Positions 1-60,391 of a stretch of DNA of 60,391 bases are shown one piece after another. The stretch is from NCBI GenBank assembly GCA_036478295.1, contig JAZGDW010000093.1, positions 1 to 60,391 of the forward strand, written 5' to 3'. The notes under the pieces were generated by a model. It was not told where the DNA came from. It ran no database searches and saw only the letters and a program-made list of their open reading frames with translations. The translations under genes were made by a program, and so were the position numbers. Numbering within the stretch: position 1 is the stretch's first letter; each line of letters opens with the position of its first letter. This DNA comes from Candidatus Krumholzibacteriia bacterium. GTDB taxonomy: Bacteria; Krumholzibacteriota; Krumholzibacteriia; WVZY01.

Positions 1-1196
1 CTTTCCGTGACCAGCGTATTGCCGTTGGGCAGGCGCCTGCTCGTACCACAGGTCATGGAATAGAGCGTGTCACCGGCGGCGCCGGTGAACTGCCAGACCA
101 CCTTCATGTCGCCCGGGTCGAATTCGATGACTTTCGAGGTGCCGTTCTCGCCCACGTTGTCGAAAAGCAGAAAACGGCCGTTGTCCAGAAGCACGGGATC
201 ATGCTGCCTTCTCCACATTCTCGTCACCCCACCGGACTTCGCCCACACGGCCTTTTTCTTGTTGAGATCGATGATCGCTATCGTATCGAGCTTGAGAAAG
301 GACACGAGCACGTTGCCCTTTTTGAAGTACGGCGACATATCGCTTTTGCTGCCGTCAAAGACGTATAGAGAATTGGTGTGAAAAAGGTCGCCCCGTCGCC
401 GCATGCCGCGCATCAGATGGTTGTACTCGGAGTTCTCCATGCACTCGAGAAGCGAGTACTCGTCTACCAGTCTGCCGTTGGGATCGAGGATTGAAATGAA
501 GTCTTCGAGCACGGGCCTCACCGGATGGATACGTGAAATGACGCTGGCGCGACGGGCGAGGACATAGATGGCGCCGTCACCCGTCACGAACGCCTGGTGG
601 TGGCATCCCCCGCGGTACGCCCACTGCAGCCTGGAAAAACGGTCGAGCTTGACCATGCCGATTCCTTCCCAGATTGCCAGCAGGTCTCCGTTCGGATATC
701 CGTGTACGCGCCTCCAGAACGTGCTGTGTATGGTACGCGGTACTTCCGGCCAGACCTCGTCGATGTTCATCCGCCACCGGTGCAGCACGTTGCCCTTCAT
801 GTCCATGAGGAACGCTTCCGGCGCATGGCCCGACGTGTAGAGGTTGACACCGTCGTAGGCGCGTCCTTCATCGTGCTTCGTAATGTTGTCTTTTGCCGGC
901 GCCTCCTTGTATCCCTGGAGGTACGGCAGCGTCATGATTTCGGAGAGTTCTTCCATTTCCTTACCGCTTATCTGGCCGAGCCCCTCATCCCCCCTGGCCT
1001 CTCGCCATCTGCCCGGCAAGTTCCGCGGCCGGTTCGCCACGTCGCCGAGGATGGTGAGAAGTTCCAGCGCAGGGTCCAGCGGCGCAGCGCCTTTGGAAAG
1101 CAGAGCATCCCCGGACGGGCGGAGCAACCAGAAAGCCGTCGAAGCGGCCACCAACAACGACACCATTACCAGAACGAGTCGGCGTGTGCTAATCAT
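1..1196 (-). CDS. arylsulfotransferase-like (ASST family) protein with N-terminal membrane anchor; partial, 3' end runs off the window
   Basis: Absent from the ORF track because it has no in-window stop. My reverse-complement translation from the ATG at 1194-1196 reads MISTRRLVLVMVSLLVAASTAFWLL...MTLPYLQGYKE...GVNLYTSGHAPEAFLMDMKGNVLHRW...RQHDPVLLDNGRFLLFDNVGENG...RLPNGNTLVTE, with no stop down to position 1. These motifs recall ASST-type beta-propeller sulfotransferases. Confidence 0.5.
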   Translation of the reverse strand, partial: MISTRRLVLVMVSLLVAASTAFWLLRPSGDALLSKGAAPLDPALELLTILGDVANRPRNLPGRWREARGDEGLGQISGKEMEELSEIMTLPYLQGYKEAPAKDNITKHDEGRAYDGVNLYTSGHAPEAFLMDMKGNVLHRWRMNIDEVWPEVPRTIHSTFWRRVHGYPNGDLLAIWEGIGMVKLDRFSRLQWAYRGGCHHQAFVTGDGAIYVLARRASVISRIHPVRPVLEDFISILDPNGRLVDEYSLLECMENSEYNHLMRGMRRRGDLFHTNSLYVFDGSKSDMSPYFKKGNVLVSFLKLDTIAIIDLNKKKAVWAKSGGVTRMWRRQHDPVLLDNGRFLLFDNVGENGTSKVIEFDPGDMKVVWQFTGAAGDTLYSMTCGTSRRLPNGNTLVTE

Positions 1197-1335
1197 GAAC
1201 CCTCCACCAAGTGTTGCAGCCGATTATACACCAATTGTACACACGAGGCGCCGCTCTTTTTGAGCGATGATGCATGAACGTGCAGACCATTGTTGTACGG
1301 ATGCGGTCCCCGGGAGTGACTGCGTGGAAGACCGC

Positions 1336-3252
1336 TCAGCGGACGATAACTTTGTAGCTGATCGTGCCACCGGCGCCGGGCGGCAGAAAGAACGGAAGGT
1401 TCTTTGAAAACAGCACCTGCAGCAGACGAGTTCCGGCATCGTATTCACCCTCGTCGCCGTCCGCGGGGTCGAGCGTGAGGTAGAGCGTCGGCAAACCACC
1501 CCGCACCCATTCAACGTCCTGGCCGGGACCAAACGCGTCCGGCATGGGGTCCACGAACGGTGACATGAGATCGGAGATGACGATGTTCTGGAGGCTGTCC
1601 GCTCCGGAGTTGGTGAACGAGATCGTATACGTTACGACGTCACCGGGCGCCGCGGCCGCTATGTCCACACTTTTCAGCAGCGTGAGGACCTGATTGGCGA
1701 CGACCACGATGTCCACGGCCTGCGCCGACGTCGTTAGCGGTGTGTCGGAGATTACCTGCGACGCATCTACCGTCACGTTGAACGTGCTGCCCAGCGTCAT
1801 CGTGATCGGCACGAAGACGCGCACGAGTATCGACACCGCACTCTTGCCGCTTGCGGGGTCCATGTCGAGGTCACTCGCGACGAGCGGACGGTCGATCCCG
1901 TCAAGGATACCGTTTCCGTTCTCATCGAGAAACAAGGTCGTCACCGTGGACGAATCGGTTGTCACGGTGACCACAACCTGGCCCTGCGTGCCAACCGTTA
2001 TCAGGTGGGGAAAGTCCACAAAGCTGCCGGCGCTCCCCGTGAGCACCGAGCCCGGACTGATTGTCAGCGGCGCGACGTCCGCAAAATCGATTTGAATCGT
2101 ATCGCCGGCGTTGAGCGCGACCGGGCCGACGCTGTCCGGTGATATGGAAAGGAAACCGGACGGGTTCTGTTCGTTGACCAGGACGGATGTGCCACCCGTT
2201 ACCAGAAACGTGTAGCTGCCGTCGCCCGCCGTTACCTGCAGCAGTCCACCGACCAACTCGTTCACCGTGACACCGCCCAGTCCGGGCTCACCCGCCGTCA
2301 GGGCGCCGTCGTGGTTGAAGTCTTCGAAAACCGTTCCGGTCACAACCGCCGCCGTCTGCGTAACGAGCTCCACGCTTTCCGGATCGTTGGGAAGCATCGA
2401 CGAAAACGCGTCGATAATGGTCGAGAACTGCCCCGCGCCGACGCCCACCGGCACCTGGACCTTCACCGTATAGTTCAGCGATGCCCCGCCCCCGATGAGC
2501 GGCGTCCAGAAGGGCGCACTGTAATCGGTCACGCCGTCACTAATCAGCACGCTGCCCGCGGGCCAGCCGGCTGGAATCTGCCACGTGACCTGGAATGAAT
2601 CGGCGATCTCCCCGACGTTCCACACCTCGAGCGACGCCGTGTAATTCGTGCCCGGGTTGGCCGCGTGCAGGGAGACGCCGCCCTGTCCCGAGCCCAGCGT
2701 GCCGAACACGCCCAGGCCGTCGCCGTCGATAACGAGGTCCACCCGCGGCGGCGCGAGAACGGTGACGATGGCGGTGACACTTTCCCCAACTGTGGGATCG
2801 CGATTCGACACCACGTCGATTGTGTAGATGTAGACACCGGGCGGCGTACCGAAGGGCGCGTCCACGTGAAACGTGTAATCGCGGAAGTTCGGCGGGGGTA
2901 TCTTGTCGGAGGTAAACGGCTGCGGACCCCCTTGCATGGTCGCGGTCAGGCCGGGGATCGTGTTCCACGTGACCACGAAGTCGTCCGCGCGGCCGCCCTC
3001 GTTCTCCAGGCGCAAGATGAAGTCGAGACCACCGCCTGCCACGACAGTTTGCGAAGAAGTTCCGCCGGCGCCGGTGCCCACCGCCCCGTAAATGTTGTCG
3101 CCGTTGCCGTCGATCCAGGCGTCGACCACGGCTCCGCCCACCTGCGCAGGCACCGGTCTCACCACGGCTGCCAAAAAGAGCATCGTGGAAAGGCCTACGA
3201 GCACACCCCGTGCAGCCGTTCGTCTAGCGATATGCCGGAAAACCCAGCTCAT
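1336..3252 (-). CDS. secreted Ig-repeat surface protein (two ~130-aa CARDB/DUF11-like repeats, SdrD-B-like module, C-terminal DUF11-like domain)
   Basis: Signal peptide ARRTAARGVLVGLSTMLFLAAVVRPVPAQV. Repeated core motifs GGLDFILRLENEGGRADDFVVTW, TNYTASLEVWNVGEIADSFQVTW and GDVVTYTISFTNSGADSLQNIVI. SdrD-B-like VTGTVFEDFNHDGALTAGEPGLGGVTV. The start overlaps the upstream gene by 29 nt. Confidence 0.75.
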   Translation of the reverse strand: MSWVFRHIARRTAARGVLVGLSTMLFLAAVVRPVPAQVGGAVVDAWIDGNGDNIYGAVGTGAGGTSSQTVVAGGGLDFILRLENEGGRADDFVVTWNTIPGLTATMQGGPQPFTSDKIPPPNFRDYTFHVDAPFGTPPGVYIYTIDVVSNRDPTVGESVTAIVTVLAPPRVDLVIDGDGLGVFGTLGSGQGGVSLHAANPGTNYTASLEVWNVGEIADSFQVTWQIPAGWPAGSVLISDGVTDYSAPFWTPLIGGGASLNYTVKVQVPVGVGAGQFSTIIDAFSSMLPNDPESVELVTQTAAVVTGTVFEDFNHDGALTAGEPGLGGVTVNELVGGLLQVTAGDGSYTFLVTGGTSVLVNEQNPSGFLSISPDSVGPVALNAGDTIQIDFADVAPLTISPGSVLTGSAGSFVDFPHLITVGTQGQVVVTVTTDSSTVTTLFLDENGNGILDGIDRPLVASDLDMDPASGKSAVSILVRVFVPITMTLGSTFNVTVDASQVISDTPLTTSAQAVDIVVVANQVLTLLKSVDIAAAAPGDVVTYTISFTNSGADSLQNIVISDLMSPFVDPMPDAFGPGQDVEWVRGGLPTLYLTLDPADGDEGEYDAGTRLLQVLFSKNLPFFLPPGAGGTISYKVIVR

Positions 3253-6200
3253 TCAAAATCCATTCGGATAGAATCAATTGAACCCGGAAACTAAATCCAC
3301 TTTGCCACGCATCGTTCTGCGCCAGGTCGCGTTCCTCAAAACCGTTCACGCTGTAACCGGCGCCGAGACGAATGCGATCGAGAAACGTGCGGCCCAACTC
3401 GATGCCCGTACCCAGCTGCCGGGTACCGGCGCCATTCTGGCCCAGGTAGCGCGCCCACAGGTCGACGTCCCAGTGCCCGCGAAAATGGTGGACGTATTGC
3501 GACAGCAGCAAGTAGTTGTTGGTATTTTCGGAAATTCCGATGCTGTAGTCCTCCACATGCTTGAAGGCGAGCTTCAATCGGATCTCGTGGGCAGCCGCCA
3601 GAATCACGTTGACGTCGGTCGACAGCACGAGCCGTAACGTAATCGCGTCCGGGTCCACCGGCGAAAACCGATCGTACTCGTTTTTCAAAAGAAAAAGAGC
3701 CCTGATGCGCGACACGTCGGGGCGGTATATCGCTGCAATCCGGCCTTCGGAGCGGAGCGCGGTTCTGCCGAGATCCGGTGAATCCACCGAAAGCGCATCT
3801 CGAAAGAGTAACGCAATGCCGTTGCCGAACTGACGGATAGCATTCAGGCGAATGAGGTGGCGCGTCATCGACCGCTGCCAACGGACCTCGTATTGTCCCT
3901 CCACCAGTGCCGCGCCGCGATCGAGCCAGTTGAGACCCGACTTGACCGTTACGTATTCGTCGTCGAGCGAATTCGAAAACGAGCGAAAACCTTCGACGTC
4001 GAGCGATCCGTACAGATCCTGCTTGATCTGCGCCTTGTGCCGGATGCCAGACAGCGCGCCGATGCGTTCGTCCCCCGCGGTGCGGCTCATGGAGTACTTC
4101 GTGTAGGCGGATGATCCTTTGCCAGGATAGGATTCCACGCCCGCCAGCAGGCGTTGGGTGGCTGACCGCCCGTGCGCGGACAGGTACTCGTGGTTGACGA
4201 CGAGTTTGAGCTTGCCGAGAACGGGTACCGACGCCGTCGACTTCAACCGATCGGGGTAATCCTCCACCGTCTCGTCGGTGAGGTTCTTTTCCCACTGTGA
4301 GCGCACCTGCAGTCCGCGCCGCGCCTGCAGTCCGCCGCCGACTACGGACAGGAGGCTCTCGTCGTCTCTGCCCTGGTCTTCGTGTTCCGCCGCGCGAATA
4401 CCGCCGCTGATATGCGCCACGGGGGTTTCGAAGGTGCCGAGTACGAACAGGTTTTTCTTTTCTTCTCCCGTCTTGTCGAACTGGTGGACAAAGCCGTTCG
4501 ACTCGAGCAGGAAGTTTTTTGACACTCGCGTGCGCGAGTCGAACCCGGTCTTACGGCTGAACAGCTCGTGCTGGCCGCCCGTGAACGATGGATTGACGAA
4601 ATCACCGTCGACCCTGCGGTAGTACAGGGAATGTTTGCCGGTCGCGTTGCGCAAGGCGCCCTCGATCTTGTACGCGCTGCCGGCGCCGGCGAGCTCGTCC
4701 TGGCTGCGGGCGAACTCGCCCGACACGTTCAACGGACCCAATAACCCGGACCCATTGAGCCCGTAGAGCGCGTAATCGAAATCGCTTCCCCCCTGGGCCA
4801 CTGCGGTGGTACCGACTCGGTAGCGACTACCGCGGGCGACTTCGCCGCGAAAACCGTAGAGGTAGTCCGCCTCCTCGTCCGTCTCCACTTCGTAGATCGC
4901 AACGATGACAACGGGGTTGAAGGCGCGGGTGGTCACCGCCACCGGTTGCTTGAACAGAATCGCACCGTTGAAGTAGTTGATCGTGTAGTCGCGATTGATC
5001 ACCTGCGGGTGTACCTCGATAACCCTCTCCGGTTGAAAGCGGTCCCGGGTCTCGAGCACGATATTTACGGTGTTTTCCACAACGGGCGAGCGCGTGAGAT
5101 AATAGAACCCGCTGGTGCCGTCTCCCGGGATCTCGTCTTTGAACGTACTGAAGTCCGTCTTGGTCACAAACGCCTTCACGCGGTGATCGCCCGATCTGAA
5201 CTCGCCGTTGACACCGGTCGACGAGCGTTGGAATTTCAGGAACTCTCCCTCCGTCAGCGGGGTCTGGAAATCGCCATAACGCAAGAACGACTCGTTCTTT
5301 TGCAACGCGACGTAGTTGCCGCTCTCGGAGGGCGCGGCGAACCCGAGCTCCGAGGAGTCTCCGTAGAAGGAGTACTGGCGGTCCGGACCGAGCGTTTTGA
5401 GAACGGGATCCTTGTAACGCTTCTTGCTATCCAGCCTCACAGTAAGGTTGACGTCGCGGTAGAGCGTGCCTTGGACAAAGAGGCGTGAGACACCTTTGAA
5501 CTGCACGCTTTCGTCGAAGTCGTCAAGACCCAGGGGGTCCGCTGCACCGGACGTGTTGAACACGCCGACGGTGCCTTCTGCGATTCCCGTCACGAGCAGC
5601 GGCCGCTTGCGCGGAATGTACCTCAGGTCGACCGTTGCCTGCATGTCCCCTACCGTTACCACAATCTTGTGCCGGCCCGCCGTCGTGCTCGCCTTTATCC
5701 TCAGCGTCAGGTAACCGCCTTCGGTGGTGAGCTGCAGGCCCCGCTCGTCCGGACGCTTGTCCGTGCCGGCAAGAAGAGGCGCCCCCTCGCTGACCGTACC
5801 CACCACGCCGTCCACCACCGGCAGACCGACCTCATCGAGCACAGCGATGCGGATGACCCCGGTCGTCTGCCCGTCGGCGGGGACATAGCGCCGGCGCTCC
5901 TCGACGGCCAGGCGCGCTGGTCGGCCGGCGAGGGCCACCCGGAGGGTATCGCTTCGCGCGGGACCGCTGACCGGCCTGGCGTTCAAGACCAGCGAGTTCC
6001 ACCCGCGTTCGATCTTGACGCCGTAATAGGTGACGTCTTCCCATCCGGCTCTTACGTTTATGACTTTTTCACCGATTCGTTTTGCCGGGATGATGTCGCC
6101 GTTGCGTTCCAGAACGAAGGCGCTACCTACTGGCACCCGGACCCGGACGCGAATCCCGTCGCTGCGCGTATACACGTCACCGGCCGATGGTTCGAGAAAG

Positions 6201-8509
6201 CCAAATAGAATGCTATCGCTCACCTGGCTGCCCCGCGACAGGCCCGCCGCGGGTGTGCCCGGTGTATTCACACGCTGCTGGTCGCGGCCGCTGTCCGGGT
6301 CCCCGGTCTTCGATCCCGAGTCGTTTAGTCCGCGGGGCACTTCTTCCATCCAGCGCTCGACGACAAAATGCCGGGCTTTTCCCGGCTCCCCGCCACTCGC
6401 CAGCGCGCTGATTGCGGTGGTGCGCCGCTTCGCGTCCCAGGTGGCACCAGGCTCCCTCGTAGACCACCCGTTTCGCGACGCTTCGAAAACCAGTGATGCC
6501 CGTACGCGGCGAATGAGGGCGGTGTCCGGGGCGGCCGCTCTGAACGTCACCTCGCACTGGATCCCGCGTGAACGCCGGAAGTCTGAAAAATGATAGTGCG
6601 TGCCGTCACCACCTACGTCTTCTCCCCCACTTCGCACGGTCCTCTTCGCCCCGCGCAGGGCCGCCGGCACCTCGAGGACCAGCTCGGCGTCCCGCGGATG
6701 GGGTGAGTTGGTGGAAATGTCCCAGACGATCCTCACCTGAAACGTGTCGGGTAGCTCCTCCAGTTGCTCGATTTCGGTCGCAACGCGTTTGATCGAAGAG
6801 GCATCATCGAAGCTCACTCCCTGTGGCACGAAACTGATTTCCACGCGACGATTTCTGGCCCGCCCCTCCCGCGTCTGGTTGGCGGCGATGGGCTGCTGTG
6901 CGCCGTAACCACGCGCTTCGATGCGGTGCTCCGTGATGCCCTTGGCCATGATGTAGCGCTTTACCGCTTCGGCGCGCGCAACGGACAGCTCCAGGTTGGA
7001 TGCGAAGTCGTCGTTGTGCATTGGAACGTTGTCCGTGTGACCCTCGAGCAGCACCATCCATCCCGGGTTCTTGATGAGGAAAGTCCGTATGGGATCGAGA
7101 CGACCCAGCGTGCCGGTTTTCAAGAACGCCTTGCCAACTAGAAAATTGGAGCTCGGCACGGACGGTATCTGGTACAGCGCGCGGTGTCGCCGCGTCACGC
7201 TAACCAGCTCCTGGAGGGAAATGCTCCTCGTGCGCAGGTCACGGGCGTAGGATATCGTCCTCCGTACGGGGAACGACACCACGGCGTTGCCGCTGGCCAG
7301 CAGGTGAATCAACCGTTCGTTCCATGCGCCGCCGCCCCGCGGGGCGCCCGGAGTCACATCCGGTGGCAGCGTGCTCTCATCGAGCCGCAGCACCCGGTAC
7401 CCCGAGAAGACGCGCGGAATAGAGAATTTGCCGAGCGAATCGGTGACCGCGTACTCGCCGCTCTCCACGTACACGGCGACGCCTCCAACGCCCTGCTCGC
7501 CGCCACCGCGCTCACCGTCACCGTCTTCGTCCACGAACACGTCGCCGAGGATAATACCGTCGCTCGAGAAAATATCGTTTTCGATTCGGAGTACATTGAC
7601 CACCGGTCCGGCGAACACCATGTCGCCAGTGATCGCGATTCCCTGCGCTTCTCCAATGACTTTTGTTTTTCCCCTGGCCACGCGGCTGTTGGCGATGAAC
7701 TTGATGACCGTTTCGCGCTTCTCGCCCGGTGCCAGGGTACCGGCCGCCCAGCGAAGCACCGCCCCGCTCCGGGCGAACGACGGACTGGACAGGAAATTCA
7801 ACGTCGGCTGGACCATCTCGCGCACGATGACGTTGTCAACCTGCAAGCTGTCGCTGACATTCTGCACCGACACAATGAGTGTTACGACATCACCGAACCC
7901 CGCCGTATTGTCCTTGAACGTCTGGTCGAGCCGGATGACTGCCGCCGGATTGATCGTTGCGGGGATCACGATGCGGTCCACGGTTCGGTTTACCCGTGCC
8001 GTGTCGAGCCGCGAGCGCACCAGCAACCGCACCGACAGTGAATCGTTTATCACGTTGAAAAACGGCGTCCCGGGCGTCGAGATGGTCGTGAGCACCGACC
8101 GTGTCTCACCGACGGCCAGCGTTCCCAGCAGCACCGCACCGGGAGTCAGCGGAGACACCGTCAAGAGAGCGCCCGTCGTATCCCGGAACGTCACGCTGGT
8201 CCCCGGCGGCCAGCCGAGCGAATCGGCGACTTGCATCTCTACGACATCCGCTGCGCCACCCCCGTTGCTTACGTCGTTGCGAAACGTGATACTGAAATCC
8301 GTATACCCAACGGCGCCTAGTGAGACGTCGTCGGGACTGCCTTCTCCCCGGGGCAGGGCGCGGGCGTTCCGGTATGGCCCGAAATGCAAGGTTGACAACG
8401 ACGCCAGGGTGGTTACACGTACGACACTCGTTTCCACGACACCTGTTGTGTCGTTCACCGACCGGGCCTGGATCTCGACGTAGCTGTCACCCGGAGCGCC
8501 GTTCGCCAA
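3224..8509 (-). CDS. giant envelope protein, main body: DUF11-like Ig repeats, SdrD-B-like module, OmpA/MotB peptidoglycan-binding domain, Big_1-like Ig domain, ~800-aa C-terminal beta-rich (putative outer-membrane barrel) region
   Basis: OmpA motif WMVLLEGHTDNVPMHNDDFASNLELSVARAEAVKRYIMAKGITEHRIEARGYGAQQPIAANQTREGRARNRRVEISF (about nt 6824-7177). GDVVTLIVSVQNVSDSLQVDNVIV. GDVFVDEDGDGERGGGEQGVGGVAVYV. Big_1-like YVPADGQTTGVIRIAVLDEVGLPVVDGVVG...HKIVVTVGDMQATVDLRY. The C-terminus has amphipathic beta patterns (GTGIELGRTFLDRIRLGAGYSVNGF...QSGFSFRVQLIL). The listed TTG start has no signal peptide; the ORF continues upstream in another frame (see 8487-9095). Confidence 0.8.
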   Translation of the reverse strand: MANGAPGDSYVEIQARSVNDTTGVVETSVVRVTTLASLSTLHFGPYRNARALPRGEGSPDDVSLGAVGYTDFSITFRNDVSNGGGAADVVEMQVADSLGWPPGTSVTFRDTTGALLTVSPLTPGAVLLGTLAVGETRSVLTTISTPGTPFFNVINDSLSVRLLVRSRLDTARVNRTVDRIVIPATINPAAVIRLDQTFKDNTAGFGDVVTLIVSVQNVSDSLQVDNVIVREMVQPTLNFLSSPSFARSGAVLRWAAGTLAPGEKRETVIKFIANSRVARGKTKVIGEAQGIAITGDMVFAGPVVNVLRIENDIFSSDGIILGDVFVDEDGDGERGGGEQGVGGVAVYVESGEYAVTDSLGKFSIPRVFSGYRVLRLDESTLPPDVTPGAPRGGGAWNERLIHLLASGNAVVSFPVRRTISYARDLRTRSISLQELVSVTRRHRALYQIPSVPSSNFLVGKAFLKTGTLGRLDPIRTFLIKNPGWMVLLEGHTDNVPMHNDDFASNLELSVARAEAVKRYIMAKGITEHRIEARGYGAQQPIAANQTREGRARNRRVEISFVPQGVSFDDASSIKRVATEIEQLEELPDTFQVRIVWDISTNSPHPRDAELVLEVPAALRGAKRTVRSGGEDVGGDGTHYHFSDFRRSRGIQCEVTFRAAAPDTALIRRVRASLVFEASRNGWSTREPGATWDAKRRTTAISALASGGEPGKARHFVVERWMEEVPRGLNDSGSKTGDPDSGRDQQRVNTPGTPAAGLSRGSQVSDSILFGFLEPSAGDVYTRSDGIRVRVRVPVGSAFVLERNGDIIPAKRIGEKVINVRAGWEDVTYYGVKIERGWNSLVLNARPVSGPARSDTLRVALAGRPARLAVEERRRYVPADGQTTGVIRIAVLDEVGLPVVDGVVGTVSEGAPLLAGTDKRPDERGLQLTTEGGYLTLRIKASTTAGRHKIVVTVGDMQATVDLRYIPRKRPLLVTGIAEGTVGVFNTSGAADPLGLDDFDESVQFKGVSRLFVQGTLYRDVNLTVRLDSKKRYKDPVLKTLGPDRQYSFYGDSSELGFAAPSESGNYVALQKNESFLRYGDFQTPLTEGEFLKFQRSSTGVNGEFRSGDHRVKAFVTKTDFSTFKDEIPGDGTSGFYYLTRSPVVENTVNIVLETRDRFQPERVIEVHPQVINRDYTINYFNGAILFKQPVAVTTRAFNPVVIVAIYEVETDEEADYLYGFRGEVARGSRYRVGTTAVAQGGSDFDYALYGLNGSGLLGPLNVSGEFARSQDELAGAGSAYKIEGALRNATGKHSLYYRRVDGDFVNPSFTGGQHELFSRKTGFDSRTRVSKNFLLESNGFVHQFDKTGEEKKNLFVLGTFETPVAHISGGIRAAEHEDQGRDDESLLSVVGGGLQARRGLQVRSQWEKNLTDETVEDYPDRLKSTASVPVLGKLKLVVNHEYLSAHGRSATQRLLAGVESYPGKGSSAYTKYSMSRTAGDERIGALSGIRHKAQIKQDLYGSLDVEGFRSFSNSLDDEYVTVKSGLNWLDRGAALVEGQYEVRWQRSMTRHLIRLNAIRQFGNGIALLFRDALSVDSPDLGRTALRSEGRIAAIYRPDVSRIRALFLLKNEYDRFSPVDPDAITLRLVLSTDVNVILAAAHEIRLKLAFKHVEDYSIGISENTNNYLLLSQYVHHFRGHWDVDLWARYLGQNGAGTRQLGTGIELGRTFLDRIRLGAGYSVNGFEERDLAQNDAWQSGFSFRVQLILSEWILNELGFPAYR

Positions 8510-9095
8510 TACGAACGCGGCGGACAGGCCGACCTGGCCGCCGAGCCCGAGCCGCCAGGAACGCGGGGTCGTCCTCTCCCGTTTCGAAGCGACCGTTCGC
8601 GTTGGCGTCGTTGAAGAGGATGACCCGCGCGAGACCCACCGTCGACGGCGGGATAATCTGCTCGGCCACGGCGACCGAGTCGGGCGCGTTTCCGAGATTT
8701 TCGAGTATGAAATCCGCGTAGAGGGTGTCTCCCCCGAAACCTTGCACGGAGAACGCGGGCGAAACCACGGTACCTGGAGGTGTCAGCGAGATCGCGTAAA
8801 GCGGAAGGACATTGGTCGCGACCTGGTTGGAAAACGCGACGCGCATACCGGCATTCGTCAGGTATTCCGCGCGTGAACGGCTCGTAATCTGGGTACCCGC
8901 GGGCGTGATTGCGCTACGAGCGGCGCCGGTAGGCAAAAAGAGTCCCGTAATGGCCCCAAGAAGAAAGATTATCGGGGCCAGGCTGTGTTTCAGGGTTGCG
9001 CTACTGCGCAGGTTGCGCCTCGGAACTCTCAATTGATCAAACCCCTGAATGCCCAGCAGCGGATGGGGGGTTTTCACCCGCCCATCCGCTTGCAT
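8487..9095 (-). CDS. leader and first DUF11-like repeat of the giant protein, separated from the main body by a +1 frame change (frameshift, pseudogene or assembly error)
   Basis: Signal-like LAPIIFLLGAITGLFLPTGAARSAITPAGTQITSRSRAEY parallels the start of the 900-aa paralogue (AVITPAGTLIRNRSSATY). Core motif GDTLYADFILENLGNAPDSVAV. The last ~25 aa (ARARRPGRPVRRVRIGERRSG) look like out-of-frame junk, while the main-body frame reads ...LGLGGQVGLSAAFVLANGAPGDSYVEIQ across the junction. An in-frame TTG at 9032 would give a cleaner signal peptide (MRVPRRNLRSSATLKHSLAPIIF...). Confidence 0.6.
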   Translation of the reverse strand: MQADGRVKTPHPLLGIQGFDQLRVPRRNLRSSATLKHSLAPIIFLLGAITGLFLPTGAARSAITPAGTQITSRSRAEYLTNAGMRVAFSNQVATNVLPLYAISLTPPGTVVSPAFSVQGFGGDTLYADFILENLGNAPDSVAVAEQIIPPSTVGLARVILFNDANANGRFETGEDDPAFLAARARRPGRPVRRVRIGERRSG

Positions 9096-9192
9096 GGTTT
9101 ACAACCGCTTCGGTCGGCCACAGGGCCGCACCGTTTGCGGTGCCAGCCCGAGCCGTGGATGGCTACGCCGACGGCCGGCCGGCGCGGTGATC

Positions 9193-11895
9193 CTACTCGG
9201 CGATAATGCGCACGATGAAGCTGACACCCACCGTCGAGGCATCACCCGCCAGGAGCGTTCCCGTCATTACGAAACGAACGTTGGTCACGTTCGCATCGAA
9301 CCCGGCCGGGGCGCCGCCGCCACCGCTGGCGGGGGCATAGACCCAGGTCGTGCCACCGTCGTTCGAGTACGAAGGGGTCACAGCGGTGATGGCCGCCGGG
9401 GGAGTCCCGTTCGCCGCCGAGCCGACCCTGAACTGGGTAAACGCCGGGATCGCGTCGAGCACGACCACGGTGGTCAGTGTCGCGGCGCCCAGGTTCTGGT
9501 AGTCGGTCGTATAGGTCAACTCGGCACCCGGTGGCTGGTCGCCCAGGGGGTTCACCGATTTGGCGAGACCGAGCACGCCCGCGATGATCACCGTGGTGTC
9601 GATCGCGTCGTCCGAAACCAGGGTGACATTGCCGGTCGCCGTCAACGTACCCGTTTCCACCGTGCCGATGGTCACACCGGCGGGCACACTGAGTTGGACG
9701 ACCACTGTCGTCACCTCACCGGGGATGAGCGTCACATCGGTGATGGGGTTGTTGAGGATGTCATAGAAAACATACGTCCAACCCTGCGAGGACACGTAGC
9801 TCAGCGTGAACGTGTCGGCGATGTTTCCGGTGTTGGTAACGGTGTGCGTGTAAAAAACCGTGCCGCCCGGCGTGGTGTTGCCACTCAAATCGGGCGCAAA
9901 GTCAACCGCGGGAAAGCTGTTGACGGTAACCGTGTCGGCAATCGTATCGGACGCGGCGCCGTTGTTGGTCGAAGTCGCCGTGAACGATACGGGGTTGACG
10001 CCGGCGAGCGAACCGGCCGGCACGTCCACACGAGCGATGATGTTGAGCTCGGCGAAACCCGCGATCGGTCCCACCGACCCGATGGGAACGACTTCGCCCG
10101 CATCCAGCACGCCGTTGCCGTTGGTGTCCTCGTAGAAGGTCACCGTCCAGCCCGCCGGTGCCACCGACGACAGCGTGTAGGTGTCCGTTCCGGCGCTGGG
10201 ATTGATGACGTCCAGCGGAAAATCGACGAACGTTCCCGGGTTTGAATTGAGGTTCACGGAAGCGTCATTGGTGCCCGCGCCGCCGTTGTAGTTACCGATG
10301 TCGGCACTGGCCGCCAACACGCTCGACACGCGGTCGGTGGTGAGGTTGGTGACCACCGGGTCGTTGGTCGACTGCGCGCGCATGACCGCGTCGAACGGAC
10401 CACCGGCCGCCTGGCTGCCCGGAATGACCAGGCGAACCACGATGTCGACCGTCGCGCCTGGGGCGAGGGGTCCAACATCGGGAATGCCGTCCACGCCGGT
10501 GTCCACCAGGGGTGTCACGCCGTCGGACTGAAGTAATATGACGGACCAGCCCGCGGGAAGCGTCGACGCGCCGTCGAGGATAATGTTGACCTGGTCGGTG
10601 GCATTTCCGTCGTTGCGGATCGTGTTGACGAAATCGACGCTGGTGCCGGCGTAGGCTACCGCCACCGACTGCACGTCGTCGTCAAAATTCGGAGGTGTAC
10701 CCGCACCCGGTGCGCCCGAGGGGCCGATGAGCGGGTCGGGAACGGTACCGATGGTAACGGTGGCGTTGTTCGATACCACGATCGTCGGGTCAACGGTCAA
10801 CGCGTCGTTGTCGATGTAAGCGAGCGAGGCGGTGTTGCCTAGCACGCCCGCCGCCATTCCCAACGGGACCGTCACCTGGTACGAGAAGTTGTAGCTCTGC
10901 GCAGGGACGATGGCGCCGCTCGTAATATAACCGACGGCGACGTCATCCGGCCCCGGCACCAAACTCCAGTTCCATGTCTCGGGACTGCCCGCCGTCGAGT
11001 TGCCGGCGTTCAAATACAACACGGTGCCGGCGGCGGGAGCTCCCGTAGGCCCACCGAATATGGGCAGCGGGAGACCGGTGCCGGCATCCACGGGGATGAC
11101 GTCGTAGATGAGCACGCCGGTCAGTGCGACAGATGCCACCGTTACGCCGTTGGCCGAATTGTTCCCGAGGTTGCTACCGGAAAAACTGTAGGTGATTTGA
11201 CTTCCCGGCAGAACGAGCGCCGGCGCCGCGGCGAGGTTCGCCGTCATCACCGCGTCGTTCACCACGTTGGTCAGGTGGTAATTCCGGGTATCGATCTGCA
11301 GCGCGTCTCCGACAGAGGCGCCTTCGACTCCGATGTAGGCGACCTCTCCGGCCGTTGCCGCCACCGGTATGACGTACGCGAGGATAATGCTCACCGTCGC
11401 GCCGGAGGCCATCGGGCCGACGTTGCCGGGTACACCGCCGGCGCTGACCACCGGCTCGCCCACGTTGACAACACCGTCTCCGTTGAGGTCGTGATAAATG
11501 GTCACATCGGAGGCGGCGATCGCCATGGTGGTGTTCGCCGCATCCAGAATGGGAAAGAGCGAAAAACTGTCGTTGTCATTTCCCGTGTTCGTCAGGTCGT
11601 AACGGAAATACACCGTCATGCCCGGCAGTACATTCTGGATGGCTGCGGGGGTAACCGGCGGCGTTTCGCCCGAGTCGTCCGGCAGGATCGATACACCGTA
11701 CACCGGCAGCACCACGGTTACGACTTCGTTTGACGTCGACGAAAAAGTATTACCGGCCATATCCTCGTAGGTCGCGGATGACCGGTTCCTTATCAGCGTA
11801 CCTGCAGGCGTGATGACCGCGAGAACACTCGCCGCGGCAAACAGCAGCATGGCCGCCAATAGCAAAGGCAGCAGGAAATATGTCTTCAACCTCAT
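9193..11895 (-). CDS. secreted 900-aa multi-repeat DUF11/CARDB-like Ig-domain surface protein
   Basis: Signal peptide MRLKTYFLLPLLLAAMLLFAAASVLA. At least six copies of the core G..v.y...v.N.Gn..D.f.l: PGMTVYFRYDLTNTGNDNDSFSL, GSQITYSFSGSNLGNNSANGVTV, GTSVDFVNTIRNDGNATDQVNII, GTFVDFPLDVINPSAGTDTYTLS, GGTVFYTHTVTNTGNIADTFTLS, GAELTYTTDYQNLGAATLTTVVV. DxNGDG-type loops (YHDLNGDGVVNVGEP, FYEDTNGNGVLDAGE). Confidence 0.8.
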   Translation of the reverse strand: MRLKTYFLLPLLLAAMLLFAAASVLAVITPAGTLIRNRSSATYEDMAGNTFSSTSNEVVTVVLPVYGVSILPDDSGETPPVTPAAIQNVLPGMTVYFRYDLTNTGNDNDSFSLFPILDAANTTMAIAASDVTIYHDLNGDGVVNVGEPVVSAGGVPGNVGPMASGATVSIILAYVIPVAATAGEVAYIGVEGASVGDALQIDTRNYHLTNVVNDAVMTANLAAAPALVLPGSQITYSFSGSNLGNNSANGVTVASVALTGVLIYDVIPVDAGTGLPLPIFGGPTGAPAAGTVLYLNAGNSTAGSPETWNWSLVPGPDDVAVGYITSGAIVPAQSYNFSYQVTVPLGMAAGVLGNTASLAYIDNDALTVDPTIVVSNNATVTIGTVPDPLIGPSGAPGAGTPPNFDDDVQSVAVAYAGTSVDFVNTIRNDGNATDQVNIILDGASTLPAGWSVILLQSDGVTPLVDTGVDGIPDVGPLAPGATVDIVVRLVIPGSQAAGGPFDAVMRAQSTNDPVVTNLTTDRVSSVLAASADIGNYNGGAGTNDASVNLNSNPGTFVDFPLDVINPSAGTDTYTLSSVAPAGWTVTFYEDTNGNGVLDAGEVVPIGSVGPIAGFAELNIIARVDVPAGSLAGVNPVSFTATSTNNGAASDTIADTVTVNSFPAVDFAPDLSGNTTPGGTVFYTHTVTNTGNIADTFTLSYVSSQGWTYVFYDILNNPITDVTLIPGEVTTVVVQLSVPAGVTIGTVETGTLTATGNVTLVSDDAIDTTVIIAGVLGLAKSVNPLGDQPPGAELTYTTDYQNLGAATLTTVVVLDAIPAFTQFRVGSAANGTPPAAITAVTPSYSNDGGTTWVYAPASGGGGAPAGFDANVTNVRFVMTGTLLAGDASTVGVSFIVRIIAE

Positions 11896-11906
11896 GATCT
11901 TCTACC

Positions 11907-12401
11907 TCACTTGACAAAGGTCCGGTATGAGACTGTGATCTCGCCGGTGGGAGCGAAGGTGTCCGACAGGACCCAACGAATGTGGGTCACCATGTCCGGA
12001 GTTGCCTCGATTTGCGTTTTGGTACCGTCCGGGTTTTGCCGGGTGATGACGACCGGCCACTCTCTGAACGTCCGGCCGCCGTCGATGCTGAACTCGACAC
12101 GGCCCCGGTCCGGCCGCGTCGCGGACTCTTCGATGTACTCGGCTCCGGATGGAATCGGGTCGGTGATGAAAATGTTCCGCACCGCATCCGAACTGTTGTT
12201 CCGGTAGGTCAGACGATATTCGATAATGTCTTTGGGTCTTGCCCGGTCGGCGGGCAAAAAGTTTTCCTTGCCGTCCTCGCTAATGACGACCCGGAATGCT
12301 TCGAGATTCCCCGTCAGGCCTGCGTCGCTCGCCGCTGACCCCAGCGGCACCAGCAGCGCAAGCGCAAGCACGCCGACGGCGTAAAAACGCTTCGCTCCCA
12401 T
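11907..12401 (-). CDS. small secreted single-domain DUF11-like protein, first gene of the operon
   Basis: Signal peptide MGAKRFYAVGVLALALLVPLGSAAS. One core motif KDIIEYRLTYRNNSSDAVRNIFITDPIPSG. Stop lies 11 nt before the next gene's start. Confidence 0.75.
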   Translation of the reverse strand: MGAKRFYAVGVLALALLVPLGSAASDAGLTGNLEAFRVVISEDGKENFLPADRARPKDIIEYRLTYRNNSSDAVRNIFITDPIPSGAEYIEESATRPDRGRVEFSIDGGRTFREWPVVITRQNPDGTKTQIEATPDMVTHIRWVLSDTFAPTGEITVSYRTFVK

Positions 12402-12630
12402 AAGAGCCTCCTTTTTTCGCTCGAAAGGGCGACAGTAATGGCGAGTGGGCTACGCCCCGCGAGGGGCCTAGCTCCAATCGCCAATCGCTACGTCGCGTCA
12501 GGTCGGCGCAGCAACTCTCTACTACTTTGGTGGGGGCGATCGTGGAGTAGCGGCTCCCTGACTCCCCCGGGGGTTCGGGCGGGAATTGCAAGGAGCGAAC
12601 CAGACTCTTGGGGACGCGTGGGGAATTTCG

Positions 12631-12646
12631 TGCAACATGGTGACCA
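12631..12646 (-). promoter_or_regulatory. candidate sigma54 (-24/-12) promoter directed into the Ig-repeat operon
   Basis: The minus strand reads TGGTCACCATGTTGCA against consensus TGGCACG-N4-TTGCA. The GG and GC dinucleotides are at the canonical 12-nt register and TTGCA is perfect, with three mismatches in the -24 box. It lies ~230 nt upstream of the ATG at 12401. An NtrC-type activator with a GAFTGA motif is encoded divergently. Confidence 0.3.
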
Positions 12647-12765
12647 ATCTGGGTTTAGCGCGCCCGTACGGGTCGCCACCGGGTCGTTGGAGGCACGATA
12701 ACCCACGCTGGACCACGACAGACAGGGGTTCCCGGGTGCCGCCCCCTCTGCGGGGCATGGCAATC

Positions 12766-12779
12766 TGCAAAGCGTTGCA
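12766..12779. promoter_or_regulatory. short inverted repeat TGCAA-AGCG-TTGCA, possible activator (UAS) site
   Basis: Two perfect 5-bp arms separated by 4 bp. It sits 120 bp upstream (minus-strand sense) of the candidate -24/-12 element and ~65 bp upstream of the kinase ATG at 12844. Confidence 0.2.
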
Positions 12780-12843
12780 TTTCGCACCTGGCGGCAGAGC
12801 AAAAACTGTTGAATATTCTCCACAAAACCCGGATCATCCAGGT

Positions 12844-13911
12844 ATGACGATCTCTGTGACGAACCGATACCGGGTGCTGATCGTGCTGGTCGTTTCACTG
12901 GCGACCGTGGCCTTTCACTACGGATTCATCATCAAGCCCACCCACGCGGAGAACGATCTGTTCCACGCGATTCACGGGCGTCTCTGCTACATCCCCATCA
13001 TCCTGGGCGCCATCTGGTTCAGTATGTGGGGGGGGCTGGCGACGGCGCTGTTCATCATCGTGCTGACGCTTCCCTACAGTTTCGTCGGCGAGGGCGTCCA
13101 TCAGGGATCGCTAATCGGTGAAATGACGGAAATGGTTTTCTACCTCGCCATCGGCATGACCGCCGGCATCCTCATCGAACTGCAGCGGGGCGAGCGAAAA
13201 AAAGGCGAAGCCCTCTCCCGCGAGCTGGCCAAGCAGGAACACCTGTCCAGCCTCGGGCAGATGGCGGCGGGACTCGCCCACGAGATAAAGAACCCACTGG
13301 GGTCCATCAAAGGATCGGCGGAGATACTCAGCGATGACTTTCCCGAGGATTCGCCCAAGCACGATCTGCTTCAGGTGCTTTCCAAAGAGACCGGCCGCCT
13401 GAACCGCGTGGTGGAGGATTTTCTGAACTTTGCCAGGCCGCGGGCCTTGAAGCGGAGCCCCACCCGCATCAACACCCTGCTGCAGGACACGATTTCCCAG
13501 ATCGAAATAGACAGCCGCGCTCAAAAAGTGGAGATCACCAGTGATTTCGATGAATCGATCGCGGAACCACCGTTCGACGCCGAACAACTGCACCAGGTTT
13601 TCCTGAATATCTCACTGAACGCCATCAACGCCATGCCAGACGGCGGAAGCCTGCGCATCGAGACGCGCGCAAAAGCGGTGGAGGGAAAACCCCACGTTGT
13701 CGTCCGCTTCACGGACAGCGGTGTCGGCATGGCCGAGGGGGAGCTCGACAAGATATTCGATCCGTTCTACACGACGACCGAGAAGGGGACGGGGCTCGGT
13801 TTGTCGATATCCCATACCATCGTTCAAAACCACGGCGGATACATCAGCGCTGAGAGGAATGACGAAAAGGGAACCACAATTACTATCACGCTCCCCGTTA
13901 TCGAGGGTTAG
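12844..13911 (+). CDS. membrane sensor histidine kinase (4 predicted TM helices, no large periplasmic domain; HisKA + HATPase_c)
   Basis: H-box LSSLGQMAAGLAHEIKNPLGSIKGSAEIL. N/G boxes NISLNAINAMPDGG and DSGVGM...PFYTTTEKGTGLGLS. I chose the ATG at 12844 (MTISVTNRYRVLIVLVV...) rather than the track start at 12586, whose upstream extension is non-protein-like. Confidence 0.85.
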   Translation: MTISVTNRYRVLIVLVVSLATVAFHYGFIIKPTHAENDLFHAIHGRLCYIPIILGAIWFSMWGGLATALFIIVLTLPYSFVGEGVHQGSLIGEMTEMVFYLAIGMTAGILIELQRGERKKGEALSRELAKQEHLSSLGQMAAGLAHEIKNPLGSIKGSAEILSDDFPEDSPKHDLLQVLSKETGRLNRVVEDFLNFARPRALKRSPTRINTLLQDTISQIEIDSRAQKVEITSDFDESIAEPPFDAEQLHQVFLNISLNAINAMPDGGSLRIETRAKAVEGKPHVVVRFTDSGVGMAEGELDKIFDPFYTTTEKGTGLGLSISHTIVQNHGGYISAERNDEKGTTITITLPVIEG

Positions 13912-13914
13912 CCA

Positions 13915-15282
13915 ATGCAACAGGCATGCATCTACATCGTGGACGACGACGAGAGCAACCTCAAGGTGCTCGGATACATCCTGGAGGATGCCGGTTACAA
14001 GGTGACCCGTCTCTCTTCCGGGCGATCTGCGATCGACCATATCGACAAGCAGCGCCCCGACCTGGTGCTGAGCGACATCAAGATGCCGAAGATGGACGGA
14101 CTGAGTCTTTTGAAGGAAATCAAACGTCGTGATGCCACGATACCGGTAGTCATGCTGACCGCGTTCGGATCCGTGGAAACGGCCGTCGAAGCGATGAAGG
14201 TGGGCGCAGCCGACTATCTCACGAAACCCATCAACAGGGACGAGCTGACGCTGACGGTCGAGAAAATCCTTCGCATGCGCCGCCTCGAGCAGGAGAACAT
14301 CACCCTCAAGGAATCGCTGAGGGACAAGTTCCGGCTGAGTAACATCGTCGGGCTGTCCTCCGCAATGCAAAACGTGTTCAAAGCCGTCGATCAGGTTGCT
14401 GCGACCGATGCCACGGTACTCGTTACCGGTGAGAGCGGCACCGGCAAGGAACTAGTTGCGAAAGCCATCCACTTCAACAGCCTGCGCAAGGAACACCGCC
14501 TGGTTATCGTCAACTGCGCAGCGATACCTTCTGAATTACTCGAGAGCGAGATGTTCGGCCACGTCAAGGGCGCCTTTACCGGGGCGATTCGGAATAAGCA
14601 GGGCAAGTTTCAACTGGCCGACGGGGGCTCACTGTTTCTCGACGAAATCGGATCACTCTCGCTGCCGCTGCAGGCCAAGCTGTTGCGGGCGCTGCAAGAG
14701 AAAGAGATTGAACGGGTCGGCGATGACAGGACTACCGTGGTGGATGTTCGGATCATTGCTGCAACCAACCGCCCCTTGCCCGAACTGATCCGTTCGGGCG
14801 ATTTCAGGGAGGACCTCTACTACCGGTTGAACGTGGTGCGAATAGAGCTGCCGCCCCTGCGCGATCGCACGTCCGACATCGGGCCGCTGGTCGAGCATTT
14901 CATCAGAAAGCACGCGGGCGATCGCAACGTCACCTTCACCAAGGACGCCGTGGGCGCCCTCGAGCAGTACTACTGGCCGGGCAACGTGCGCGAGTTGGAA
15001 AACTTCTGTGAACGTACCATCCTGATGAGCAAAGAGGACACGATCCGTGGAGACGCCGTCGAAGAGCATCTCCGTGCAATGTCCCGGGAACAGGATGCCA
15101 TGTCGACCGAGCCGTCGGCGTCCGGCCGCATGAGTCTGCCCGAGATGGAGCGCCAGGCCGTACGCGACGCGCTCGTCGCCTGCGACTGGAATCAATCGCG
15201 CGCGGCCCGCCTGCTGGGTATACCACGGCATGTTCTCATCTACCGGATGAAGAAATTCACCATCCAGCGTGAGAGCAGTTGA
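13915..15282 (+). CDS. sigma54-dependent response regulator (REC + AAA+ + Fis-type HTH; NtrC family)
   Basis: REC domain DLVLSDIKMPKMDG. Walker A GESGTGKE. Sigma54-contact loop GAFTGA (HVKGAFTGAI). LFLDEIG. C-terminal HTH NQSRAARLLGIPRHVLIYRMKKF. Start is 4 nt after the kinase stop. Confidence 0.92.
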   Translation: MQQACIYIVDDDESNLKVLGYILEDAGYKVTRLSSGRSAIDHIDKQRPDLVLSDIKMPKMDGLSLLKEIKRRDATIPVVMLTAFGSVETAVEAMKVGAADYLTKPINRDELTLTVEKILRMRRLEQENITLKESLRDKFRLSNIVGLSSAMQNVFKAVDQVAATDATVLVTGESGTGKELVAKAIHFNSLRKEHRLVIVNCAAIPSELLESEMFGHVKGAFTGAIRNKQGKFQLADGGSLFLDEIGSLSLPLQAKLLRALQEKEIERVGDDRTTVVDVRIIAATNRPLPELIRSGDFREDLYYRLNVVRIELPPLRDRTSDIGPLVEHFIRKHAGDRNVTFTKDAVGALEQYYWPGNVRELENFCERTILMSKEDTIRGDAVEEHLRAMSREQDAMSTEPSASGRMSLPEMERQAVRDALVACDWNQSRAARLLGIPRHVLIYRMKKFTIQRESS

Positions 15283-15299
15283 GCGCCTGGTCGTGACGG

Positions 15300-16616
15300 T
15301 CAGAGTCGGTCCATGCCGCCGGCTTCACCGCGCCTTACCAGTATGAACTTGAGGGCAATGGGGCCAATCAACTGGTTGAGTGCCACGACGGCCAGTACGA
15401 TGGTCTTGAGTTCCGCGCCCCACGGCAGCCTGCGCTCGAAAACGGTGGCGATGCCGATCGTCACCCCCGCCTGGGACAAGAGACCCAGCCACAGACTCTT
15501 TGAATGTGGCCGCACCGCCCGCACCACCCTGCCCGCCAGCAGCGATCCCGCATGAAAGGCGGCGGCGCGCATCACAACCAGGATTATCGCCAGCAGCCAC
15601 ATCAAGCGCAGCGCATCGAGGTTGATCGACGCTCCGGAAATGGCGAAAAAGATCACGTAAACGGGCATGGCGCTTCGCTCCAGCGCCTTGATCAGGCGGT
15701 CCCCCATGACAGTGAAGTTCTGAATGATAAAACCGGCGATCATGAAGGCCAGCAGGGGCTCGAGATGATAATGGCGGCAGACGATGCTGCCGACGAAGCC
15801 CACTCCGAGAAGGAAAATCGGCAGTTGCTCGCCCACCCAGCGAATGTAGGCCGCCAGCACCGAGCCAAAGAACACGCCGGCGGCAATGGACCCGAACACC
15901 TCTATCAACAGATCTTTGGCGAACAAGAGCGAAAACCCTTCGCCGGGGATGGTCAACGCACGCACCGTAGGAACGATCAACGCGGCGAGTACGAGGACGA
16001 CGACGTCGAGTATCACCGTGACGCCGATAATCAGGTCGGTGTAGGGGCCGCGCGATCGGGTCTCGGTCACCACGCCGATCGTCGTCGCCGGTGAGCGCGC
16101 CGCCGTCACGACACCGAGCAACAGGGCCGCGGCGATTACCGCACGCGGACCCCCGCCGGCGAGAAAAGCGATGTGGTCCCGTGCGAAGAAGGCGACAAGC
16201 AAGGCGCCCACGAAGGAGAGCAACACGTGCCCGCCGATCACGCTCAGGATTGATGCTTTGCCTTTCTTGAGAAAACTCATCCGTATTTCGCCGCCGGCGA
16301 TAAGTGCTATTACAGCCAGCGCCACGTCGTCGAAAATCTGCAGGCGCCTCACCACTTCGAGCGAAAGGATGTTCATGACGAAGGGTCCACAGAGCACACC
16401 CGCCAGGATGTACCCCGAGATCTCCGGTAGTTTTATACTCTTCAGCACCCTGGCGGCGAAGAAGGCGAAGATCAGGATGAAGCCAAGGCAGAAGGTTGCC
16501 TCTTCCCCGGTAACGCCACGGCCTGCTATGGGCGAGAGGACCACGACTGCCGCCAGGGCGAGGAGCACCGCAATGGGCAGCAACCTGCCCGGGCTTATGA
16601 GCGGTTGTCTGGTCAT
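15300..16616 (-). CDS. cation:proton antiporter (CPA/Na_H_exchanger family), membrane domain only
   Basis: 438 aa, polytopic. LPEISGYILAGVLCGPFVMNIL is typical of the family N-terminus. No RCK/KTN domain. Overlaps the upstream paralogue by 4 nt. Confidence 0.85.
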   Translation of the reverse strand: MTRQPLISPGRLLPIAVLLALAAVVVLSPIAGRGVTGEEATFCLGFILIFAFFAARVLKSIKLPEISGYILAGVLCGPFVMNILSLEVVRRLQIFDDVALAVIALIAGGEIRMSFLKKGKASILSVIGGHVLLSFVGALLVAFFARDHIAFLAGGGPRAVIAAALLLGVVTAARSPATTIGVVTETRSRGPYTDLIIGVTVILDVVVLVLAALIVPTVRALTIPGEGFSLLFAKDLLIEVFGSIAAGVFFGSVLAAYIRWVGEQLPIFLLGVGFVGSIVCRHYHLEPLLAFMIAGFIIQNFTVMGDRLIKALERSAMPVYVIFFAISGASINLDALRLMWLLAIILVVMRAAAFHAGSLLAGRVVRAVRPHSKSLWLGLLSQAGVTIGIATVFERRLPWGAELKTIVLAVVALNQLIGPIALKFILVRRGEAGGMDRL

Positions 16617-17863
16617 TTGCGAGACGGATTCCTGGTGTCCGCACTGGCGCGACGCTGGGTCACTTCGCCACTGGCCCGAAACGAACGGCGCGTCAAGAGC
16701 ACGCCGATGAATTCATTGATCACCACGGCGAACGCGATTACCGCCACGACGGTTTCGACCAGCTGCCCAGTGGTTCCAAGACCGTAGTCCAGCGCGACGG
16801 CCAGCGCGATGGCGCCCTGAGCGCTTAGCGCCAGGCCCGAGTATGCCTTCATCGGCTTGAATTCGTGAAAGGTCGTGGAGATGGCCCAACTGGACACGGT
16901 CACTTTCAAAACCAGACGAGCCGCCACATAGAGCACGAGCAGCAGCACGAACCTGGCGCCCGAGAACGACACCATACCCCCGATCACGATGAGGAACACG
17001 ATGTAGATGGTTTTTTCCATCGACAGCAATTGCTCGAACATGCGGACCCGGCGCCGCGAGAAATTGCCCGCTACGATTCCCATGATCATCGCCGTGTACA
17101 GGGCCGACAAACGAAAGTAATAACAAATGCCACCGACGAATATGACCGTTCCCATAATGACCAGCAGGCGCTCGTCTCTTGTCATTCTCTGCATGGTCAG
17201 CCAGACGAATACGACACCCATCAGCACTCCGACCCCGTTGGCGAACAGCCACCACAAGAATCCGGAGACGAAACCTTCGCTGACGAAGAAGCCCGGATGA
17301 GCGATGGTGTAGAACAGGCCAAAGGCGAAGAGCGGGATGACGGCACTGAGCGATGTGGCGACCTTTACCGTACTCGTAAATCTGCCCCGTGAGGGCATCA
17401 GGTGCGAAAGCACTGTGACGATGGTAGGAGAACTGATCGCCGCCGTAATGGCGAGCACGGCAGCACTCGTGGCAATTTCCGCCCTACTCAGCTCTGGAAA
17501 AAGGACATGGAGACGAAACGTGAACAGCAGAGCGCAAACGGCTCCGATGATAAGTACGTCGAGCATAAGGAACTCGAAAATGCCGGTTGACACGCGCCGG
17601 ATCTGGCGCCAGTTCAGCTGCATCCCGAATAAGAGCCCCGCCCAACCCAGAGCGAGATAGACGACGGGGCTCAAATCTTCGAGCACCTCGGCGGTGAGGA
17701 GATTGAAGAAGCGCGGTCCCAATAGGATACCGAGAAAAAAATATTCGACGCCGGTGAGGAAAAGAACTTTGACGGGAAGTTTCGATTTCGCACGCGACAA
17801 AAACCCCCTGGACGCGACGAAACCCACAACGAGAAACAGGACGAGTGCCAGAATTGTCTTCAT
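16613..17863 (-). CDS. cation:proton antiporter family paralogue (diverged)
   Basis: 416 aa, polytopic. KVLFLTGVEYFFLGILLGPRFFNLL aligns to the same N-terminal motif as the downstream gene. 4-nt ATGA-type overlap with it. Confidence 0.75.
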   Translation of the reverse strand: MKTILALVLFLVVGFVASRGFLSRAKSKLPVKVLFLTGVEYFFLGILLGPRFFNLLTAEVLEDLSPVVYLALGWAGLLFGMQLNWRQIRRVSTGIFEFLMLDVLIIGAVCALLFTFRLHVLFPELSRAEIATSAAVLAITAAISSPTIVTVLSHLMPSRGRFTSTVKVATSLSAVIPLFAFGLFYTIAHPGFFVSEGFVSGFLWWLFANGVGVLMGVVFVWLTMQRMTRDERLLVIMGTVIFVGGICYYFRLSALYTAMIMGIVAGNFSRRRVRMFEQLLSMEKTIYIVFLIVIGGMVSFSGARFVLLLVLYVAARLVLKVTVSSWAISTTFHEFKPMKAYSGLALSAQGAIALAVALDYGLGTTGQLVETVVAVIAFAVVINEFIGVLLTRRSFRASGEVTQRRASADTRNPSRK

Positions 17864-17905
17864 GGAGTGACTCTAGCAGCGAAGCCCGCGCTCCACACAG
17901 GCCGT

Positions 17906-18247
17906 TTACTCCAGTTCCGGCATCAGACCGCGAACCTCGTCCAGCTTTATGGTGAATGCGATTCCGACGCCGGGGGCCCCGAGCTTGCCGCAAATCTCTT
18001 CGATCATGTCCAACGCCTCGACAATTTTTTCCGGTTCCTTGATCACGGACAGGATGGTCTTGTTGTAAGCGCTCGCCGCGCTGAACAGCGCCTGAAAACC
18101 GGCGAAGATGGGGACCTCGGTGGCCAGCAGGTGTCCCATGCCCAGGCTGTCGATGATGGTGGAGCCGGTGATGCCGACTTCGAGATAGCCTTCCAGCACT
18201 TCCTCGAGCTTGTCGGGGTCATTGCATATGAAGACGAGTAACGTCAT
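17906..18247 (-). CDS. PII-like small signalling protein (double beta-alpha-beta fold pattern)
   Basis: 113 aa. LLVFICNDPDKLEEVLEGYLEVGITGSTIIDSLGMGH parallels the GlnB-type pattern KIEAIIrP.kldeVk.AL...Gi.GmTv.ev.G.G. A second beta-alpha-beta is ILSVIKEPEKIVEALDMIEEI. It is the first gene of the antiporter operon. Confidence 0.55.
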   Translation of the reverse strand: MTLLVFICNDPDKLEEVLEGYLEVGITGSTIIDSLGMGHLLATEVPIFAGFQALFSAASAYNKTILSVIKEPEKIVEALDMIEEICGKLGAPGVGIAFTIKLDEVRGLMPELE

Positions 18248-18430
18248 AAAGCTTTGCTGTTTAGAGTGTTACGGCACACCATAGCTTCAGCGTCGGTAGA
18301 AGTCAAGGCAAATGGGCTCGAGCGGTCCCGGACAGGATCGAACCCCGGGGCACCGGTGGGAAAACCTAGAAGGTGAATCATTTTCATGGTATTTTAGGTT
18401 TTCTTGAGAAAAGCTCCCGAAAGGATATAG

Positions 18431-21355
18431 ATGAAACGTTTCACTTGCGCGCTCTTGTTTCTGGCGTTTGCGTGGCCGGCGGCGGGCGCATCGCAGGATT
18501 ATTTTCAACAGTTCGTCCATTATACGATTCGCGTCAGACTGGACACCGGCAATCATAAGTTGTCGGGCACGGAAACCATAACCTACATCAACAACTCGCC
18601 GGATACCCTCCGACAGTTCTATCTCCATCTTTATCCGAACGCGTACCGTTCCAAGGAATCTGCGCTCATGAAAGACGTGCGCCGGAGGCTGAACGGCACA
18701 CTCTTCGATCTCCCCGAAAAGCACCGCAGCCATCTCAATATCTCCGAGGTCACGATCGACGGCAAGACAGTAACGCCGGAGGTCGACGACACCGTCGCGC
18801 GGATGGATCTTCCCACACCCCTGGCGCCCGGGGAATCGATGAAGATTTTCCTCCGTTTCGAAGAGAAGGTGCGGCGCCACCTGGGGCGCGCAGGATACCG
18901 GGACAAACATTACGACTTGGCCCAGTGGTACCCCAAGGTCGTCGTTTACGATGAAAAAGGTTTTCATCCGGACAAGTTCCGGCTGGGCGAGTTTTATGGA
19001 GAGTTCGGCACGTTCGACGTTCACATCGAAGTACCCCAGAACTACGTTATCGCTGCCACGGGAATGGTCGCAGACGGCGACCCCGGCTGGTCGCTCAACC
19101 CTCCATCGGGCAAGTCGAAAAAGAACAAAGAGAAGACAGACGAATCGACATACAAGACGGTTCACTTTCATGCCGAGAACGTGCACGATTTCGCGTGGAG
19201 TGCGGACCCGAACTTTGTCGTGCAGGATACGACGGTCAGCGGTATCGAAATCCGCAGCTTTTATCGCAAGCACAACAAAGCCTGGCGCGACAGCTCTCTG
19301 GCACACGGCGTGCGGGCCATCAACTGGTTGTCGGAAAAGGTCGGGATGTATCCCTATCCCCAGGTCAGCATCGTGGACGCGCTGTTGGGCGGGGGCATGG
19401 AGTACCCCATGCTCGTCATGGACGGACGCGTAAGCGAGGGACTCGTCGTGCACGAGATCGGCCATATCTACTTCTTCGGCATCTTCGGAAACGACGAAAG
19501 AGAAGAGGCCTGGCTCGACGAGGGCTTCACGACTTTTCAAACCAGCTGGTACATGCAGGATCGGTATGGGCCGTACGGCATCACGCGGAAATGGAACTGG
19601 TACCAGCGCATGACGCCGCAGTTCACCGAGATGGCCCGCATGCGCGGCAGGGTTTTTCCCCTGCTGAGACTCGGCTACGGCGAACGGGTATCCACCCGGG
19701 CGGAAGACTTCGAGCACGATTACTACACGATGGTTTATCGCAAAGCGGCTCTGATGTTTTTTGCGCTGCGCTACGTCGTGGGCGAAGGGGTGTTCGACGA
19801 CATCCTCGAGAAATACTTTGAGGAATGGAAACTCAAGCACGTCAACGAGGCCCGCTTCCAACAGGTGTGCGAAGAGGTCAGCGGCCAGGATCTTGGTTGG
19901 TTTTTCGAGGAATGGCTGCACACGAAGAAGAAGTGCGACTACCGGTTGGCGGAGATGAAGACCAGCGCCAGCGAGCGAGGTGACGCCTATACCACCCGGC
20001 TCAGAATCGAAAGGGTGGGTGAAATGATCATGCCGCTGGCCGTGGAATTCACCTTCGCGGACGGATCCACCCAGACGGTGAAGGTCGATGGGCGCCTGCG
20101 CACCATAAACAAGTCGTACAACTTTCCCGAAAAGCCAGTTCGGGCGGTGATCAACCCCGCGAACGAAATCGCTGATATGAAACCCTGGGACAACTATGCG
20201 CCGAAGCGGCGCGCGCTGACCATCGACTGGCCGAACAACAATCACTACCGGGAGGACGCGTACCAGATACGGTACCGACCGGAAGGTTGGTACAACGATG
20301 TCGACGGCGGCAAGGCGGGAATCCATTTGAGTGGGAGTTACGCGAACTGGTTCCGGCGCGTGAAGCTCGGGCTATACTACGGTGTCAAGAGTGAGCGGTT
20401 TGATTATTCGGTGTCCTACGCCAAGCCCATACGCCTCTTCAGCGCGAATGGAGACCTTGGGCTGTCCGCGTACAAAATGGAGGGGCGCCGCGATTTCACG
20501 TTTCGTGTGAACCTGAGGAGGAGAAAGTTCCTCGTCCGTCCGCCCACGAAAGAATTCGATTTCGGCGTGAACTACCATGAACTCACGAACCCGCGCTTCG
20601 TCGCCAATCCGGAAACCTACCAGGTCGAGGGGGAGGTGACGCCGTTCTTCAGCTTCGCGCTGGACCCGCAGTACGACGTCCTCCGCACGAAATTCAAGGT
20701 CGGAGTGAAATTCGGCCGGGAATGGTTTGGCGGGGACTACAAGTATACGAAGCTGGCTGCTTCGGCGGTTTTCAAGACCCGGACGGAGATTGTGCCCTTT
20801 GACGGACGGCTGCGCCTGTTCGCCGGAACCGTCAGCGGCAGCGCGCCATTCCAGCAGAAATTCTCGCTGGCCGGCGGCGGGCCGCTCGCCGAAGAGCGGC
20901 GGTTTTTCCTGCGCAGTCCGGGGGCGATCTGGGACGAGGCCAACTACCACCAGCCCGGCCACGCGAACCTCCGCGGATATCTCGAGGGCACCTTCGGCGT
21001 CAACGAGATCGTGGCCCTCAACCTGGAGTTGGGACGGACGATCCCCGTTCTGTCCCGCGCGCCCGACAAGCTGCTCGGCAAGATCAGGGCGTACGCGTTC
21101 CTGGACGCCGGAAAGACCTCGGACAACGACAACCCCATCGGTACCAGCCAGCGCATACAGGCGCTGGCAGACAACAATGTCCTGGAGGAAACGCTCGTGG
21201 ATGCGGGAATCGGGTTTACCTTCCACCGGATCTTCCCGTTCTACGACGCCTTCGTGCGCTTCGATATACCCTTCTACGTGAACACCCCGCAGATCAACGG
21301 CGAGAGCAAAGAGACCGAGTACCGTTACGTCCTCAGCCTGACGTCATCGTTCTGA
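18431..21355 (+). CDS. M1-family zinc metallopeptidase fused to a C-terminal Omp85/BamA-type outer-membrane beta-barrel
   Basis: Signal peptide MKRFTCALLFLAFAWPAAGA. Exopeptidase-type motif GGGMEYP. HEIGH-X18-E (HEIGHIYFFGIFGNDEREEAWLDEG). C-terminal ~400 aa has Omp85 hallmarks: FSLAGGGPL...HANLRGYLEG...IVALNLELGRTIPV...IRAYAFLDAGKT. Ends in ...RYVLSLTSSF (terminal Phe). Confidence 0.85.
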   Translation: MKRFTCALLFLAFAWPAAGASQDYFQQFVHYTIRVRLDTGNHKLSGTETITYINNSPDTLRQFYLHLYPNAYRSKESALMKDVRRRLNGTLFDLPEKHRSHLNISEVTIDGKTVTPEVDDTVARMDLPTPLAPGESMKIFLRFEEKVRRHLGRAGYRDKHYDLAQWYPKVVVYDEKGFHPDKFRLGEFYGEFGTFDVHIEVPQNYVIAATGMVADGDPGWSLNPPSGKSKKNKEKTDESTYKTVHFHAENVHDFAWSADPNFVVQDTTVSGIEIRSFYRKHNKAWRDSSLAHGVRAINWLSEKVGMYPYPQVSIVDALLGGGMEYPMLVMDGRVSEGLVVHEIGHIYFFGIFGNDEREEAWLDEGFTTFQTSWYMQDRYGPYGITRKWNWYQRMTPQFTEMARMRGRVFPLLRLGYGERVSTRAEDFEHDYYTMVYRKAALMFFALRYVVGEGVFDDILEKYFEEWKLKHVNEARFQQVCEEVSGQDLGWFFEEWLHTKKKCDYRLAEMKTSASERGDAYTTRLRIERVGEMIMPLAVEFTFADGSTQTVKVDGRLRTINKSYNFPEKPVRAVINPANEIADMKPWDNYAPKRRALTIDWPNNNHYREDAYQIRYRPEGWYNDVDGGKAGIHLSGSYANWFRRVKLGLYYGVKSERFDYSVSYAKPIRLFSANGDLGLSAYKMEGRRDFTFRVNLRRRKFLVRPPTKEFDFGVNYHELTNPRFVANPETYQVEGEVTPFFSFALDPQYDVLRTKFKVGVKFGREWFGGDYKYTKLAASAVFKTRTEIVPFDGRLRLFAGTVSGSAPFQQKFSLAGGGPLAEERRFFLRSPGAIWDEANYHQPGHANLRGYLEGTFGVNEIVALNLELGRTIPVLSRAPDKLLGKIRAYAFLDAGKTSDNDNPIGTSQRIQALADNNVLEETLVDAGIGFTFHRIFPFYDAFVRFDIPFYVNTPQINGESKETEYRYVLSLTSSF

Positions 21356-21599
21356 CGGCGTGCGCAGTTGAAAGCGGCCCGATGCGGGACCGAGTCAGGG
21401 GGGACACCCGTTGGGTTGTCGACAGAGCCGTCGCGGGAACGAGCGAGGATCACCCGCCGCAGGCGGGTAGCCGAGCGAAGTGGAGCGCGGCGAGGGAGAC
21501 TAATCCAACGGGTGTCCCCCCCCAGGCGAGTAGCCGAGCGAAGTGGAGCACGGCGACGGAGGCAATCCAACAGACGCCCTCAGAACGATGACGTCAGGC
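21336..21599. repeat. composite palindromic element between convergent genes: 26-bp outer inverted repeat, 17-20-bp inner inverted repeat, two tandem ~50-bp direct repeats
   Basis: Outer arms 21336-21361 (gcctgacgtcatcgttctgacggcgt) and 21574-21599 match in 25 of 26 positions. Inner arms 21398-21414 (ggggggacacccgttgg) and 21505-21521 are perfect. Direct repeats 21460-21509 and 21523-21571 share caggcgRgtagccgagcgaagtggagcRcggcga..aatccaac. The outer arms overlap both genes' stop codons. Confidence 0.8.
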
Positions 21600-22706
21600 A
21601 AGGATCTCTTTGACCACGGCGACCACCTTGTCCACCATCCCATCGGTCAGTTCCGGGTACACCGGCAGTGAAATGATTTCATCCGCCGCTTGCTCCGCCA
21701 CGGGAAAGTCTCCCTTCTTCAGCCCGAGATGCTCGTACGCCTCCTGGAGGTGAAGCGGCAGCGGATAATGAATGCCGCACGCAATGTGCCTCGCCTCCAG
21801 TTCTTTGAGCAGTTTTTCCCGTTCCGGAGTTCGCACCACATATAAGTGATAGACGTGCAGACAGTCGGGCGCCTCATGTACCGGGCGAACCGGTCCATCC
21901 GCGAACGCCTCGTCGTAGCGCTTCGCACGGCTGCGCCGCAGTCGCGTCCACTCGTCGAGGTGCTTCAGCTTCACGTCGAGAATCGATGCCTGCAGCGTGT
22001 CGAGGCGGTAGTTGAAACCCTCCCTCCGGTGGTGATACTTGCCCTGACGACCGTGGTCGACAAGCATTCGCATGTGGGCCGCGAGTTCTTCGTCGTCCGT
22101 GACCGCCATACCGGCGTCTCCGTATGCGCCGAGGTTCTTGCCCGGGTAGAAGCTGTAGCAAGAGACCACTCCGTGGATTGCCTTGCGGCTGTTTTTGTAC
22201 TCGGCGCCGTGAGCCTGCGCTGCGTCCGCGATTATCTTGACGTCGTGCCGCTGGGCGACGTCCCGCAACGCGTCCATATTTGCGCTCTGTCCGTACAGGT
22301 GCACGGGCATTATCGCCTTGGTGCGCGGCGTGATTGCCTCCTCGACCTTCTGCGGATCGATGTTCAGGGTCGCCGGCAGTACATCGACCAGCACCGGCAT
22401 CGCACCGCTCTGACTGATAGCCGCCGTAGTGGCGATAAAAGTATTACAAGCGGTAATCACCTCGTCACCGCGGCCGATCTCCAACCCTTCGAGTGCCAGG
22501 TGCAGCGCGGTGGTGCCGCTGCTCGTCCCGACGCCGTAGCGCACGTCTACGTACTGTGCGAAATCGCTCTCGAACTCCTCCAGCTTCTCGCCGCCGATAA
22601 AACGGGTGGTCTCCAGCGTCTCGCATATCGCGCGATCGATGTCGTCGCGGATGCTCACGTACTGAGCTTTCAAGTCGACAAATGGAATCTTCATGATTGG
22701 AGTCAA
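21594..22706 (-). CDS. DegT/DnrJ/EryC1/StrS-family PLP-dependent sugar aminotransferase
   Basis: 370 aa. FESDFAQYV, GTSSGTTALHLAL, and the PLP-lysine region CYSFYPGKNLGAYGDAGMAVT are typical of ArnB/WecE/PglE-type enzymes. Confidence 0.9.
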   Translation of the reverse strand: MTPIMKIPFVDLKAQYVSIRDDIDRAICETLETTRFIGGEKLEEFESDFAQYVDVRYGVGTSSGTTALHLALEGLEIGRGDEVITACNTFIATTAAISQSGAMPVLVDVLPATLNIDPQKVEEAITPRTKAIMPVHLYGQSANMDALRDVAQRHDVKIIADAAQAHGAEYKNSRKAIHGVVSCYSFYPGKNLGAYGDAGMAVTDDEELAAHMRMLVDHGRQGKYHHRREGFNYRLDTLQASILDVKLKHLDEWTRLRRSRAKRYDEAFADGPVRPVHEAPDCLHVYHLYVVRTPEREKLLKELEARHIACGIHYPLPLHLQEAYEHLGLKKGDFPVAEQAADEIISLPVYPELTDGMVDKVVAVVKEILA

Positions 22707-22881
22707 ACCCTTCGAAAAGCTAGTGGATCAACGAGGCCGTCTTTTGATCGTAACATATCCAATTCCATTGAGCAATACAGCTTACGCCGGAGCGAGACCG
22801 TGGATTCGATTGACAACCTGCGACCGCAACCGATACACTGTTGTTCATCAGCCTGTCCGACCCTTCGCCAAAGGAAGTTCG

Positions 22882-24054
22882 ATGACGCCGGAGCGGCGCA
22901 CGATCCTCATCCTCTTTGCAATCGCCCTGGGCGTTCGCGTCCTCTACGCGGCTTTCGCCGGCACCCAACCAGACATCATGTCGGGCACCGTCACCGGAGA
23001 GCTGAACTACGCGAAGAAGATCGCATCGGGGCTCGAGTGGATCAAGACGCCCTCATCGCCCTTGTCACCAGGCTATCCCGTACTGCTCGCGCTGTTCTAC
23101 CTCGTATCGTTCAAACAACTGTGGATGGTCCTCTTCTTTCAATCCGCCCTGGGAGCAGCAACCGTTCTGCTTCTGCATCGCATGGGCGTCGATCTCCTCG
23201 GCAAGACCATGGGGCTGATCGCGGCGCTGTGGTTCGCCGCCTCCGTGTTGCACATGCAATACTCGAGCCTTTTCACCCGTGACGTACTCGCGGTTTTTCT
23301 GTTCCTCCTCACCATGTTCTTGATCGGCCGTCCACTCAAGAGGATGCGTTTCGCGGTCGTGACCGGCATCGCCTATGCCGCTCTCATCCACGTCGATCCT
23401 CAGTTCGTACTCCTTTTTCCCCTGTTCGCCGTCTTTATTCTGCTATTCAAGAGCCGGTACAACATTCTGAACCTGCAGTACTTCTTCTTGTTCGCTTCAA
23501 CCGTGTTTCTGGTCTCGGCGCCGTGGACGATTCGCAATCAGGTTGTCTACAGACAGGTTCTGCCCGTGTCCCTGGAGGCTTCGAAGTATTTTCGCCCGCT
23601 CAAGGTGTTTGTTTCAGAAAAAGAAAAGACTATCACGAGTATCGAACAGAGAATCGGCACAGCGTCGCGCACACGGCGCATCCAGACGAATACGATGGAG
23701 TTCTGGCGTTTTGCGAGGTTTGCGGACGCGCCAAACAACGGACCCGCGGGGGCGGCACCGGCCGAACCAGCCTGGTCGCTACGTCACAATCTCATCAGCA
23801 TCGTGAGTTATGGCTTGTTGCTGCCCTTTTTCCTGGTCGGAATGTTTCTCGCGATAAGAAAGAGGGCACGACCCGTACTGATGATCGGGGCAACGGTGCT
23901 GATCTATTATGTAATGAGAGCCTACCTCGGCGGCGGTGAGAGAGCCCGGCTTCTTGCCGATCCGTTGATCATATTGATTGCGTTTTACGGAATTGTCTCT
24001 TTGACTCGTGGTTTTTCTTCCCAGGTCGAGACCACAAACGAACAGAGTCAGTGA
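22882..24054 (+). CDS. GT-C fold membrane glycosyltransferase (GT39 / ArnT-PMT_2-like), short form
   Basis: The ATG at 22882 is preceded by aaggaag. MTPERRTILILFAIALGVRVLYAAF... ~390 aa, polytopic, with ...SPGYPVLLALFYL... Divergent from the DegT aminotransferase. Confidence 0.6.
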   Translation: MTPERRTILILFAIALGVRVLYAAFAGTQPDIMSGTVTGELNYAKKIASGLEWIKTPSSPLSPGYPVLLALFYLVSFKQLWMVLFFQSALGAATVLLLHRMGVDLLGKTMGLIAALWFAASVLHMQYSSLFTRDVLAVFLFLLTMFLIGRPLKRMRFAVVTGIAYAALIHVDPQFVLLFPLFAVFILLFKSRYNILNLQYFFLFASTVFLVSAPWTIRNQVVYRQVLPVSLEASKYFRPLKVFVSEKEKTITSIEQRIGTASRTRRIQTNTMEFWRFARFADAPNNGPAGAAPAEPAWSLRHNLISIVSYGLLLPFFLVGMFLAIRKRARPVLMIGATVLIYYVMRAYLGGGERARLLADPLIILIAFYGIVSLTRGFSSQVETTNEQSQ

Positions 24055-25583
24055 TTCTCGCGGAGATCGCGGCCGGTCATTTCAGCGGGAACGTCGACAC
24101 CCATGTAATGGCACATGGTCGGGGCGATTTCTTTCAACGAGCCCCCGTGGATGAGCTTGCCGGTGTAGTGTTTGTCAACGAGTATGCACGGCACGGGGTT
24201 TGTGGTGTGCGCCGTGTGCGGTCCGCCGGTCTCAGGGTCGACCATCAGTTCGGCGTTGCCGTGGTCCGCGGTGACGATGGCCGCGTCTTGTTCGAGGTCG
24301 AGCGCGTCGATCACCCGTCCGACACAGGTGTCCACCGTCTCCACGGCGGTTACCGCGGCGGCGAGAACGCCCGTGTGCCCCACCATGTCGGGATTGGCAA
24401 AGTTGCAGACCACGTAATCGTGCCGCTTCCTCGCCAACGTGTGAATCAAAGTGTCGGTGACTTCCGTCGCGCTCATGTCGGGCTTCAAGTCGTAGGTCGC
24501 CACCTTCGGTGACGGTATCAGTACCCTGTCTTCCCCCGTGAACGCCTCCTCGACACCGCCGTTAAAAAAATACGTCACGTGCGCGTATTTTTCCGTCTCC
24601 GCGAGCCGGAATCCTTTGAGACCCGCGGCCGCCGCGACGCCGCCGAGGATGTTTTTCATCTGGTCGGGCGGAAAAGCCACCGGCAGCGTAAGACGCTTGT
24701 CGTATTCCGTCATGCACACGAACTCGATCTTCGGCTGGACGCGGCGTGTAAACCCTTCGAAGCGGGTGTCCTTCAAGGCAGCTGTCAGCTGCCTGGCCCG
24801 GTCCGCCCGGAAATTGTAGAAGATGACGGCGTCACCGTCCCGCACGTTGCCGACCGGCTCCCCCTCGTCGTCGACCACGACGATGGGCTCAACAAATTCG
24901 TCGGTGACTTCCCTGTCGTACGATTCTTGCAGCGCCGCCGGGTAGTCGGTGACACGGACTCCCTTACCGAGCGTGAGCGCGTCGTAGCCCTTCTGGGTCC
25001 TCTCCCAACGTTTGTCACGATCCATGGAGAAGTAGCGGCCGGTCACCGTCGCCACCTGACCGACCTTTTTCTCGTCGAGCGCGGCCTGCAGATCGGAGAG
25101 AAAACGCTTTCCCCCGGTCGGTGACGTGTCCCGGCCGTCGAGGAACACGTGGATGCGCACCCCACCCGCGCCCCGCCTCCTCGCCATTTCCAGCAGTGCG
25201 TACAGATGCTCTTGCGTGCTGTGCACGCCTCCCGTCGAGAGCAGTCCCATCAGGTGAAGCGTGCCGCCGTCTCGCACTGCCTCGAAGGCGTGGACCAACG
25301 CCGGGTTTTCAAAAAACTCCGCGCGCTCGATCGACGTGGATATGCGCATGATGTTCTGGTAAACGACGCGGCCTGCACCGAGGTTGAGATGGCCGACCTC
25401 GCTGTTTCCCATCTGGCCGGGGGGCAGTCCCACCTCGGTGCCCGAGGGGTCCAGGGTCGTGTGCGGATACTGCGCCCACAGGCGGTCAACGACGGGAGTC
25501 GCGGCCTGCGCCACCGCGTTCGCGTCGGTGTCGCGTCTCAGACCCCATCCGTCCATTATCAGCAGGACGATTCTTCTTCTCAC
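24048..25583 (-). CDS. gpmI: 2,3-bisphosphoglycerate-independent phosphoglycerate mutase
   Basis: LLIMDGWGLR, GNSEVGHLNLGAGR, ADHGNAE. 511 aa full length. Its stop overlaps the convergent GT39-like gene by 7 nt. Confidence 0.95.
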   Translation of the reverse strand: MRRRIVLLIMDGWGLRRDTDANAVAQAATPVVDRLWAQYPHTTLDPSGTEVGLPPGQMGNSEVGHLNLGAGRVVYQNIMRISTSIERAEFFENPALVHAFEAVRDGGTLHLMGLLSTGGVHSTQEHLYALLEMARRRGAGGVRIHVFLDGRDTSPTGGKRFLSDLQAALDEKKVGQVATVTGRYFSMDRDKRWERTQKGYDALTLGKGVRVTDYPAALQESYDREVTDEFVEPIVVVDDEGEPVGNVRDGDAVIFYNFRADRARQLTAALKDTRFEGFTRRVQPKIEFVCMTEYDKRLTLPVAFPPDQMKNILGGVAAAAGLKGFRLAETEKYAHVTYFFNGGVEEAFTGEDRVLIPSPKVATYDLKPDMSATEVTDTLIHTLARKRHDYVVCNFANPDMVGHTGVLAAAVTAVETVDTCVGRVIDALDLEQDAAIVTADHGNAELMVDPETGGPHTAHTTNPVPCILVDKHYTGKLIHGGSLKEIAPTMCHYMGVDVPAEMTGRDLRENH

Positions 25584-25622
25584 GTGCTTACATCCCTCAC
25601 GTCCCGCTTCACCATAATCGGG

Positions 25623-27959
25623 TTAGTTCCTCTTCAGATCTACGCGGATGCGCTCGAGATTCACCTGGGCGTTTCGATTCGAGGGGTCGATCTCGAGGGC
25701 CTTCATGAATTCCTTTTCTGCCTCGGCGAACTCACCGATATTAGCATAGATCGATCCCAGGGTGAGATGCCCGTTCGCGTAGTTCGGCTCGACGGTGATC
25801 GCACGGTTACCGTACTCGCGCGCGTCGTCGAATCGACCCAGCTGCATGAACATGATGGCCAGGTTGTTCATGGCGAAGACGTCTTCGGGGTTCAACTCGA
25901 TCGCCCTGCGCAAGGCTTCCTCCGCCAGTTCGAAGCGTTTGAGCTTGCCGTAGCAGACGCCGATGTTGTTGAGCGCGGCGGGAAAATTCGGCCGCAGGGC
26001 GAGGGCCTTGTTGAACTCGGCGACAGCCTTGTCGTACTCCCCCGTCTCCTGGTAGCGCTGGCCGAGGTTGTTGTGAGCGTCCGGACTGTCTGCGCCGCCA
26101 GGCTGTGCCGGGGTGATGTAGGCGAGCGCCTCGAGCTTCTTGAGGACCTGTTCGCTCGCCGCGTCGTGGGTACCGCCGGCCAGGTCGTCGACCTCGCGTT
26201 GCCGCTGCAGCGTGGCCACGCGAGTGCGGTTAAGCCGCCCAACGAGCTTTTCGTCCATGACGGCCTCCAGCACCCTGCCGGGCATATCGGCAGGTCGCGG
26301 CAAGCCCTGCAACGCCAGCACCGTGGGAGCCACGTCCATTATCGAGGCGCCTTCGATGTGGTGACCCGCACGGATACCTTTGCCGTAGACGCATATGATG
26401 CCGTCCAGCTTGTGCCAAAACGCGGCCTTGCCCGCCCAGATCTCGGGCCGCAACCTGGGCCGCAGTTTGCCGCTCTTGAAACCGTGATCCGACACGACGA
26501 TCAACACGGTCCGCTCATCACACCACTCCAGCAACTCTCCGAGGATTTGATCCTGCAGCACGTAGGCCTGCGCGACCGCGTCCCGGAACAAGCGGTACTT
26601 CGCGTCGTCGGTGTCGGGCAGGCGCGGCGGCGCATAATGCATGAACAGATGTTTGGTCGCGTCTACCAGTTCGAAGTAGACGGCCAAAAAATCCGGTTGG
26701 CCGGCATCGAGGATATCGAGAGCAATCTTGCGGTAGCTCTGAGTCGAAGCGTAGAGCATGATCATGTTATTGATGGGGTTCTTCGGGTCGAACTCAAGAT
26801 CGCGATTCTCGAGAAACGTCTCGCGGTCTATATGTATGAACGGCTTGAACTCCTCGTAACTCACCGAGCGGCTCCTCACTACCATGCTCGAGATTTCCTC
26901 GAGCCGCTCGGGTGGAGATGCGCTGCCCGGAGAGATGCTTTCTTCATCGCCGGCATCGGCGTAGGCCAGGTAACCCACGCGGTCAGTGACCATCGTGCCG
27001 TTGATCGATTCGGCGGGGTAGGTGGCCAGCCAGCCGACGATGCTTACCGTGCGTTCGTAATCACTCAGCATGTTCCACAGCGCGTCGACTTTCCGTGACA
27101 GGCGGCTAACCGGCACGCGTTTGCCCGTCCTCGGGTCCGCAACGGTGAAATTGAGTATGCCGTGATCCTCAGGCAGCTTGCCGGTCGCCATCGTGGTCCA
27201 CAGGAGCGGTGAGAGCAGCGGCTCGATGGAGCGAAGCGGGCCGCTCGCACCGCCCTCGACTATCCTCTTGAAATTCGGCAGGCGGTTTTGCGCCATCATG
27301 CCACGCAGGATGGTCCAGTCGGCACCGTCGACACCGACAAAGATGACCTTGCGCAGCGGCTCGGGCAGGGCGTCGTCACCGGTCGCTGCTCCATCCACGG
27401 GCGCCCCCACCCGCCAATCTTCCAGCCGGTACGCCTCAACCCGCAGGCCCGCCGGCGCAAGTGTCCTTACTATTTCCTCTACCACCGCATCCCGATAACC
27501 CTCCGGCACGGCGCCATCCGCTGCGACCTCGTAGCGCGCGGTCACGATCTCGACGACATCCTGGATTATCCTCGAAAGTCCCGCGTAGAATTCGTCGCCC
27601 ACTACCTCGCGAATCGCCGCCGCCGTGCCCACTGGCGCATCGATGCGCAGGCTCAACGCCGCTCCCGCTCTGCCCCCGTTCTTGCCCAGGAGCGAATACG
27701 TCCCCACCTCGGGAAAACGGCGCTCGATCAAACCGGCGGGATATTCCAGCCAGCGGCCGGAGAAAGGCTGTGTGAAATGCAGACCCGGTCCGTATGAGTG
27801 GATCTGGCCGTCGCCGGTGACCCGCAGGGCCTGGTGCCCGGCGGGCACGCGCTTGAAACCGAGGGCCGCGACGACGAGGACCGTGGCAAGCACCAACGTT
27901 ATGAGCACGGGTCGTTTCATAATGAACACATGATACGCCATCGCGCAGCCGGTGGACAA
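25623..27959 (-). CDS. membrane-anchored SPFH/band-7-like domain + type I phosphodiesterase/alkaline-phosphatase-core domain + C-terminal TPR repeats
   Basis: TM helix PVLITLVLATVLVVAALGF, then FKRVPAGHQALRV...GPGLHFTQPF (SPFH-like). VIFVGVDGADWTILRGMM...LLSPLLWTTMATGKLPEDHGI and VVSDHGF (AlkP/NPP core). TPR: AHNNLGQRYQETGEYDKAVAEFNKALALRPNF... The start could instead be M14 at 27920 (MKRPVLI). Confidence 0.7.
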   Translation of the reverse strand: MSTGCAMAYHVFIMKRPVLITLVLATVLVVAALGFKRVPAGHQALRVTGDGQIHSYGPGLHFTQPFSGRWLEYPAGLIERRFPEVGTYSLLGKNGGRAGAALSLRIDAPVGTAAAIREVVGDEFYAGLSRIIQDVVEIVTARYEVAADGAVPEGYRDAVVEEIVRTLAPAGLRVEAYRLEDWRVGAPVDGAATGDDALPEPLRKVIFVGVDGADWTILRGMMAQNRLPNFKRIVEGGASGPLRSIEPLLSPLLWTTMATGKLPEDHGILNFTVADPRTGKRVPVSRLSRKVDALWNMLSDYERTVSIVGWLATYPAESINGTMVTDRVGYLAYADAGDEESISPGSASPPERLEEISSMVVRSRSVSYEEFKPFIHIDRETFLENRDLEFDPKNPINNMIMLYASTQSYRKIALDILDAGQPDFLAVYFELVDATKHLFMHYAPPRLPDTDDAKYRLFRDAVAQAYVLQDQILGELLEWCDERTVLIVVSDHGFKSGKLRPRLRPEIWAGKAAFWHKLDGIICVYGKGIRAGHHIEGASIMDVAPTVLALQGLPRPADMPGRVLEAVMDEKLVGRLNRTRVATLQRQREVDDLAGGTHDAASEQVLKKLEALAYITPAQPGGADSPDAHNNLGQRYQETGEYDKAVAEFNKALALRPNFPAALNNIGVCYGKLKRFELAEEALRRAIELNPEDVFAMNNLAIMFMQLGRFDDAREYGNRAITVEPNYANGHLTLGSIYANIGEFAEAEKEFMKALEIDPSNRNAQVNLERIRVDLKRN

Positions 27960-28067
27960 TCGGTCTCACGCGGGGTCTCGCGGGTGGGGTGTCGCCAACC
28001 CGCTTTTGCACTGGCAACGGCTGGTAACCCCGGGTATACTGAGCCATTTCCGAGCCGTCTCCGCCCA

Positions 28068-28985
28068 TTGAACTTCCATACGACCGTGCCGCCACCAACC
28101 ACCACACCGAAAGTAGCCGTTGTCGTCCTGACCTGGAACGGGAAATCGCTGACGATGGAGTGCCTGGAGTCGCTGGCGGCCGTGACCTGGGGCAACATGG
28201 AAACGGTGGTCGTGGACAACCACTCAACGGATGGTACCGCCGAGGCCATAAAAAGTTCCTATGGTGAGCGTGTGTCGATCCTCGTAAACCACGAGAACAT
28301 AGGGTTTTCCAGGGGCAATAACGTGGGGATAGAGCATGCGCTCGAACGGGGCGCAGACTGGGTGCTGCTTCTCAATAACGATACGATCGTCGACCCGGGG
28401 CTGGTGAGCGCGCTCGTCGAGGCGGCGGTGCGATCTCCCGACATCGGAGTGGTCGGACCCAAGATATACTACTCGGACCCCGCCGACCGCATCTGGTCGG
28501 CAGGGGGTGAGGTGTTCCTGTCCCGCGGTACGGCGCGCCACATCGGCATTCGTGAGCGCGACACGGGCCAGTACGACACGGCGCACGACGTGGACTACGT
28601 CAGCGGCTGCGCGCTGATGGCCAGCCGCGCCGTATTCGAAACGATTGGCGCGCTCGATCCTTCGTACACGGCGTACTTCGAAGACACGGATTTTTGCATG
28701 CGCGCAAGAAGGAATGGCTTCCGCGTGCGCTACGCGCCAGCGGCGATCGTGTGGCACCGGATTTCGACGAGCACCGGCGGCCAGCTAGGCAGCCGCAAGG
28801 TCATGCGCAAACTGAAAAGCAGCATAAGGTTTTTTCGCCGTTACGCCTCTCCCCATCACTGGCTGACCATACCTTTGTTTTTCGCGTTCGATGTGATTCG
28901 CATTCTGATCCTCGTTGTAACGGGGCGGATCCGGAACACGCCCGATGTGGGCGATACCTCCACGCAGAACGGCGGCGAGACATGA
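28068..28985 (+). CDS. family 2 glycosyltransferase (rhamnosyltransferase-like)
   Basis: KVAVVVLTWNG, VVVDNHSTDGT, NIGFSRGNNVG, VLLLNNDT. Start uncertain: in-frame TTG at 28068 or GTG at 28086. The track start at 27798 overlaps the divergent upstream gene. Stop overlaps the rfbD ATG (ATGA). Confidence 0.8.
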   Translation: MNFHTTVPPPTTTPKVAVVVLTWNGKSLTMECLESLAAVTWGNMETVVVDNHSTDGTAEAIKSSYGERVSILVNHENIGFSRGNNVGIEHALERGADWVLLLNNDTIVDPGLVSALVEAAVRSPDIGVVGPKIYYSDPADRIWSAGGEVFLSRGTARHIGIRERDTGQYDTAHDVDYVSGCALMASRAVFETIGALDPSYTAYFEDTDFCMRARRNGFRVRYAPAAIVWHRISTSTGGQLGSRKVMRKLKSSIRFFRRYASPHHWLTIPLFFAFDVIRILILVVTGRIRNTPDVGDTSTQNGGET

Positions 28986-29842
28986 CCATTCTCATCTTTG
29001 GCGCGGAAGGCCAACTCGGCAGCGATTTGCAGGCAACGCTTTCGCTGCACACGGTCGTCCCGGTCTACGAGAAGGACGTGGACATTGTCGACCGCGACGC
29101 GGTCAGCAAGACAGTAGCGAACGCCCAGCCGGAATGGGTCATCAACGCTGCCGCGATGACGCACGTCGACCACTGCGAGGTTGAAGACGTAAAGGCTTTC
29201 GAGGTAAACGCGCTAGGCGCCCGTCACGTCGCGGCCGCCGCGCGCTCGTCCGGATCTCGCCTCGTTCAAATCAGTACCGATTACGTATTCGATGGGTCGA
29301 AGAAAGAACCATACGTGGAGGACGATCTTCCCCGGCCCATAAACGCCTACGGCCTGTCCAAGCTCGCCGGCGAACTCTTCGTTCAAACGCTCCACGCCGA
29401 TCATTACGTCATCCGCACCAGCGGTCTCTACAGCGTTCACCCCTGCGTCGGCAAGGGCACCAACTTCGTCGACACGATGCTTCGTCTGTCCCGCGATACT
29501 GACGTCATCCGTGTCGTGGACGACGAAGTAATGGCGCCGACCCTTTCAGGTGACCTGGCCTTGCAGATTCGCGCGCTCATCGAGGCGAAACCGCCGTACG
29601 GGACATACCACGCCACCAACGCGGGTCAATGCTCATGGTACGAATTTGCGAAGGAAATCTTCAAGACAACGGGCAGCCTGGTGCGTCTGGAGAAGACCAC
29701 GGCCGCCGAATGGAACGCGCCCGCCCGGCGGCCCGCCTATTCCGTACTGGCGAACGGCGCGCTCGAGCGCGCGGGTATTCACTCGATGTCGCACTGGAAA
29801 GACGCGCTGCACCGGTATCTGGATGCGAAGTCGCCCGCCTAG
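28982..29842 (+). CDS. rfbD: dTDP-4-dehydrorhamnose reductase
   Basis: MTILIFGAEGQLGSDL (Rossmann motif), NAAAMTHVDHCE, YGLSKLAGE (YxxxK), RPAYSVL. I chose the ATG at 28982 rather than the extended track start. Confidence 0.9.
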   Translation: MTILIFGAEGQLGSDLQATLSLHTVVPVYEKDVDIVDRDAVSKTVANAQPEWVINAAAMTHVDHCEVEDVKAFEVNALGARHVAAAARSSGSRLVQISTDYVFDGSKKEPYVEDDLPRPINAYGLSKLAGELFVQTLHADHYVIRTSGLYSVHPCVGKGTNFVDTMLRLSRDTDVIRVVDDEVMAPTLSGDLALQIRALIEAKPPYGTYHATNAGQCSWYEFAKEIFKTTGSLVRLEKTTAAEWNAPARRPAYSVLANGALERAGIHSMSHWKDALHRYLDAKSPA

Positions 29843-30120
29843 AAGACCAGTGTGAAAAGGGCGACGACGGCGAACACCGCGAAAAGGACGGGAATCACGA
29901 TCACAGCGAGGATGAAAGGTAGTACACTGGAAACCGCCCACGCGGCGATGATCACCGCCGGAATCAAGAAAATCAGACCCAGCACTCCCTTGACGATCCA
30001 GAACCCCAGCTTTAACGGCAGTACGAGCAGCCAGACGAGGAGCTTGAGCACACCGATAATGATCGCGCCGACCAGGAAAATGGATCCAAGGACAACGAGA
30101 AGTTCTAGCATCGACCCCAC
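29839..30120 (-). CDS. small hydrophobic membrane protein (about 3 TM), function unknown
   Basis: 93 aa, almost entirely hydrophobic (LVVLGSIFLVGAIIIGVLKLLVWLLVLPLKLGFWIV...). No recognisable motif. Convergent 4-nt overlap with rfbD. Confidence 0.45.
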   Translation of the reverse strand: MGSMLELLVVLGSIFLVGAIIIGVLKLLVWLLVLPLKLGFWIVKGVLGLIFLIPAVIIAAWAVSSVLPFILAVIVIPVLFAVFAVVALFTLVF

Positions 30121-30215
30121 CTTCCCCGTTTCGAACAGTTATTGAGTCTTACGAAGTGAGTTCACAAATGTTACACGGCACCATCGCGGTTATTCGACCA
30201 TCCAAGGAGGCCATC

Positions 30216-32897
30216 ATGCCCGCCGTCCAAAAAGCTAGTCTAATTGTTTTACTGACAGTCGCTTGTGTGAGTTCACTCCTCGGGGCCGGCCTGCCGGTGC
30301 GGGCGGACCAACCGACCCTGCGCCCCGACCCCCTGGCGTTCGTCTCGCCAAGCCGCGACTTCGATGCCCTCCATACCCGGCTGGACATCGACCTGGACAT
30401 CGAAGGCGGACGCATTGCGGGGTCGGTGACCCACTCGCTCCGGGCGCTCAAATCGAACCTCGGCTCGATCCGGCTCAACTGCGTCGGATTGTCCGTCGAA
30501 GCGGTCACGATCGACGGCCGGCCGGTCGATTTCGAACACCCGGTCAGCGGCGAGTACGACACATCGTGGATCGAGATCTTCGAATCACGCGAACCGTCAG
30601 AGGAACTGGTCGTCTACACCGGGCGGCCGCTGCGGGCCGGCGATGAGTTCGACCTCACGATCCGCTATAGCGGCGCTCCCAAGCAGGGGCTCTACTTCAT
30701 CGCCCCCGAGAAAGGGATTCCCGAGAAGCGCCACGAAGTGTGGTCGCAGGGCGAGGGCGAGGATAACCGGCACTGGATCCCCTGTTTCGATTACCCGAAC
30801 GACAAGGCGACGTTCGACGGGATCTTCCGCGTCGACAAGGGCAATTACGTGCTCTCCAATGGAATTCTGGTCGAAACGAAGGAACTCGAGGGCAAGACCG
30901 AATTTCACTGGCGGCTTGACACACCGCAGGTGACCTATCTCATTATGGTCGCCGCGAGCCGCTACGACGTTATCGAGGAACAGTGGCGCGGAGTGTCACT
31001 CCACTATGTGGTGCCACCGAAGACGGACCCGCAAACGGTCAAGCGCGGTTACGGCCTCACCGCCGACATGATGGAGTTCTTTTCCGATTATATCGGCATC
31101 GACTACCCTTTCAAGAGGTACGCGCAGGTGGTCGTGCAGAACTTTATTTACGGCGGGATGGAAAACACCACCGCGACCGTGATGAACACGCGAACGCTCT
31201 TCGATGAGAGCGAGCAGCTCACCAACAACCAGGACGGGCTCGTCGCGCACGAGCTCGCCCACCAGTGGTGGGGCGACATGGTAACCTGCAGCGAATGGTC
31301 GCACTTGTGGCTCAACGAGGGCTTCGCGACCTATTTTCAGTCACTTTATCGGCAGCATCACCGTGGCGACGACGCCTTCCGTTACCAAATCGACAAGCGT
31401 CACCGCGGCGTCATCGAGCGGGACGACCGGGACGCCCGTCCGGTAGTCGTGGACTTCTTCAACAGGCGTGACAGCCGTAATAGCGCCAACGTCTACGTCA
31501 AGGGCAGCAGCGTCCTCCACATGCTCCGGTTCCTGCTGGGCGACGACCTCTTTCGCGAATCATTCCGCCGCTACGGCGAGCGCTTCAAGTACCAGAACGC
31601 GGAGACGAGAGACTTCATCCAGGTCGTAAAGGAGACCTCGGGTGAGAATCTGGACTGGTTCTTCGAGCAGTGGATCTATCTCGCCGGCCACCCGAAGCTC
31701 GCGGTGTCCAAGTCGTGGAGTCCTGAGACGCGAACCCTTAAGCTGAGCATCGAGCAAACACAAGAAACCGGCGAGCTCACGCCGGTGTTCCGCCTGCCGA
31801 TGGATCTGGAAATCACCTGCAAGGAGAGAACGGATACCCACCGCATCGTCCTTGACCGGAAGTCACAGGATTTCTATTTCAGCCTGCCGTCGAAACCGCT
31901 CATGGTGATTGTCGACAAGGGCGACTGGACGCTCAAGACACTGACCTTCAAGAAGCGCACACCGGAACTCCTCTACCAGCTCGAACACGGGGATGTGATG
32001 GACCAGGTGCGCGCGATTCGCGGCCTGGCGGACAAGCGGGGTGATTCCAAGGCCGTCGAGACGCTTCGCGGGGTGCTCACCGCGGATGGATTCTGGGGCA
32101 ACCGCCGGGAGGCGGCGCTGGCCCTCGGCAAGATCAAGACCGCAGACGCCGTGCAAGGATTGCTGGCGGGACTGGAGGCCGGCGAGGCGCGCGTTCGCCT
32201 GGCCGCGGCCGAGGCGATGGGGGGTATCGACGCATCCCCGAGGCTGGATGACGCGCTCTACGGCATTTTCCGAAAGGACCCCGCGTCGCGCGTGCGCGCC
32301 CGGGCAATACGGAGCCTGGCAAAAATGGAGTCCGCGCGGGCGAGGAAGGCCTGTCTGGAGGCGTTACGCATCGATTCCCATCAGGATGTGATTCGAAACG
32401 CCGGGCTCGACGGCCTGGTCACTCTCGAAGCGCTCGACGCCATCGGCAAGGTCAAAGCGCTGGCCACCTCCGGCAACCGGCGAACCCACCGGCACGCGGC
32501 GATTACCGCCTACGCCAAGCTCGCCAAGAAGCTCGACGATGACAAGGCCCGCGAGAGAGCGGCCGATTTCCTGGCCGGGATGCTGGACGACTGGTACCTG
32601 CGGACGCGCCAGACCGTGGTGGGTGCACTCGAGACGCTGGGTGAAGCGCGCGCGGTGGAGAAACTCAAGGAAACTGCGCAATCGGACCCGGTGGCGCTGG
32701 TGCGGACAAGGGCCGCGAAGGCCGCGGCGGCCATCGAGGCCCGGGGGCAAGAGACGGCGAAACGCGACGACCTGGAAGCGGAGGTTCGCCTGCTCAGCGA
32801 CAAGATCCGTACCCTCAAGAAGGACCTGGAAACGCTGCAGGCACGCATGCCGTTGGGCGGTGAAACAGAGCGCCTCTCGCGCACGGGTAACGAGTAG
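30216..32897 (+). CDS. secreted M1 aminopeptidase N-type metallopeptidase with C-terminal HEAT repeats and coiled coil
   Basis: The ATG at 30216 is preceded by aaggagg. Signal peptide MPAVQKASLIVLLTVACVSSLLGAGLPVRA. GGMEN. HELAHQWWGDMVTCSEWSHLWLNEG (HExxH-X18-E). HEAT-like ARVRLAAAEAMGGI, SRVRARAIRSLAKM. Heptad-like tail DLEAEVRLLSDKIRTLKKDLETLQ. Confidence 0.9.
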   Translation: MPAVQKASLIVLLTVACVSSLLGAGLPVRADQPTLRPDPLAFVSPSRDFDALHTRLDIDLDIEGGRIAGSVTHSLRALKSNLGSIRLNCVGLSVEAVTIDGRPVDFEHPVSGEYDTSWIEIFESREPSEELVVYTGRPLRAGDEFDLTIRYSGAPKQGLYFIAPEKGIPEKRHEVWSQGEGEDNRHWIPCFDYPNDKATFDGIFRVDKGNYVLSNGILVETKELEGKTEFHWRLDTPQVTYLIMVAASRYDVIEEQWRGVSLHYVVPPKTDPQTVKRGYGLTADMMEFFSDYIGIDYPFKRYAQVVVQNFIYGGMENTTATVMNTRTLFDESEQLTNNQDGLVAHELAHQWWGDMVTCSEWSHLWLNEGFATYFQSLYRQHHRGDDAFRYQIDKRHRGVIERDDRDARPVVVDFFNRRDSRNSANVYVKGSSVLHMLRFLLGDDLFRESFRRYGERFKYQNAETRDFIQVVKETSGENLDWFFEQWIYLAGHPKLAVSKSWSPETRTLKLSIEQTQETGELTPVFRLPMDLEITCKERTDTHRIVLDRKSQDFYFSLPSKPLMVIVDKGDWTLKTLTFKKRTPELLYQLEHGDVMDQVRAIRGLADKRGDSKAVETLRGVLTADGFWGNRREAALALGKIKTADAVQGLLAGLEAGEARVRLAAAEAMGGIDASPRLDDALYGIFRKDPASRVRARAIRSLAKMESARARKACLEALRIDSHQDVIRNAGLDGLVTLEALDAIGKVKALATSGNRRTHRHAAITAYAKLAKKLDDDKARERAADFLAGMLDDWYLRTRQTVVGALETLGEARAVEKLKETAQSDPVALVRTRAAKAAAAIEARGQETAKRDDLEAEVRLLSDKIRTLKKDLETLQARMPLGGETERLSRTGNE

Positions 32898-33030
32898 GCG
32901 CCTCGGCAAGTTTTTTTGACTTTTCTCAAGAATTTGTTGATTTTGAGAAATGTTTCACATAGGTTGTTTGTGGGTTGACTTGGCTAAATGTTTCACTTAA
33001 CGTGCAGTAGTTAATCTGAATCATCGGTGA

Positions 33031-33321
33031 ATGAACGAGCCAGCATTTTGCTGGATCCCTTCGTTTAGCGTCTCCTTGAAAAAAAAGAAAGACCAAAACC
33101 GCTTTGAGGGTGTGCGCCAGGCCGGTTTGTTATCAACAATTCCAGCGCTGCTGGCGATCTCCCCGTTGATTGGCTTTTTTTTCGGCCGCTTTCTGGATGG
33201 CAAGTTCAATTCGGATCCAGTTTTCACCATCATCTTCTTGATCCTGGGATTCGTTGCCGGAGCAATGCAGACGGCGCGGATCATCAGGCTCGCAAACCGA
33301 GACTTGGACAAGAAGGACTAG
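33031..33321 (+). CDS. AtpZ/AtpI-family small membrane protein (ATP synthase gene-1 type)
   Basis: Two TM helices with LLSTIPALLAISPLIGFFFGRFLDGKFNSDPVFTIIFLILGFVAGAM, the pattern of ATPase_gene1 proteins. First gene of the atp operon. Confidence 0.6.
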   Translation: MNEPAFCWIPSFSVSLKKKKDQNRFEGVRQAGLLSTIPALLAISPLIGFFFGRFLDGKFNSDPVFTIIFLILGFVAGAMQTARIIRLANRDLDKKD

Positions 33322-33325
33322 GATC

Positions 33326-33742
33326 GTGGGCCTGGAGTTCCTGCAGCGAGTACGAAGAACAGCCGTCATCACGGGACTGATTCTCTTTCCCTTCATCACC
33401 CTCTACCTGGGCCTGGCGGCCGGCGTCGCATGGGTTCTCGGGGTGGCATGGTCGCTGGTGAACATTTACTTCATCGGCCTGTTGGTGCGATTCACCTATG
33501 TGGACGGGAAAAAACAACGGCTGCGCCCCGCGCTCGGTCTTCTGGTCAAGGTACCGGTACTTTATTTTGTCGGTTTCCTGTTGCTAAGGAGCTCCTTGCC
33601 TGATCTCGGGTTGCTCGCCGGGTTCACGTGGCCGCTCTCCGTGATCGCGCTGAAATCTGCGGCCCGGCTCATCCTTAAACTGGACGACCCGAACCACACT
33701 GCTTTGAACGCCAGACCGAACTTGATTCGTAAGAGCAGATAG
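33326..33742 (+). CDS. atpI: ATP synthase protein I (AtpI-like membrane protein)
   Basis: In-frame GTG at 33326, just after the upstream stop and an agaaggac RBS-like stretch. 138 aa, 4 hydrophobic segments. Sits immediately before atpB. Confidence 0.55.
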   Translation: MGLEFLQRVRRTAVITGLILFPFITLYLGLAAGVAWVLGVAWSLVNIYFIGLLVRFTYVDGKKQRLRPALGLLVKVPVLYFVGFLLLRSSLPDLGLLAGFTWPLSVIALKSAARLILKLDDPNHTALNARPNLIRKSR

Positions 33743-33753
33743 CGGTTACCAAT

Positions 33754-34578
33754 ATGGACAAACTCTTTAGCGGCTTTGCCGTGGCGCTAGCCGCCGCGCA
33801 GGAAACCCCCGGCGGCGGTGAGCAGCACGAGCTTCCCAATTTTCTGACCGTCGTAATCGAACTCCTGGGCGGAAACAGCGCCGCGGAGTTCCTGCACCGG
33901 TGGGAAAACGTCATCTTTTCACTGATTATCATCGGGGTGCTGGTGCTCTTCGCCAGGGCGGCGTCGCGAAACCCCAAGATGGTACCCGGCGGACTGCAAA
34001 ACGTCGTCGAGTTGATCGTCGAGACGCTCGAGAACTTCATCGTCGGCGTCATCGGCCCGCGCGGCCGCAAGTTCGTTCCTTTTCTCGGCACCCTGTTCCT
34101 GTACATCTACTTCATGAACATAAGCGGCCTGATTCCGTTGATGAAATCGCCGTCGGCGAGCATCAACACCACGGTGGCGCTTGCGTTGTGCGTCTTTTTT
34201 TACGTCCAATATACCGGCATAAGAGAGAACGGCATCATTGGCTACGTAGACCACCTGATGGGCCAGCCACGCAACCTCATGCAGTGGGCGTTCGTGCCCC
34301 TCATGCTGCCGATCCACATCATCGGTGAGTTCGCCAAGCCGATGAGTCTCTCGCTGCGTCTCTTCGGCAACGTAACCGGCGAGGACATTTTGATTTTTAT
34401 TTTTGTGAGCCTCGGTGTGACGGTGATGAGTTTTACGCATGCTCCCATCGGGCTGCCGCTGCAGCTCCCGTTCATTTTTCTCGCTTTGTTGACCAGCTTT
34501 ATTCAAGCGCTCGTTTTCATGTTGTTGAGTACGATCTACTTCGCGATGATGCTGCCCCATGAGGAAGAGCAGCACTAA
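33754..34578 (+). CDS. atpB: F-type ATP synthase Fo subunit a
   Basis: 274 aa polytopic. MSLSLRLFGNVTGEDIL contains the conserved Arg of the a-subunit LRLFGN motif. Confidence 0.9.
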   Translation: MDKLFSGFAVALAAAQETPGGGEQHELPNFLTVVIELLGGNSAAEFLHRWENVIFSLIIIGVLVLFARAASRNPKMVPGGLQNVVELIVETLENFIVGVIGPRGRKFVPFLGTLFLYIYFMNISGLIPLMKSPSASINTTVALALCVFFYVQYTGIRENGIIGYVDHLMGQPRNLMQWAFVPLMLPIHIIGEFAKPMSLSLRLFGNVTGEDILIFIFVSLGVTVMSFTHAPIGLPLQLPFIFLALLTSFIQALVFMLLSTIYFAMMLPHEEEQH

Positions 34579-34599
34579 CCACCAAGAGGAGGAAACGCA

Positions 34600-34836
34600 A
34601 TGGATTATCAAGCGATGTTGGCTTTGGCACTCCCCATCGGTATCGGTTTCGCCGCCATCGGCAGCGGTATCGGACTCGGCCGTGCCGTGGGGTCCGCCAT
34701 GGAGGCCATCGGCCGCCAGCCGGAGGCGTCGGCCAAGATCCAGACCGCAATGATTATCGGCGCGGCCTTGATCGAAGCGCTCACAATTTACGCACTGGTC
34801 ACAATGTTCATGCTCAAAGGCCTGATCGGCCACTGA
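34600..34836 (+). CDS. atpE: F-type ATP synthase Fo subunit c
   Basis: 78-aa hairpin with GIGLGRAVGSAMEAIGRQPE loop and the carboxylate helix IIGAALIEALTIYALV. Confidence 0.92.
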   Translation: MDYQAMLALALPIGIGFAAIGSGIGLGRAVGSAMEAIGRQPEASAKIQTAMIIGAALIEALTIYALVTMFMLKGLIGH

Positions 34837-34919
34837 TCAATTCGCGCCCATCCGCTTGACCCGGCGGTCACCCGGTTTCGTTTCCTGTGACCGTGGGTCG
34901 CATCGGCAAGGAGCTCAAC

Positions 34920-35402
34920 ATGAACATTGATCCAGCGCAAATAGTCACACACATACTCGGCTTCCTGCTCGCGTTGTGGTTGCTGAAGCGTTACGCCTGG
35001 GAAAGCGTCCTCGGCTTCGTGCAGAAACGCCGCGACACCATCGCTGCTTCGTTCGAACAAATCGAGCAGGACCGGACCGCCGTCGCCGCTCAGAAGGAGC
35101 AATACGACCAGGAACTGCTCAAGATCGAAGATACTCGGCGGGAGCGGATCCAGGAGGCGGCGCGCGAGGCCGAATCGCTGGCCAACGAGATCAAGGAAGA
35201 GGCTCGTAAAGAGGCGTTGACCGCGCGTGAAAAGGCAAAACAGGATATCGCCCTCGAGCTCGACAAAGCAAACGAGATTCTCAAGGACCGCATTATCGAC
35301 GCGGTGATCCATACGACCGAGAAGTTGATCCTGGAGCGGCTGGACAAGAAGAAACACAGCGAACTCATCGACCGGTTCCTCTCCACGGTAAAGGCGGGCT
35401 AA
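34920..35402 (+). CDS. atpF: F-type ATP synthase Fo subunit b
   Basis: The ATG at 34920 is preceded by aaggag. N-terminal TM helix IVTHILGFLLALWLLKRYAW followed by a long charged helix. Confidence 0.85.
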   Translation: MNIDPAQIVTHILGFLLALWLLKRYAWESVLGFVQKRRDTIAASFEQIEQDRTAVAAQKEQYDQELLKIEDTRRERIQEAAREAESLANEIKEEARKEALTAREKAKQDIALELDKANEILKDRIIDAVIHTTEKLILERLDKKKHSELIDRFLSTVKAG

Positions 35403-35460
35403 TGAAGACCTCGGCTGCAACCCGACTGACCGTGGCCAAGGCCCACACAAAGGAGTCGCA

Positions 35461-36012
35461 ATGATGCTCCAGCGTGGTGTCGCCAATCGCTATGCGACGG
35501 CGCTCTTCAACTCGGCCCTCGAGGCGCGGATAGCCGAAGAAGTGCGGGACGAGCTGGTCGGATTCAAGGATGTGCTGTCGCAGAACCCGGAGTTCCGCAA
35601 CTTCCTGCTGTCGCCCCAGATCATAACGGAAGACAAGCTGGGCATCATCCACTCGACGGTCGGCAAGAAGGCGTCGGAACTCTTCGTGCGGTTTCTGGTG
35701 CTTCTCATGGAAAAAAAGCGTTTCCTCTTCATTGATGAAATCGCCAACTCCTACAACGAGTTATACGAGCGTCATGCAGGCATTCTCAAGGTAGAGGTCA
35801 CCACTGCGACGCCACTGGACGACAGAATGCGGAAAAAAGTAATCGCCAAGCTTGAAAAGGACACCGGGAAGAAAATACGAATTCAACCGGTCACAGACCC
35901 CGAAATCATCGGGGGAATGATACTTATGATGGAGGACAAGATTATCGACGGCAGCATACGCTTCCAGCTCGAAAAGCTCAGGCGTGAGCTGAGTGCGATT
36001 CGCGTCGCTTAA
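35461..36012 (+). CDS. atpH: F-type ATP synthase F1 subunit delta (OSCP)
   Basis: VANRYATALFNSA N-terminus and IIGGMILMMEDKIIDGSIRFQLEKL C-terminus are typical of delta/OSCP. Confidence 0.85.
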   Translation: MMLQRGVANRYATALFNSALEARIAEEVRDELVGFKDVLSQNPEFRNFLLSPQIITEDKLGIIHSTVGKKASELFVRFLVLLMEKKRFLFIDEIANSYNELYERHAGILKVEVTTATPLDDRMRKKVIAKLEKDTGKKIRIQPVTDPEIIGGMILMMEDKIIDGSIRFQLEKLRRELSAIRVA

Positions 36013-36081
36013 TGGAGAGAATGAATCAGAGCAAGGCATTGGTTCATGTTGGGGCGGTGGATTTTGACGGCCCACGCTCCG

Positions 36082-36188
36082 CTGCACTCGGTCCGATGCG
36101 GGTGGCGGCGAACGGGCGGCCGGCCGCGCGCAGCTTGCGAGCACGGACGGGCTGTTCGCTGACAGGACCCGCATCGGACGCAGTGCAG
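36082..36188 (+). repeat. long imperfect hairpin inside the 262-nt atpH-atpA spacer
   Basis: Arms 36082-36103 (ctgcactcggtccgatgcgggt) and 36167-36188 (acccgcatcggacgcagtgcag) pair at 20 of 22 positions. An inner gcgaac/gttcgc pairing extends the stem. GC-rich 63-nt interior. Confidence 0.75.
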
Positions 36189-36274
36189 GGAAAATCGCCT
36201 CAGACCCCACACGATCCAATGCCCCGGAAGCACAGGTTAGTCAACAGACCCGATCCCAAACAGGAGAACACAGG

Positions 36275-37795
<1,521 letters not shown>

Positions 37796-37819
37796 TTCAG
37801 CCGAACTGAACGGAACCTG

Positions 37820-38731
37820 ATGCCATCGTTACTCGACATAAAATCTCGTATCAAGGCGGTTGAGAATATCAAGAAGATCACGCGCGCCATGCAGCTCGTC
37901 GCCGCAGCCAAGTTCAACCGCGCACAGAACCGCGCGCGCTCGGCCAGGCCGTACAGCGACGAGTTGGACACGGTGTTACGTGCCCTGGCGAGTTTTTCGG
38001 GCGACCTGGACGCCGATGAGGCGTTGGAGCTGTCGTTCTCTGCGGGTGAGGCCCCAATTATGGTCGAGCGCGAGAAGTTGTTCCGGCAGGCAGAGGTCAA
38101 ACGTCCCGGCATCATCCTCGTCACCGCCGACCGCGGGTTGTGCGGCGCTTTCAACACGCGATTGATCCGCTCGGCGCTGGACTTCGTGCAACAGCACCCC
38201 GAAATGGATTGCCGGCTGATCACGATCGGCAAGAAGGGCCATACGTATTTCCAGCGACGGGACATCCCTATCATCTACCACGAGGAAAACATCAGCGATA
38301 AGCTGATCCTGGACGAAGTAAGGCGCATCACCGCCGGCCTGGTTCGCCTATACGTCGAGGATGAAGTCGACGGACTCTACATCATCTATTCACAGTTCAA
38401 AACGGCGATGCAGTCGACCATCCGCGTCGACAAATTCTTGAGCATTCCACCGGTGGCGGGACAGAAGGAGGAAGATGTCTATATTCTCGAGCCCGACCAG
38501 GAAGCGGTTTATGAAACCCTGATCCCGCTCTACGCTACCACCAAGATATTCGCTACCCTGGCGGATTCGTTCGCTTCCGAGTACGGGGCGAGGATGACCG
38601 CCATGGCGTCGGCGACCAGCAACGCCGAGGACATGCTCGAGGAACAGATTCTTCTGCGCAACCGAATGCGGCAAGCGACCATTACCAGGGAGCTGGCGGA
38701 GATCGTAGGCGGCGCCGCGGCCCAAGTGTAA
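37820..38731 (+). CDS. atpG: F-type ATP synthase F1 subunit gamma
   Basis: IKSRIKAVENIKKITRAMQLVAAAKF N-terminus and ITRELAEIVGGAAA C-terminus. Confidence 0.93.
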   Translation: MPSLLDIKSRIKAVENIKKITRAMQLVAAAKFNRAQNRARSARPYSDELDTVLRALASFSGDLDADEALELSFSAGEAPIMVEREKLFRQAEVKRPGIILVTADRGLCGAFNTRLIRSALDFVQQHPEMDCRLITIGKKGHTYFQRRDIPIIYHEENISDKLILDEVRRITAGLVRLYVEDEVDGLYIIYSQFKTAMQSTIRVDKFLSIPPVAGQKEEDVYILEPDQEAVYETLIPLYATTKIFATLADSFASEYGARMTAMASATSNAEDMLEEQILLRNRMRQATITRELAEIVGGAAAQV

Positions 38732-40186
<1,455 letters not shown>

Positions 40187-40206
40187 TAGCGAAACGGAGG
40201 ATTCCA

Positions 40207-40500
40207 TTGGCCGCCACTTATCACTTCAAGATACTGACCCCGAGCCAGAGCGTCCTGGATGCGGAGGTCGTTTCCATCGTCGCCCCGGGCGAGGCCGGGT
40301 ACCTCGGCGTGCTTGCCAACCATGCGCCGTTGATCACCACGTTGACCTCGGGCAAATTGACGGTAACGCGCGAGGGCGCCGAAGACACATATTATCAGTT
40401 GGAAGGCGGTATACTACGGGTCGCTCGTAACTCGGCGGTACTGCTGAGCGAGAAAGTCGAAGAGATAACTGACGCCGAATCGTCGGCAACGCCCGCCTAG
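40207..40500 (+). CDS. atpC: F-type ATP synthase F1 subunit epsilon, short form (beta-sandwich domain only)
   Basis: TTG start. FKILTPSQSVLDAEVVSIVAPGEAGYLGVLANHAPLITTL is typical of the epsilon N-terminal domain. Only 97 aa. The stop overlaps the convergent kinase stop (CTAG), so no room remains for the usual C-terminal helices. Confidence 0.85.
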   Translation: MAATYHFKILTPSQSVLDAEVVSIVAPGEAGYLGVLANHAPLITTLTSGKLTVTREGAEDTYYQLEGGILRVARNSAVLLSEKVEEITDAESSATPA

Positions 40501-42215
40501 TTCTCTTGCACCGGATCCGCGGCCTGCATGATGCCCTGCAGGAATTCATCTTCCGTGTCCACGGGCAGGGTGACGGTGAAGGTGCTGCCCTTCCCCACTT
40601 TGCTTTCCACGGTGAGTTTCCCCTTGTGGAGTTCGACGATATGTTTGGCCAGCGCCAGCCCTATCCCCATCCCCCCCCACTTTCGTGAGCTCGAGCCATC
40701 CAACTGCTGGAACGTGTCGAAAATCGTCGCAAGCTTGTCGTCGCGAATGCCCTGGCCAGTGTCGGTAATCTTGATAAGGATTTCTCCCTGACGCACCTCG
40801 GTGCGAACGGTGACCGCTCCGCCGTGATCGGTGAACTTGATCGCGTTCTGAATGAGGCTCGTGACGACCTGGACCACCTGGCTGTTATCCAGGTACACCA
40901 CGGGTACGTTGGCGCCCGGTTTGAACGTCAGCCTGACGCTATTTTCCTTGGCCAGTTTCTCCATCCGCGACCAGATCGATCTGATGACATCGTGAACGTG
41001 GGACAACGACATATTCAGTCGCTGGGCGGATATCTCGAGCTTCGAGAGATTCAACAGGTTGTTGATCAGCGCCAGGAGGTGTTCTCCGTTTTCCTCGAGA
41101 ACCGCCAGGAACTTTTCGCGGTTTTCCGCTGACAGGCTTGGATCCTTCAGTGACTCGGTGTAAGCGATGATTATGCTCAGCGGTGTGCGCAGCTCGTGGC
41201 TGATATTGGCCAGAAACTCACTCTTCATCTGGTCGACCTGCGTCAATTTGCGGTTGACCTCTTGCAGGTTCTTGTTTTGGTAAATAATCTGCTGTTCCAG
41301 CATCCGGCGCTGCGACACATTGTGGGCGATCATCTGGATGAACACGTTGTCTTTGAACTTGATCAGGTTCGCGTTGATGTCCACGTAGATAACGTTTCCA
41401 TCCCGGCTGATCATCCGGCGGTCGAGAAACGCCCTCTCTTTCTCGCTCAGAACGTTGATAAAGTCGCGGCGAGCCAGGTATTGATCCTCATGCGCGAACA
41501 GATCGAAGTAGGACAGCTCCATGAGCTCGCGTTTGGAATAGCCCAGGACGCTCTCACATTTGCGGTTCACCTCGACGAGCCTGCCCGTATTACGATCGAC
41601 GGTCATGATGATGTCGTTCGCCGTCTCCAGAAGGGTCTTGTAGCGATTGCTCAGATCCTGGGCCTCGAGACGGAGAAGCGTATGCTCGATGGCCAGGCTC
41701 GCGAACTTCGCGCAGTTTTGTAGCACCTCGAGATCGTTGTCGTTAAAAACGTTCGGGCGATAACTGCCGACGTTCAGCGTGCCGATGAGCCCGCCCCGCA
41801 GGGTCAAGGGCACGACCATGTCGCTGCGCAGCGGCTCCTCGGTCACGACTTCCTTAAAGTCGTCGTTCTCCTGGATGTCGTGGCGCACCAACGGCTGGTT
41901 GTGGATGGCAACCCAACCGATGACGGAATCTTTGTCTATCGGGATCTCCCGCCCTTCCCCGAACTTGGCGGGTTGCCCGGTACCTTTGTGGACGCTGCGC
42001 AGGACGAGTGATTTCTTGTCCGGCGTCAGAAACGCCACGCTCGAACGGTCGAAGTCAATAACGCGCCCGACTTCTCTCGTGATGGAGGACAGAATCTGTT
42101 CCAGGTCGGTGGCCTCGATCATCGCATTCGCGATTCTCACGAAGGCGAGGAGTTGCTCGTTGAGGCTCGTGAGGGGGAATCGGATCGCCCCGTTGCCCGT
42201 CGTTTCCTTCGACAT
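40497..42215 (-). CDS. cytoplasmic GAF-PAS sensor histidine kinase
   Basis: No TM segments. GAF-like N-terminal half, PAS region (DRNTGRLVEVNRKCESVLGYSKRELM), H-box FLANISHELRTPLSII. HATPase_c ITDTGQGI...GGMGIGLALAKHIVELHKG. Confidence 0.88.
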   Translation of the reverse strand: MSKETTGNGAIRFPLTSLNEQLLAFVRIANAMIEATDLEQILSSITREVGRVIDFDRSSVAFLTPDKKSLVLRSVHKGTGQPAKFGEGREIPIDKDSVIGWVAIHNQPLVRHDIQENDDFKEVVTEEPLRSDMVVPLTLRGGLIGTLNVGSYRPNVFNDNDLEVLQNCAKFASLAIEHTLLRLEAQDLSNRYKTLLETANDIIMTVDRNTGRLVEVNRKCESVLGYSKRELMELSYFDLFAHEDQYLARRDFINVLSEKERAFLDRRMISRDGNVIYVDINANLIKFKDNVFIQMIAHNVSQRRMLEQQIIYQNKNLQEVNRKLTQVDQMKSEFLANISHELRTPLSIIIAYTESLKDPSLSAENREKFLAVLEENGEHLLALINNLLNLSKLEISAQRLNMSLSHVHDVIRSIWSRMEKLAKENSVRLTFKPGANVPVVYLDNSQVVQVVTSLIQNAIKFTDHGGAVTVRTEVRQGEILIKITDTGQGIRDDKLATIFDTFQQLDGSSSRKWGGMGIGLALAKHIVELHKGKLTVESKVGKGSTFTVTLPVDTEDEFLQGIMQAADPVQEN

Positions 42216-42376
42216 CTGCTACCTTTGCATGACTTCTGAGCTGTTTTGCACAGCGTAACGATGCGTACGAGTGCTAACTTAAATATACACAACATGTTAC
42301 TAAATCTATGCTATGGGGCAGCAGGAAGCGTTCCAATTTGAAACCGGTGATTCATTCCGTTAGAATACTGTGAGTT

Positions 42377-44317
42377 ATGGTGAAACCTTTGAGGAAAAAA
42401 CGGCGCGGCGGCCCCGCGACGAGACAGCAGAAAACCCGGCCGGAGCCCTTCTCAATACTGGAACGGAAGCAATCATTTGGGCGGGGCGAAATTAAAATCG
42501 TGGCGCTCGTGTTCTTCCTCGCTCTGGCGCTTCGCCTGGTCTTTTTCTTTGTGAACAAGGCCGGTAATCCGCTGTTCTACCATCCCGTTCTCGATTCGCT
42601 CTTTCATCACCGATGGGCCGAGGAGATCCTCTCCGGTAGCTTCTGGGGCAGTGATGTGTTCTTTCGCGCGCCGCTCTACCCCTATTTCCTCGCACTCCTC
42701 TACAAGGTCAGCGGCTCCAGTATCGCTTTCGCCGTGCTTAGTCAACATGTGATCGGGGCGCTGAGCGTGGTTCTCGTCTACTTGCTGGCGAGGGAGTTCT
42801 TCGTCGCCCGGGTGGCGGTCCTCGCGAGTACCATGGCGGCGCTGTACTGGCCTCTCATCTATTTCGAGGGAAGCCTGCTCATCGTGACCCTGATCGTATT
42901 CCTGGACCTGGTCGCGCTGCTTCTCGTGAGCGTGTCCGTCCGGAGGCGGAACCTGGGGTGGTTCCTCGCCGCAGGGCTGGTGCTCGGGCTGTCAGCCACC
43001 GCGCGACCCAGCATCCTGGTTCTTGTTCCCGTGCTCCCACTGGTGCTGTTCCTCAACCGGCGGGCCGTCGGCCCTGCAAGGAGCCGCGTGTGGCACAAAC
43101 AGACTGCGGCGGTTCTCGCGGGACTGATCGTCGTCGTCACGCCGGTTCTGGTGCGAAACTATGTGGTCGGCCGGGACTTCGTTCCTATCGCGTCCCAAGG
43201 GGGCGTCAATTTCTTCATCGGCAACAATCCGCTTTCCAACGGCAGCCAGGCCGTCGTGCCCGGAGCGCGCGCGGACCTGGAGGGAACATTCCGCGGCGCC
43301 ATCGAGCTGGCCGAACGCGACGTGGGGCGTCCGATGAAACCGTCCGAGGTCTCGGACTACTACTTCAAGAAAGGTTTCGGGTTTATCTTCGGCTCCCCCG
43401 CCGAATCCGCCTCTCTCACGCTCAAGAAATTCTACTTTTTCTGGGCCGGTGTGGAGCGGTCCAACAACCAGTATATTCAGTTCTTCTGGCGCCATTTCGG
43501 CCTCGGACAAGTTCCGCTGCCGGGCTTCTGGCTCATCGGGCCGCTGGCGTTGATGGGCGGAGTCGTGCTTTGGAGGCGCCGGCGTGAGCTTTCCCTGTTC
43601 TATCTCTTTGTCGCGAGTTACATGGTCGGCGTCGTCGCCTTCTTCGTCAACGCGCGTTTCCGCCTGCCCGTGGCGCCGGTACTGATGATCTTCGCGGCCT
43701 ACGCGGTCTGTTATCTGTTCTACACATTTCGCAACGATGGCGCGATGTTGTTGAAGGCTGTCGGGGTGCTCGCCGCCTGCGGCCTTTTTGTGAACTATGA
43801 CTTCGTCAAGTTTCGCGGCGTTCGCGCGCTCGACGAAGCGGTCTCGTGGTACGAGCTCGGAAACGCCTACCTCGCGGACGACAAGGACCACTCCGCCCTG
43901 CAGGCGTTCGAGAGGGCGCGGGGAATGCAGGAACGGTATCCGACGCGGGGATACATGCAGATATCGGAAATCGTCGATTACAACCTCGGCATTCTATACT
44001 GGGAGAAAGGCCTGTATTCGCGCGCCATCGACGCCCTCGAGCGTATCCAGCGGAACGAATCCGCCGCGACGAGCACGCGGCGCATCCTGGCGGACAGCTA
44101 CTTCAGAGTCGGTCGCCTGCAGGAGGCGCTCGCCGCCTACTCGCGTATCGTCGAAGGCTCGGCCAGCGACATGAGGGGACTCCTGGGGATGGCGAAGGTG
44201 TACAAGAAGCTCGGGCAAATCGGGAAAGCCCAAGAAATTATCAACAGACTACGATCGCTCTACCCCGGCGACCGGGGGCTTGAGGCAGAATTGCGGGCCC
44301 TGGGGCTCGACGGGTAA
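42377..44317 (+). CDS. GT39/ArnT-PMT_2-like membrane glycosyltransferase with C-terminal TPR domain
   Basis: FHHRWAEEILSGSFWGSDVFFRAPLYPYFLALLYKVSGSSIAFAVLSQHVIG. Polytopic N-terminal ~450 aa. TPR-like YELGNAYLADDKDHSALQAFERA... tail. Confidence 0.75.
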   Translation: MVKPLRKKRRGGPATRQQKTRPEPFSILERKQSFGRGEIKIVALVFFLALALRLVFFFVNKAGNPLFYHPVLDSLFHHRWAEEILSGSFWGSDVFFRAPLYPYFLALLYKVSGSSIAFAVLSQHVIGALSVVLVYLLAREFFVARVAVLASTMAALYWPLIYFEGSLLIVTLIVFLDLVALLLVSVSVRRRNLGWFLAAGLVLGLSATARPSILVLVPVLPLVLFLNRRAVGPARSRVWHKQTAAVLAGLIVVVTPVLVRNYVVGRDFVPIASQGGVNFFIGNNPLSNGSQAVVPGARADLEGTFRGAIELAERDVGRPMKPSEVSDYYFKKGFGFIFGSPAESASLTLKKFYFFWAGVERSNNQYIQFFWRHFGLGQVPLPGFWLIGPLALMGGVVLWRRRRELSLFYLFVASYMVGVVAFFVNARFRLPVAPVLMIFAAYAVCYLFYTFRNDGAMLLKAVGVLAACGLFVNYDFVKFRGVRALDEAVSWYELGNAYLADDKDHSALQAFERARGMQERYPTRGYMQISEIVDYNLGILYWEKGLYSRAIDALERIQRNESAATSTRRILADSYFRVGRLQEALAAYSRIVEGSASDMRGLLGMAKVYKKLGQIGKAQEIINRLRSLYPGDRGLEAELRALGLDG

Positions 44318-44334
44318 CGGACAGGCGAAATCAC

Positions 44335-46293
44335 GTGGCCAGTCATTCCAGAAAGAAAAAGCGAGCGGCAAAAGCACAAACGCCCGCGCTCGAGACCTTC
44401 AACGGATTCGATGCGTCGCCGGTGCTCGACCGGAGCGACCTGCGCAACCTCGCCATCGTGGTGGCGTTGGCGCTGGCGGTCCGCCTCTGCTTCTTCCTGC
44501 TCAGCCGGGCCAACAACCCTCTCTTTTTCAATCCGATCATGGACGGGCTCTATCATCACGAATGGGCCACGGACATTCTCGGCGGCAACTTCTGGGGTAG
44601 CGAAGTTTTCTTCCGGGCGCCGCTCTATCCCTATTTTCTCGCGCTACTCTACAAAATATCGGGTTCCAGTATCGCGTTCGCGCTCATCTGCCAGCAGTTG
44701 ATCGGCACCGGCATCACGGTCATGGTTTACCTGCTTTCGCGCCGATTCTTCAAGCGGGGCATCTCGCTGATCTCCGCGGTGACCACAGCCCTGTACTGGC
44801 CGTTTCTCTATTTCGAGGGTGACCTGTTGATAGTTACCTTCATCATGTTTCTCAACATGCTGGCGCTCTTGCTTCTCGCGAGATCACTGCACAGACCCGG
44901 CGTGGCCCTGCTGATTTCCGCCGGTGTCGTTTTGGGTCTTTCCGCGGTTGCGCGACCCAGCATTCTGGCATTTTTTGCCGTCATCCCACTCGTCTTCTAT
45001 TTCGATGCGCTGCGCAGTGGAGGGGTTTCCGGTTCGCCGCGCCGCTGGATTCGGCACAGCCTGCTGGTCTACATCGGCGCCGCCGCTATGATCGCGCCGG
45101 TACTCGTTCGTAACTACGTCGTGGGCCGGGATTTTGTGCCTATCGCTTCGCAGGGTGGAGTGAACTTCTACATCGGCAACAACCCCAACTCCGACGGCGC
45201 CACCGCCATCGTCCCCGGCACGCGGTGGGACTGGTGGGGAGGGTATGAGGACGCCGTTCGCATGGCCGAAGAGGCCCGGGGCACCAAGCTGAAACCGTCG
45301 CAGGTGTCCAACCACTATTTTCGTAAGGGACTCAGCTTTATCTTTTCCTCGCCGGACCGATCGCTGCCGCTGCTCGCGAAAAAGTTCTACCTGTTCTGGG
45401 CGGGCGGCGAGCGTTCCAACAACAAATCGATTTACTTTTTCTGGCACCAGTCCGGGATGGGCAAGGTCCCACTGCCGGGTTTCTGGCTCATCGCGCCGTT
45501 TGGCATCGCGGGGGGCGTTCTGTTGTGGCGGAGGAGATCGGAATTGTGGCTACTCTACCTTTTCGCGGCCAGCTACATGCTGGGCGTCGTGGCGTTTTTC
45601 GTGAACGCCAGGTTCCGGTTACCCGTAGTGCCGATTCTTATCATCTTCGGCGCCTACGCAGCTTCTTACCTGTGGGACGTCGTCCGCAAGAGACGTGCGA
45701 CCGGGCTGAAGTTCGTGCTGTTGTTGCTCGTCTGTTTCATCGCCATCGATTCGGAATTCGCCCGTTTCCGCGAAAACAAGGTGCACGCCCTGTCCATCCC
45801 GCATTACACACTTGGAAACGCCTACCTGAAAACGGGGGATACCGTCAGCGCCATCCGTGAGTACGAAGCGGCACTGAACGCGTATAACACCTACCGGCTT
45901 CCCGGTTTCGAACTGATCGGGCGTAACGTCATCTACAACCTGGGGAGACTCTACTGGGCACAGGGCGACTGCGCCCGCGCCATCGGCTACCTGCAACGCG
46001 TGGGCGGCAACGACCGCTACACGGTTCTGGCCAACGTGTGCCTCGCGGAGTGCTACGTCAAGGTAAGCCGTTTCCTGGATGCCATTCGGCTCTACGAGGC
46101 CATCCTCGAGCAAGCGCCGCAAACGCCGGAAGCGCAGCCTGGTCTGTCCGCGGCACTGGTGGGCCAGGCGAGCGTCTACCGCCGAAACGGAGACAAACAA
46201 AGGGCGCTCGAATACTACAACCGGGCCCGGTCAGCCAATCCGGACAATCTCTCGATCGACCGGGAAATCGAGTCACTACAGAGGGACGGCTAG
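44335..46293 (+). CDS. GT39/ArnT-PMT_2-like membrane glycosyltransferase with C-terminal TPR domain (tandem paralogue)
   Basis: YHHEWATDILGGNFWGSEVFFRAPLYPYFLALLYKISGSSIAFALICQQLIG and VRNYVVGRDFVPIASQGGVNFYIGNNP are nearly identical to the upstream gene (VRNYVVGRDFVPIASQGGVNFFIGNNP). Confidence 0.75.
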   Translation: MASHSRKKKRAAKAQTPALETFNGFDASPVLDRSDLRNLAIVVALALAVRLCFFLLSRANNPLFFNPIMDGLYHHEWATDILGGNFWGSEVFFRAPLYPYFLALLYKISGSSIAFALICQQLIGTGITVMVYLLSRRFFKRGISLISAVTTALYWPFLYFEGDLLIVTFIMFLNMLALLLLARSLHRPGVALLISAGVVLGLSAVARPSILAFFAVIPLVFYFDALRSGGVSGSPRRWIRHSLLVYIGAAAMIAPVLVRNYVVGRDFVPIASQGGVNFYIGNNPNSDGATAIVPGTRWDWWGGYEDAVRMAEEARGTKLKPSQVSNHYFRKGLSFIFSSPDRSLPLLAKKFYLFWAGGERSNNKSIYFFWHQSGMGKVPLPGFWLIAPFGIAGGVLLWRRRSELWLLYLFAASYMLGVVAFFVNARFRLPVVPILIIFGAYAASYLWDVVRKRRATGLKFVLLLLVCFIAIDSEFARFRENKVHALSIPHYTLGNAYLKTGDTVSAIREYEAALNAYNTYRLPGFELIGRNVIYNLGRLYWAQGDCARAIGYLQRVGGNDRYTVLANVCLAECYVKVSRFLDAIRLYEAILEQAPQTPEAQPGLSAALVGQASVYRRNGDKQRALEYYNRARSANPDNLSIDREIESLQRDG

Positions 46294-46294
46294 T

Positions 46295-47230
46295 GTGACC
46301 CGAGAATCGCGCATCTCAGTGGTCGAAATCGGCACCAATTCCATCAAACTCGTGATCGCCAGGGTCACGGGCGGCGGTGGTTTCCAGGTCGTCCGGTTCT
46401 CGAAACAGACGACGCGCATCGGGCGCGGTCTCGGCGGGGGCGACAGGATTTCGCCGCGCGCCATCGACGAGACCGTTACAGCTTTGGAGGCTTTCAACCA
46501 GCATCTCGATGACGACACCCGCCGCTTCGCGTTCTCTACTTATGCGATGCGCAAAGCTATCGACTCGACGCGCACGGTGCGCGAACTGGAAAAGACCCTC
46601 GGCTGCCCACTGAGAATCCTCACCGGCAGAGAGGAGGCCCGCTTCGCCTACCACAGCGCTCGCCATTCGCTGAGGCTCGCCGGCCAGGCGGCGGTTTTGG
46701 TCGACATCGGCGGCGGCTCGACCGAAGTCGTGTTTGCGGAAAAGAACCGGGTGCTGCGCGCCCGCTCGATCCCGTTGGGCGCCCTCCATCTCACCGAGCG
46801 GTTTCTCCACAGCGATCCCGTTGCACCGGACGAATTCGCGGCGATGGTAAGCCACATCCGCACAAAAGTCACCTTCACCCTCCAGAGCATGTCCATTACC
46901 AAGCGCGCGCCGACCCCGTTCGAAATCGTCGCCTCCGGCGGCACGGCGACGACGATCGTGGGCATGATCGGCGGCGACCGCTTCCACGCCGGCACGCGCG
47001 TCCGATCGACGGACATCTCGATGTGCCTGCAACTTCTGCTGCCGAAACCCATCTCGGAGCGCAAGCGGGTCCCCGGGCTCGAGCCGAACCGCGCCGACAT
47101 CATGCCCGCAGGCCTCGCCATTGCGAGCGCTTTCCTCCGCGGCACCGGCAAGCGCGTACTCCGTGTCAACCCAGGCGGCGTACGCGAGGGAGTTCTGCTC
47201 CACCTTATCGAAAATAATCTGCAATGGTAG
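46295..47230 (+). CDS. Ppx/GppA-family phosphatase (N-terminal actin-like ATPase domains only)
   Basis: GTG at 46295 immediately after the upstream stop. ISVVEIGTNSIKLVIA and VLVDIGGGSTEV motifs. ~311 aa, no HD-type C-terminal domain. Confidence 0.8.
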   Translation: MTRESRISVVEIGTNSIKLVIARVTGGGGFQVVRFSKQTTRIGRGLGGGDRISPRAIDETVTALEAFNQHLDDDTRRFAFSTYAMRKAIDSTRTVRELEKTLGCPLRILTGREEARFAYHSARHSLRLAGQAAVLVDIGGGSTEVVFAEKNRVLRARSIPLGALHLTERFLHSDPVAPDEFAAMVSHIRTKVTFTLQSMSITKRAPTPFEIVASGGTATTIVGMIGGDRFHAGTRVRSTDISMCLQLLLPKPISERKRVPGLEPNRADIMPAGLAIASAFLRGTGKRVLRVNPGGVREGVLLHLIENNLQW

Positions 47231-47930
47231 CGGAGAAAACGCTCCACGGAGGGGTCGCCGGTGGGGAGGCGACGAGGCGGACTTGCTGGTCGCGGGTGGG
47301 GTGTTTGACGACGAGCACTCCGGCGTGAAGCGCGATCTCGCGATCGGCAAGCGGCTCCCGGGCACCGTACTTGAGATCGCCGGCCACCGGATGTCCCATG
47401 TCGGCCAGCTGGAGCCGGATCTGGTGGTGGCGACCGGTCGTGGGCGTCACCTCGAGCAGGCTGTAGCCCTTTTTTCGTCCCAGCACCCGGTAGGAGAGTA
47501 TGGCGTGCTTGGCGTCGTTGCCCGGACCGGTCTCGATGCGAGATTTCAGATGGGCTCTCTTGATGAACGCCTCGAGACGTCCTTCATCCGCCCCGACCCG
47601 CCCGATGACGACCGCGAAGTAGACCTTGTGGACGCGCCTCAGCCGAAACTCGCCCGTCAGCCGTGAAGCGGCTTTGGACGTGCGCGCAAAAAGTACAACG
47701 CCCGATACCGGTCGATCGATGCGGTGGACCAGCCCGAGAAACACGTTCCCCGGCTTGTCGTACTTCGCCCTCAGGTAGTCCTTTCCCGCCTCGAGCAGCG
47801 TCGGGTCACCGGTCTTGTCACCCTGGACCAGGAGGCCGGCCGGCTTTTCGACCGCCAGCAGGTGGTTGTCCTCATAGAGGACCTTCAGGTCCGTTGGGCG
47901 CCGTCCGCCTCTAGCCCCGGAGCCGGCCAT
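47205..47930 (-). CDS. RluA-family pseudouridine synthase
   Basis: LYEDNHLLAVEKPAGLLVQ and catalytic-Asp motif LVHRIDRPVSGVVLFARTSKAA. Convergent 26-nt overlap with the Ppx-family gene. Confidence 0.85.
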   Translation of the reverse strand: MAGSGARGGRRPTDLKVLYEDNHLLAVEKPAGLLVQGDKTGDPTLLEAGKDYLRAKYDKPGNVFLGLVHRIDRPVSGVVLFARTSKAASRLTGEFRLRRVHKVYFAVVIGRVGADEGRLEAFIKRAHLKSRIETGPGNDAKHAILSYRVLGRKKGYSLLEVTPTTGRHHQIRLQLADMGHPVAGDLKYGAREPLADREIALHAGVLVVKHPTRDQQVRLVASPPATPPWSVFSATIADYFR

Positions 47931-47958
47931 TGACAGTCCCTCGATTCCGTATTATACT
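47930..47958 (+). promoter_or_regulatory. sigma70-type promoter for the arsR-family/P1B-ATPase operon
   Basis: TTGACA (47930-47935), 17-nt spacer, TATACT (47953-47958). Confidence 0.55.
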
Positions 47959-47964
47959 AACGAG

Positions 47965-47978
47965 TGAACAATTGTTCA
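47965..47978. promoter_or_regulatory. ArsR/SmtB-type operator palindrome
   Basis: Perfect 14-bp palindrome TGAACAATTGTTCA, 7 nt downstream of the -10 hexamer and 23 nt upstream of the repressor ATG. Resembles the TGAACA..TGTTCA-type half-sites of SmtB/CzrA-family operators. Confidence 0.6.
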
Positions 47979-48000
47979 TCTATCAACATCAAAACCAAGA

Positions 48001-48384
48001 ATGGATAACCTTTTAGGAAATAAGAATATAGATACTTCCCCGGATACGTGTGAGGTACAGTTCGTGGACGAGGAGAGGGTGGCCGCCGTACGCAGCGCGA
48101 TGAAGCCGGAAGCGGTTTTCATCTCGGTGGCCGAGATTTTCAAGGCGCTGTCCGACCCGACGCGGGTCCGCATCCTCTACGCCCTCTCGGTCAAGGAATT
48201 GTGCGTCTGCGATCTAGCGAACCTGCTCGGCAAGTCCAGTTCGTCCGTTTCACACCAATTGCGTCTTCTCCGCCACATGAAGCTCGTCAAATACCGGCGG
48301 GCGGGCAAGGTCGCGTACTACTCGCTCGACGACGAGCACATCCACAATCTGTTCCGGGAAGGATTAAAACACGCAGAGGAATAA
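48001..48384 (+). CDS. ArsR/SmtB-family metal-responsive transcriptional repressor
   Basis: w[34 protein letters not shown], with a CVC alpha3-type site. C-terminal [17 protein letters not shown] fits the alpha5 DxH-X10-H-X2-E site. N-terminal Cys in [11 protein letters not shown]. Confidence 0.9.
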
Positions 48385-48443
48385 TTTTCCGTAACAAACG
48401 GCGCGCGGTGCTACCGCCGCCGGCACGCCACAGGACGATTCTC

Positions 48444-50549
48444 ATGACGGACCGTTCCGCATCGATACAGCTTGAAGTCGAGGGTCTGTGCTGCAACGAC
48501 GAGAAGATTCTCATTGAGAAAAAGGTCGGGGCGCTCAGCGGGGTACGCGCCTGCGACGCCAACGTCGTCAGCCAGATGCTGCGCGTCGACTACAACCCCG
48601 CGCGCCTCTCCCCGCAGGACATCATCAAGTCGGTCGCGGAAACGGGGATGAAGGCGCTGGCCGCAGACCGCGCGACCCGGCGCTTCTCGTGGTGGCGGGA
48701 ACGCCGCGTTCTCATGCTCGCGTTCTCCGGTCTTGCCACCGTCGCCGGCCTCGTCTGTGCCCAAACCGGGATGAGCGTGTGGATCGCACGCACGCTCTAC
48801 GCCCTCGCCATCGCGGTGGGCGGCTTCTATCCGGCGAAGTCCGGCCTTTCGGCCGCCCGGTCCTTTTCGATGAATATCAATGCGCTTCTCATACTCGGTG
48901 TCGTTGGTGCCGTGGGCCTGGATCTGTGGGCGGAGGGCGCGGTTCTGGTGTTCGTCTACTCTCTGGGCAACGTTCTCGAGACGTTTGTGGTGCGAAAGGC
49001 GCGGGGCGCAATCAAGTCGTTCGTCGATCTGACACCGAAGGAAGCGCTGGTCATTCGCGACGGGGGCGAGTCACTCGTGGCGACGACCGACCTGCGTTTG
49101 GGCGACACGGTGCGCGTGCGTCCGGGCGAGAAGATTCCCGTCGACGGAACCGTGATCGAGGGCGAGTCCTACGTCGACGAATCGGCGGTCACCGGTGAGT
49201 CACTGCCCGCACGCAAGGCTGCCGGCCGGCGCGTGTTCGCGGGCACCATGAACCAGCAGGGCTCGCTCGGCGTGCGGGTCGACAAGGCAGCGGAGGACAC
49301 TACCCTGGCCAGGATCATACACTCCGTCGAAGAAGCCCAGTCCAGGAAATCCCATTACCAGCTGTTCGGTGAAAAATTCTCGCGTGTCTACACGCCGACA
49401 ATGTTTTTTCTCGGGATCCTGGTGGCGGTCGTGCCGCCCCTGCTCTTTGGAGCGGACTGGCAGGACTGGATCTACCGCGCGCTGGTGGTCTTCGTGGTGT
49501 CGTGCTCATGCGGCATCGCGCTGTCGGTGCCCGTTGCCATCGTCGCCGCGGTCGGCAACGCCGCACGCCACGGTATCCTGATGAAGGGCGGACTCTATCT
49601 CGAAAAGACCGCGCAGATAAAAGTGGTCGCGTTCGACAAGACCGGCACGCTCACCATCGGCAGGCCGATGCTGCAGAGAATCGTCGCCGACGGCGAAACG
49701 TCCGCGGAAGAAGTTCTGTCGCTGGCTGCATCGATAGAATCGATGTCCGAGCATCCGCTGGGAGAAGCCATCGTGCGCAAGGCCAGGGAAGCGGGTGTGT
49801 ATCGCAAGCGGGACATGAGTGGTTTCGAGGCCATCCCCGGACGCGGAGTACGCGCACGCGTCGACCGCTGCGAATACTTCCTCGGCAACCGGAAGCTCCT
49901 CGAGGAAAACGGGGTTGATCTGGGGAGCCTGGCCGCAACGGTCGATGAATTCGAAGCCGACGCGCACACAACGGTGGTCATCGGCACCCGAGACCGGGCG
50001 CTCGGCGTCTTCGCCATTTCGGATTCGCTCAAACAGGAATCTCGCGAATCGGTGCGGAGTCTCGAGGCGCGGGGGCTGAGGGTCGCCATGCTGACCGGCG
50101 ATGCGGCCGGCACCGCCGCCGCGGTCGCGCGCTCGGCGGGCATCGATCACTACCGCTTTGAACTCCAGCCGCAGGACAAAATCCGGGCTGTCGCCGAGAT
50201 CCAGGAGACGGTGGGCGCCGTCATGATGGTGGGCGACGGGATCAACGACGCTCCCGCCATGGCCGCCGCCGACATCGGGGTCGCCATGGGGGCGGCGGGC
50301 ACGGACGTGGCCATGGAAACCGGCGACATCGTGCTGCTCGCCGACGATCTCTCGAGTCTCCAGCGTCTTTTCCACCTCAGCGCACGGACGGTGACCACCA
50401 TTCGCCAGAACATCTTCTTTTCACTGCTCGTCATCGCCGTCCTGGTGCCCACGGCGCTCCTCGGTCGTGTGGATCTACTGTCAGGCCTGTTGATCAACGA
50501 GGGCGGCGCGCTGCTGGTGATCCTGAACGGCTTGAGACTCCTGAAGTGA
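48444..50549 (+). CDS. heavy-metal P1B-type ATPase with atypical metal-binding motifs
   Basis: ATG at 48444. HMA-like N-terminus with GLCCNDE instead of GMxCxx[20 protein letters not shown]. The TM motif reads [13 protein letters not shown] (CSC where CPC/SPC is expected). The last TM helix has [19 protein letters not shown]. Confidence 0.92.
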
Positions 50550-50603
50550 CACAGTGTCCCGGTGCGTGCCCGCGGTCAACGCCAGCGCATACACCCGCCA
50601 CCT

Positions 50604-51587
50604 CTAACGTGGCGTTCTCTTTATCGCGAGAATGGAATCGGCCAGCGCGCCCGCGATAATGCGGTGGGCGTCCGCGCCCCAAACGTGACCTTCCTCGGAG
50701 CTGAAGTCCCCCATACCCTCGAACCACGGCACGACCTCGATATAGTTGAGGCTTCCCTGCCGGTCGAGCTCCAGCACCGTGTCCCTGATATGGGGATGAC
50801 GCTCCAGCTGTTTGTTAACGGCAATCATTACCAGCAACACGCCGTCGCGTTTCAACTCGGCGGCAAATTTTTCGAGAAGCCGGCTGTAAAACTCCTCCTG
50901 CTTGGGTATCCCCGTTCCGGTAGAGGCGGTGCGGTATTCCCGTTCTTTCTTCTTCACACCCGCGCTCTTCAACAGGATATAGACGGGGCCGCGGAAGAAG
51001 TTGTAAAGCTGGGACCTCTGCACGATGGAGCGGGACAGATATTTCTTAACCCAGTTGATGCCGCTGCTGCTGTCGATGAACTTCAGACTGTCCGCTTCAA
51101 GGAGGGCTACCATGTTGTTGAAATTGTCCTCGGGATCGTTCGAGCAGTACTGCAGGACGACGATCTCGGGGTGGAACAGGCTGCCGAAATCGAAATACCG
51201 CCGCACCTCTTGCGTGAGGCCCCATCCTGGGTTGCCCAGGTTGACAACGTTGTACCGGCCACCCAACTCGGCGGCGAGCCGGCGCGGGTATTCCTCGCCG
51301 TCGTTGACGCCCATGCCGAAGGTGTAGGAGTCGCCGAGGGTTACGATGTTCGGTTTGTCGTAGTGCCTCGACAGCTCAACGGGTTCCCCTCGGTAGCCGT
51401 ACTGGTTCACCGTGTAATGAAACTTGTACTTGCCTGGGACCGAGTGCACCATGGTTGCACCCTCGAAAAGAAGCAACCCGTACTCTGCCGAGTACTTGTA
51501 TCGTGGGGACAGGGATTCCACTGGGCTGAAGAGTCGGAGGATTACTTCGCCCGCGGCAAGGATCGCGGTGGCGGTAAGCAGCAGCAT
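50604..51587 (-). CDS. SGNH/GDSL-family hydrolase with N-terminal membrane anchor
   Basis: NIVTLGDSYTFGMGV (GDS block I) and VVNLGNPGWG (block II-like). 327 aa. Confidence 0.7.
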   Translation of the reverse strand: MLLLTATAILAAGEVILRLFSPVESLSPRYKYSAEYGLLLFEGATMVHSVPGKYKFHYTVNQYGYRGEPVELSRHYDKPNIVTLGDSYTFGMGVNDGEEYPRRLAAELGGRYNVVNLGNPGWGLTQEVRRYFDFGSLFHPEIVVLQYCSNDPEDNFNNMVALLEADSLKFIDSSSGINWVKKYLSRSIVQRSQLYNFFRGPVYILLKSAGVKKKEREYRTASTGTGIPKQEEFYSRLLEKFAAELKRDGVLLVMIAVNKQLERHPHIRDTVLELDRQGSLNYIEVVPWFEGMGDFSSEEGHVWGADAHRIIAGALADSILAIKRTPR

Positions 51588-51700
51588 AGAAACATATAAC
51601 AGGAACTTCTTTATGGGACGCCTCCTTGCACTGAAATCCGATGAGGGAAGATTATACCGTCCAGCCGCGGAAGAGTCTACTTGCGACTCGAGGCGGCGCC

Positions 51701-51729
51701 TTGACTTGCCCTGCCGTCCGCATTATAAT
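51701..51729 (+). promoter_or_regulatory. sigma70-type promoter upstream of the M28 peptidase gene
   Basis: TTGACT (51701-51706), 17-nt spacer, TATAAT (51724-51729), ~60 nt upstream of the ATG at 51789. Confidence 0.5.
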
Positions 51730-51788
51730 CGCGCGCGTCATTTCTCACCGCGTTTCCGTTTCGCCATAATAGAAAAAAGGATGAGACC

Positions 51789-53498
51789 ATGAGATTCCAC
51801 CAGAGTCAGATCCTCTTCGTGATATTCCTGACCACGATCTCAGCTTCGTGTAGTTCGGACGATTCGTCGAGCGGCCCACAGGCGAAGGACAGCTCCGATG
51901 CGCGGATCGCCCGTATGTCCGCGGGAATCTCCGTCGACCGGCTCCGAACGCACATCGAGTACCTCGCCTCCGATGAGCTGGGTGGCCGCAGTCCCGGCTC
52001 GGAGGGAGAAGAACTTACGCTGGATTATCTCGCCGATCAATATCGAAGGATGGGACTGTCTCCCGGAAATCCCGACGGCTCCTATCTCCAGGAGGTTCCC
52101 CTCATCGGTACTACCGTGGTCAACAGGCCCGCGCTGGACCTGGCCACGAAGGACGGCTCGTTCGAGTTGCGTTACATGGATGAATTCATGGGCTGGACCC
52201 TGCGCAAGCGGGAGCGGGTGTCGGTAGAAAAAGCCGAACTGGTCTTTGTGGGCTATGGAATTGTCGCGCCTGAGTATGACTGGGACGACTACAAGGACGT
52301 CGACGTGGCGGGCAAAGTCATCGTCATGCTCGTGGGAGACCCGCCGTTGCCCGACACCACCCTGTTCGGGGGTCGCGCCATGACCTATTACGGTCGCTGG
52401 ACGTACAAGTTCGAGATCGCCGCGGAAAAGGGCGCGGCCGGCGCCATCGTGGTGCACCAGGACAAGGCGGCGGGGTACCCGTGGGAGGTGGTCTCCAATT
52501 CGTGGTCGGGTGAGCAGTTCGACATCGAACGACCCGGCGGTGCGGCAAATCGCTGCGCTCTGGAAAGCTGGATGACCGAACCGTCCGCGCGCCGTGTATT
52601 CCAGGCCGCACGACTCGACCTGGCTGACATGTACGTGCAGGCGTTGTCGAAAGACTTCCGCCCGGTGCCTCTGGGGATAACGGCCAGCTGCACACTGGAG
52701 AACAGGTTTCGCAACATTCGATCGCACAACCTGGTGGCCCTGCTGGAGGGCAGCGACAAGGACCTCAAGAGCGAGTACATCATTTATACGGCGCATTGGG
52801 ATCACCTCGGCAAGGGCAACCCAGCGGACGGGGACTCTATTTACAACGGGGCGCTCGACAACGCCACCGGCGTCGCCGCCACGCTCGAGCTTGCAAGGGC
52901 GTTCGCGGCCAACGCGGAGATCGCGGGCCGATCGATCCTGTTCATAAACACAACGGGCGAGGAGAGCGGCCTCCTCGGATCCAAACACTACGCGGAAAAC
53001 CCGCTTTACCCGCTGTCGAGCACGATCGCAATGATTAACATCGACGGACTCAACGTATGGGGTCGGACGAAAGATGTCGTCGTTGTCGGGTTCGGTTATT
53101 CGGAACTCGACCGTTACCTGGAACAGGCCATAGAGGTCGACAACCGGTATCTCAAACCGGACTCGGAGCCGGAGAAAGGCTATTACTACCGCTCGGACCA
53201 TTTTCCCTTCGCGAAGAAAGGTGTACCGGCCCTCTACGCCGACAGCGGTATCGAGTTCGTCGCCAGGCCGGAGCGTTGGGGCACCCAAATGAGGGAAGAA
53301 TACACGCAGACGCGATACCACAAGCCCCAGGACGAGTTCGATCCATCGTGGGATCTCAGCGGCGCCGTAGAGGATCTCGAGGCCTATTTCCGTGTGGGTT
53401 TGATGATCGCTGCCGGGGCGGATTACCCGCAGTGGAGCGCAAAGAGCGAGTTCAGACAAATCCGGGAGAAGTCACTCGGCGCGAGCGCTCGGCAATAA
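51789..53498 (+). CDS. secreted M28-family aminopeptidase with PA (protease-associated) insert
   Basis: Lipoprotein-like signal IFLTTISASCSS. TAHWDHLG, GALDNATGVAATLELARAF, TGEESGLLGSKHY, MINIDG, YHKPQDE are M28 zinc-ligand blocks. Confidence 0.85.
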   Translation: MRFHQSQILFVIFLTTISASCSSDDSSSGPQAKDSSDARIARMSAGISVDRLRTHIEYLASDELGGRSPGSEGEELTLDYLADQYRRMGLSPGNPDGSYLQEVPLIGTTVVNRPALDLATKDGSFELRYMDEFMGWTLRKRERVSVEKAELVFVGYGIVAPEYDWDDYKDVDVAGKVIVMLVGDPPLPDTTLFGGRAMTYYGRWTYKFEIAAEKGAAGAIVVHQDKAAGYPWEVVSNSWSGEQFDIERPGGAANRCALESWMTEPSARRVFQAARLDLADMYVQALSKDFRPVPLGITASCTLENRFRNIRSHNLVALLEGSDKDLKSEYIIYTAHWDHLGKGNPADGDSIYNGALDNATGVAATLELARAFAANAEIAGRSILFINTTGEESGLLGSKHYAENPLYPLSSTIAMINIDGLNVWGRTKDVVVVGFGYSELDRYLEQAIEVDNRYLKPDSEPEKGYYYRSDHFPFAKKGVPALYADSGIEFVARPERWGTQMREEYTQTRYHKPQDEFDPSWDLSGAVEDLEAYFRVGLMIAAGADYPQWSAKSEFRQIREKSLGASARQ

Positions 53499-53500
53499 CA

Positions 53501-54016
53501 CTAACGATAGAGAGCCTTGATCTTGCCCCAGGTGGAAGGCTCGGTGGGCGAGATTGACAGATGGAGGTTGCCGCGGATTTCTCCCTCGGGAAATTTCGAC
53601 GTGTGAATGTTGATATACAGCCGGCCCGCGAATAGCTCGGCGACCATGTCCGGTGTCACGAACATCAAGACGCCGGTCTTCGGACTTCCCGTCGGTAGAA
53701 AAAAAACCGTCGTTCCAACTTCCCCGGGGGCCGCGTTGTGAATGTGGGCCGCCACCTCCGGCGACAGCAATCCCGAAAACTCGACCGTGTACGAAATATT
53801 GATGCCCGCGTCGTCAAGAATGAACGAAGCACTGCCGGTCGCGGGAGAAATCGTGGGAGGAAACACAGACGCCCCGTCGAGCGTGGCCACGAATTCCGTA
53901 GCCGCACGCGGCGTTCCGGGGACAAGCGCGCCCAGCCAGGCGGCCGACCACAGGGCCACAGCCGTTCCTGCCGCCCGTCGATTCCAGATGCGAACCCGTC
54001 GAGACACTCCCATCAC
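53501..54016 (-). CDS. secreted CHRD-domain protein with C-terminal TWGKIKALYR tail
   Basis: Signal RRAAGTAVALWSAAWLGALVPGTPRAA. CHRD motifs GSASFILDD...VAAHIHNAAPGEVG...LYINIHTSKFPEGEIRGNL. Confidence 0.8.
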   Translation of the reverse strand: MMGVSRRVRIWNRRAAGTAVALWSAAWLGALVPGTPRAATEFVATLDGASVFPPTISPATGSASFILDDAGINISYTVEFSGLLSPEVAAHIHNAAPGEVGTTVFFLPTGSPKTGVLMFVTPDMVAELFAGRLYINIHTSKFPEGEIRGNLHLSISPTEPSTWGKIKALYR

Positions 54017-54109
54017 CTACTGCTAACTACTTGCTCCAGGTACGGTCAGCCCTGTTCGAGGTGGCTGCCCTGCGCCGAATCGACGCAAAACCTGACATTT
54101 GTCAATTAT

Positions 54110-54488
54110 TCAAGATATTAACGCCGGCCACTGCCGATAAGCAAGTGGATTTTCGAATCGTTCGTGGGTACTCGCCGGCGATGCCCTCACCCTGGTCAGA
54201 CCGACATCCAGTAGAGGAACGTAATCTCCCGCGCGTCGGGAAACGAGATCGAGTAAATCCTCGCGAGCGACAGGTTCGGAGCTGTGCCCTCCAGCGTGGC
54301 CATGCCGCCGATGGAGGCGGCGAGAAGCAGGCGATTCGGCCACCGATGCTCAGGATGACCTTGAGCGCGATGCGCCGGTGGAGATTCCATCGTTCCATGG
54401 CGAGCGCGATGATGAACCCGCCAATGAAGAGGAAGAGGATGTTGTTCAGGTAGAACGGTGTGACCTCCCTGGGCGGGATTCTCATCAA
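54110..54488 (-). pseudogene. decayed fragment of an SLC13/DASS-family anion:sodium symporter gene
   Basis: One frame gives NILFLFIGGFIIALAMERWNLHRRIALKVILSIGG, matching the conserved SLC13 LFLGG....A.E.WNLH.RIAL block. A second frame continues PNRLLLAASIGGMATLEGTAPNLSL...ITFLYWM, matching the SIGG.ATL.GTAPNL block. N-terminus missing, at least one frameshift, an apparent internal deletion, and premature stops. Confidence 0.55.
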
Positions 54489-54491
54489 CGG

Positions 54492-55118
54492 TCACTCGCC
54501 CCCGAACGGCACCCCGTCCATACTCGCCCAAAGGTACCACGTCGCCACGGTGCGATAGGGCCGCCAGCGCCCGGTGATCGCCGCCAGCGCCCTTGCACCC
54601 AGCGGTTTGCGCCGCACGTAGTGGCGCTCGATGGCCTTGCGCAATCCAAGGTCACCGGCGGGAAAGACGTCGAGGCGGTTCAAGCCAAAGATAAGGAACA
54701 TCTCGGCGCTCCACCTGCCGATACCGCGCACTTGCGTGAGCTCATCGATGATTTCCTCGTCATCGAACTCCTTGATTCTCCGCCGGGGAAACTGGTTGGC
54801 GTCGAAATAGCGCGCCAGCTCCCGCACGTATTCGACCTTCCTTCGCGAAAGGCCCGCCTTTAGGAGGTCCGCACTCGACGTGCGCAGGAAGTCCGCCGGC
54901 GTGGGGTGGCGCGTGCCGAGCGTCCTTAGCAGGCGTTCGTGAATAGCGCATGCCGCCTGCCAGCTGAGCTGCTGCCAGACGATCGATTCGAACAGCGCGA
55001 CAAAATAACTTCGTGTTCGCTTCAGTTTACAGGGACCCACGCGGGCGATCAGCTGCTCCAACACCGGATCGCACTGGACGAGATGGGCTCGCGCCCGTTC
55101 AAAATCGTGTGGATTCAA
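54492..55118 (-). CDS. HhH-GPD superfamily DNA glycosylase (3-methyladenine glycosylase II / AlkA-like)
   Basis: LTQVRGIGRWSAEMFLIFGLNRLDVFPAGDLGLRKA (helix-hairpin-helix plus catalytic Asp). 208 aa. Confidence 0.8.
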   Translation of the reverse strand: MNPHDFERARAHLVQCDPVLEQLIARVGPCKLKRTRSYFVALFESIVWQQLSWQAACAIHERLLRTLGTRHPTPADFLRTSSADLLKAGLSRRKVEYVRELARYFDANQFPRRRIKEFDDEEIIDELTQVRGIGRWSAEMFLIFGLNRLDVFPAGDLGLRKAIERHYVRRKPLGARALAAITGRWRPYRTVATWYLWASMDGVPFGGE

Positions 55119-55247
55119 GTTAGCACCCTCTGCGTGACTCTGGAACGTTGCATGCGCCAGCTTACAACAACGTATTCCCCTCCGCCACGGTTGTTTACTC
55201 CGGCGGTATCACATGGATGCTCGGGAAAGGTGGGATTGCGGCGCCTG

Positions 55248-55931
55248 TCAGTTGCCCTGGTAGAGCGCTTTGATGGAGCCCCAGGTTTTCTCTTCGACGG
55301 GAATCGTGAAGTCTTCGATGATGGTTGTGTAGCACTCGTCGCCGTCAAAAATGCGGTTGCCGTTGCGATCCTGGTAGACGATGATGTCGACTCTCAAAAC
55401 ACCGCTATAGCGAATATTGATCGTTACCGTATCGGAGTAGTATCCCGTCCCCGTCGGGGTCGACACTACGATTCTCGGTACGGCATACCGAAGATCACGC
55501 ACCGGCACATCGTCGACCAAAATCGTCACGCTGGCGCCCACGGGCTGGGGCGAGAACTGGACGATAACGTCGCTCAGCTGGCGGGGGGTTTCGGCGAAGC
55601 CGTCGATTACCAGCGGCAGCTCCAGTCCAAAAAACAGAAACTCGTTGCGTCCGGACAGGGAGGGCGCGAACGCATCGAGCCCCGGGGCCTGATAGACTTC
55701 GAAGGCAATGCGCTCGTTGAGCTTGTCCCACAACATGAGGCCGCCTACCGAATAGGCGGGGTCGAACAGGGGGTCACCGGCGCTCTTGGCCTCGTAGCGC
55801 GCCGTGTCGTAGAGAAAGCTCACCGGCCCCGCGGGGTAGGCGAGAATACACGGCTCCGCCATGGCCTTTCCCGCGTACACGGAAAGAGCGAGGAGAAGTA
55901 GAATTCGAGCCAGGGAATTCCCCGTGCCCAC
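55248..55931 (-). CDS. secreted protein of unknown function with C-terminal TWGSIKALYQGN tail
   Basis: Signal peptide ARILLLLALSVYAGKAMA. No recognisable catalytic motif. The tail resembles that of the CHRD protein. Confidence 0.6.
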   Translation of the reverse strand: MGTGNSLARILLLLALSVYAGKAMAEPCILAYPAGPVSFLYDTARYEAKSAGDPLFDPAYSVGGLMLWDKLNERIAFEVYQAPGLDAFAPSLSGRNEFLFFGLELPLVIDGFAETPRQLSDVIVQFSPQPVGASVTILVDDVPVRDLRYAVPRIVVSTPTGTGYYSDTVTINIRYSGVLRVDIIVYQDRNGNRIFDGDECYTTIIEDFTIPVEEKTWGSIKALYQGN

Positions 55932-56303
55932 TGATCCACCTCCGCCACACGCTATGTGGGTTCAGATGGGCTTCAAATCCCATGCTGTTCGCGCTGAGAG
56001 CACGAACCCCTGTCTTCAGGGAGCTGCCGTTGTTGCAAGTAGAGAGTCAGCCACCCTTGCCCTTAGATTTAGGCGAATAATTATACCATACAAGACGCGC
56101 CAGAGAAAGCACGATGTTGGCCTGGGCAAGCCGCCGAGCCCCCCTCGCGTATGACGCGGGGCGGGTGCACTCCGCACTGCACCCGGCAAACCACTGGGGG
56201 CTTTTGCCTTTACAAAGCAGTCCCTATGTTTAATAGTTCAACGTAACTACGCTGTTTTCGGGCACCACCCCGGCGGCGGAAAGCCGAGAGACGAGCGAGG
56301 CCG

Positions 56304-57968
56304 GTGAAGTTTCCGACAGGCATATTCATGAGGGTCGCCGCGTGGGCGGCCTTGGCCGTTTTCCCGCTGCTACCCGCGTGTGGCGGCGGTGACCAGTCGG
56401 CCACGTCCGATACGCCGGGGACACCCGAGGAAATCGCGACCTCCGGCGGTACGGTGATCCGCCATCTCCAGTCCGATTGCAAGACGCTCAACTGGGTCTT
56501 GTACACCACCGTGTACGAGGACTACGTCTTGCGCTGCCTTTACGACAACCTCCTCGATTACGACGAGAACCTGCAGATACAGCCGGTACTCGCGCGGAGT
56601 TACAAAGTCAGCGACGACCATCTCCGAATCACCGTCGAGCTGAGGGACAGCCTCTTCTGGCACGACGGGCAACCGATCACGTCCGCCGATGTCAAGTTCA
56701 CGGTGGATAGGATCCGCGACCCCGCTATTCCCGCGGTTAACAAGGAAGGGTGGTTCACCAAACTCGACAAGGTCGAGGTGGTCGACGACAAGACGGTGGT
56801 TTTTGTGTGGTCGGAGCCGTACGCACCTTCACTTCATGCCCTCACCCAGCTCTCCCCCATCCCCAAACACGTCTACGGCAAGGGAGATTTCCTGACCAAT
56901 CCCGCCAACCGGGCGCCGGTGGGCAGTGGAGCCTTCAAATTCGAGGAATGGCGAACCTCGCAGACGATTAGCCTGGTCCGCAACGACAACTATTACCGTC
57001 GCAACGCCTACCTGGACCGCATTGTGTTCCGCGTGATCCCGGACCGAGCGGTGGCTTTGAGCGCTCTCAGAACCGGCCAGCTCGATGAGATGCGCCTGCG
57101 GCAGCAGCAATGGGAACTGCAGACGAAGGACACTGAGTTCGTCAGCAAGTTCAACATGTACTACTATGACGTACCGCAATACAACTACCTGTCCTGGAAT
57201 TGCCGGGCGATCTGGTTCAAGGACAAGCGTGTGAGACGAGCCCTGACGATGCTCTTCAACCGTCAGGAGATCATCGCCACGCTGTACTCCGGGTTCTCCA
57301 AGCCCGTGAGCGGCCCCTTTTACATTGGCTCATCCGCTTACGACAAGACGATCGCGCCGCTGCCCTTCGATCCGGCGGCCGCCGAGCGCCTGCTGCAAGA
57401 AGCGGGATGGGTCGACGGCGACGGCGACGGCGTGCGTGAAAAGGAGGGCGTGAAGTTCGAGTTCGACTTGTACGTCACGTCCGGCAGCCGCATCGGGCAG
57501 TCGTTCGGCCAGCTGCTGCAGGAACAGTGCAAGAAGGCGGGAATCGTGGTTAACATCAGGCAGTTCGAAAGCACGACGTTTTTCGGCAAGGTGTTCAAGG
57601 GCGAGTACGACGCCGCGGCGCTGGCCTGGCGGCTGGACGCCGACCCGGACTTGTACGACACGTTCCACTCCGCGCAGGTTCCCCCCATCGGATTGAACCA
57701 TGCTTTTTACAACAACCCAAAAGTGGACTCGTTGCTGGAGAGCGCCCGCGTCGAGTTCGATCAGGACAGGCGCAACCGGCTCTATCACCAGGTCCATCGT
57801 TTGATACACGAGGACTCGCCCTACACGTTTATCAACTCAGTTCCTGAGAAACGTCCCATCAACAAGAGAATCGGAAACGTCGTCATCTCGCCCAGCGGCC
57901 CGTTCCTCTACTATCCGGGCGGCATCTACTGGTATGTCAAGAGCGATATGATGGAAGCCAAAAAATAG
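56304..57968 (+). CDS. ABC transporter substrate-binding lipoprotein, family 5 (peptide/nickel, OppA/DppA-like)
   Basis: Lipobox AVFPLLPACGGG. SYKVSDDHLRITVELRDSLFWHDGQPITSADVKFT is typical of SBP_bac_5. The start may be the internal ATG at 56328 (MRVAAWAAL). Confidence 0.85.
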   Translation: MKFPTGIFMRVAAWAALAVFPLLPACGGGDQSATSDTPGTPEEIATSGGTVIRHLQSDCKTLNWVLYTTVYEDYVLRCLYDNLLDYDENLQIQPVLARSYKVSDDHLRITVELRDSLFWHDGQPITSADVKFTVDRIRDPAIPAVNKEGWFTKLDKVEVVDDKTVVFVWSEPYAPSLHALTQLSPIPKHVYGKGDFLTNPANRAPVGSGAFKFEEWRTSQTISLVRNDNYYRRNAYLDRIVFRVIPDRAVALSALRTGQLDEMRLRQQQWELQTKDTEFVSKFNMYYYDVPQYNYLSWNCRAIWFKDKRVRRALTMLFNRQEIIATLYSGFSKPVSGPFYIGSSAYDKTIAPLPFDPAAAERLLQEAGWVDGDGDGVREKEGVKFEFDLYVTSGSRIGQSFGQLLQEQCKKAGIVVNIRQFESTTFFGKVFKGEYDAAALAWRLDADPDLYDTFHSAQVPPIGLNHAFYNNPKVDSLLESARVEFDQDRRNRLYHQVHRLIHEDSPYTFINSVPEKRPINKRIGNVVISPSGPFLYYPGGIYWYVKSDMMEAKK

Positions 57969-57984
57969 CCCATCGCATCCCGGT

Positions 57985-58962
57985 ATGCTGATATATACCC
58001 TCCGCCGTCTGGCATATTTACTTCCGACGCTTCTCGGTATCACCCTTATAACTTTTTTCATAATCTCCCTGGCGCCGGGCAATCCCGTCGATGTTATGCA
58101 GGAAGGCACGATGAGCGTTCGCATTTCACCGGAGGCATACAATGACATGCTCCGGCTCTACGGATTGGACAAGCCGATTCACGTCCGGTATTTCATCTGG
58201 CTCAAGCGGCTGCTGACGCTCGACTTCGGAAATTCGTTTCTCGATCACAGGGCGGTTATCGTCAAGATACGGGAACGCCTGCCGGCCACCCTGTTACTGA
58301 ACGGTGTTTCGCTCGCCCTCGTGCTCCTCCTGGCCATTCCCTTTGGCCTCTATTCGGCGGTGCGGCAGCACTCCCGTTTCGACAAGATCAGCGGCACGGT
58401 ATTTTACATGCTCTATTCCCTGCCTGAATTCTGGGTGGCGCTTTTGCTGATCCTGCTTTTTGGTGTCAGGTTGAAGCTGCTTCCTTTTATCGGCATTGAA
58501 TCGCTCGACGCCCGGGATCTGGGGTTTTTCGCCTACCTGTGGGACCGGATTCTTCACATGGTCCTGCCCACTGTCTGCTTGACGTACGGATCGCTGGCGT
58601 TTCTTTCTCGTTTTGTCCGCGGCTCGACGTTGGAGGTTATTCGCCAGGACTACGTCCGCACCGCTCGCGCTAAGGGTCTGGACGATAGGCGCGTGGTCTA
58701 CAGACACGTTCTCAGAAACACGCTGATACCGCTCGTCACTCTGCTGGGCATTCTGCTCCCCACGCTGATCAGCGGCAGCGTCATTCTGGAATACATATTC
58801 AGCTGGCCGGGCATCGGAGCCCTGTTTTTTGATTCGGTGATGGCCCGAGATTATCCCACGGTCATGGGTTTGAGCTTTATCACGGCGGTTCTTGTCTTGT
58901 TGAGTACGCTGGTCGCGGACTTGTTGTACACCTGGATCGACCCACGGATTTCTTATGAGTGA
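57985..58962 (+). CDS. ABC transporter permease (OppB/DppB-like)
   Basis: MLIYTLRRLAYLLPTLLGITLITFFI N-terminus. EAA-loop region DYVRTARAKGLDDRRVVYRHVLRNTLIPLVT. Confidence 0.9.
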   Translation: MLIYTLRRLAYLLPTLLGITLITFFIISLAPGNPVDVMQEGTMSVRISPEAYNDMLRLYGLDKPIHVRYFIWLKRLLTLDFGNSFLDHRAVIVKIRERLPATLLLNGVSLALVLLLAIPFGLYSAVRQHSRFDKISGTVFYMLYSLPEFWVALLLILLFGVRLKLLPFIGIESLDARDLGFFAYLWDRILHMVLPTVCLTYGSLAFLSRFVRGSTLEVIRQDYVRTARAKGLDDRRVVYRHVLRNTLIPLVTLLGILLPTLISGSVILEYIFSWPGIGALFFDSVMARDYPTVMGLSFITAVLVLLSTLVADLLYTWIDPRISYE

Positions 58963-60022
58963 TGTTTTCACGACAGACGAGGGCGCGCTGGATCCGACGG
59001 AGAAAAGCGCGGGTTTCGCCGGCATCCTGTGGCGGCGACTGAAGCGCGACCGTTTCGCGATGAGCGGTCTCTACGTCATCATGCTCCTGTTCGTGATTTC
59101 GTACCTGGCGCCTGTTCTGGCGAACGATAAGCCCCTGATGATGCGTTACGAGGGCCGCCTGTATTTTCCGGCGGTGGCGGAGCTGTTCCCGCTGAACAAG
59201 ATTGTCCGCTACCCGGAGCTGCGCAGACTCGATTTCCAGGATCTGGGCGATGACCGCGCGGTCGTGCTTCTGAGGCCCCTGGTTCCCTACTCGCCATACG
59301 AGACGTCGCTGGTTGAGAAGTTTCAGAGGCCCGGCAGCAGGCATTGGATGGGCACCGACGATCTGGGCCGGGACGTCGCCAGCCGCATGATCCACGGCGC
59401 GTCCATATCCCTGCGGGTGGGGTTTGTCGCGGTCGGGATCGCACTGATAATCGGTTTGCTCGCCGGGGCCCTGGCCGGTTATTACGGAGGCGCGGTTGAC
59501 ATCATTATTTCGAGAATCGTAGAAGTGGTGATGTGCTTTCCATCGTTCTTTCTGATCCTGGCCGTGATCGCGTTTCTTCCACCGAGTATTTACAACATCA
59601 TGGTGGTCATTGGGATTACGCGCTGGACGGCCATCGCCCGCTACACGCGGGGGGAATTTCTCCGTATCAAGAAACAGGACTACGCATACGCGGCGAAGGC
59701 GCTGGGAGCCAGTGACCGCAAAATTATCTTTCGACACATCCTGCCCAACTCCCTGGCTCCGGTCCTGGTATCGGCGACCTTCGGCATCGCCAACGCGATC
59801 CTGATCGAGGCAGCGCTGAGTTTTCTCGGCTTCGGCGTCCAGCCACCGACGGCCAGCTGGGGAGGTATCTTGTCGTTGGCGCGGGAATACATCGACGTGG
59901 CCTGGTGGCTGGCGACCATTCCCGGAATTGCGATTTTCGTGACGGTGACCGCGTACAACATTCTGGGAGAAGGGTTGAGAGACGCCAGCGACCCGCGGCA
60001 AACGCTGGCGGAAAGCCGCTGA
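58955..60022 (+). CDS. ABC transporter permease (OppC/DppC-like)
   Basis: HWMGTDDLGRDVASRMIHGA and DYAYAAKALGASDRKIIFRHILPNSLAPVLV. 8-nt overlap with the upstream permease. Confidence 0.9.
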   Translation: MSDVFTTDEGALDPTEKSAGFAGILWRRLKRDRFAMSGLYVIMLLFVISYLAPVLANDKPLMMRYEGRLYFPAVAELFPLNKIVRYPELRRLDFQDLGDDRAVVLLRPLVPYSPYETSLVEKFQRPGSRHWMGTDDLGRDVASRMIHGASISLRVGFVAVGIALIIGLLAGALAGYYGGAVDIIISRIVEVVMCFPSFFLILAVIAFLPPSIYNIMVVIGITRWTAIARYTRGEFLRIKKQDYAYAAKALGASDRKIIFRHILPNSLAPVLVSATFGIANAILIEAALSFLGFGVQPPTASWGGILSLAREYIDVAWWLATIPGIAIFVTVTAYNILGEGLRDASDPRQTLAESR

Positions 60023-60046
60023 CGACGAGTTCGGCGCGGCGCGGCG

Positions 60047-60391
60047 TCAGCGCTGGCAGTGCGGGCAGAAATGCGTGCCCCTGCCGGCGAGCACGATGCG
60101 CTTGATTTCCCCGCCGCACTCCACGCACTCTTCTCCGCTGCGCCCGTAGACCGCGTGGAACTTTTGGAAGGCGCCCTCCGTGCCGTCCACCTTTCTGTAG
60201 TCGCGGAGCGTGGTGCCACCGTGGGCGATCGCCCGCTTCAGCACGGTGCGGGCCTTCGAGAGCAGTCTCGCCGACTTCGGCGCCACGCGATGACCGGGCG
60301 TGCGCGGATCGATCTCCAAGTAGAACAGCAGCTCGTCGGCGTAGATATTGCCGATGCCGGAGAGGATTCTCTGGTCGAGCAGCAACGACTT
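60047..60391 (-). CDS. mutM: formamidopyrimidine-DNA glycosylase, C-terminal part (5' end outside the window)
   Basis: H2TH motif LLDQRILSGIGNIYADELLF and zinc finger CVECGGEIKRIVLAGRGTHFCPHCQ. The reading frame is open to the window edge. Confidence 0.9.
   Translation of the reverse strand, partial: KSLLLDQRILSGIGNIYADELLFYLEIDPRTPGHRVAPKSARLLSKARTVLKRAIAHGGTTLRDYRKVDGTEGAFQKFHAVYGRSGEECVECGGEIKRIVLAGRGTHFCPHCQR

Follow-up and report, generated by a model that had tools for sequence, protein, structure and literature searches.

The four-gene operon described here, which encodes a giant predicted outer-membrane protein and three smaller Ig-repeat partners, is widespread and corresponds to no secretion or pilus system yet described. 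We read it as a self-contained, sigma-54-inducible envelope system in which a dedicated outer-membrane platform serves to assemble or present a fibre or adhesin made of Ig domains, and put the probability of this reading at roughly 45%. The operon lies in a 60,391-nucleotide stretch of DNA from a Candidatus Krumholzibacteriia bacterium, analysed in full and referred to below as the window. The original prediction of an uncharacterised envelope or surface-fibre system is supported on all three points at which it could have failed: the C-terminal region of the giant falls outside known families, the gene neighbourhood is conserved, and the genes do not behave as adhesins with independent promoters.

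Gene organisation and conservation

In the open reading frame list the operon comprises four minus-strand genes, encoding proteins of 164 aa (11907-12401), 900 aa (9193-11895), about 1,940 aa (the giant, spanning 3224..9095) and 638 aa (1336-3252). The 164-aa protein is secreted and carries one CLIPPER-type Ig domain; the 900-aa and 638-aa products are secreted Ig-repeat proteins. The tight co-directional spacing noted earlier is exact on these coordinates, with 11 nt separating the 164-aa from the 900-aa gene and the giant and 638-aa genes overlapping by 29 nt. Homologues of the giant are intact at 1,850-1,975 aa, but in the window the gene for the giant, first put at about 1,950 aa, is divided into two ORFs (8487-9095, 202 aa, and 3224-8509, 1761 aa) by a 1-nt insertion at ~8553, as judged against the intact closest homologue (L005). 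This frameshift could mean that the system is not functional in this organism.

All four structural proteins have DUF11/CLIPPER or CLIPPER_2 matches at or above the Pfam/TIGR01451 cut-offs. The motif G..v.y...v.N.Gn..D.f.l, which is the strand B-C signature of CARDB/NEW3/CLIPPER-type domains, can be seen in the 900-aa and 638-aa proteins and in the giant. Profile searches found no sortase, usher, T5SS, T9SS or T4P domains anywhere in the 60-kb window.

The order 164-aa gene, 900-aa gene, giant and tail gene is kept in 17/17 Latescibacterota/Krumholzibacteriia loci with enough flanking sequence. The giant is always accompanied by a protein of ~160 aa and one or more longer Ig-repeat proteins, and the pairing of small protein and giant is kept across at least five phyla, recurring in Campylobacterota, Fidelibacterota, Eremiobacterota, Erythrobacter and on an Acinetobacter plasmid. 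A Thermus plasmid also carries the system.

A conserved sigma-54 promoter and a divergent two-component system

A sigma-54 type -24/-12 element, TGGTTCGCTCCTTGCA (12587..12602, minus strand), matches TGG-N9-TTGC and lies 201 nt upstream of the 164-aa gene. In related loci an equivalent element is found 109-138 nt upstream of the orthologous small gene (17/17, or 18/18 with the window), also where no kinase or regulator adjoins the operon. Since matches to TGG-N9-TTGC within the window are no commoner than chance (19 found, 22 expected), the evidence for the element is its positional conservation. Sigma-54 dependence of the operon looks universal across the loci, and this single conserved promoter before the first gene, together with the tight spacing, argues against a set of adhesins with independent promoters.

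Divergent from the operon, on the plus strand, are a membrane histidine kinase (12844..13911; HisKA and HATPase_c in Pfam) and an NtrC-family sigma-54-dependent response regulator (13915..15282) with receiver, AAA+ and HTH_8 domains (Response_reg 119.6 bits, Sigma54_activat 237.8 bits, Pfam). The kinase has several N-terminal transmembrane helices and no large periplasmic domain; its NCBIfam matches are ZraS/AtoS-like, below cut-off. Its start is most plausibly the ATG at 12844, giving the divergent intergenic region of 442 bp first described. Pairing of the operon with a two-component system holds in the window but is not general: the kinase/NtrC pair adjoins the operon in only 7/16 loci with sufficient upstream sequence. 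The kinase is divergent and adjoining in L002, L005, L008, L009, L015 and L024 and absent in nine other loci, and regulator orthologues of 60-80% identity occupy the same divergent position in 6 related loci.

The giant carries a large outer-membrane barrel outside known families

The giant begins with a Sec signal peptide followed by a long arm of Ig-like domains. In order along the minus strand these are a G-H hairpin (about 8796-8915) directly after the signal peptide, CARDB-like domains, a complete CLIPPER domain (7646-7933) and an SdrD_B-like domain (about 7310-7567). An OmpA-like peptidoglycan-binding domain (6812-7156; 57.6 bits, Pfam) follows and, as predicted, is found in no other operon protein. 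Beyond a stretch with no assigned domain, the AlphaFold2 (AF2) model of residues 760-1761 (pLDDT 82.5, pTM 0.68) contains two Ig-like domains (5615-6205) and a beta-barrel with a plug-like insert (3269-5596). The C-terminus of about 800 aa previously described is indeed beta-rich, but resolves into these two Ig-like domains and a barrel of ~790 aa. The barrel model has at least 32 long strands, 32 of them consecutive with turns of 2-8 residues, and the total is probably 36-40.

Apart from OmpA and DUF11, the whole giant has no Pfam or NCBIfam match, and its C-terminal region has no sequence match in the PDB. The top Foldseek matches of the barrel are all outer-membrane barrels (probability 1.00, TM ≤ 0.21). 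The likeness to SlpA, MtrB, LptD, SprA and PapC is only generic at these TM values. The region thus lies outside known families. It aligns to the C-termini of Psychrobacter and Erythrobacter proteins, and the barrel family comprises 2,249 clusters at 50% identity. The OmpA domain is missing from the giants of Erythrobacter, Psychrobacter and Campylobacterota; in the Acinetobacter operon OmpA is a separate gene. The description of one anchor or pore-like component with several substrate or fibre subunits agrees with this domain anatomy, from which we infer the function.

A CLIPPER domain apparently split between protein termini

All accessory proteins terminate in a CLIPPER domain that breaks off after strand F, right at the C-terminus of the chain. 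The missing G-H hairpin is found as an orphan at the starts of the 900-aa protein and the giant, 2-5 residues past the signal-peptide cleavage site. Among related-locus ORFs, 61 have a C-terminal CLIPPER domain ending at position 81-87 of the 115-position HMM (nearly all at 82-84) and 0-6 residues before the stop codon (mostly 1-2), while none, by the same criteria, has a complete one; position 108 or beyond is reached in 244 domain matches among retrieved homologues and locus ORFs combined. In hhalign, 78 half-domains matched 152 complete domains with a probability of 99.4% (E = 1.8e-20) over template columns 1-97 of 134, at which point the protein ends. The N-terminal hairpin segments, including the 900-aa N-terminus, align to HMM positions 79-115 and to template columns 77-132 (P = 0.003), these alignments being short and their statistics modest. 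In Latescibacterota, Campylobacterota, Fidelibacterota, Erythrobacter and Acinetobacter, shaft-like proteins and giants carry the hairpin directly behind the signal peptide. On the basis of these alignments, we propose head-to-tail hairpin complementation between the operon proteins.

In the 900-aa protein the orphan hairpin (aa 27-62; 11710-11817, minus strand) is separated by five complete Ig/CLIPPER/CARDB-like domains from the C-terminal half-CLIPPER domain (aa 775-900; 9196-9573). The hairpin is the most conserved stretch of the protein (identity 0.79-0.86 vs 0.68 overall), and the N-terminal segment TPAGTxIRNR[SA][ST]ATY[EQ]D is nearly invariant in 17 orthologues. The 638-aa protein has CARDB/NEW3-like repeats and an SdrD_B-like domain (Pfam, TIGR01451) ahead of an acceptor-only half-CLIPPER domain (aa 517-638; 1339-1704, minus strand), with residues 523-637 of 638 aligning to HMM positions 1-83. 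Most relatives encode a longer version of ~1,320 aa, with an 'NGSFETG' jelly-roll-like head at its N-terminus; the 638-aa protein is a short form that corresponds to the C-terminal half and aligns with residues 722-1320 in homologues L001 and L002. Head domains of the accessory proteins vary by lineage and include lectin-like, LTD and P_proprotein types.

The 164-aa protein (TIGR01451, 43 bits; PF01345, 24.9 bits) has 93 homologues of 150-170 aa. It has no N-terminal hairpin and its domain stops after strand F at the C-terminus (residues 50-163 of 164 aligning to positions 8-83 of 115 of a local CLIPPER HMM), making it acceptor-only. Its AF2 model (pLDDT 86) has 10 strands, and it folds confidently (pLDDT > 90) with no hairpin added; three strands are extra (aa 46-50, 118-122 and 128-132). 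Given this confident fold, and since the extra strands might fill the G-H position, the C-terminal domain of this protein may be a complete variant fold and not an open acceptor. Its best PDB neighbours are the RrgB and GBS pilins, at weak similarity (E about 6e-3, TM 0.35).

The HMM positions K5 and N91 correspond to Lys715 and Asn806 of a solved CLIPPER domain (PDB: 9IFR). The acceptor Lys and Asp and the donor Asn of the 900-aa protein sit at the Lys715/Asp/Asn806 triad positions, and all three, including Lys779 and the Asp of 'V.DA.P', are invariant in its 17 orthologues; in tail proteins the strand-A Lys and strand-C Asp are invariant in 12 homologues. With Lys, Asp and Asn at the isopeptide triad positions, the 900-aa joint may lock covalently without a sortase, a more speculative proposal drawn, like the complementation itself, from sequence. 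The triad is not conserved in the small protein: the strand-A residue is R in 68/94 Latescibacterota sequences, and Campylobacterota small proteins have Asn in place of the triad Asp. The giant hairpin in the window has Ser at the triad Asn position. Across loci, this hairpin residue (N vs S/G) tracks the strand-A residue of the small protein (K vs R) in 12 concordant and 3 discordant cases, counts that ignore phylogeny.

Proposed mechanism and alternatives

We suggest that the partners are exported by Sec and that the N-terminal hairpin of one would complete the C-terminal half-domain of another, giving a polar chain of Ig-repeat proteins. The tip would be the acceptor-only tail protein, which in relatives has a lectin-like head; the shaft would be n copies of the 900-aa subunit, both donor and acceptor; and the base would be the donor-only giant, with its barrel in the outer membrane and OmpA holding the wall. 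The acceptor-only 164-aa protein would bind a free hairpin, most likely the one on the giant, as a cap or chaperone, and the barrel would in principle be wide enough to pass or sheath folded Ig domains. Transcription would start from the conserved sigma-54 promoter, driven in this lineage by the adjoining kinase and NtrC-type activator. If true, this is possibly a new way of building surface fibres. A difficulty for the fibre proposal is topology: the OmpA domain has to lie in the periplasm and, with a spacer of only ~40 residues between the two, the N-terminal arm of the giant is probably periplasmic as well, unless threaded back through the barrel.

A periplasmic arm would suit sorting of the type IX kind, which we consider unlikely, in which the half-CLIPPER domain is a secretion or sorting signal read by the giant in the periplasm, possibly via its N-terminal hairpin, and folded Ig-repeat cargo passes through the barrel to be released or displayed as monomers with no polymer. 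Each accessory protein finishes, at its extreme C-terminus, with a conserved Ig-like domain, which follows the logic of the T9SS C-terminal domain; the barrel is within the SprA size range, and heads that differ among lineages are expected of cargo. Sorting leaves unexplained, however, the hairpin at the mature N-termini of the 900-aa and shaft-like proteins and its top conservation; there is no homology to SprA or any T9SS component, and the operon encodes no signal-removing peptidase.

Slightly less probable still is a structural tether, the giant being an outer membrane-peptidoglycan link or large porin comparable to Deinococcus SlpA, OmpM or OmpA, and its Ig-repeat partners a reinforcing scaffold or surface layer of the envelope, either periplasmic or associated with the outer membrane, neither fibre nor secretion device. 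The well-supported OmpA domain, the separate OmpA gene of Acinetobacter, the SlpA/SDBC barrels as best Foldseek matches and a kinase whose lack of a large periplasmic sensor domain is compatible with envelope-stress control all fit this. Yet OmpA is missing from the giants of three groups, TM to SlpA is only about 0.2, sigma-54 control and the plasmid location suggest an accessory trait and not a core function of the envelope, and the partners' lectin-like heads and adhesin-type domains suit proteins that face outwards. The possibility that these are merely clustered CLIPPER-type fibrillar adhesins without functional coupling, the giant self-anchored by barrel and OmpA, seems to us very improbable. 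CLIPPER repeats are typical fibrillar-adhesin stalks and one with an OmpA-like anchor is described, but cross-phylum conservation of gene order and pairing already disfavours this, as do the short gap, the overlap and the common promoter; the complementary pattern of hairpins and half-domains, with the small protein always acceptor-only, would be unexpected.

Comparison with known systems

The best Foldseek matches, Deinococcus SlpA/SDBC and the MtrCAB porin-cytochrome complex (TM only 0.18-0.21), offer partial parallels: in SlpA a domain that binds the wall is joined to a barrel of 30 strands, akin to OmpA and barrel in the giant, and MtrB sheathes an elongated partner crossing the outer membrane. 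The present system lacks SLH domains, coiled coils and haem motifs, and its partner proteins are different. With type IX secretion it shares a very large single-chain outer-membrane barrel, partners with a conserved Ig-like domain at the extreme C-terminus and occurrence within an FCB-group lineage. The barrel, however, is unrelated to SprA in sequence and shows no specific structural relationship with it (TM 0.19), the C-terminal domain is a CLIPPER half-domain rather than a member of the T9SS CTD family, no Por, Gld or Spr genes were found in the window, and Proteobacteria, Campylobacterota and Thermus carry the system too.

The domain family is common to the CLIPPER adhesin B9T28_05395 of Acinetobacter silvestris (PDB: 9IFR), in which the Lys/Asp/Asn triad positions are recognisable; this Gram-negative example has an OmpA-like anchor, as does the giant. 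Gram-positive sortase pili built of CnaA/CnaB domains share the family as well, RrgB and GBS pilins being structurally closest to the 164-aa model. In CLIPPER adhesins, however, the isopeptide is intramolecular, and complete domains lie in a single polypeptide, while sortase pili need sortase and LPXTG for polymerisation, and neither is present here; in contrast to both, the domain appears split between the termini of different proteins, and a giant barrel is included. Archaeal threads (Saci_0406) and TasA/bundling pili likewise assemble head-to-tail by N-terminal donor-strand complementation, as proposed here. An intermolecular isopeptide bond from the N-terminal amine to Asn, made without a sortase, strengthens the junctions in threads, and the thread operon encodes a cap protein; threads are thus a precedent for donor-strand complementation combined with intermolecular isopeptide bonds. 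Their subunits and those of TasA are single-domain and unrelated in sequence, and their hosts have no outer membrane and no barrel platform.

The chaperone-usher pili (PapC/FimD, PapD/FimC) resemble the proposed system in their Sec-exported Ig-like subunits of incomplete fold, in the supply of the missing strand or strands by the N-terminus of the next subunit (here proposed from the alignments), in having acceptor-only and donor-only components, and in a dedicated outer-membrane barrel with a plug-like insert and periplasmic Ig-like domains. Unlike them, the operon has neither a PF00577 usher nor a PapD-like chaperone, and the barrel has at least 32 strands compared with 24 in the usher (TM to PapC about 0.21). 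The donated element would be a two-strand hairpin of a CnaA-type CLIPPER domain, the subunits are multi-domain proteins of 160-1,300 aa, and the platform itself bears both a donor hairpin and an OmpA wall anchor.

A conserved set of CLIPPER-domain genes

The five minus-strand ORFs of the operon run in one direction: a small 164-aa gene (11907-12401), a 900-aa gene (9193-11895), a giant present as a 202-aa ORF (8487-9095) and a 1761-aa ORF (3224-8509), and a 638-aa tail gene (1336-3252). Divergent from them on the plus strand, across 442 bp, lie a membrane histidine kinase (HisKA/HATPase_c; likely start ATG 12844) and an NtrC-type regulator (Response_reg/Sigma54_activat/HTH_8; 13915-15282). The 11-nt gap and 29-nt overlap given in the original prediction are both exact, and its domain assignments were confirmed by Pfam and NCBIfam. 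All four structural proteins carry the repeats it had claimed, as CLIPPER, the new name of DUF11 (PMC12617251), or CLIPPER_2. PF01345 scores 28.0 bits in the 638-aa protein, 26.4 in the giant and 24.9 in the 164-aa protein (cut-off 24.6), PF24346 (CLIPPER_2) scores 29.1 in the 900-aa protein (cut-off 27), and TIGR01451 scores are 39.3, 43.0 and 24.0 (cut-off 24), placing the proteins, by curated cut-offs, among CLIPPER domain proteins. SdrD_B-like segments were also found. The OmpA module is confined to the giant, as had been claimed, and PF00691 assigns it to the OmpA-like peptidoglycan-binding domains at 57.6 bits (cut-off 27.2; aa 477-554 of the 1761-aa ORF); no full-length NCBIfam equivalog (MotB, Pal, TssL, TraB and others) reached its cut-off for this region. 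Residues 615-751 of the 900-aa protein give a sub-threshold match to the NCBIfam 'choice-of-anchor T' model (40.6 bits against a cut-off of 70), and on this basis the middle repeats may be akin to domains of proteins with alternative surface-anchoring signals.

Exhaustive phmmer searching with the C-terminal barrel region of the giant returned 2,249 clusters (50% identity) at E <= 1e-3, of which 932 pass E <= 1e-30; the hits are mostly proteins of 1,000-2,500 aa in which the aligned part is C-terminal. The family spans Latescibacterota, Krumholzibacteriia, Fidelibacterota, Campylobacterota, Eremiobacterota, Cyanobacteria, Alpha- and Gammaproteobacteria and Thermus. Loci were retrieved from Latescibacterota, Krumholzibacteriia (the lineage of the window), Fidelibacterota, Campylobacterota (Sulfurovum, Arcobacter), Eremiobacterota, a cyanobacterium, Erythrobacter, Psychrobacter and plasmids of Acinetobacter haemolyticus and Thermus. 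The gene neighbourhood is conserved: the order small, 900-aa, giant, tail recurs in 17 of 17 Latescibacterota and Krumholzibacteriia loci with enough flank. A 150-165-aa relative of the small protein also stands beside the giant in Campylobacterota (loci with adequate upstream flank), Fidelibacterota, Eremiobacterota and Erythrobacter.

In most relatives the tail protein has ~1,320 aa and begins with an 'NGSFETG' jelly-roll- or lectin-like head ('GELVxNGSFETGDFG'); the 638-aa protein matches its C-terminal half alone. Compared with L001 (10732-14694) and L005 (~13080-17003), two loci with the long form, the 638-aa protein has its own signal peptide and lacks the N-terminal head; a short form is shared by one further locus, L009. 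Giants of Erythrobacter, Psychrobacter and Campylobacterota have no OmpA domain. On the Acinetobacter plasmid p4 (L059; CP085288.1) an OmpA-family protein has its own 360-aa gene (11112-12194), the next one after the giant; this natural 'domain split' supports a functional connection of platform with wall anchor.

No secretion or pilus component was found elsewhere in the 60-kb window, which otherwise encodes an ATP synthase, peptidases, a P-type ATPase, glycosyltransferase-like TPR proteins and similar genes. Two antiparallel ORFs overlap at 18287-20326 (minus) and 18431-21355 (plus); since only the plus-strand ORF has a Pfam match (Peptidase_M1), its 679-aa antisense partner is probably spurious. 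An M1 peptidase also adjoins the regulator in L002, a related locus. A second, cytoplasmic GAF-PAS histidine kinase (40497-42215, minus) stands beside two paralogous PMT_2 and TPR proteins (42377-46293, plus), putative glycosyltransferases of the family 39/83 type; as far as can be seen, these genes are unrelated to the operon.

The giant and its predicted barrel

The giant had been taken as a single gene, and by homology it is one, but in the window it is read as two ORFs. Translation in the neighbouring frame carries the protein on, and intact homologues (n = 47) are 1,793-1,975 aa long. Alignment with L005, the nearest intact relative (barrel identity 74%), locates one extra base at ~8553, an additional G in GGCGGCTCGGG (window ~8545-8560, minus strand). 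This insertion could be an assembly error or mark a real pseudogene. The only other contig sharing the break, L060, was rejected as independent support because its DNA is 100% identical to the window over 9 kb. In L002 (7261-9961), from a Latescibacteria genome, the 900-aa orthologue is itself broken into an ORF of 305 aa, the end of which resembles out-of-frame sequence, and one of 576 aa; frameshifts seem common in MAG assemblies of these long GC-rich repeat genes.

From its N-terminus the giant comprises a signal peptide, a hairpin, CARDB-like domains, one complete CLIPPER domain, SdrD_B-like sequence, the OmpA domain, about 200 residues with no assigned domain, two Ig-like domains and the barrel. 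The C-terminal region falls in no known family, as the original prediction required: the ~1,000 C-terminal residues have no match in Pfam, NCBIfam or PDB sequences. An AlphaFold2 model built on a 61-sequence alignment is confident (pLDDT 82.5, pTM 0.68) and starts with two Ig-like domains followed by an all-beta region. Within the latter, 32 long strands follow one another with turns of 2-8 residues (model residues 440-988); eight further strands come before these, as does a group of short ones resembling an inserted plug. The model therefore predicts a barrel of at least 32 strands, probably 36-40, and at 36-40 it would rank with the largest known single-chain barrels. In a Foldseek search of the PDB the matches at probability 1.00 are outer-membrane barrels (Deinococcus SlpA/SDBC, MtrB, LptD, SprA, PapC and TonB-dependent receptors), all with TM <=0.21, which argues for an outer-membrane barrel outside any solved family. 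The OmpA domain is necessarily periplasmic and is close in sequence to the N-terminal arm, so the arm would also be periplasmic unless its free end threads the barrel.

Three other identities were set aside: likeness to Myxococcus TraB is limited to the OmpA domain, similarity to TonB-dependent receptors is generic to barrels, and there are no haem motifs of the kind expected for an electron conduit.

Half-domains at C-termini and hairpins at N-termini

The CLIPPER domains of the operon are divided in a consistent way. With a 115-position HMM iterated over the retrieved proteins, 61 ORFs of the related loci, including the 164-aa and 638-aa proteins of the window, have a last domain that stops at HMM position 81-87 (nearly all at 82-84), corresponding to the end of strand F, with 0-6 residues (mostly 1-2) left before the stop codon. 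The HMM reaches position 108 or beyond in 244 domain matches and can therefore align the last two strands when these are present, and no complete CLIPPER domain was found at a C-terminus in this survey of related-loci ORFs. The 900-aa family is not counted in these 61, since the HMM alignment stops sooner there; its C-terminus shows the same truncation by eye and by hhalign. In the hhalign comparison of 78 C-terminal domains (including the 900-aa orthologues) with 152 complete domains, the two match at a probability of 99.4% (E = 1.8e-20) over template columns 1-97 of 134, at which point the protein ends.

Apparent counterparts of the missing strands lie at N-termini. The mature N-termini of the 900-aa protein (VITPAGTLIRNRSSATYEDMAGNTFSSTSNEVVTVVL) and the giant (AITPAGTQITSRSRAEYLTNAGMRVAFSNQVATNVL) align to HMM positions 79-115, the G-H hairpin, and in hhalign these donor hairpins cover template columns 77-132 (P = 0.003). 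Isolated hairpins are too short to give a Pfam match. In Campylobacterota (e.g. VGVPAGTEIKNVAHLAY), Fidelibacterota, Erythrobacter and Acinetobacter, giants and shaft-like proteins likewise carry the G-H hairpin behind their signal peptides; it never occurs in the small protein. The 900-aa protein parses as an orphan hairpin, five complete Ig-like domains and one half-domain, a layout that looks as though the last hairpin had been shifted to the N-terminus; conservation in this protein peaks in the hairpin region. Modelled alone, the 164-aa protein is predicted with pLDDT > 90 over 124 residues and shows three strands additional to canonical A-F, which may occupy the G-H site; Foldseek gives weak Ig and pilin matches, the nearest PDB neighbours being, weakly, the Gram-positive pilins RrgB and GBS. 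Sequence searches of the PDB with the barrel and with the 164-aa and 900-aa proteins identified no relatives.

The solved CLIPPER domain 9IFR contains an isopeptide bond between Lys715 of strand A and Asn806 of strand G, with an Asp nearby, and HMM positions K5 and N91 align exactly to these two residues. In the 900-aa family (n = 17) the acceptor Lys (Lys779) and Asp and the donor Asn (Asn35) are all invariant, and the triad exists only when the N-terminal hairpin and C-terminal half-domain are combined. The tail family (n = 12), to which the donor position does not apply, has invariant acceptor Lys and Asp. The small protein, likewise scored as acceptor only, has K or R in place of the Lys, with the Asp invariant in Latescibacterota and replaced by Asn in Campylobacterota. 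The giant's hairpin, scored as donor only, has N, S or G, and the giant's one complete CLIPPER domain has the Lys, a Glu in place of the Asp, and no strand G Asn. Comparing the giant's hairpin with strand A of the small protein gives N with K in 5 loci and S or G with R in 7, with 3 exceptions; in this small and phylogenetically structured sample, the covariation hints that the two proteins pair. The window has Ser with Arg, so that its giant-small joint would be non-covalent, if formed at all.

A conserved putative promoter element

Sigma-54 consensus matches are no commoner in the window than expected by chance, and a single one, TGGTTCGCTCCTTGCA at 12602-12587, is intergenic. Counterparts of the form TGG[A/T][A/T]C-N5-[C/T]TTGC precede the small gene by 109-138 nt in 17 of 17 related loci, giving a TGG-N9-TTGC element before the first structural gene in 18 of 18; the activator has the expected receiver, Sigma54_activat and HTH domains. 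The divergent kinase/regulator pairing of the original prediction is real in the window and recurs in 6 of 15 other loci with at least 3.4 kb of upstream flank, but is absent from the rest. Loci that retain the element include L001, L012 and L021, which have a Na+/H+ exchanger as upstream neighbour and no kinase or regulator near. Its presence in such loci makes sigma-54 dependence look intrinsic to the operon; the neighbouring two-component system is lineage-specific.

Scans of the operon for sigma-70 promoters and terminators gave nothing above shuffled sequence, the intergenic region contains no convincing inverted or direct repeats, and PEP-CTERM regulation was rejected since TIGR02915 scores below its cut-off. 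About 165 nt upstream of the sigma-54 element, a 12-mer, TGCAGATTGCCA, within ATGCAACGCTTTGCAGATTGCCA (12758-12769, minus), recurs with up to 2 mismatches in the upstream regions of 8 of 17 related loci and could bind the activator or belong to the kinase promoter.

A fibre-assembly model and its alternatives

We tentatively favour, at a probability of roughly 45%, a dedicated fibre or adhesin assembly system whose subunits would be joined by hairpin complementation, possibly locked by isopeptide bonds. The giant would serve as outer-membrane platform, wall anchor and terminal donor, and the 900-aa protein as the polymerising shaft. Of the two acceptor-only proteins, the tail protein would be the tip and the small protein a cap or chaperone.

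The half-domain at the C-terminus could instead be a sorting signal read by the barrel, in the manner of T9SS; no Por or Gld genes were found in the window, and we consider this unlikely. Less likely again is a SlpA/OmpA-like role as envelope tether or scaffold, SlpA being among the Foldseek matches at TM <=0.21 and the OmpA domain being absent from several giants. That the proteins are unrelated adhesins is disfavoured by the synteny and is very improbable.

The fibre-assembly reading can be taken further, to a new class of diderm pilus, free of chaperone and sortase, although we regard this extension as doubtful, on a par with the tether. The last CLIPPER domain of each subunit, of CnaA type, would be naturally split, with the acceptor half (strands A-F, with Lys and catalytic Asp) at the C-terminus and the donor G-H hairpin, with its Asn, forming the mature N-terminus of the next subunit. 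Docking would then complete the fold and allow a spontaneous intermolecular isopeptide bond, making the joint a natural SpyTag/SpyCatcher, and the fibre would pass out through the wall-tethered platform and in the end be anchored by it.

The barrel region represents a large family with neither a Pfam or NCBIfam model nor a solved relative. Should it belong to a machine for fibres or secretion, the few known outer-membrane assembly pathways would gain a new member. If the split-domain joint proves genuine, this would be the first chaperone-free donor-strand type pilus in bacteria, could be the first natural sortase-free covalently polymerising Gram-negative pilus, and would offer ready-made orthogonal 'tag/catcher' pairs for protein engineering. 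The system also occurs in cultivable Erythrobacter sanguineus, on an Acinetobacter haemolyticus plasmid (w12 p4, LIS44_16300-16330) and, as a weaker and partial match, on Thermus thermophilus pTT27 (HB27, TT_RS10775-10780), and is thus directly testable.

Comparison with known systems

The operon lacks the defining features of chaperone-usher pili, T9SS, inverse autotransporters and sortase pili. The usher of chaperone-usher systems (PF00577) is a 24-strand barrel with a plug, an N-terminal domain and C-terminal domains; no operon protein matches it at E <= 0.01, and no PapD-like periplasmic chaperone is encoded in the operon or the rest of the window. Against the giant's barrel, PapC (7lhg_C) ranks 23rd in Foldseek with a TMq of 0.21, and SprA (6h3j_A), at 0.19, is no better than LptD or MtrB. 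The SprA/Sov translocon model TIGR04189 does not match the giant, whose NCBIfam matches are of OmpA type. Pfam and NCBIfam give no intimin/invasin match in the operon proteins; inverse autotransporters have an N-terminal LysM and a 12-strand barrel followed by a C-terminal passenger of Big domains, whereas in the giant the order is reversed, with Ig domains and OmpA preceding a predicted barrel of at least 32 strands. The window contains no sortase domain, and the subunits end in '...YRTFVK', '...VRIIAE' and '...KVIVR', lacking an LPXTG or hydrophobic tail. The earlier statement that no sortase, chaperone-usher or T9SS component is present thus stands for the operon and the window alike.

Searches of the literature on DUF11/CLIPPER, OmpA, pili, isopeptide bonds, Latescibacteria, TIGR01451 and large barrels yielded no description of the operon; papers on the Litorilinea grappling-hook, T11SS and Synechococcus signal peptides mention DUF11 or DUF1194 and are unrelated. 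From these sequence and model comparisons we rate the operon as lying outside every described system: the CLIPPER and OmpA domains are known, the machine is not. In its proposed working it most resembles chaperone-usher pili, yet it has neither usher family nor chaperone. Archaeal threads, which combine donor-strand complementation, sortase-free isopeptide bonds and an operon-encoded cap, provide a precedent for the type of joint and the cap proposed here.
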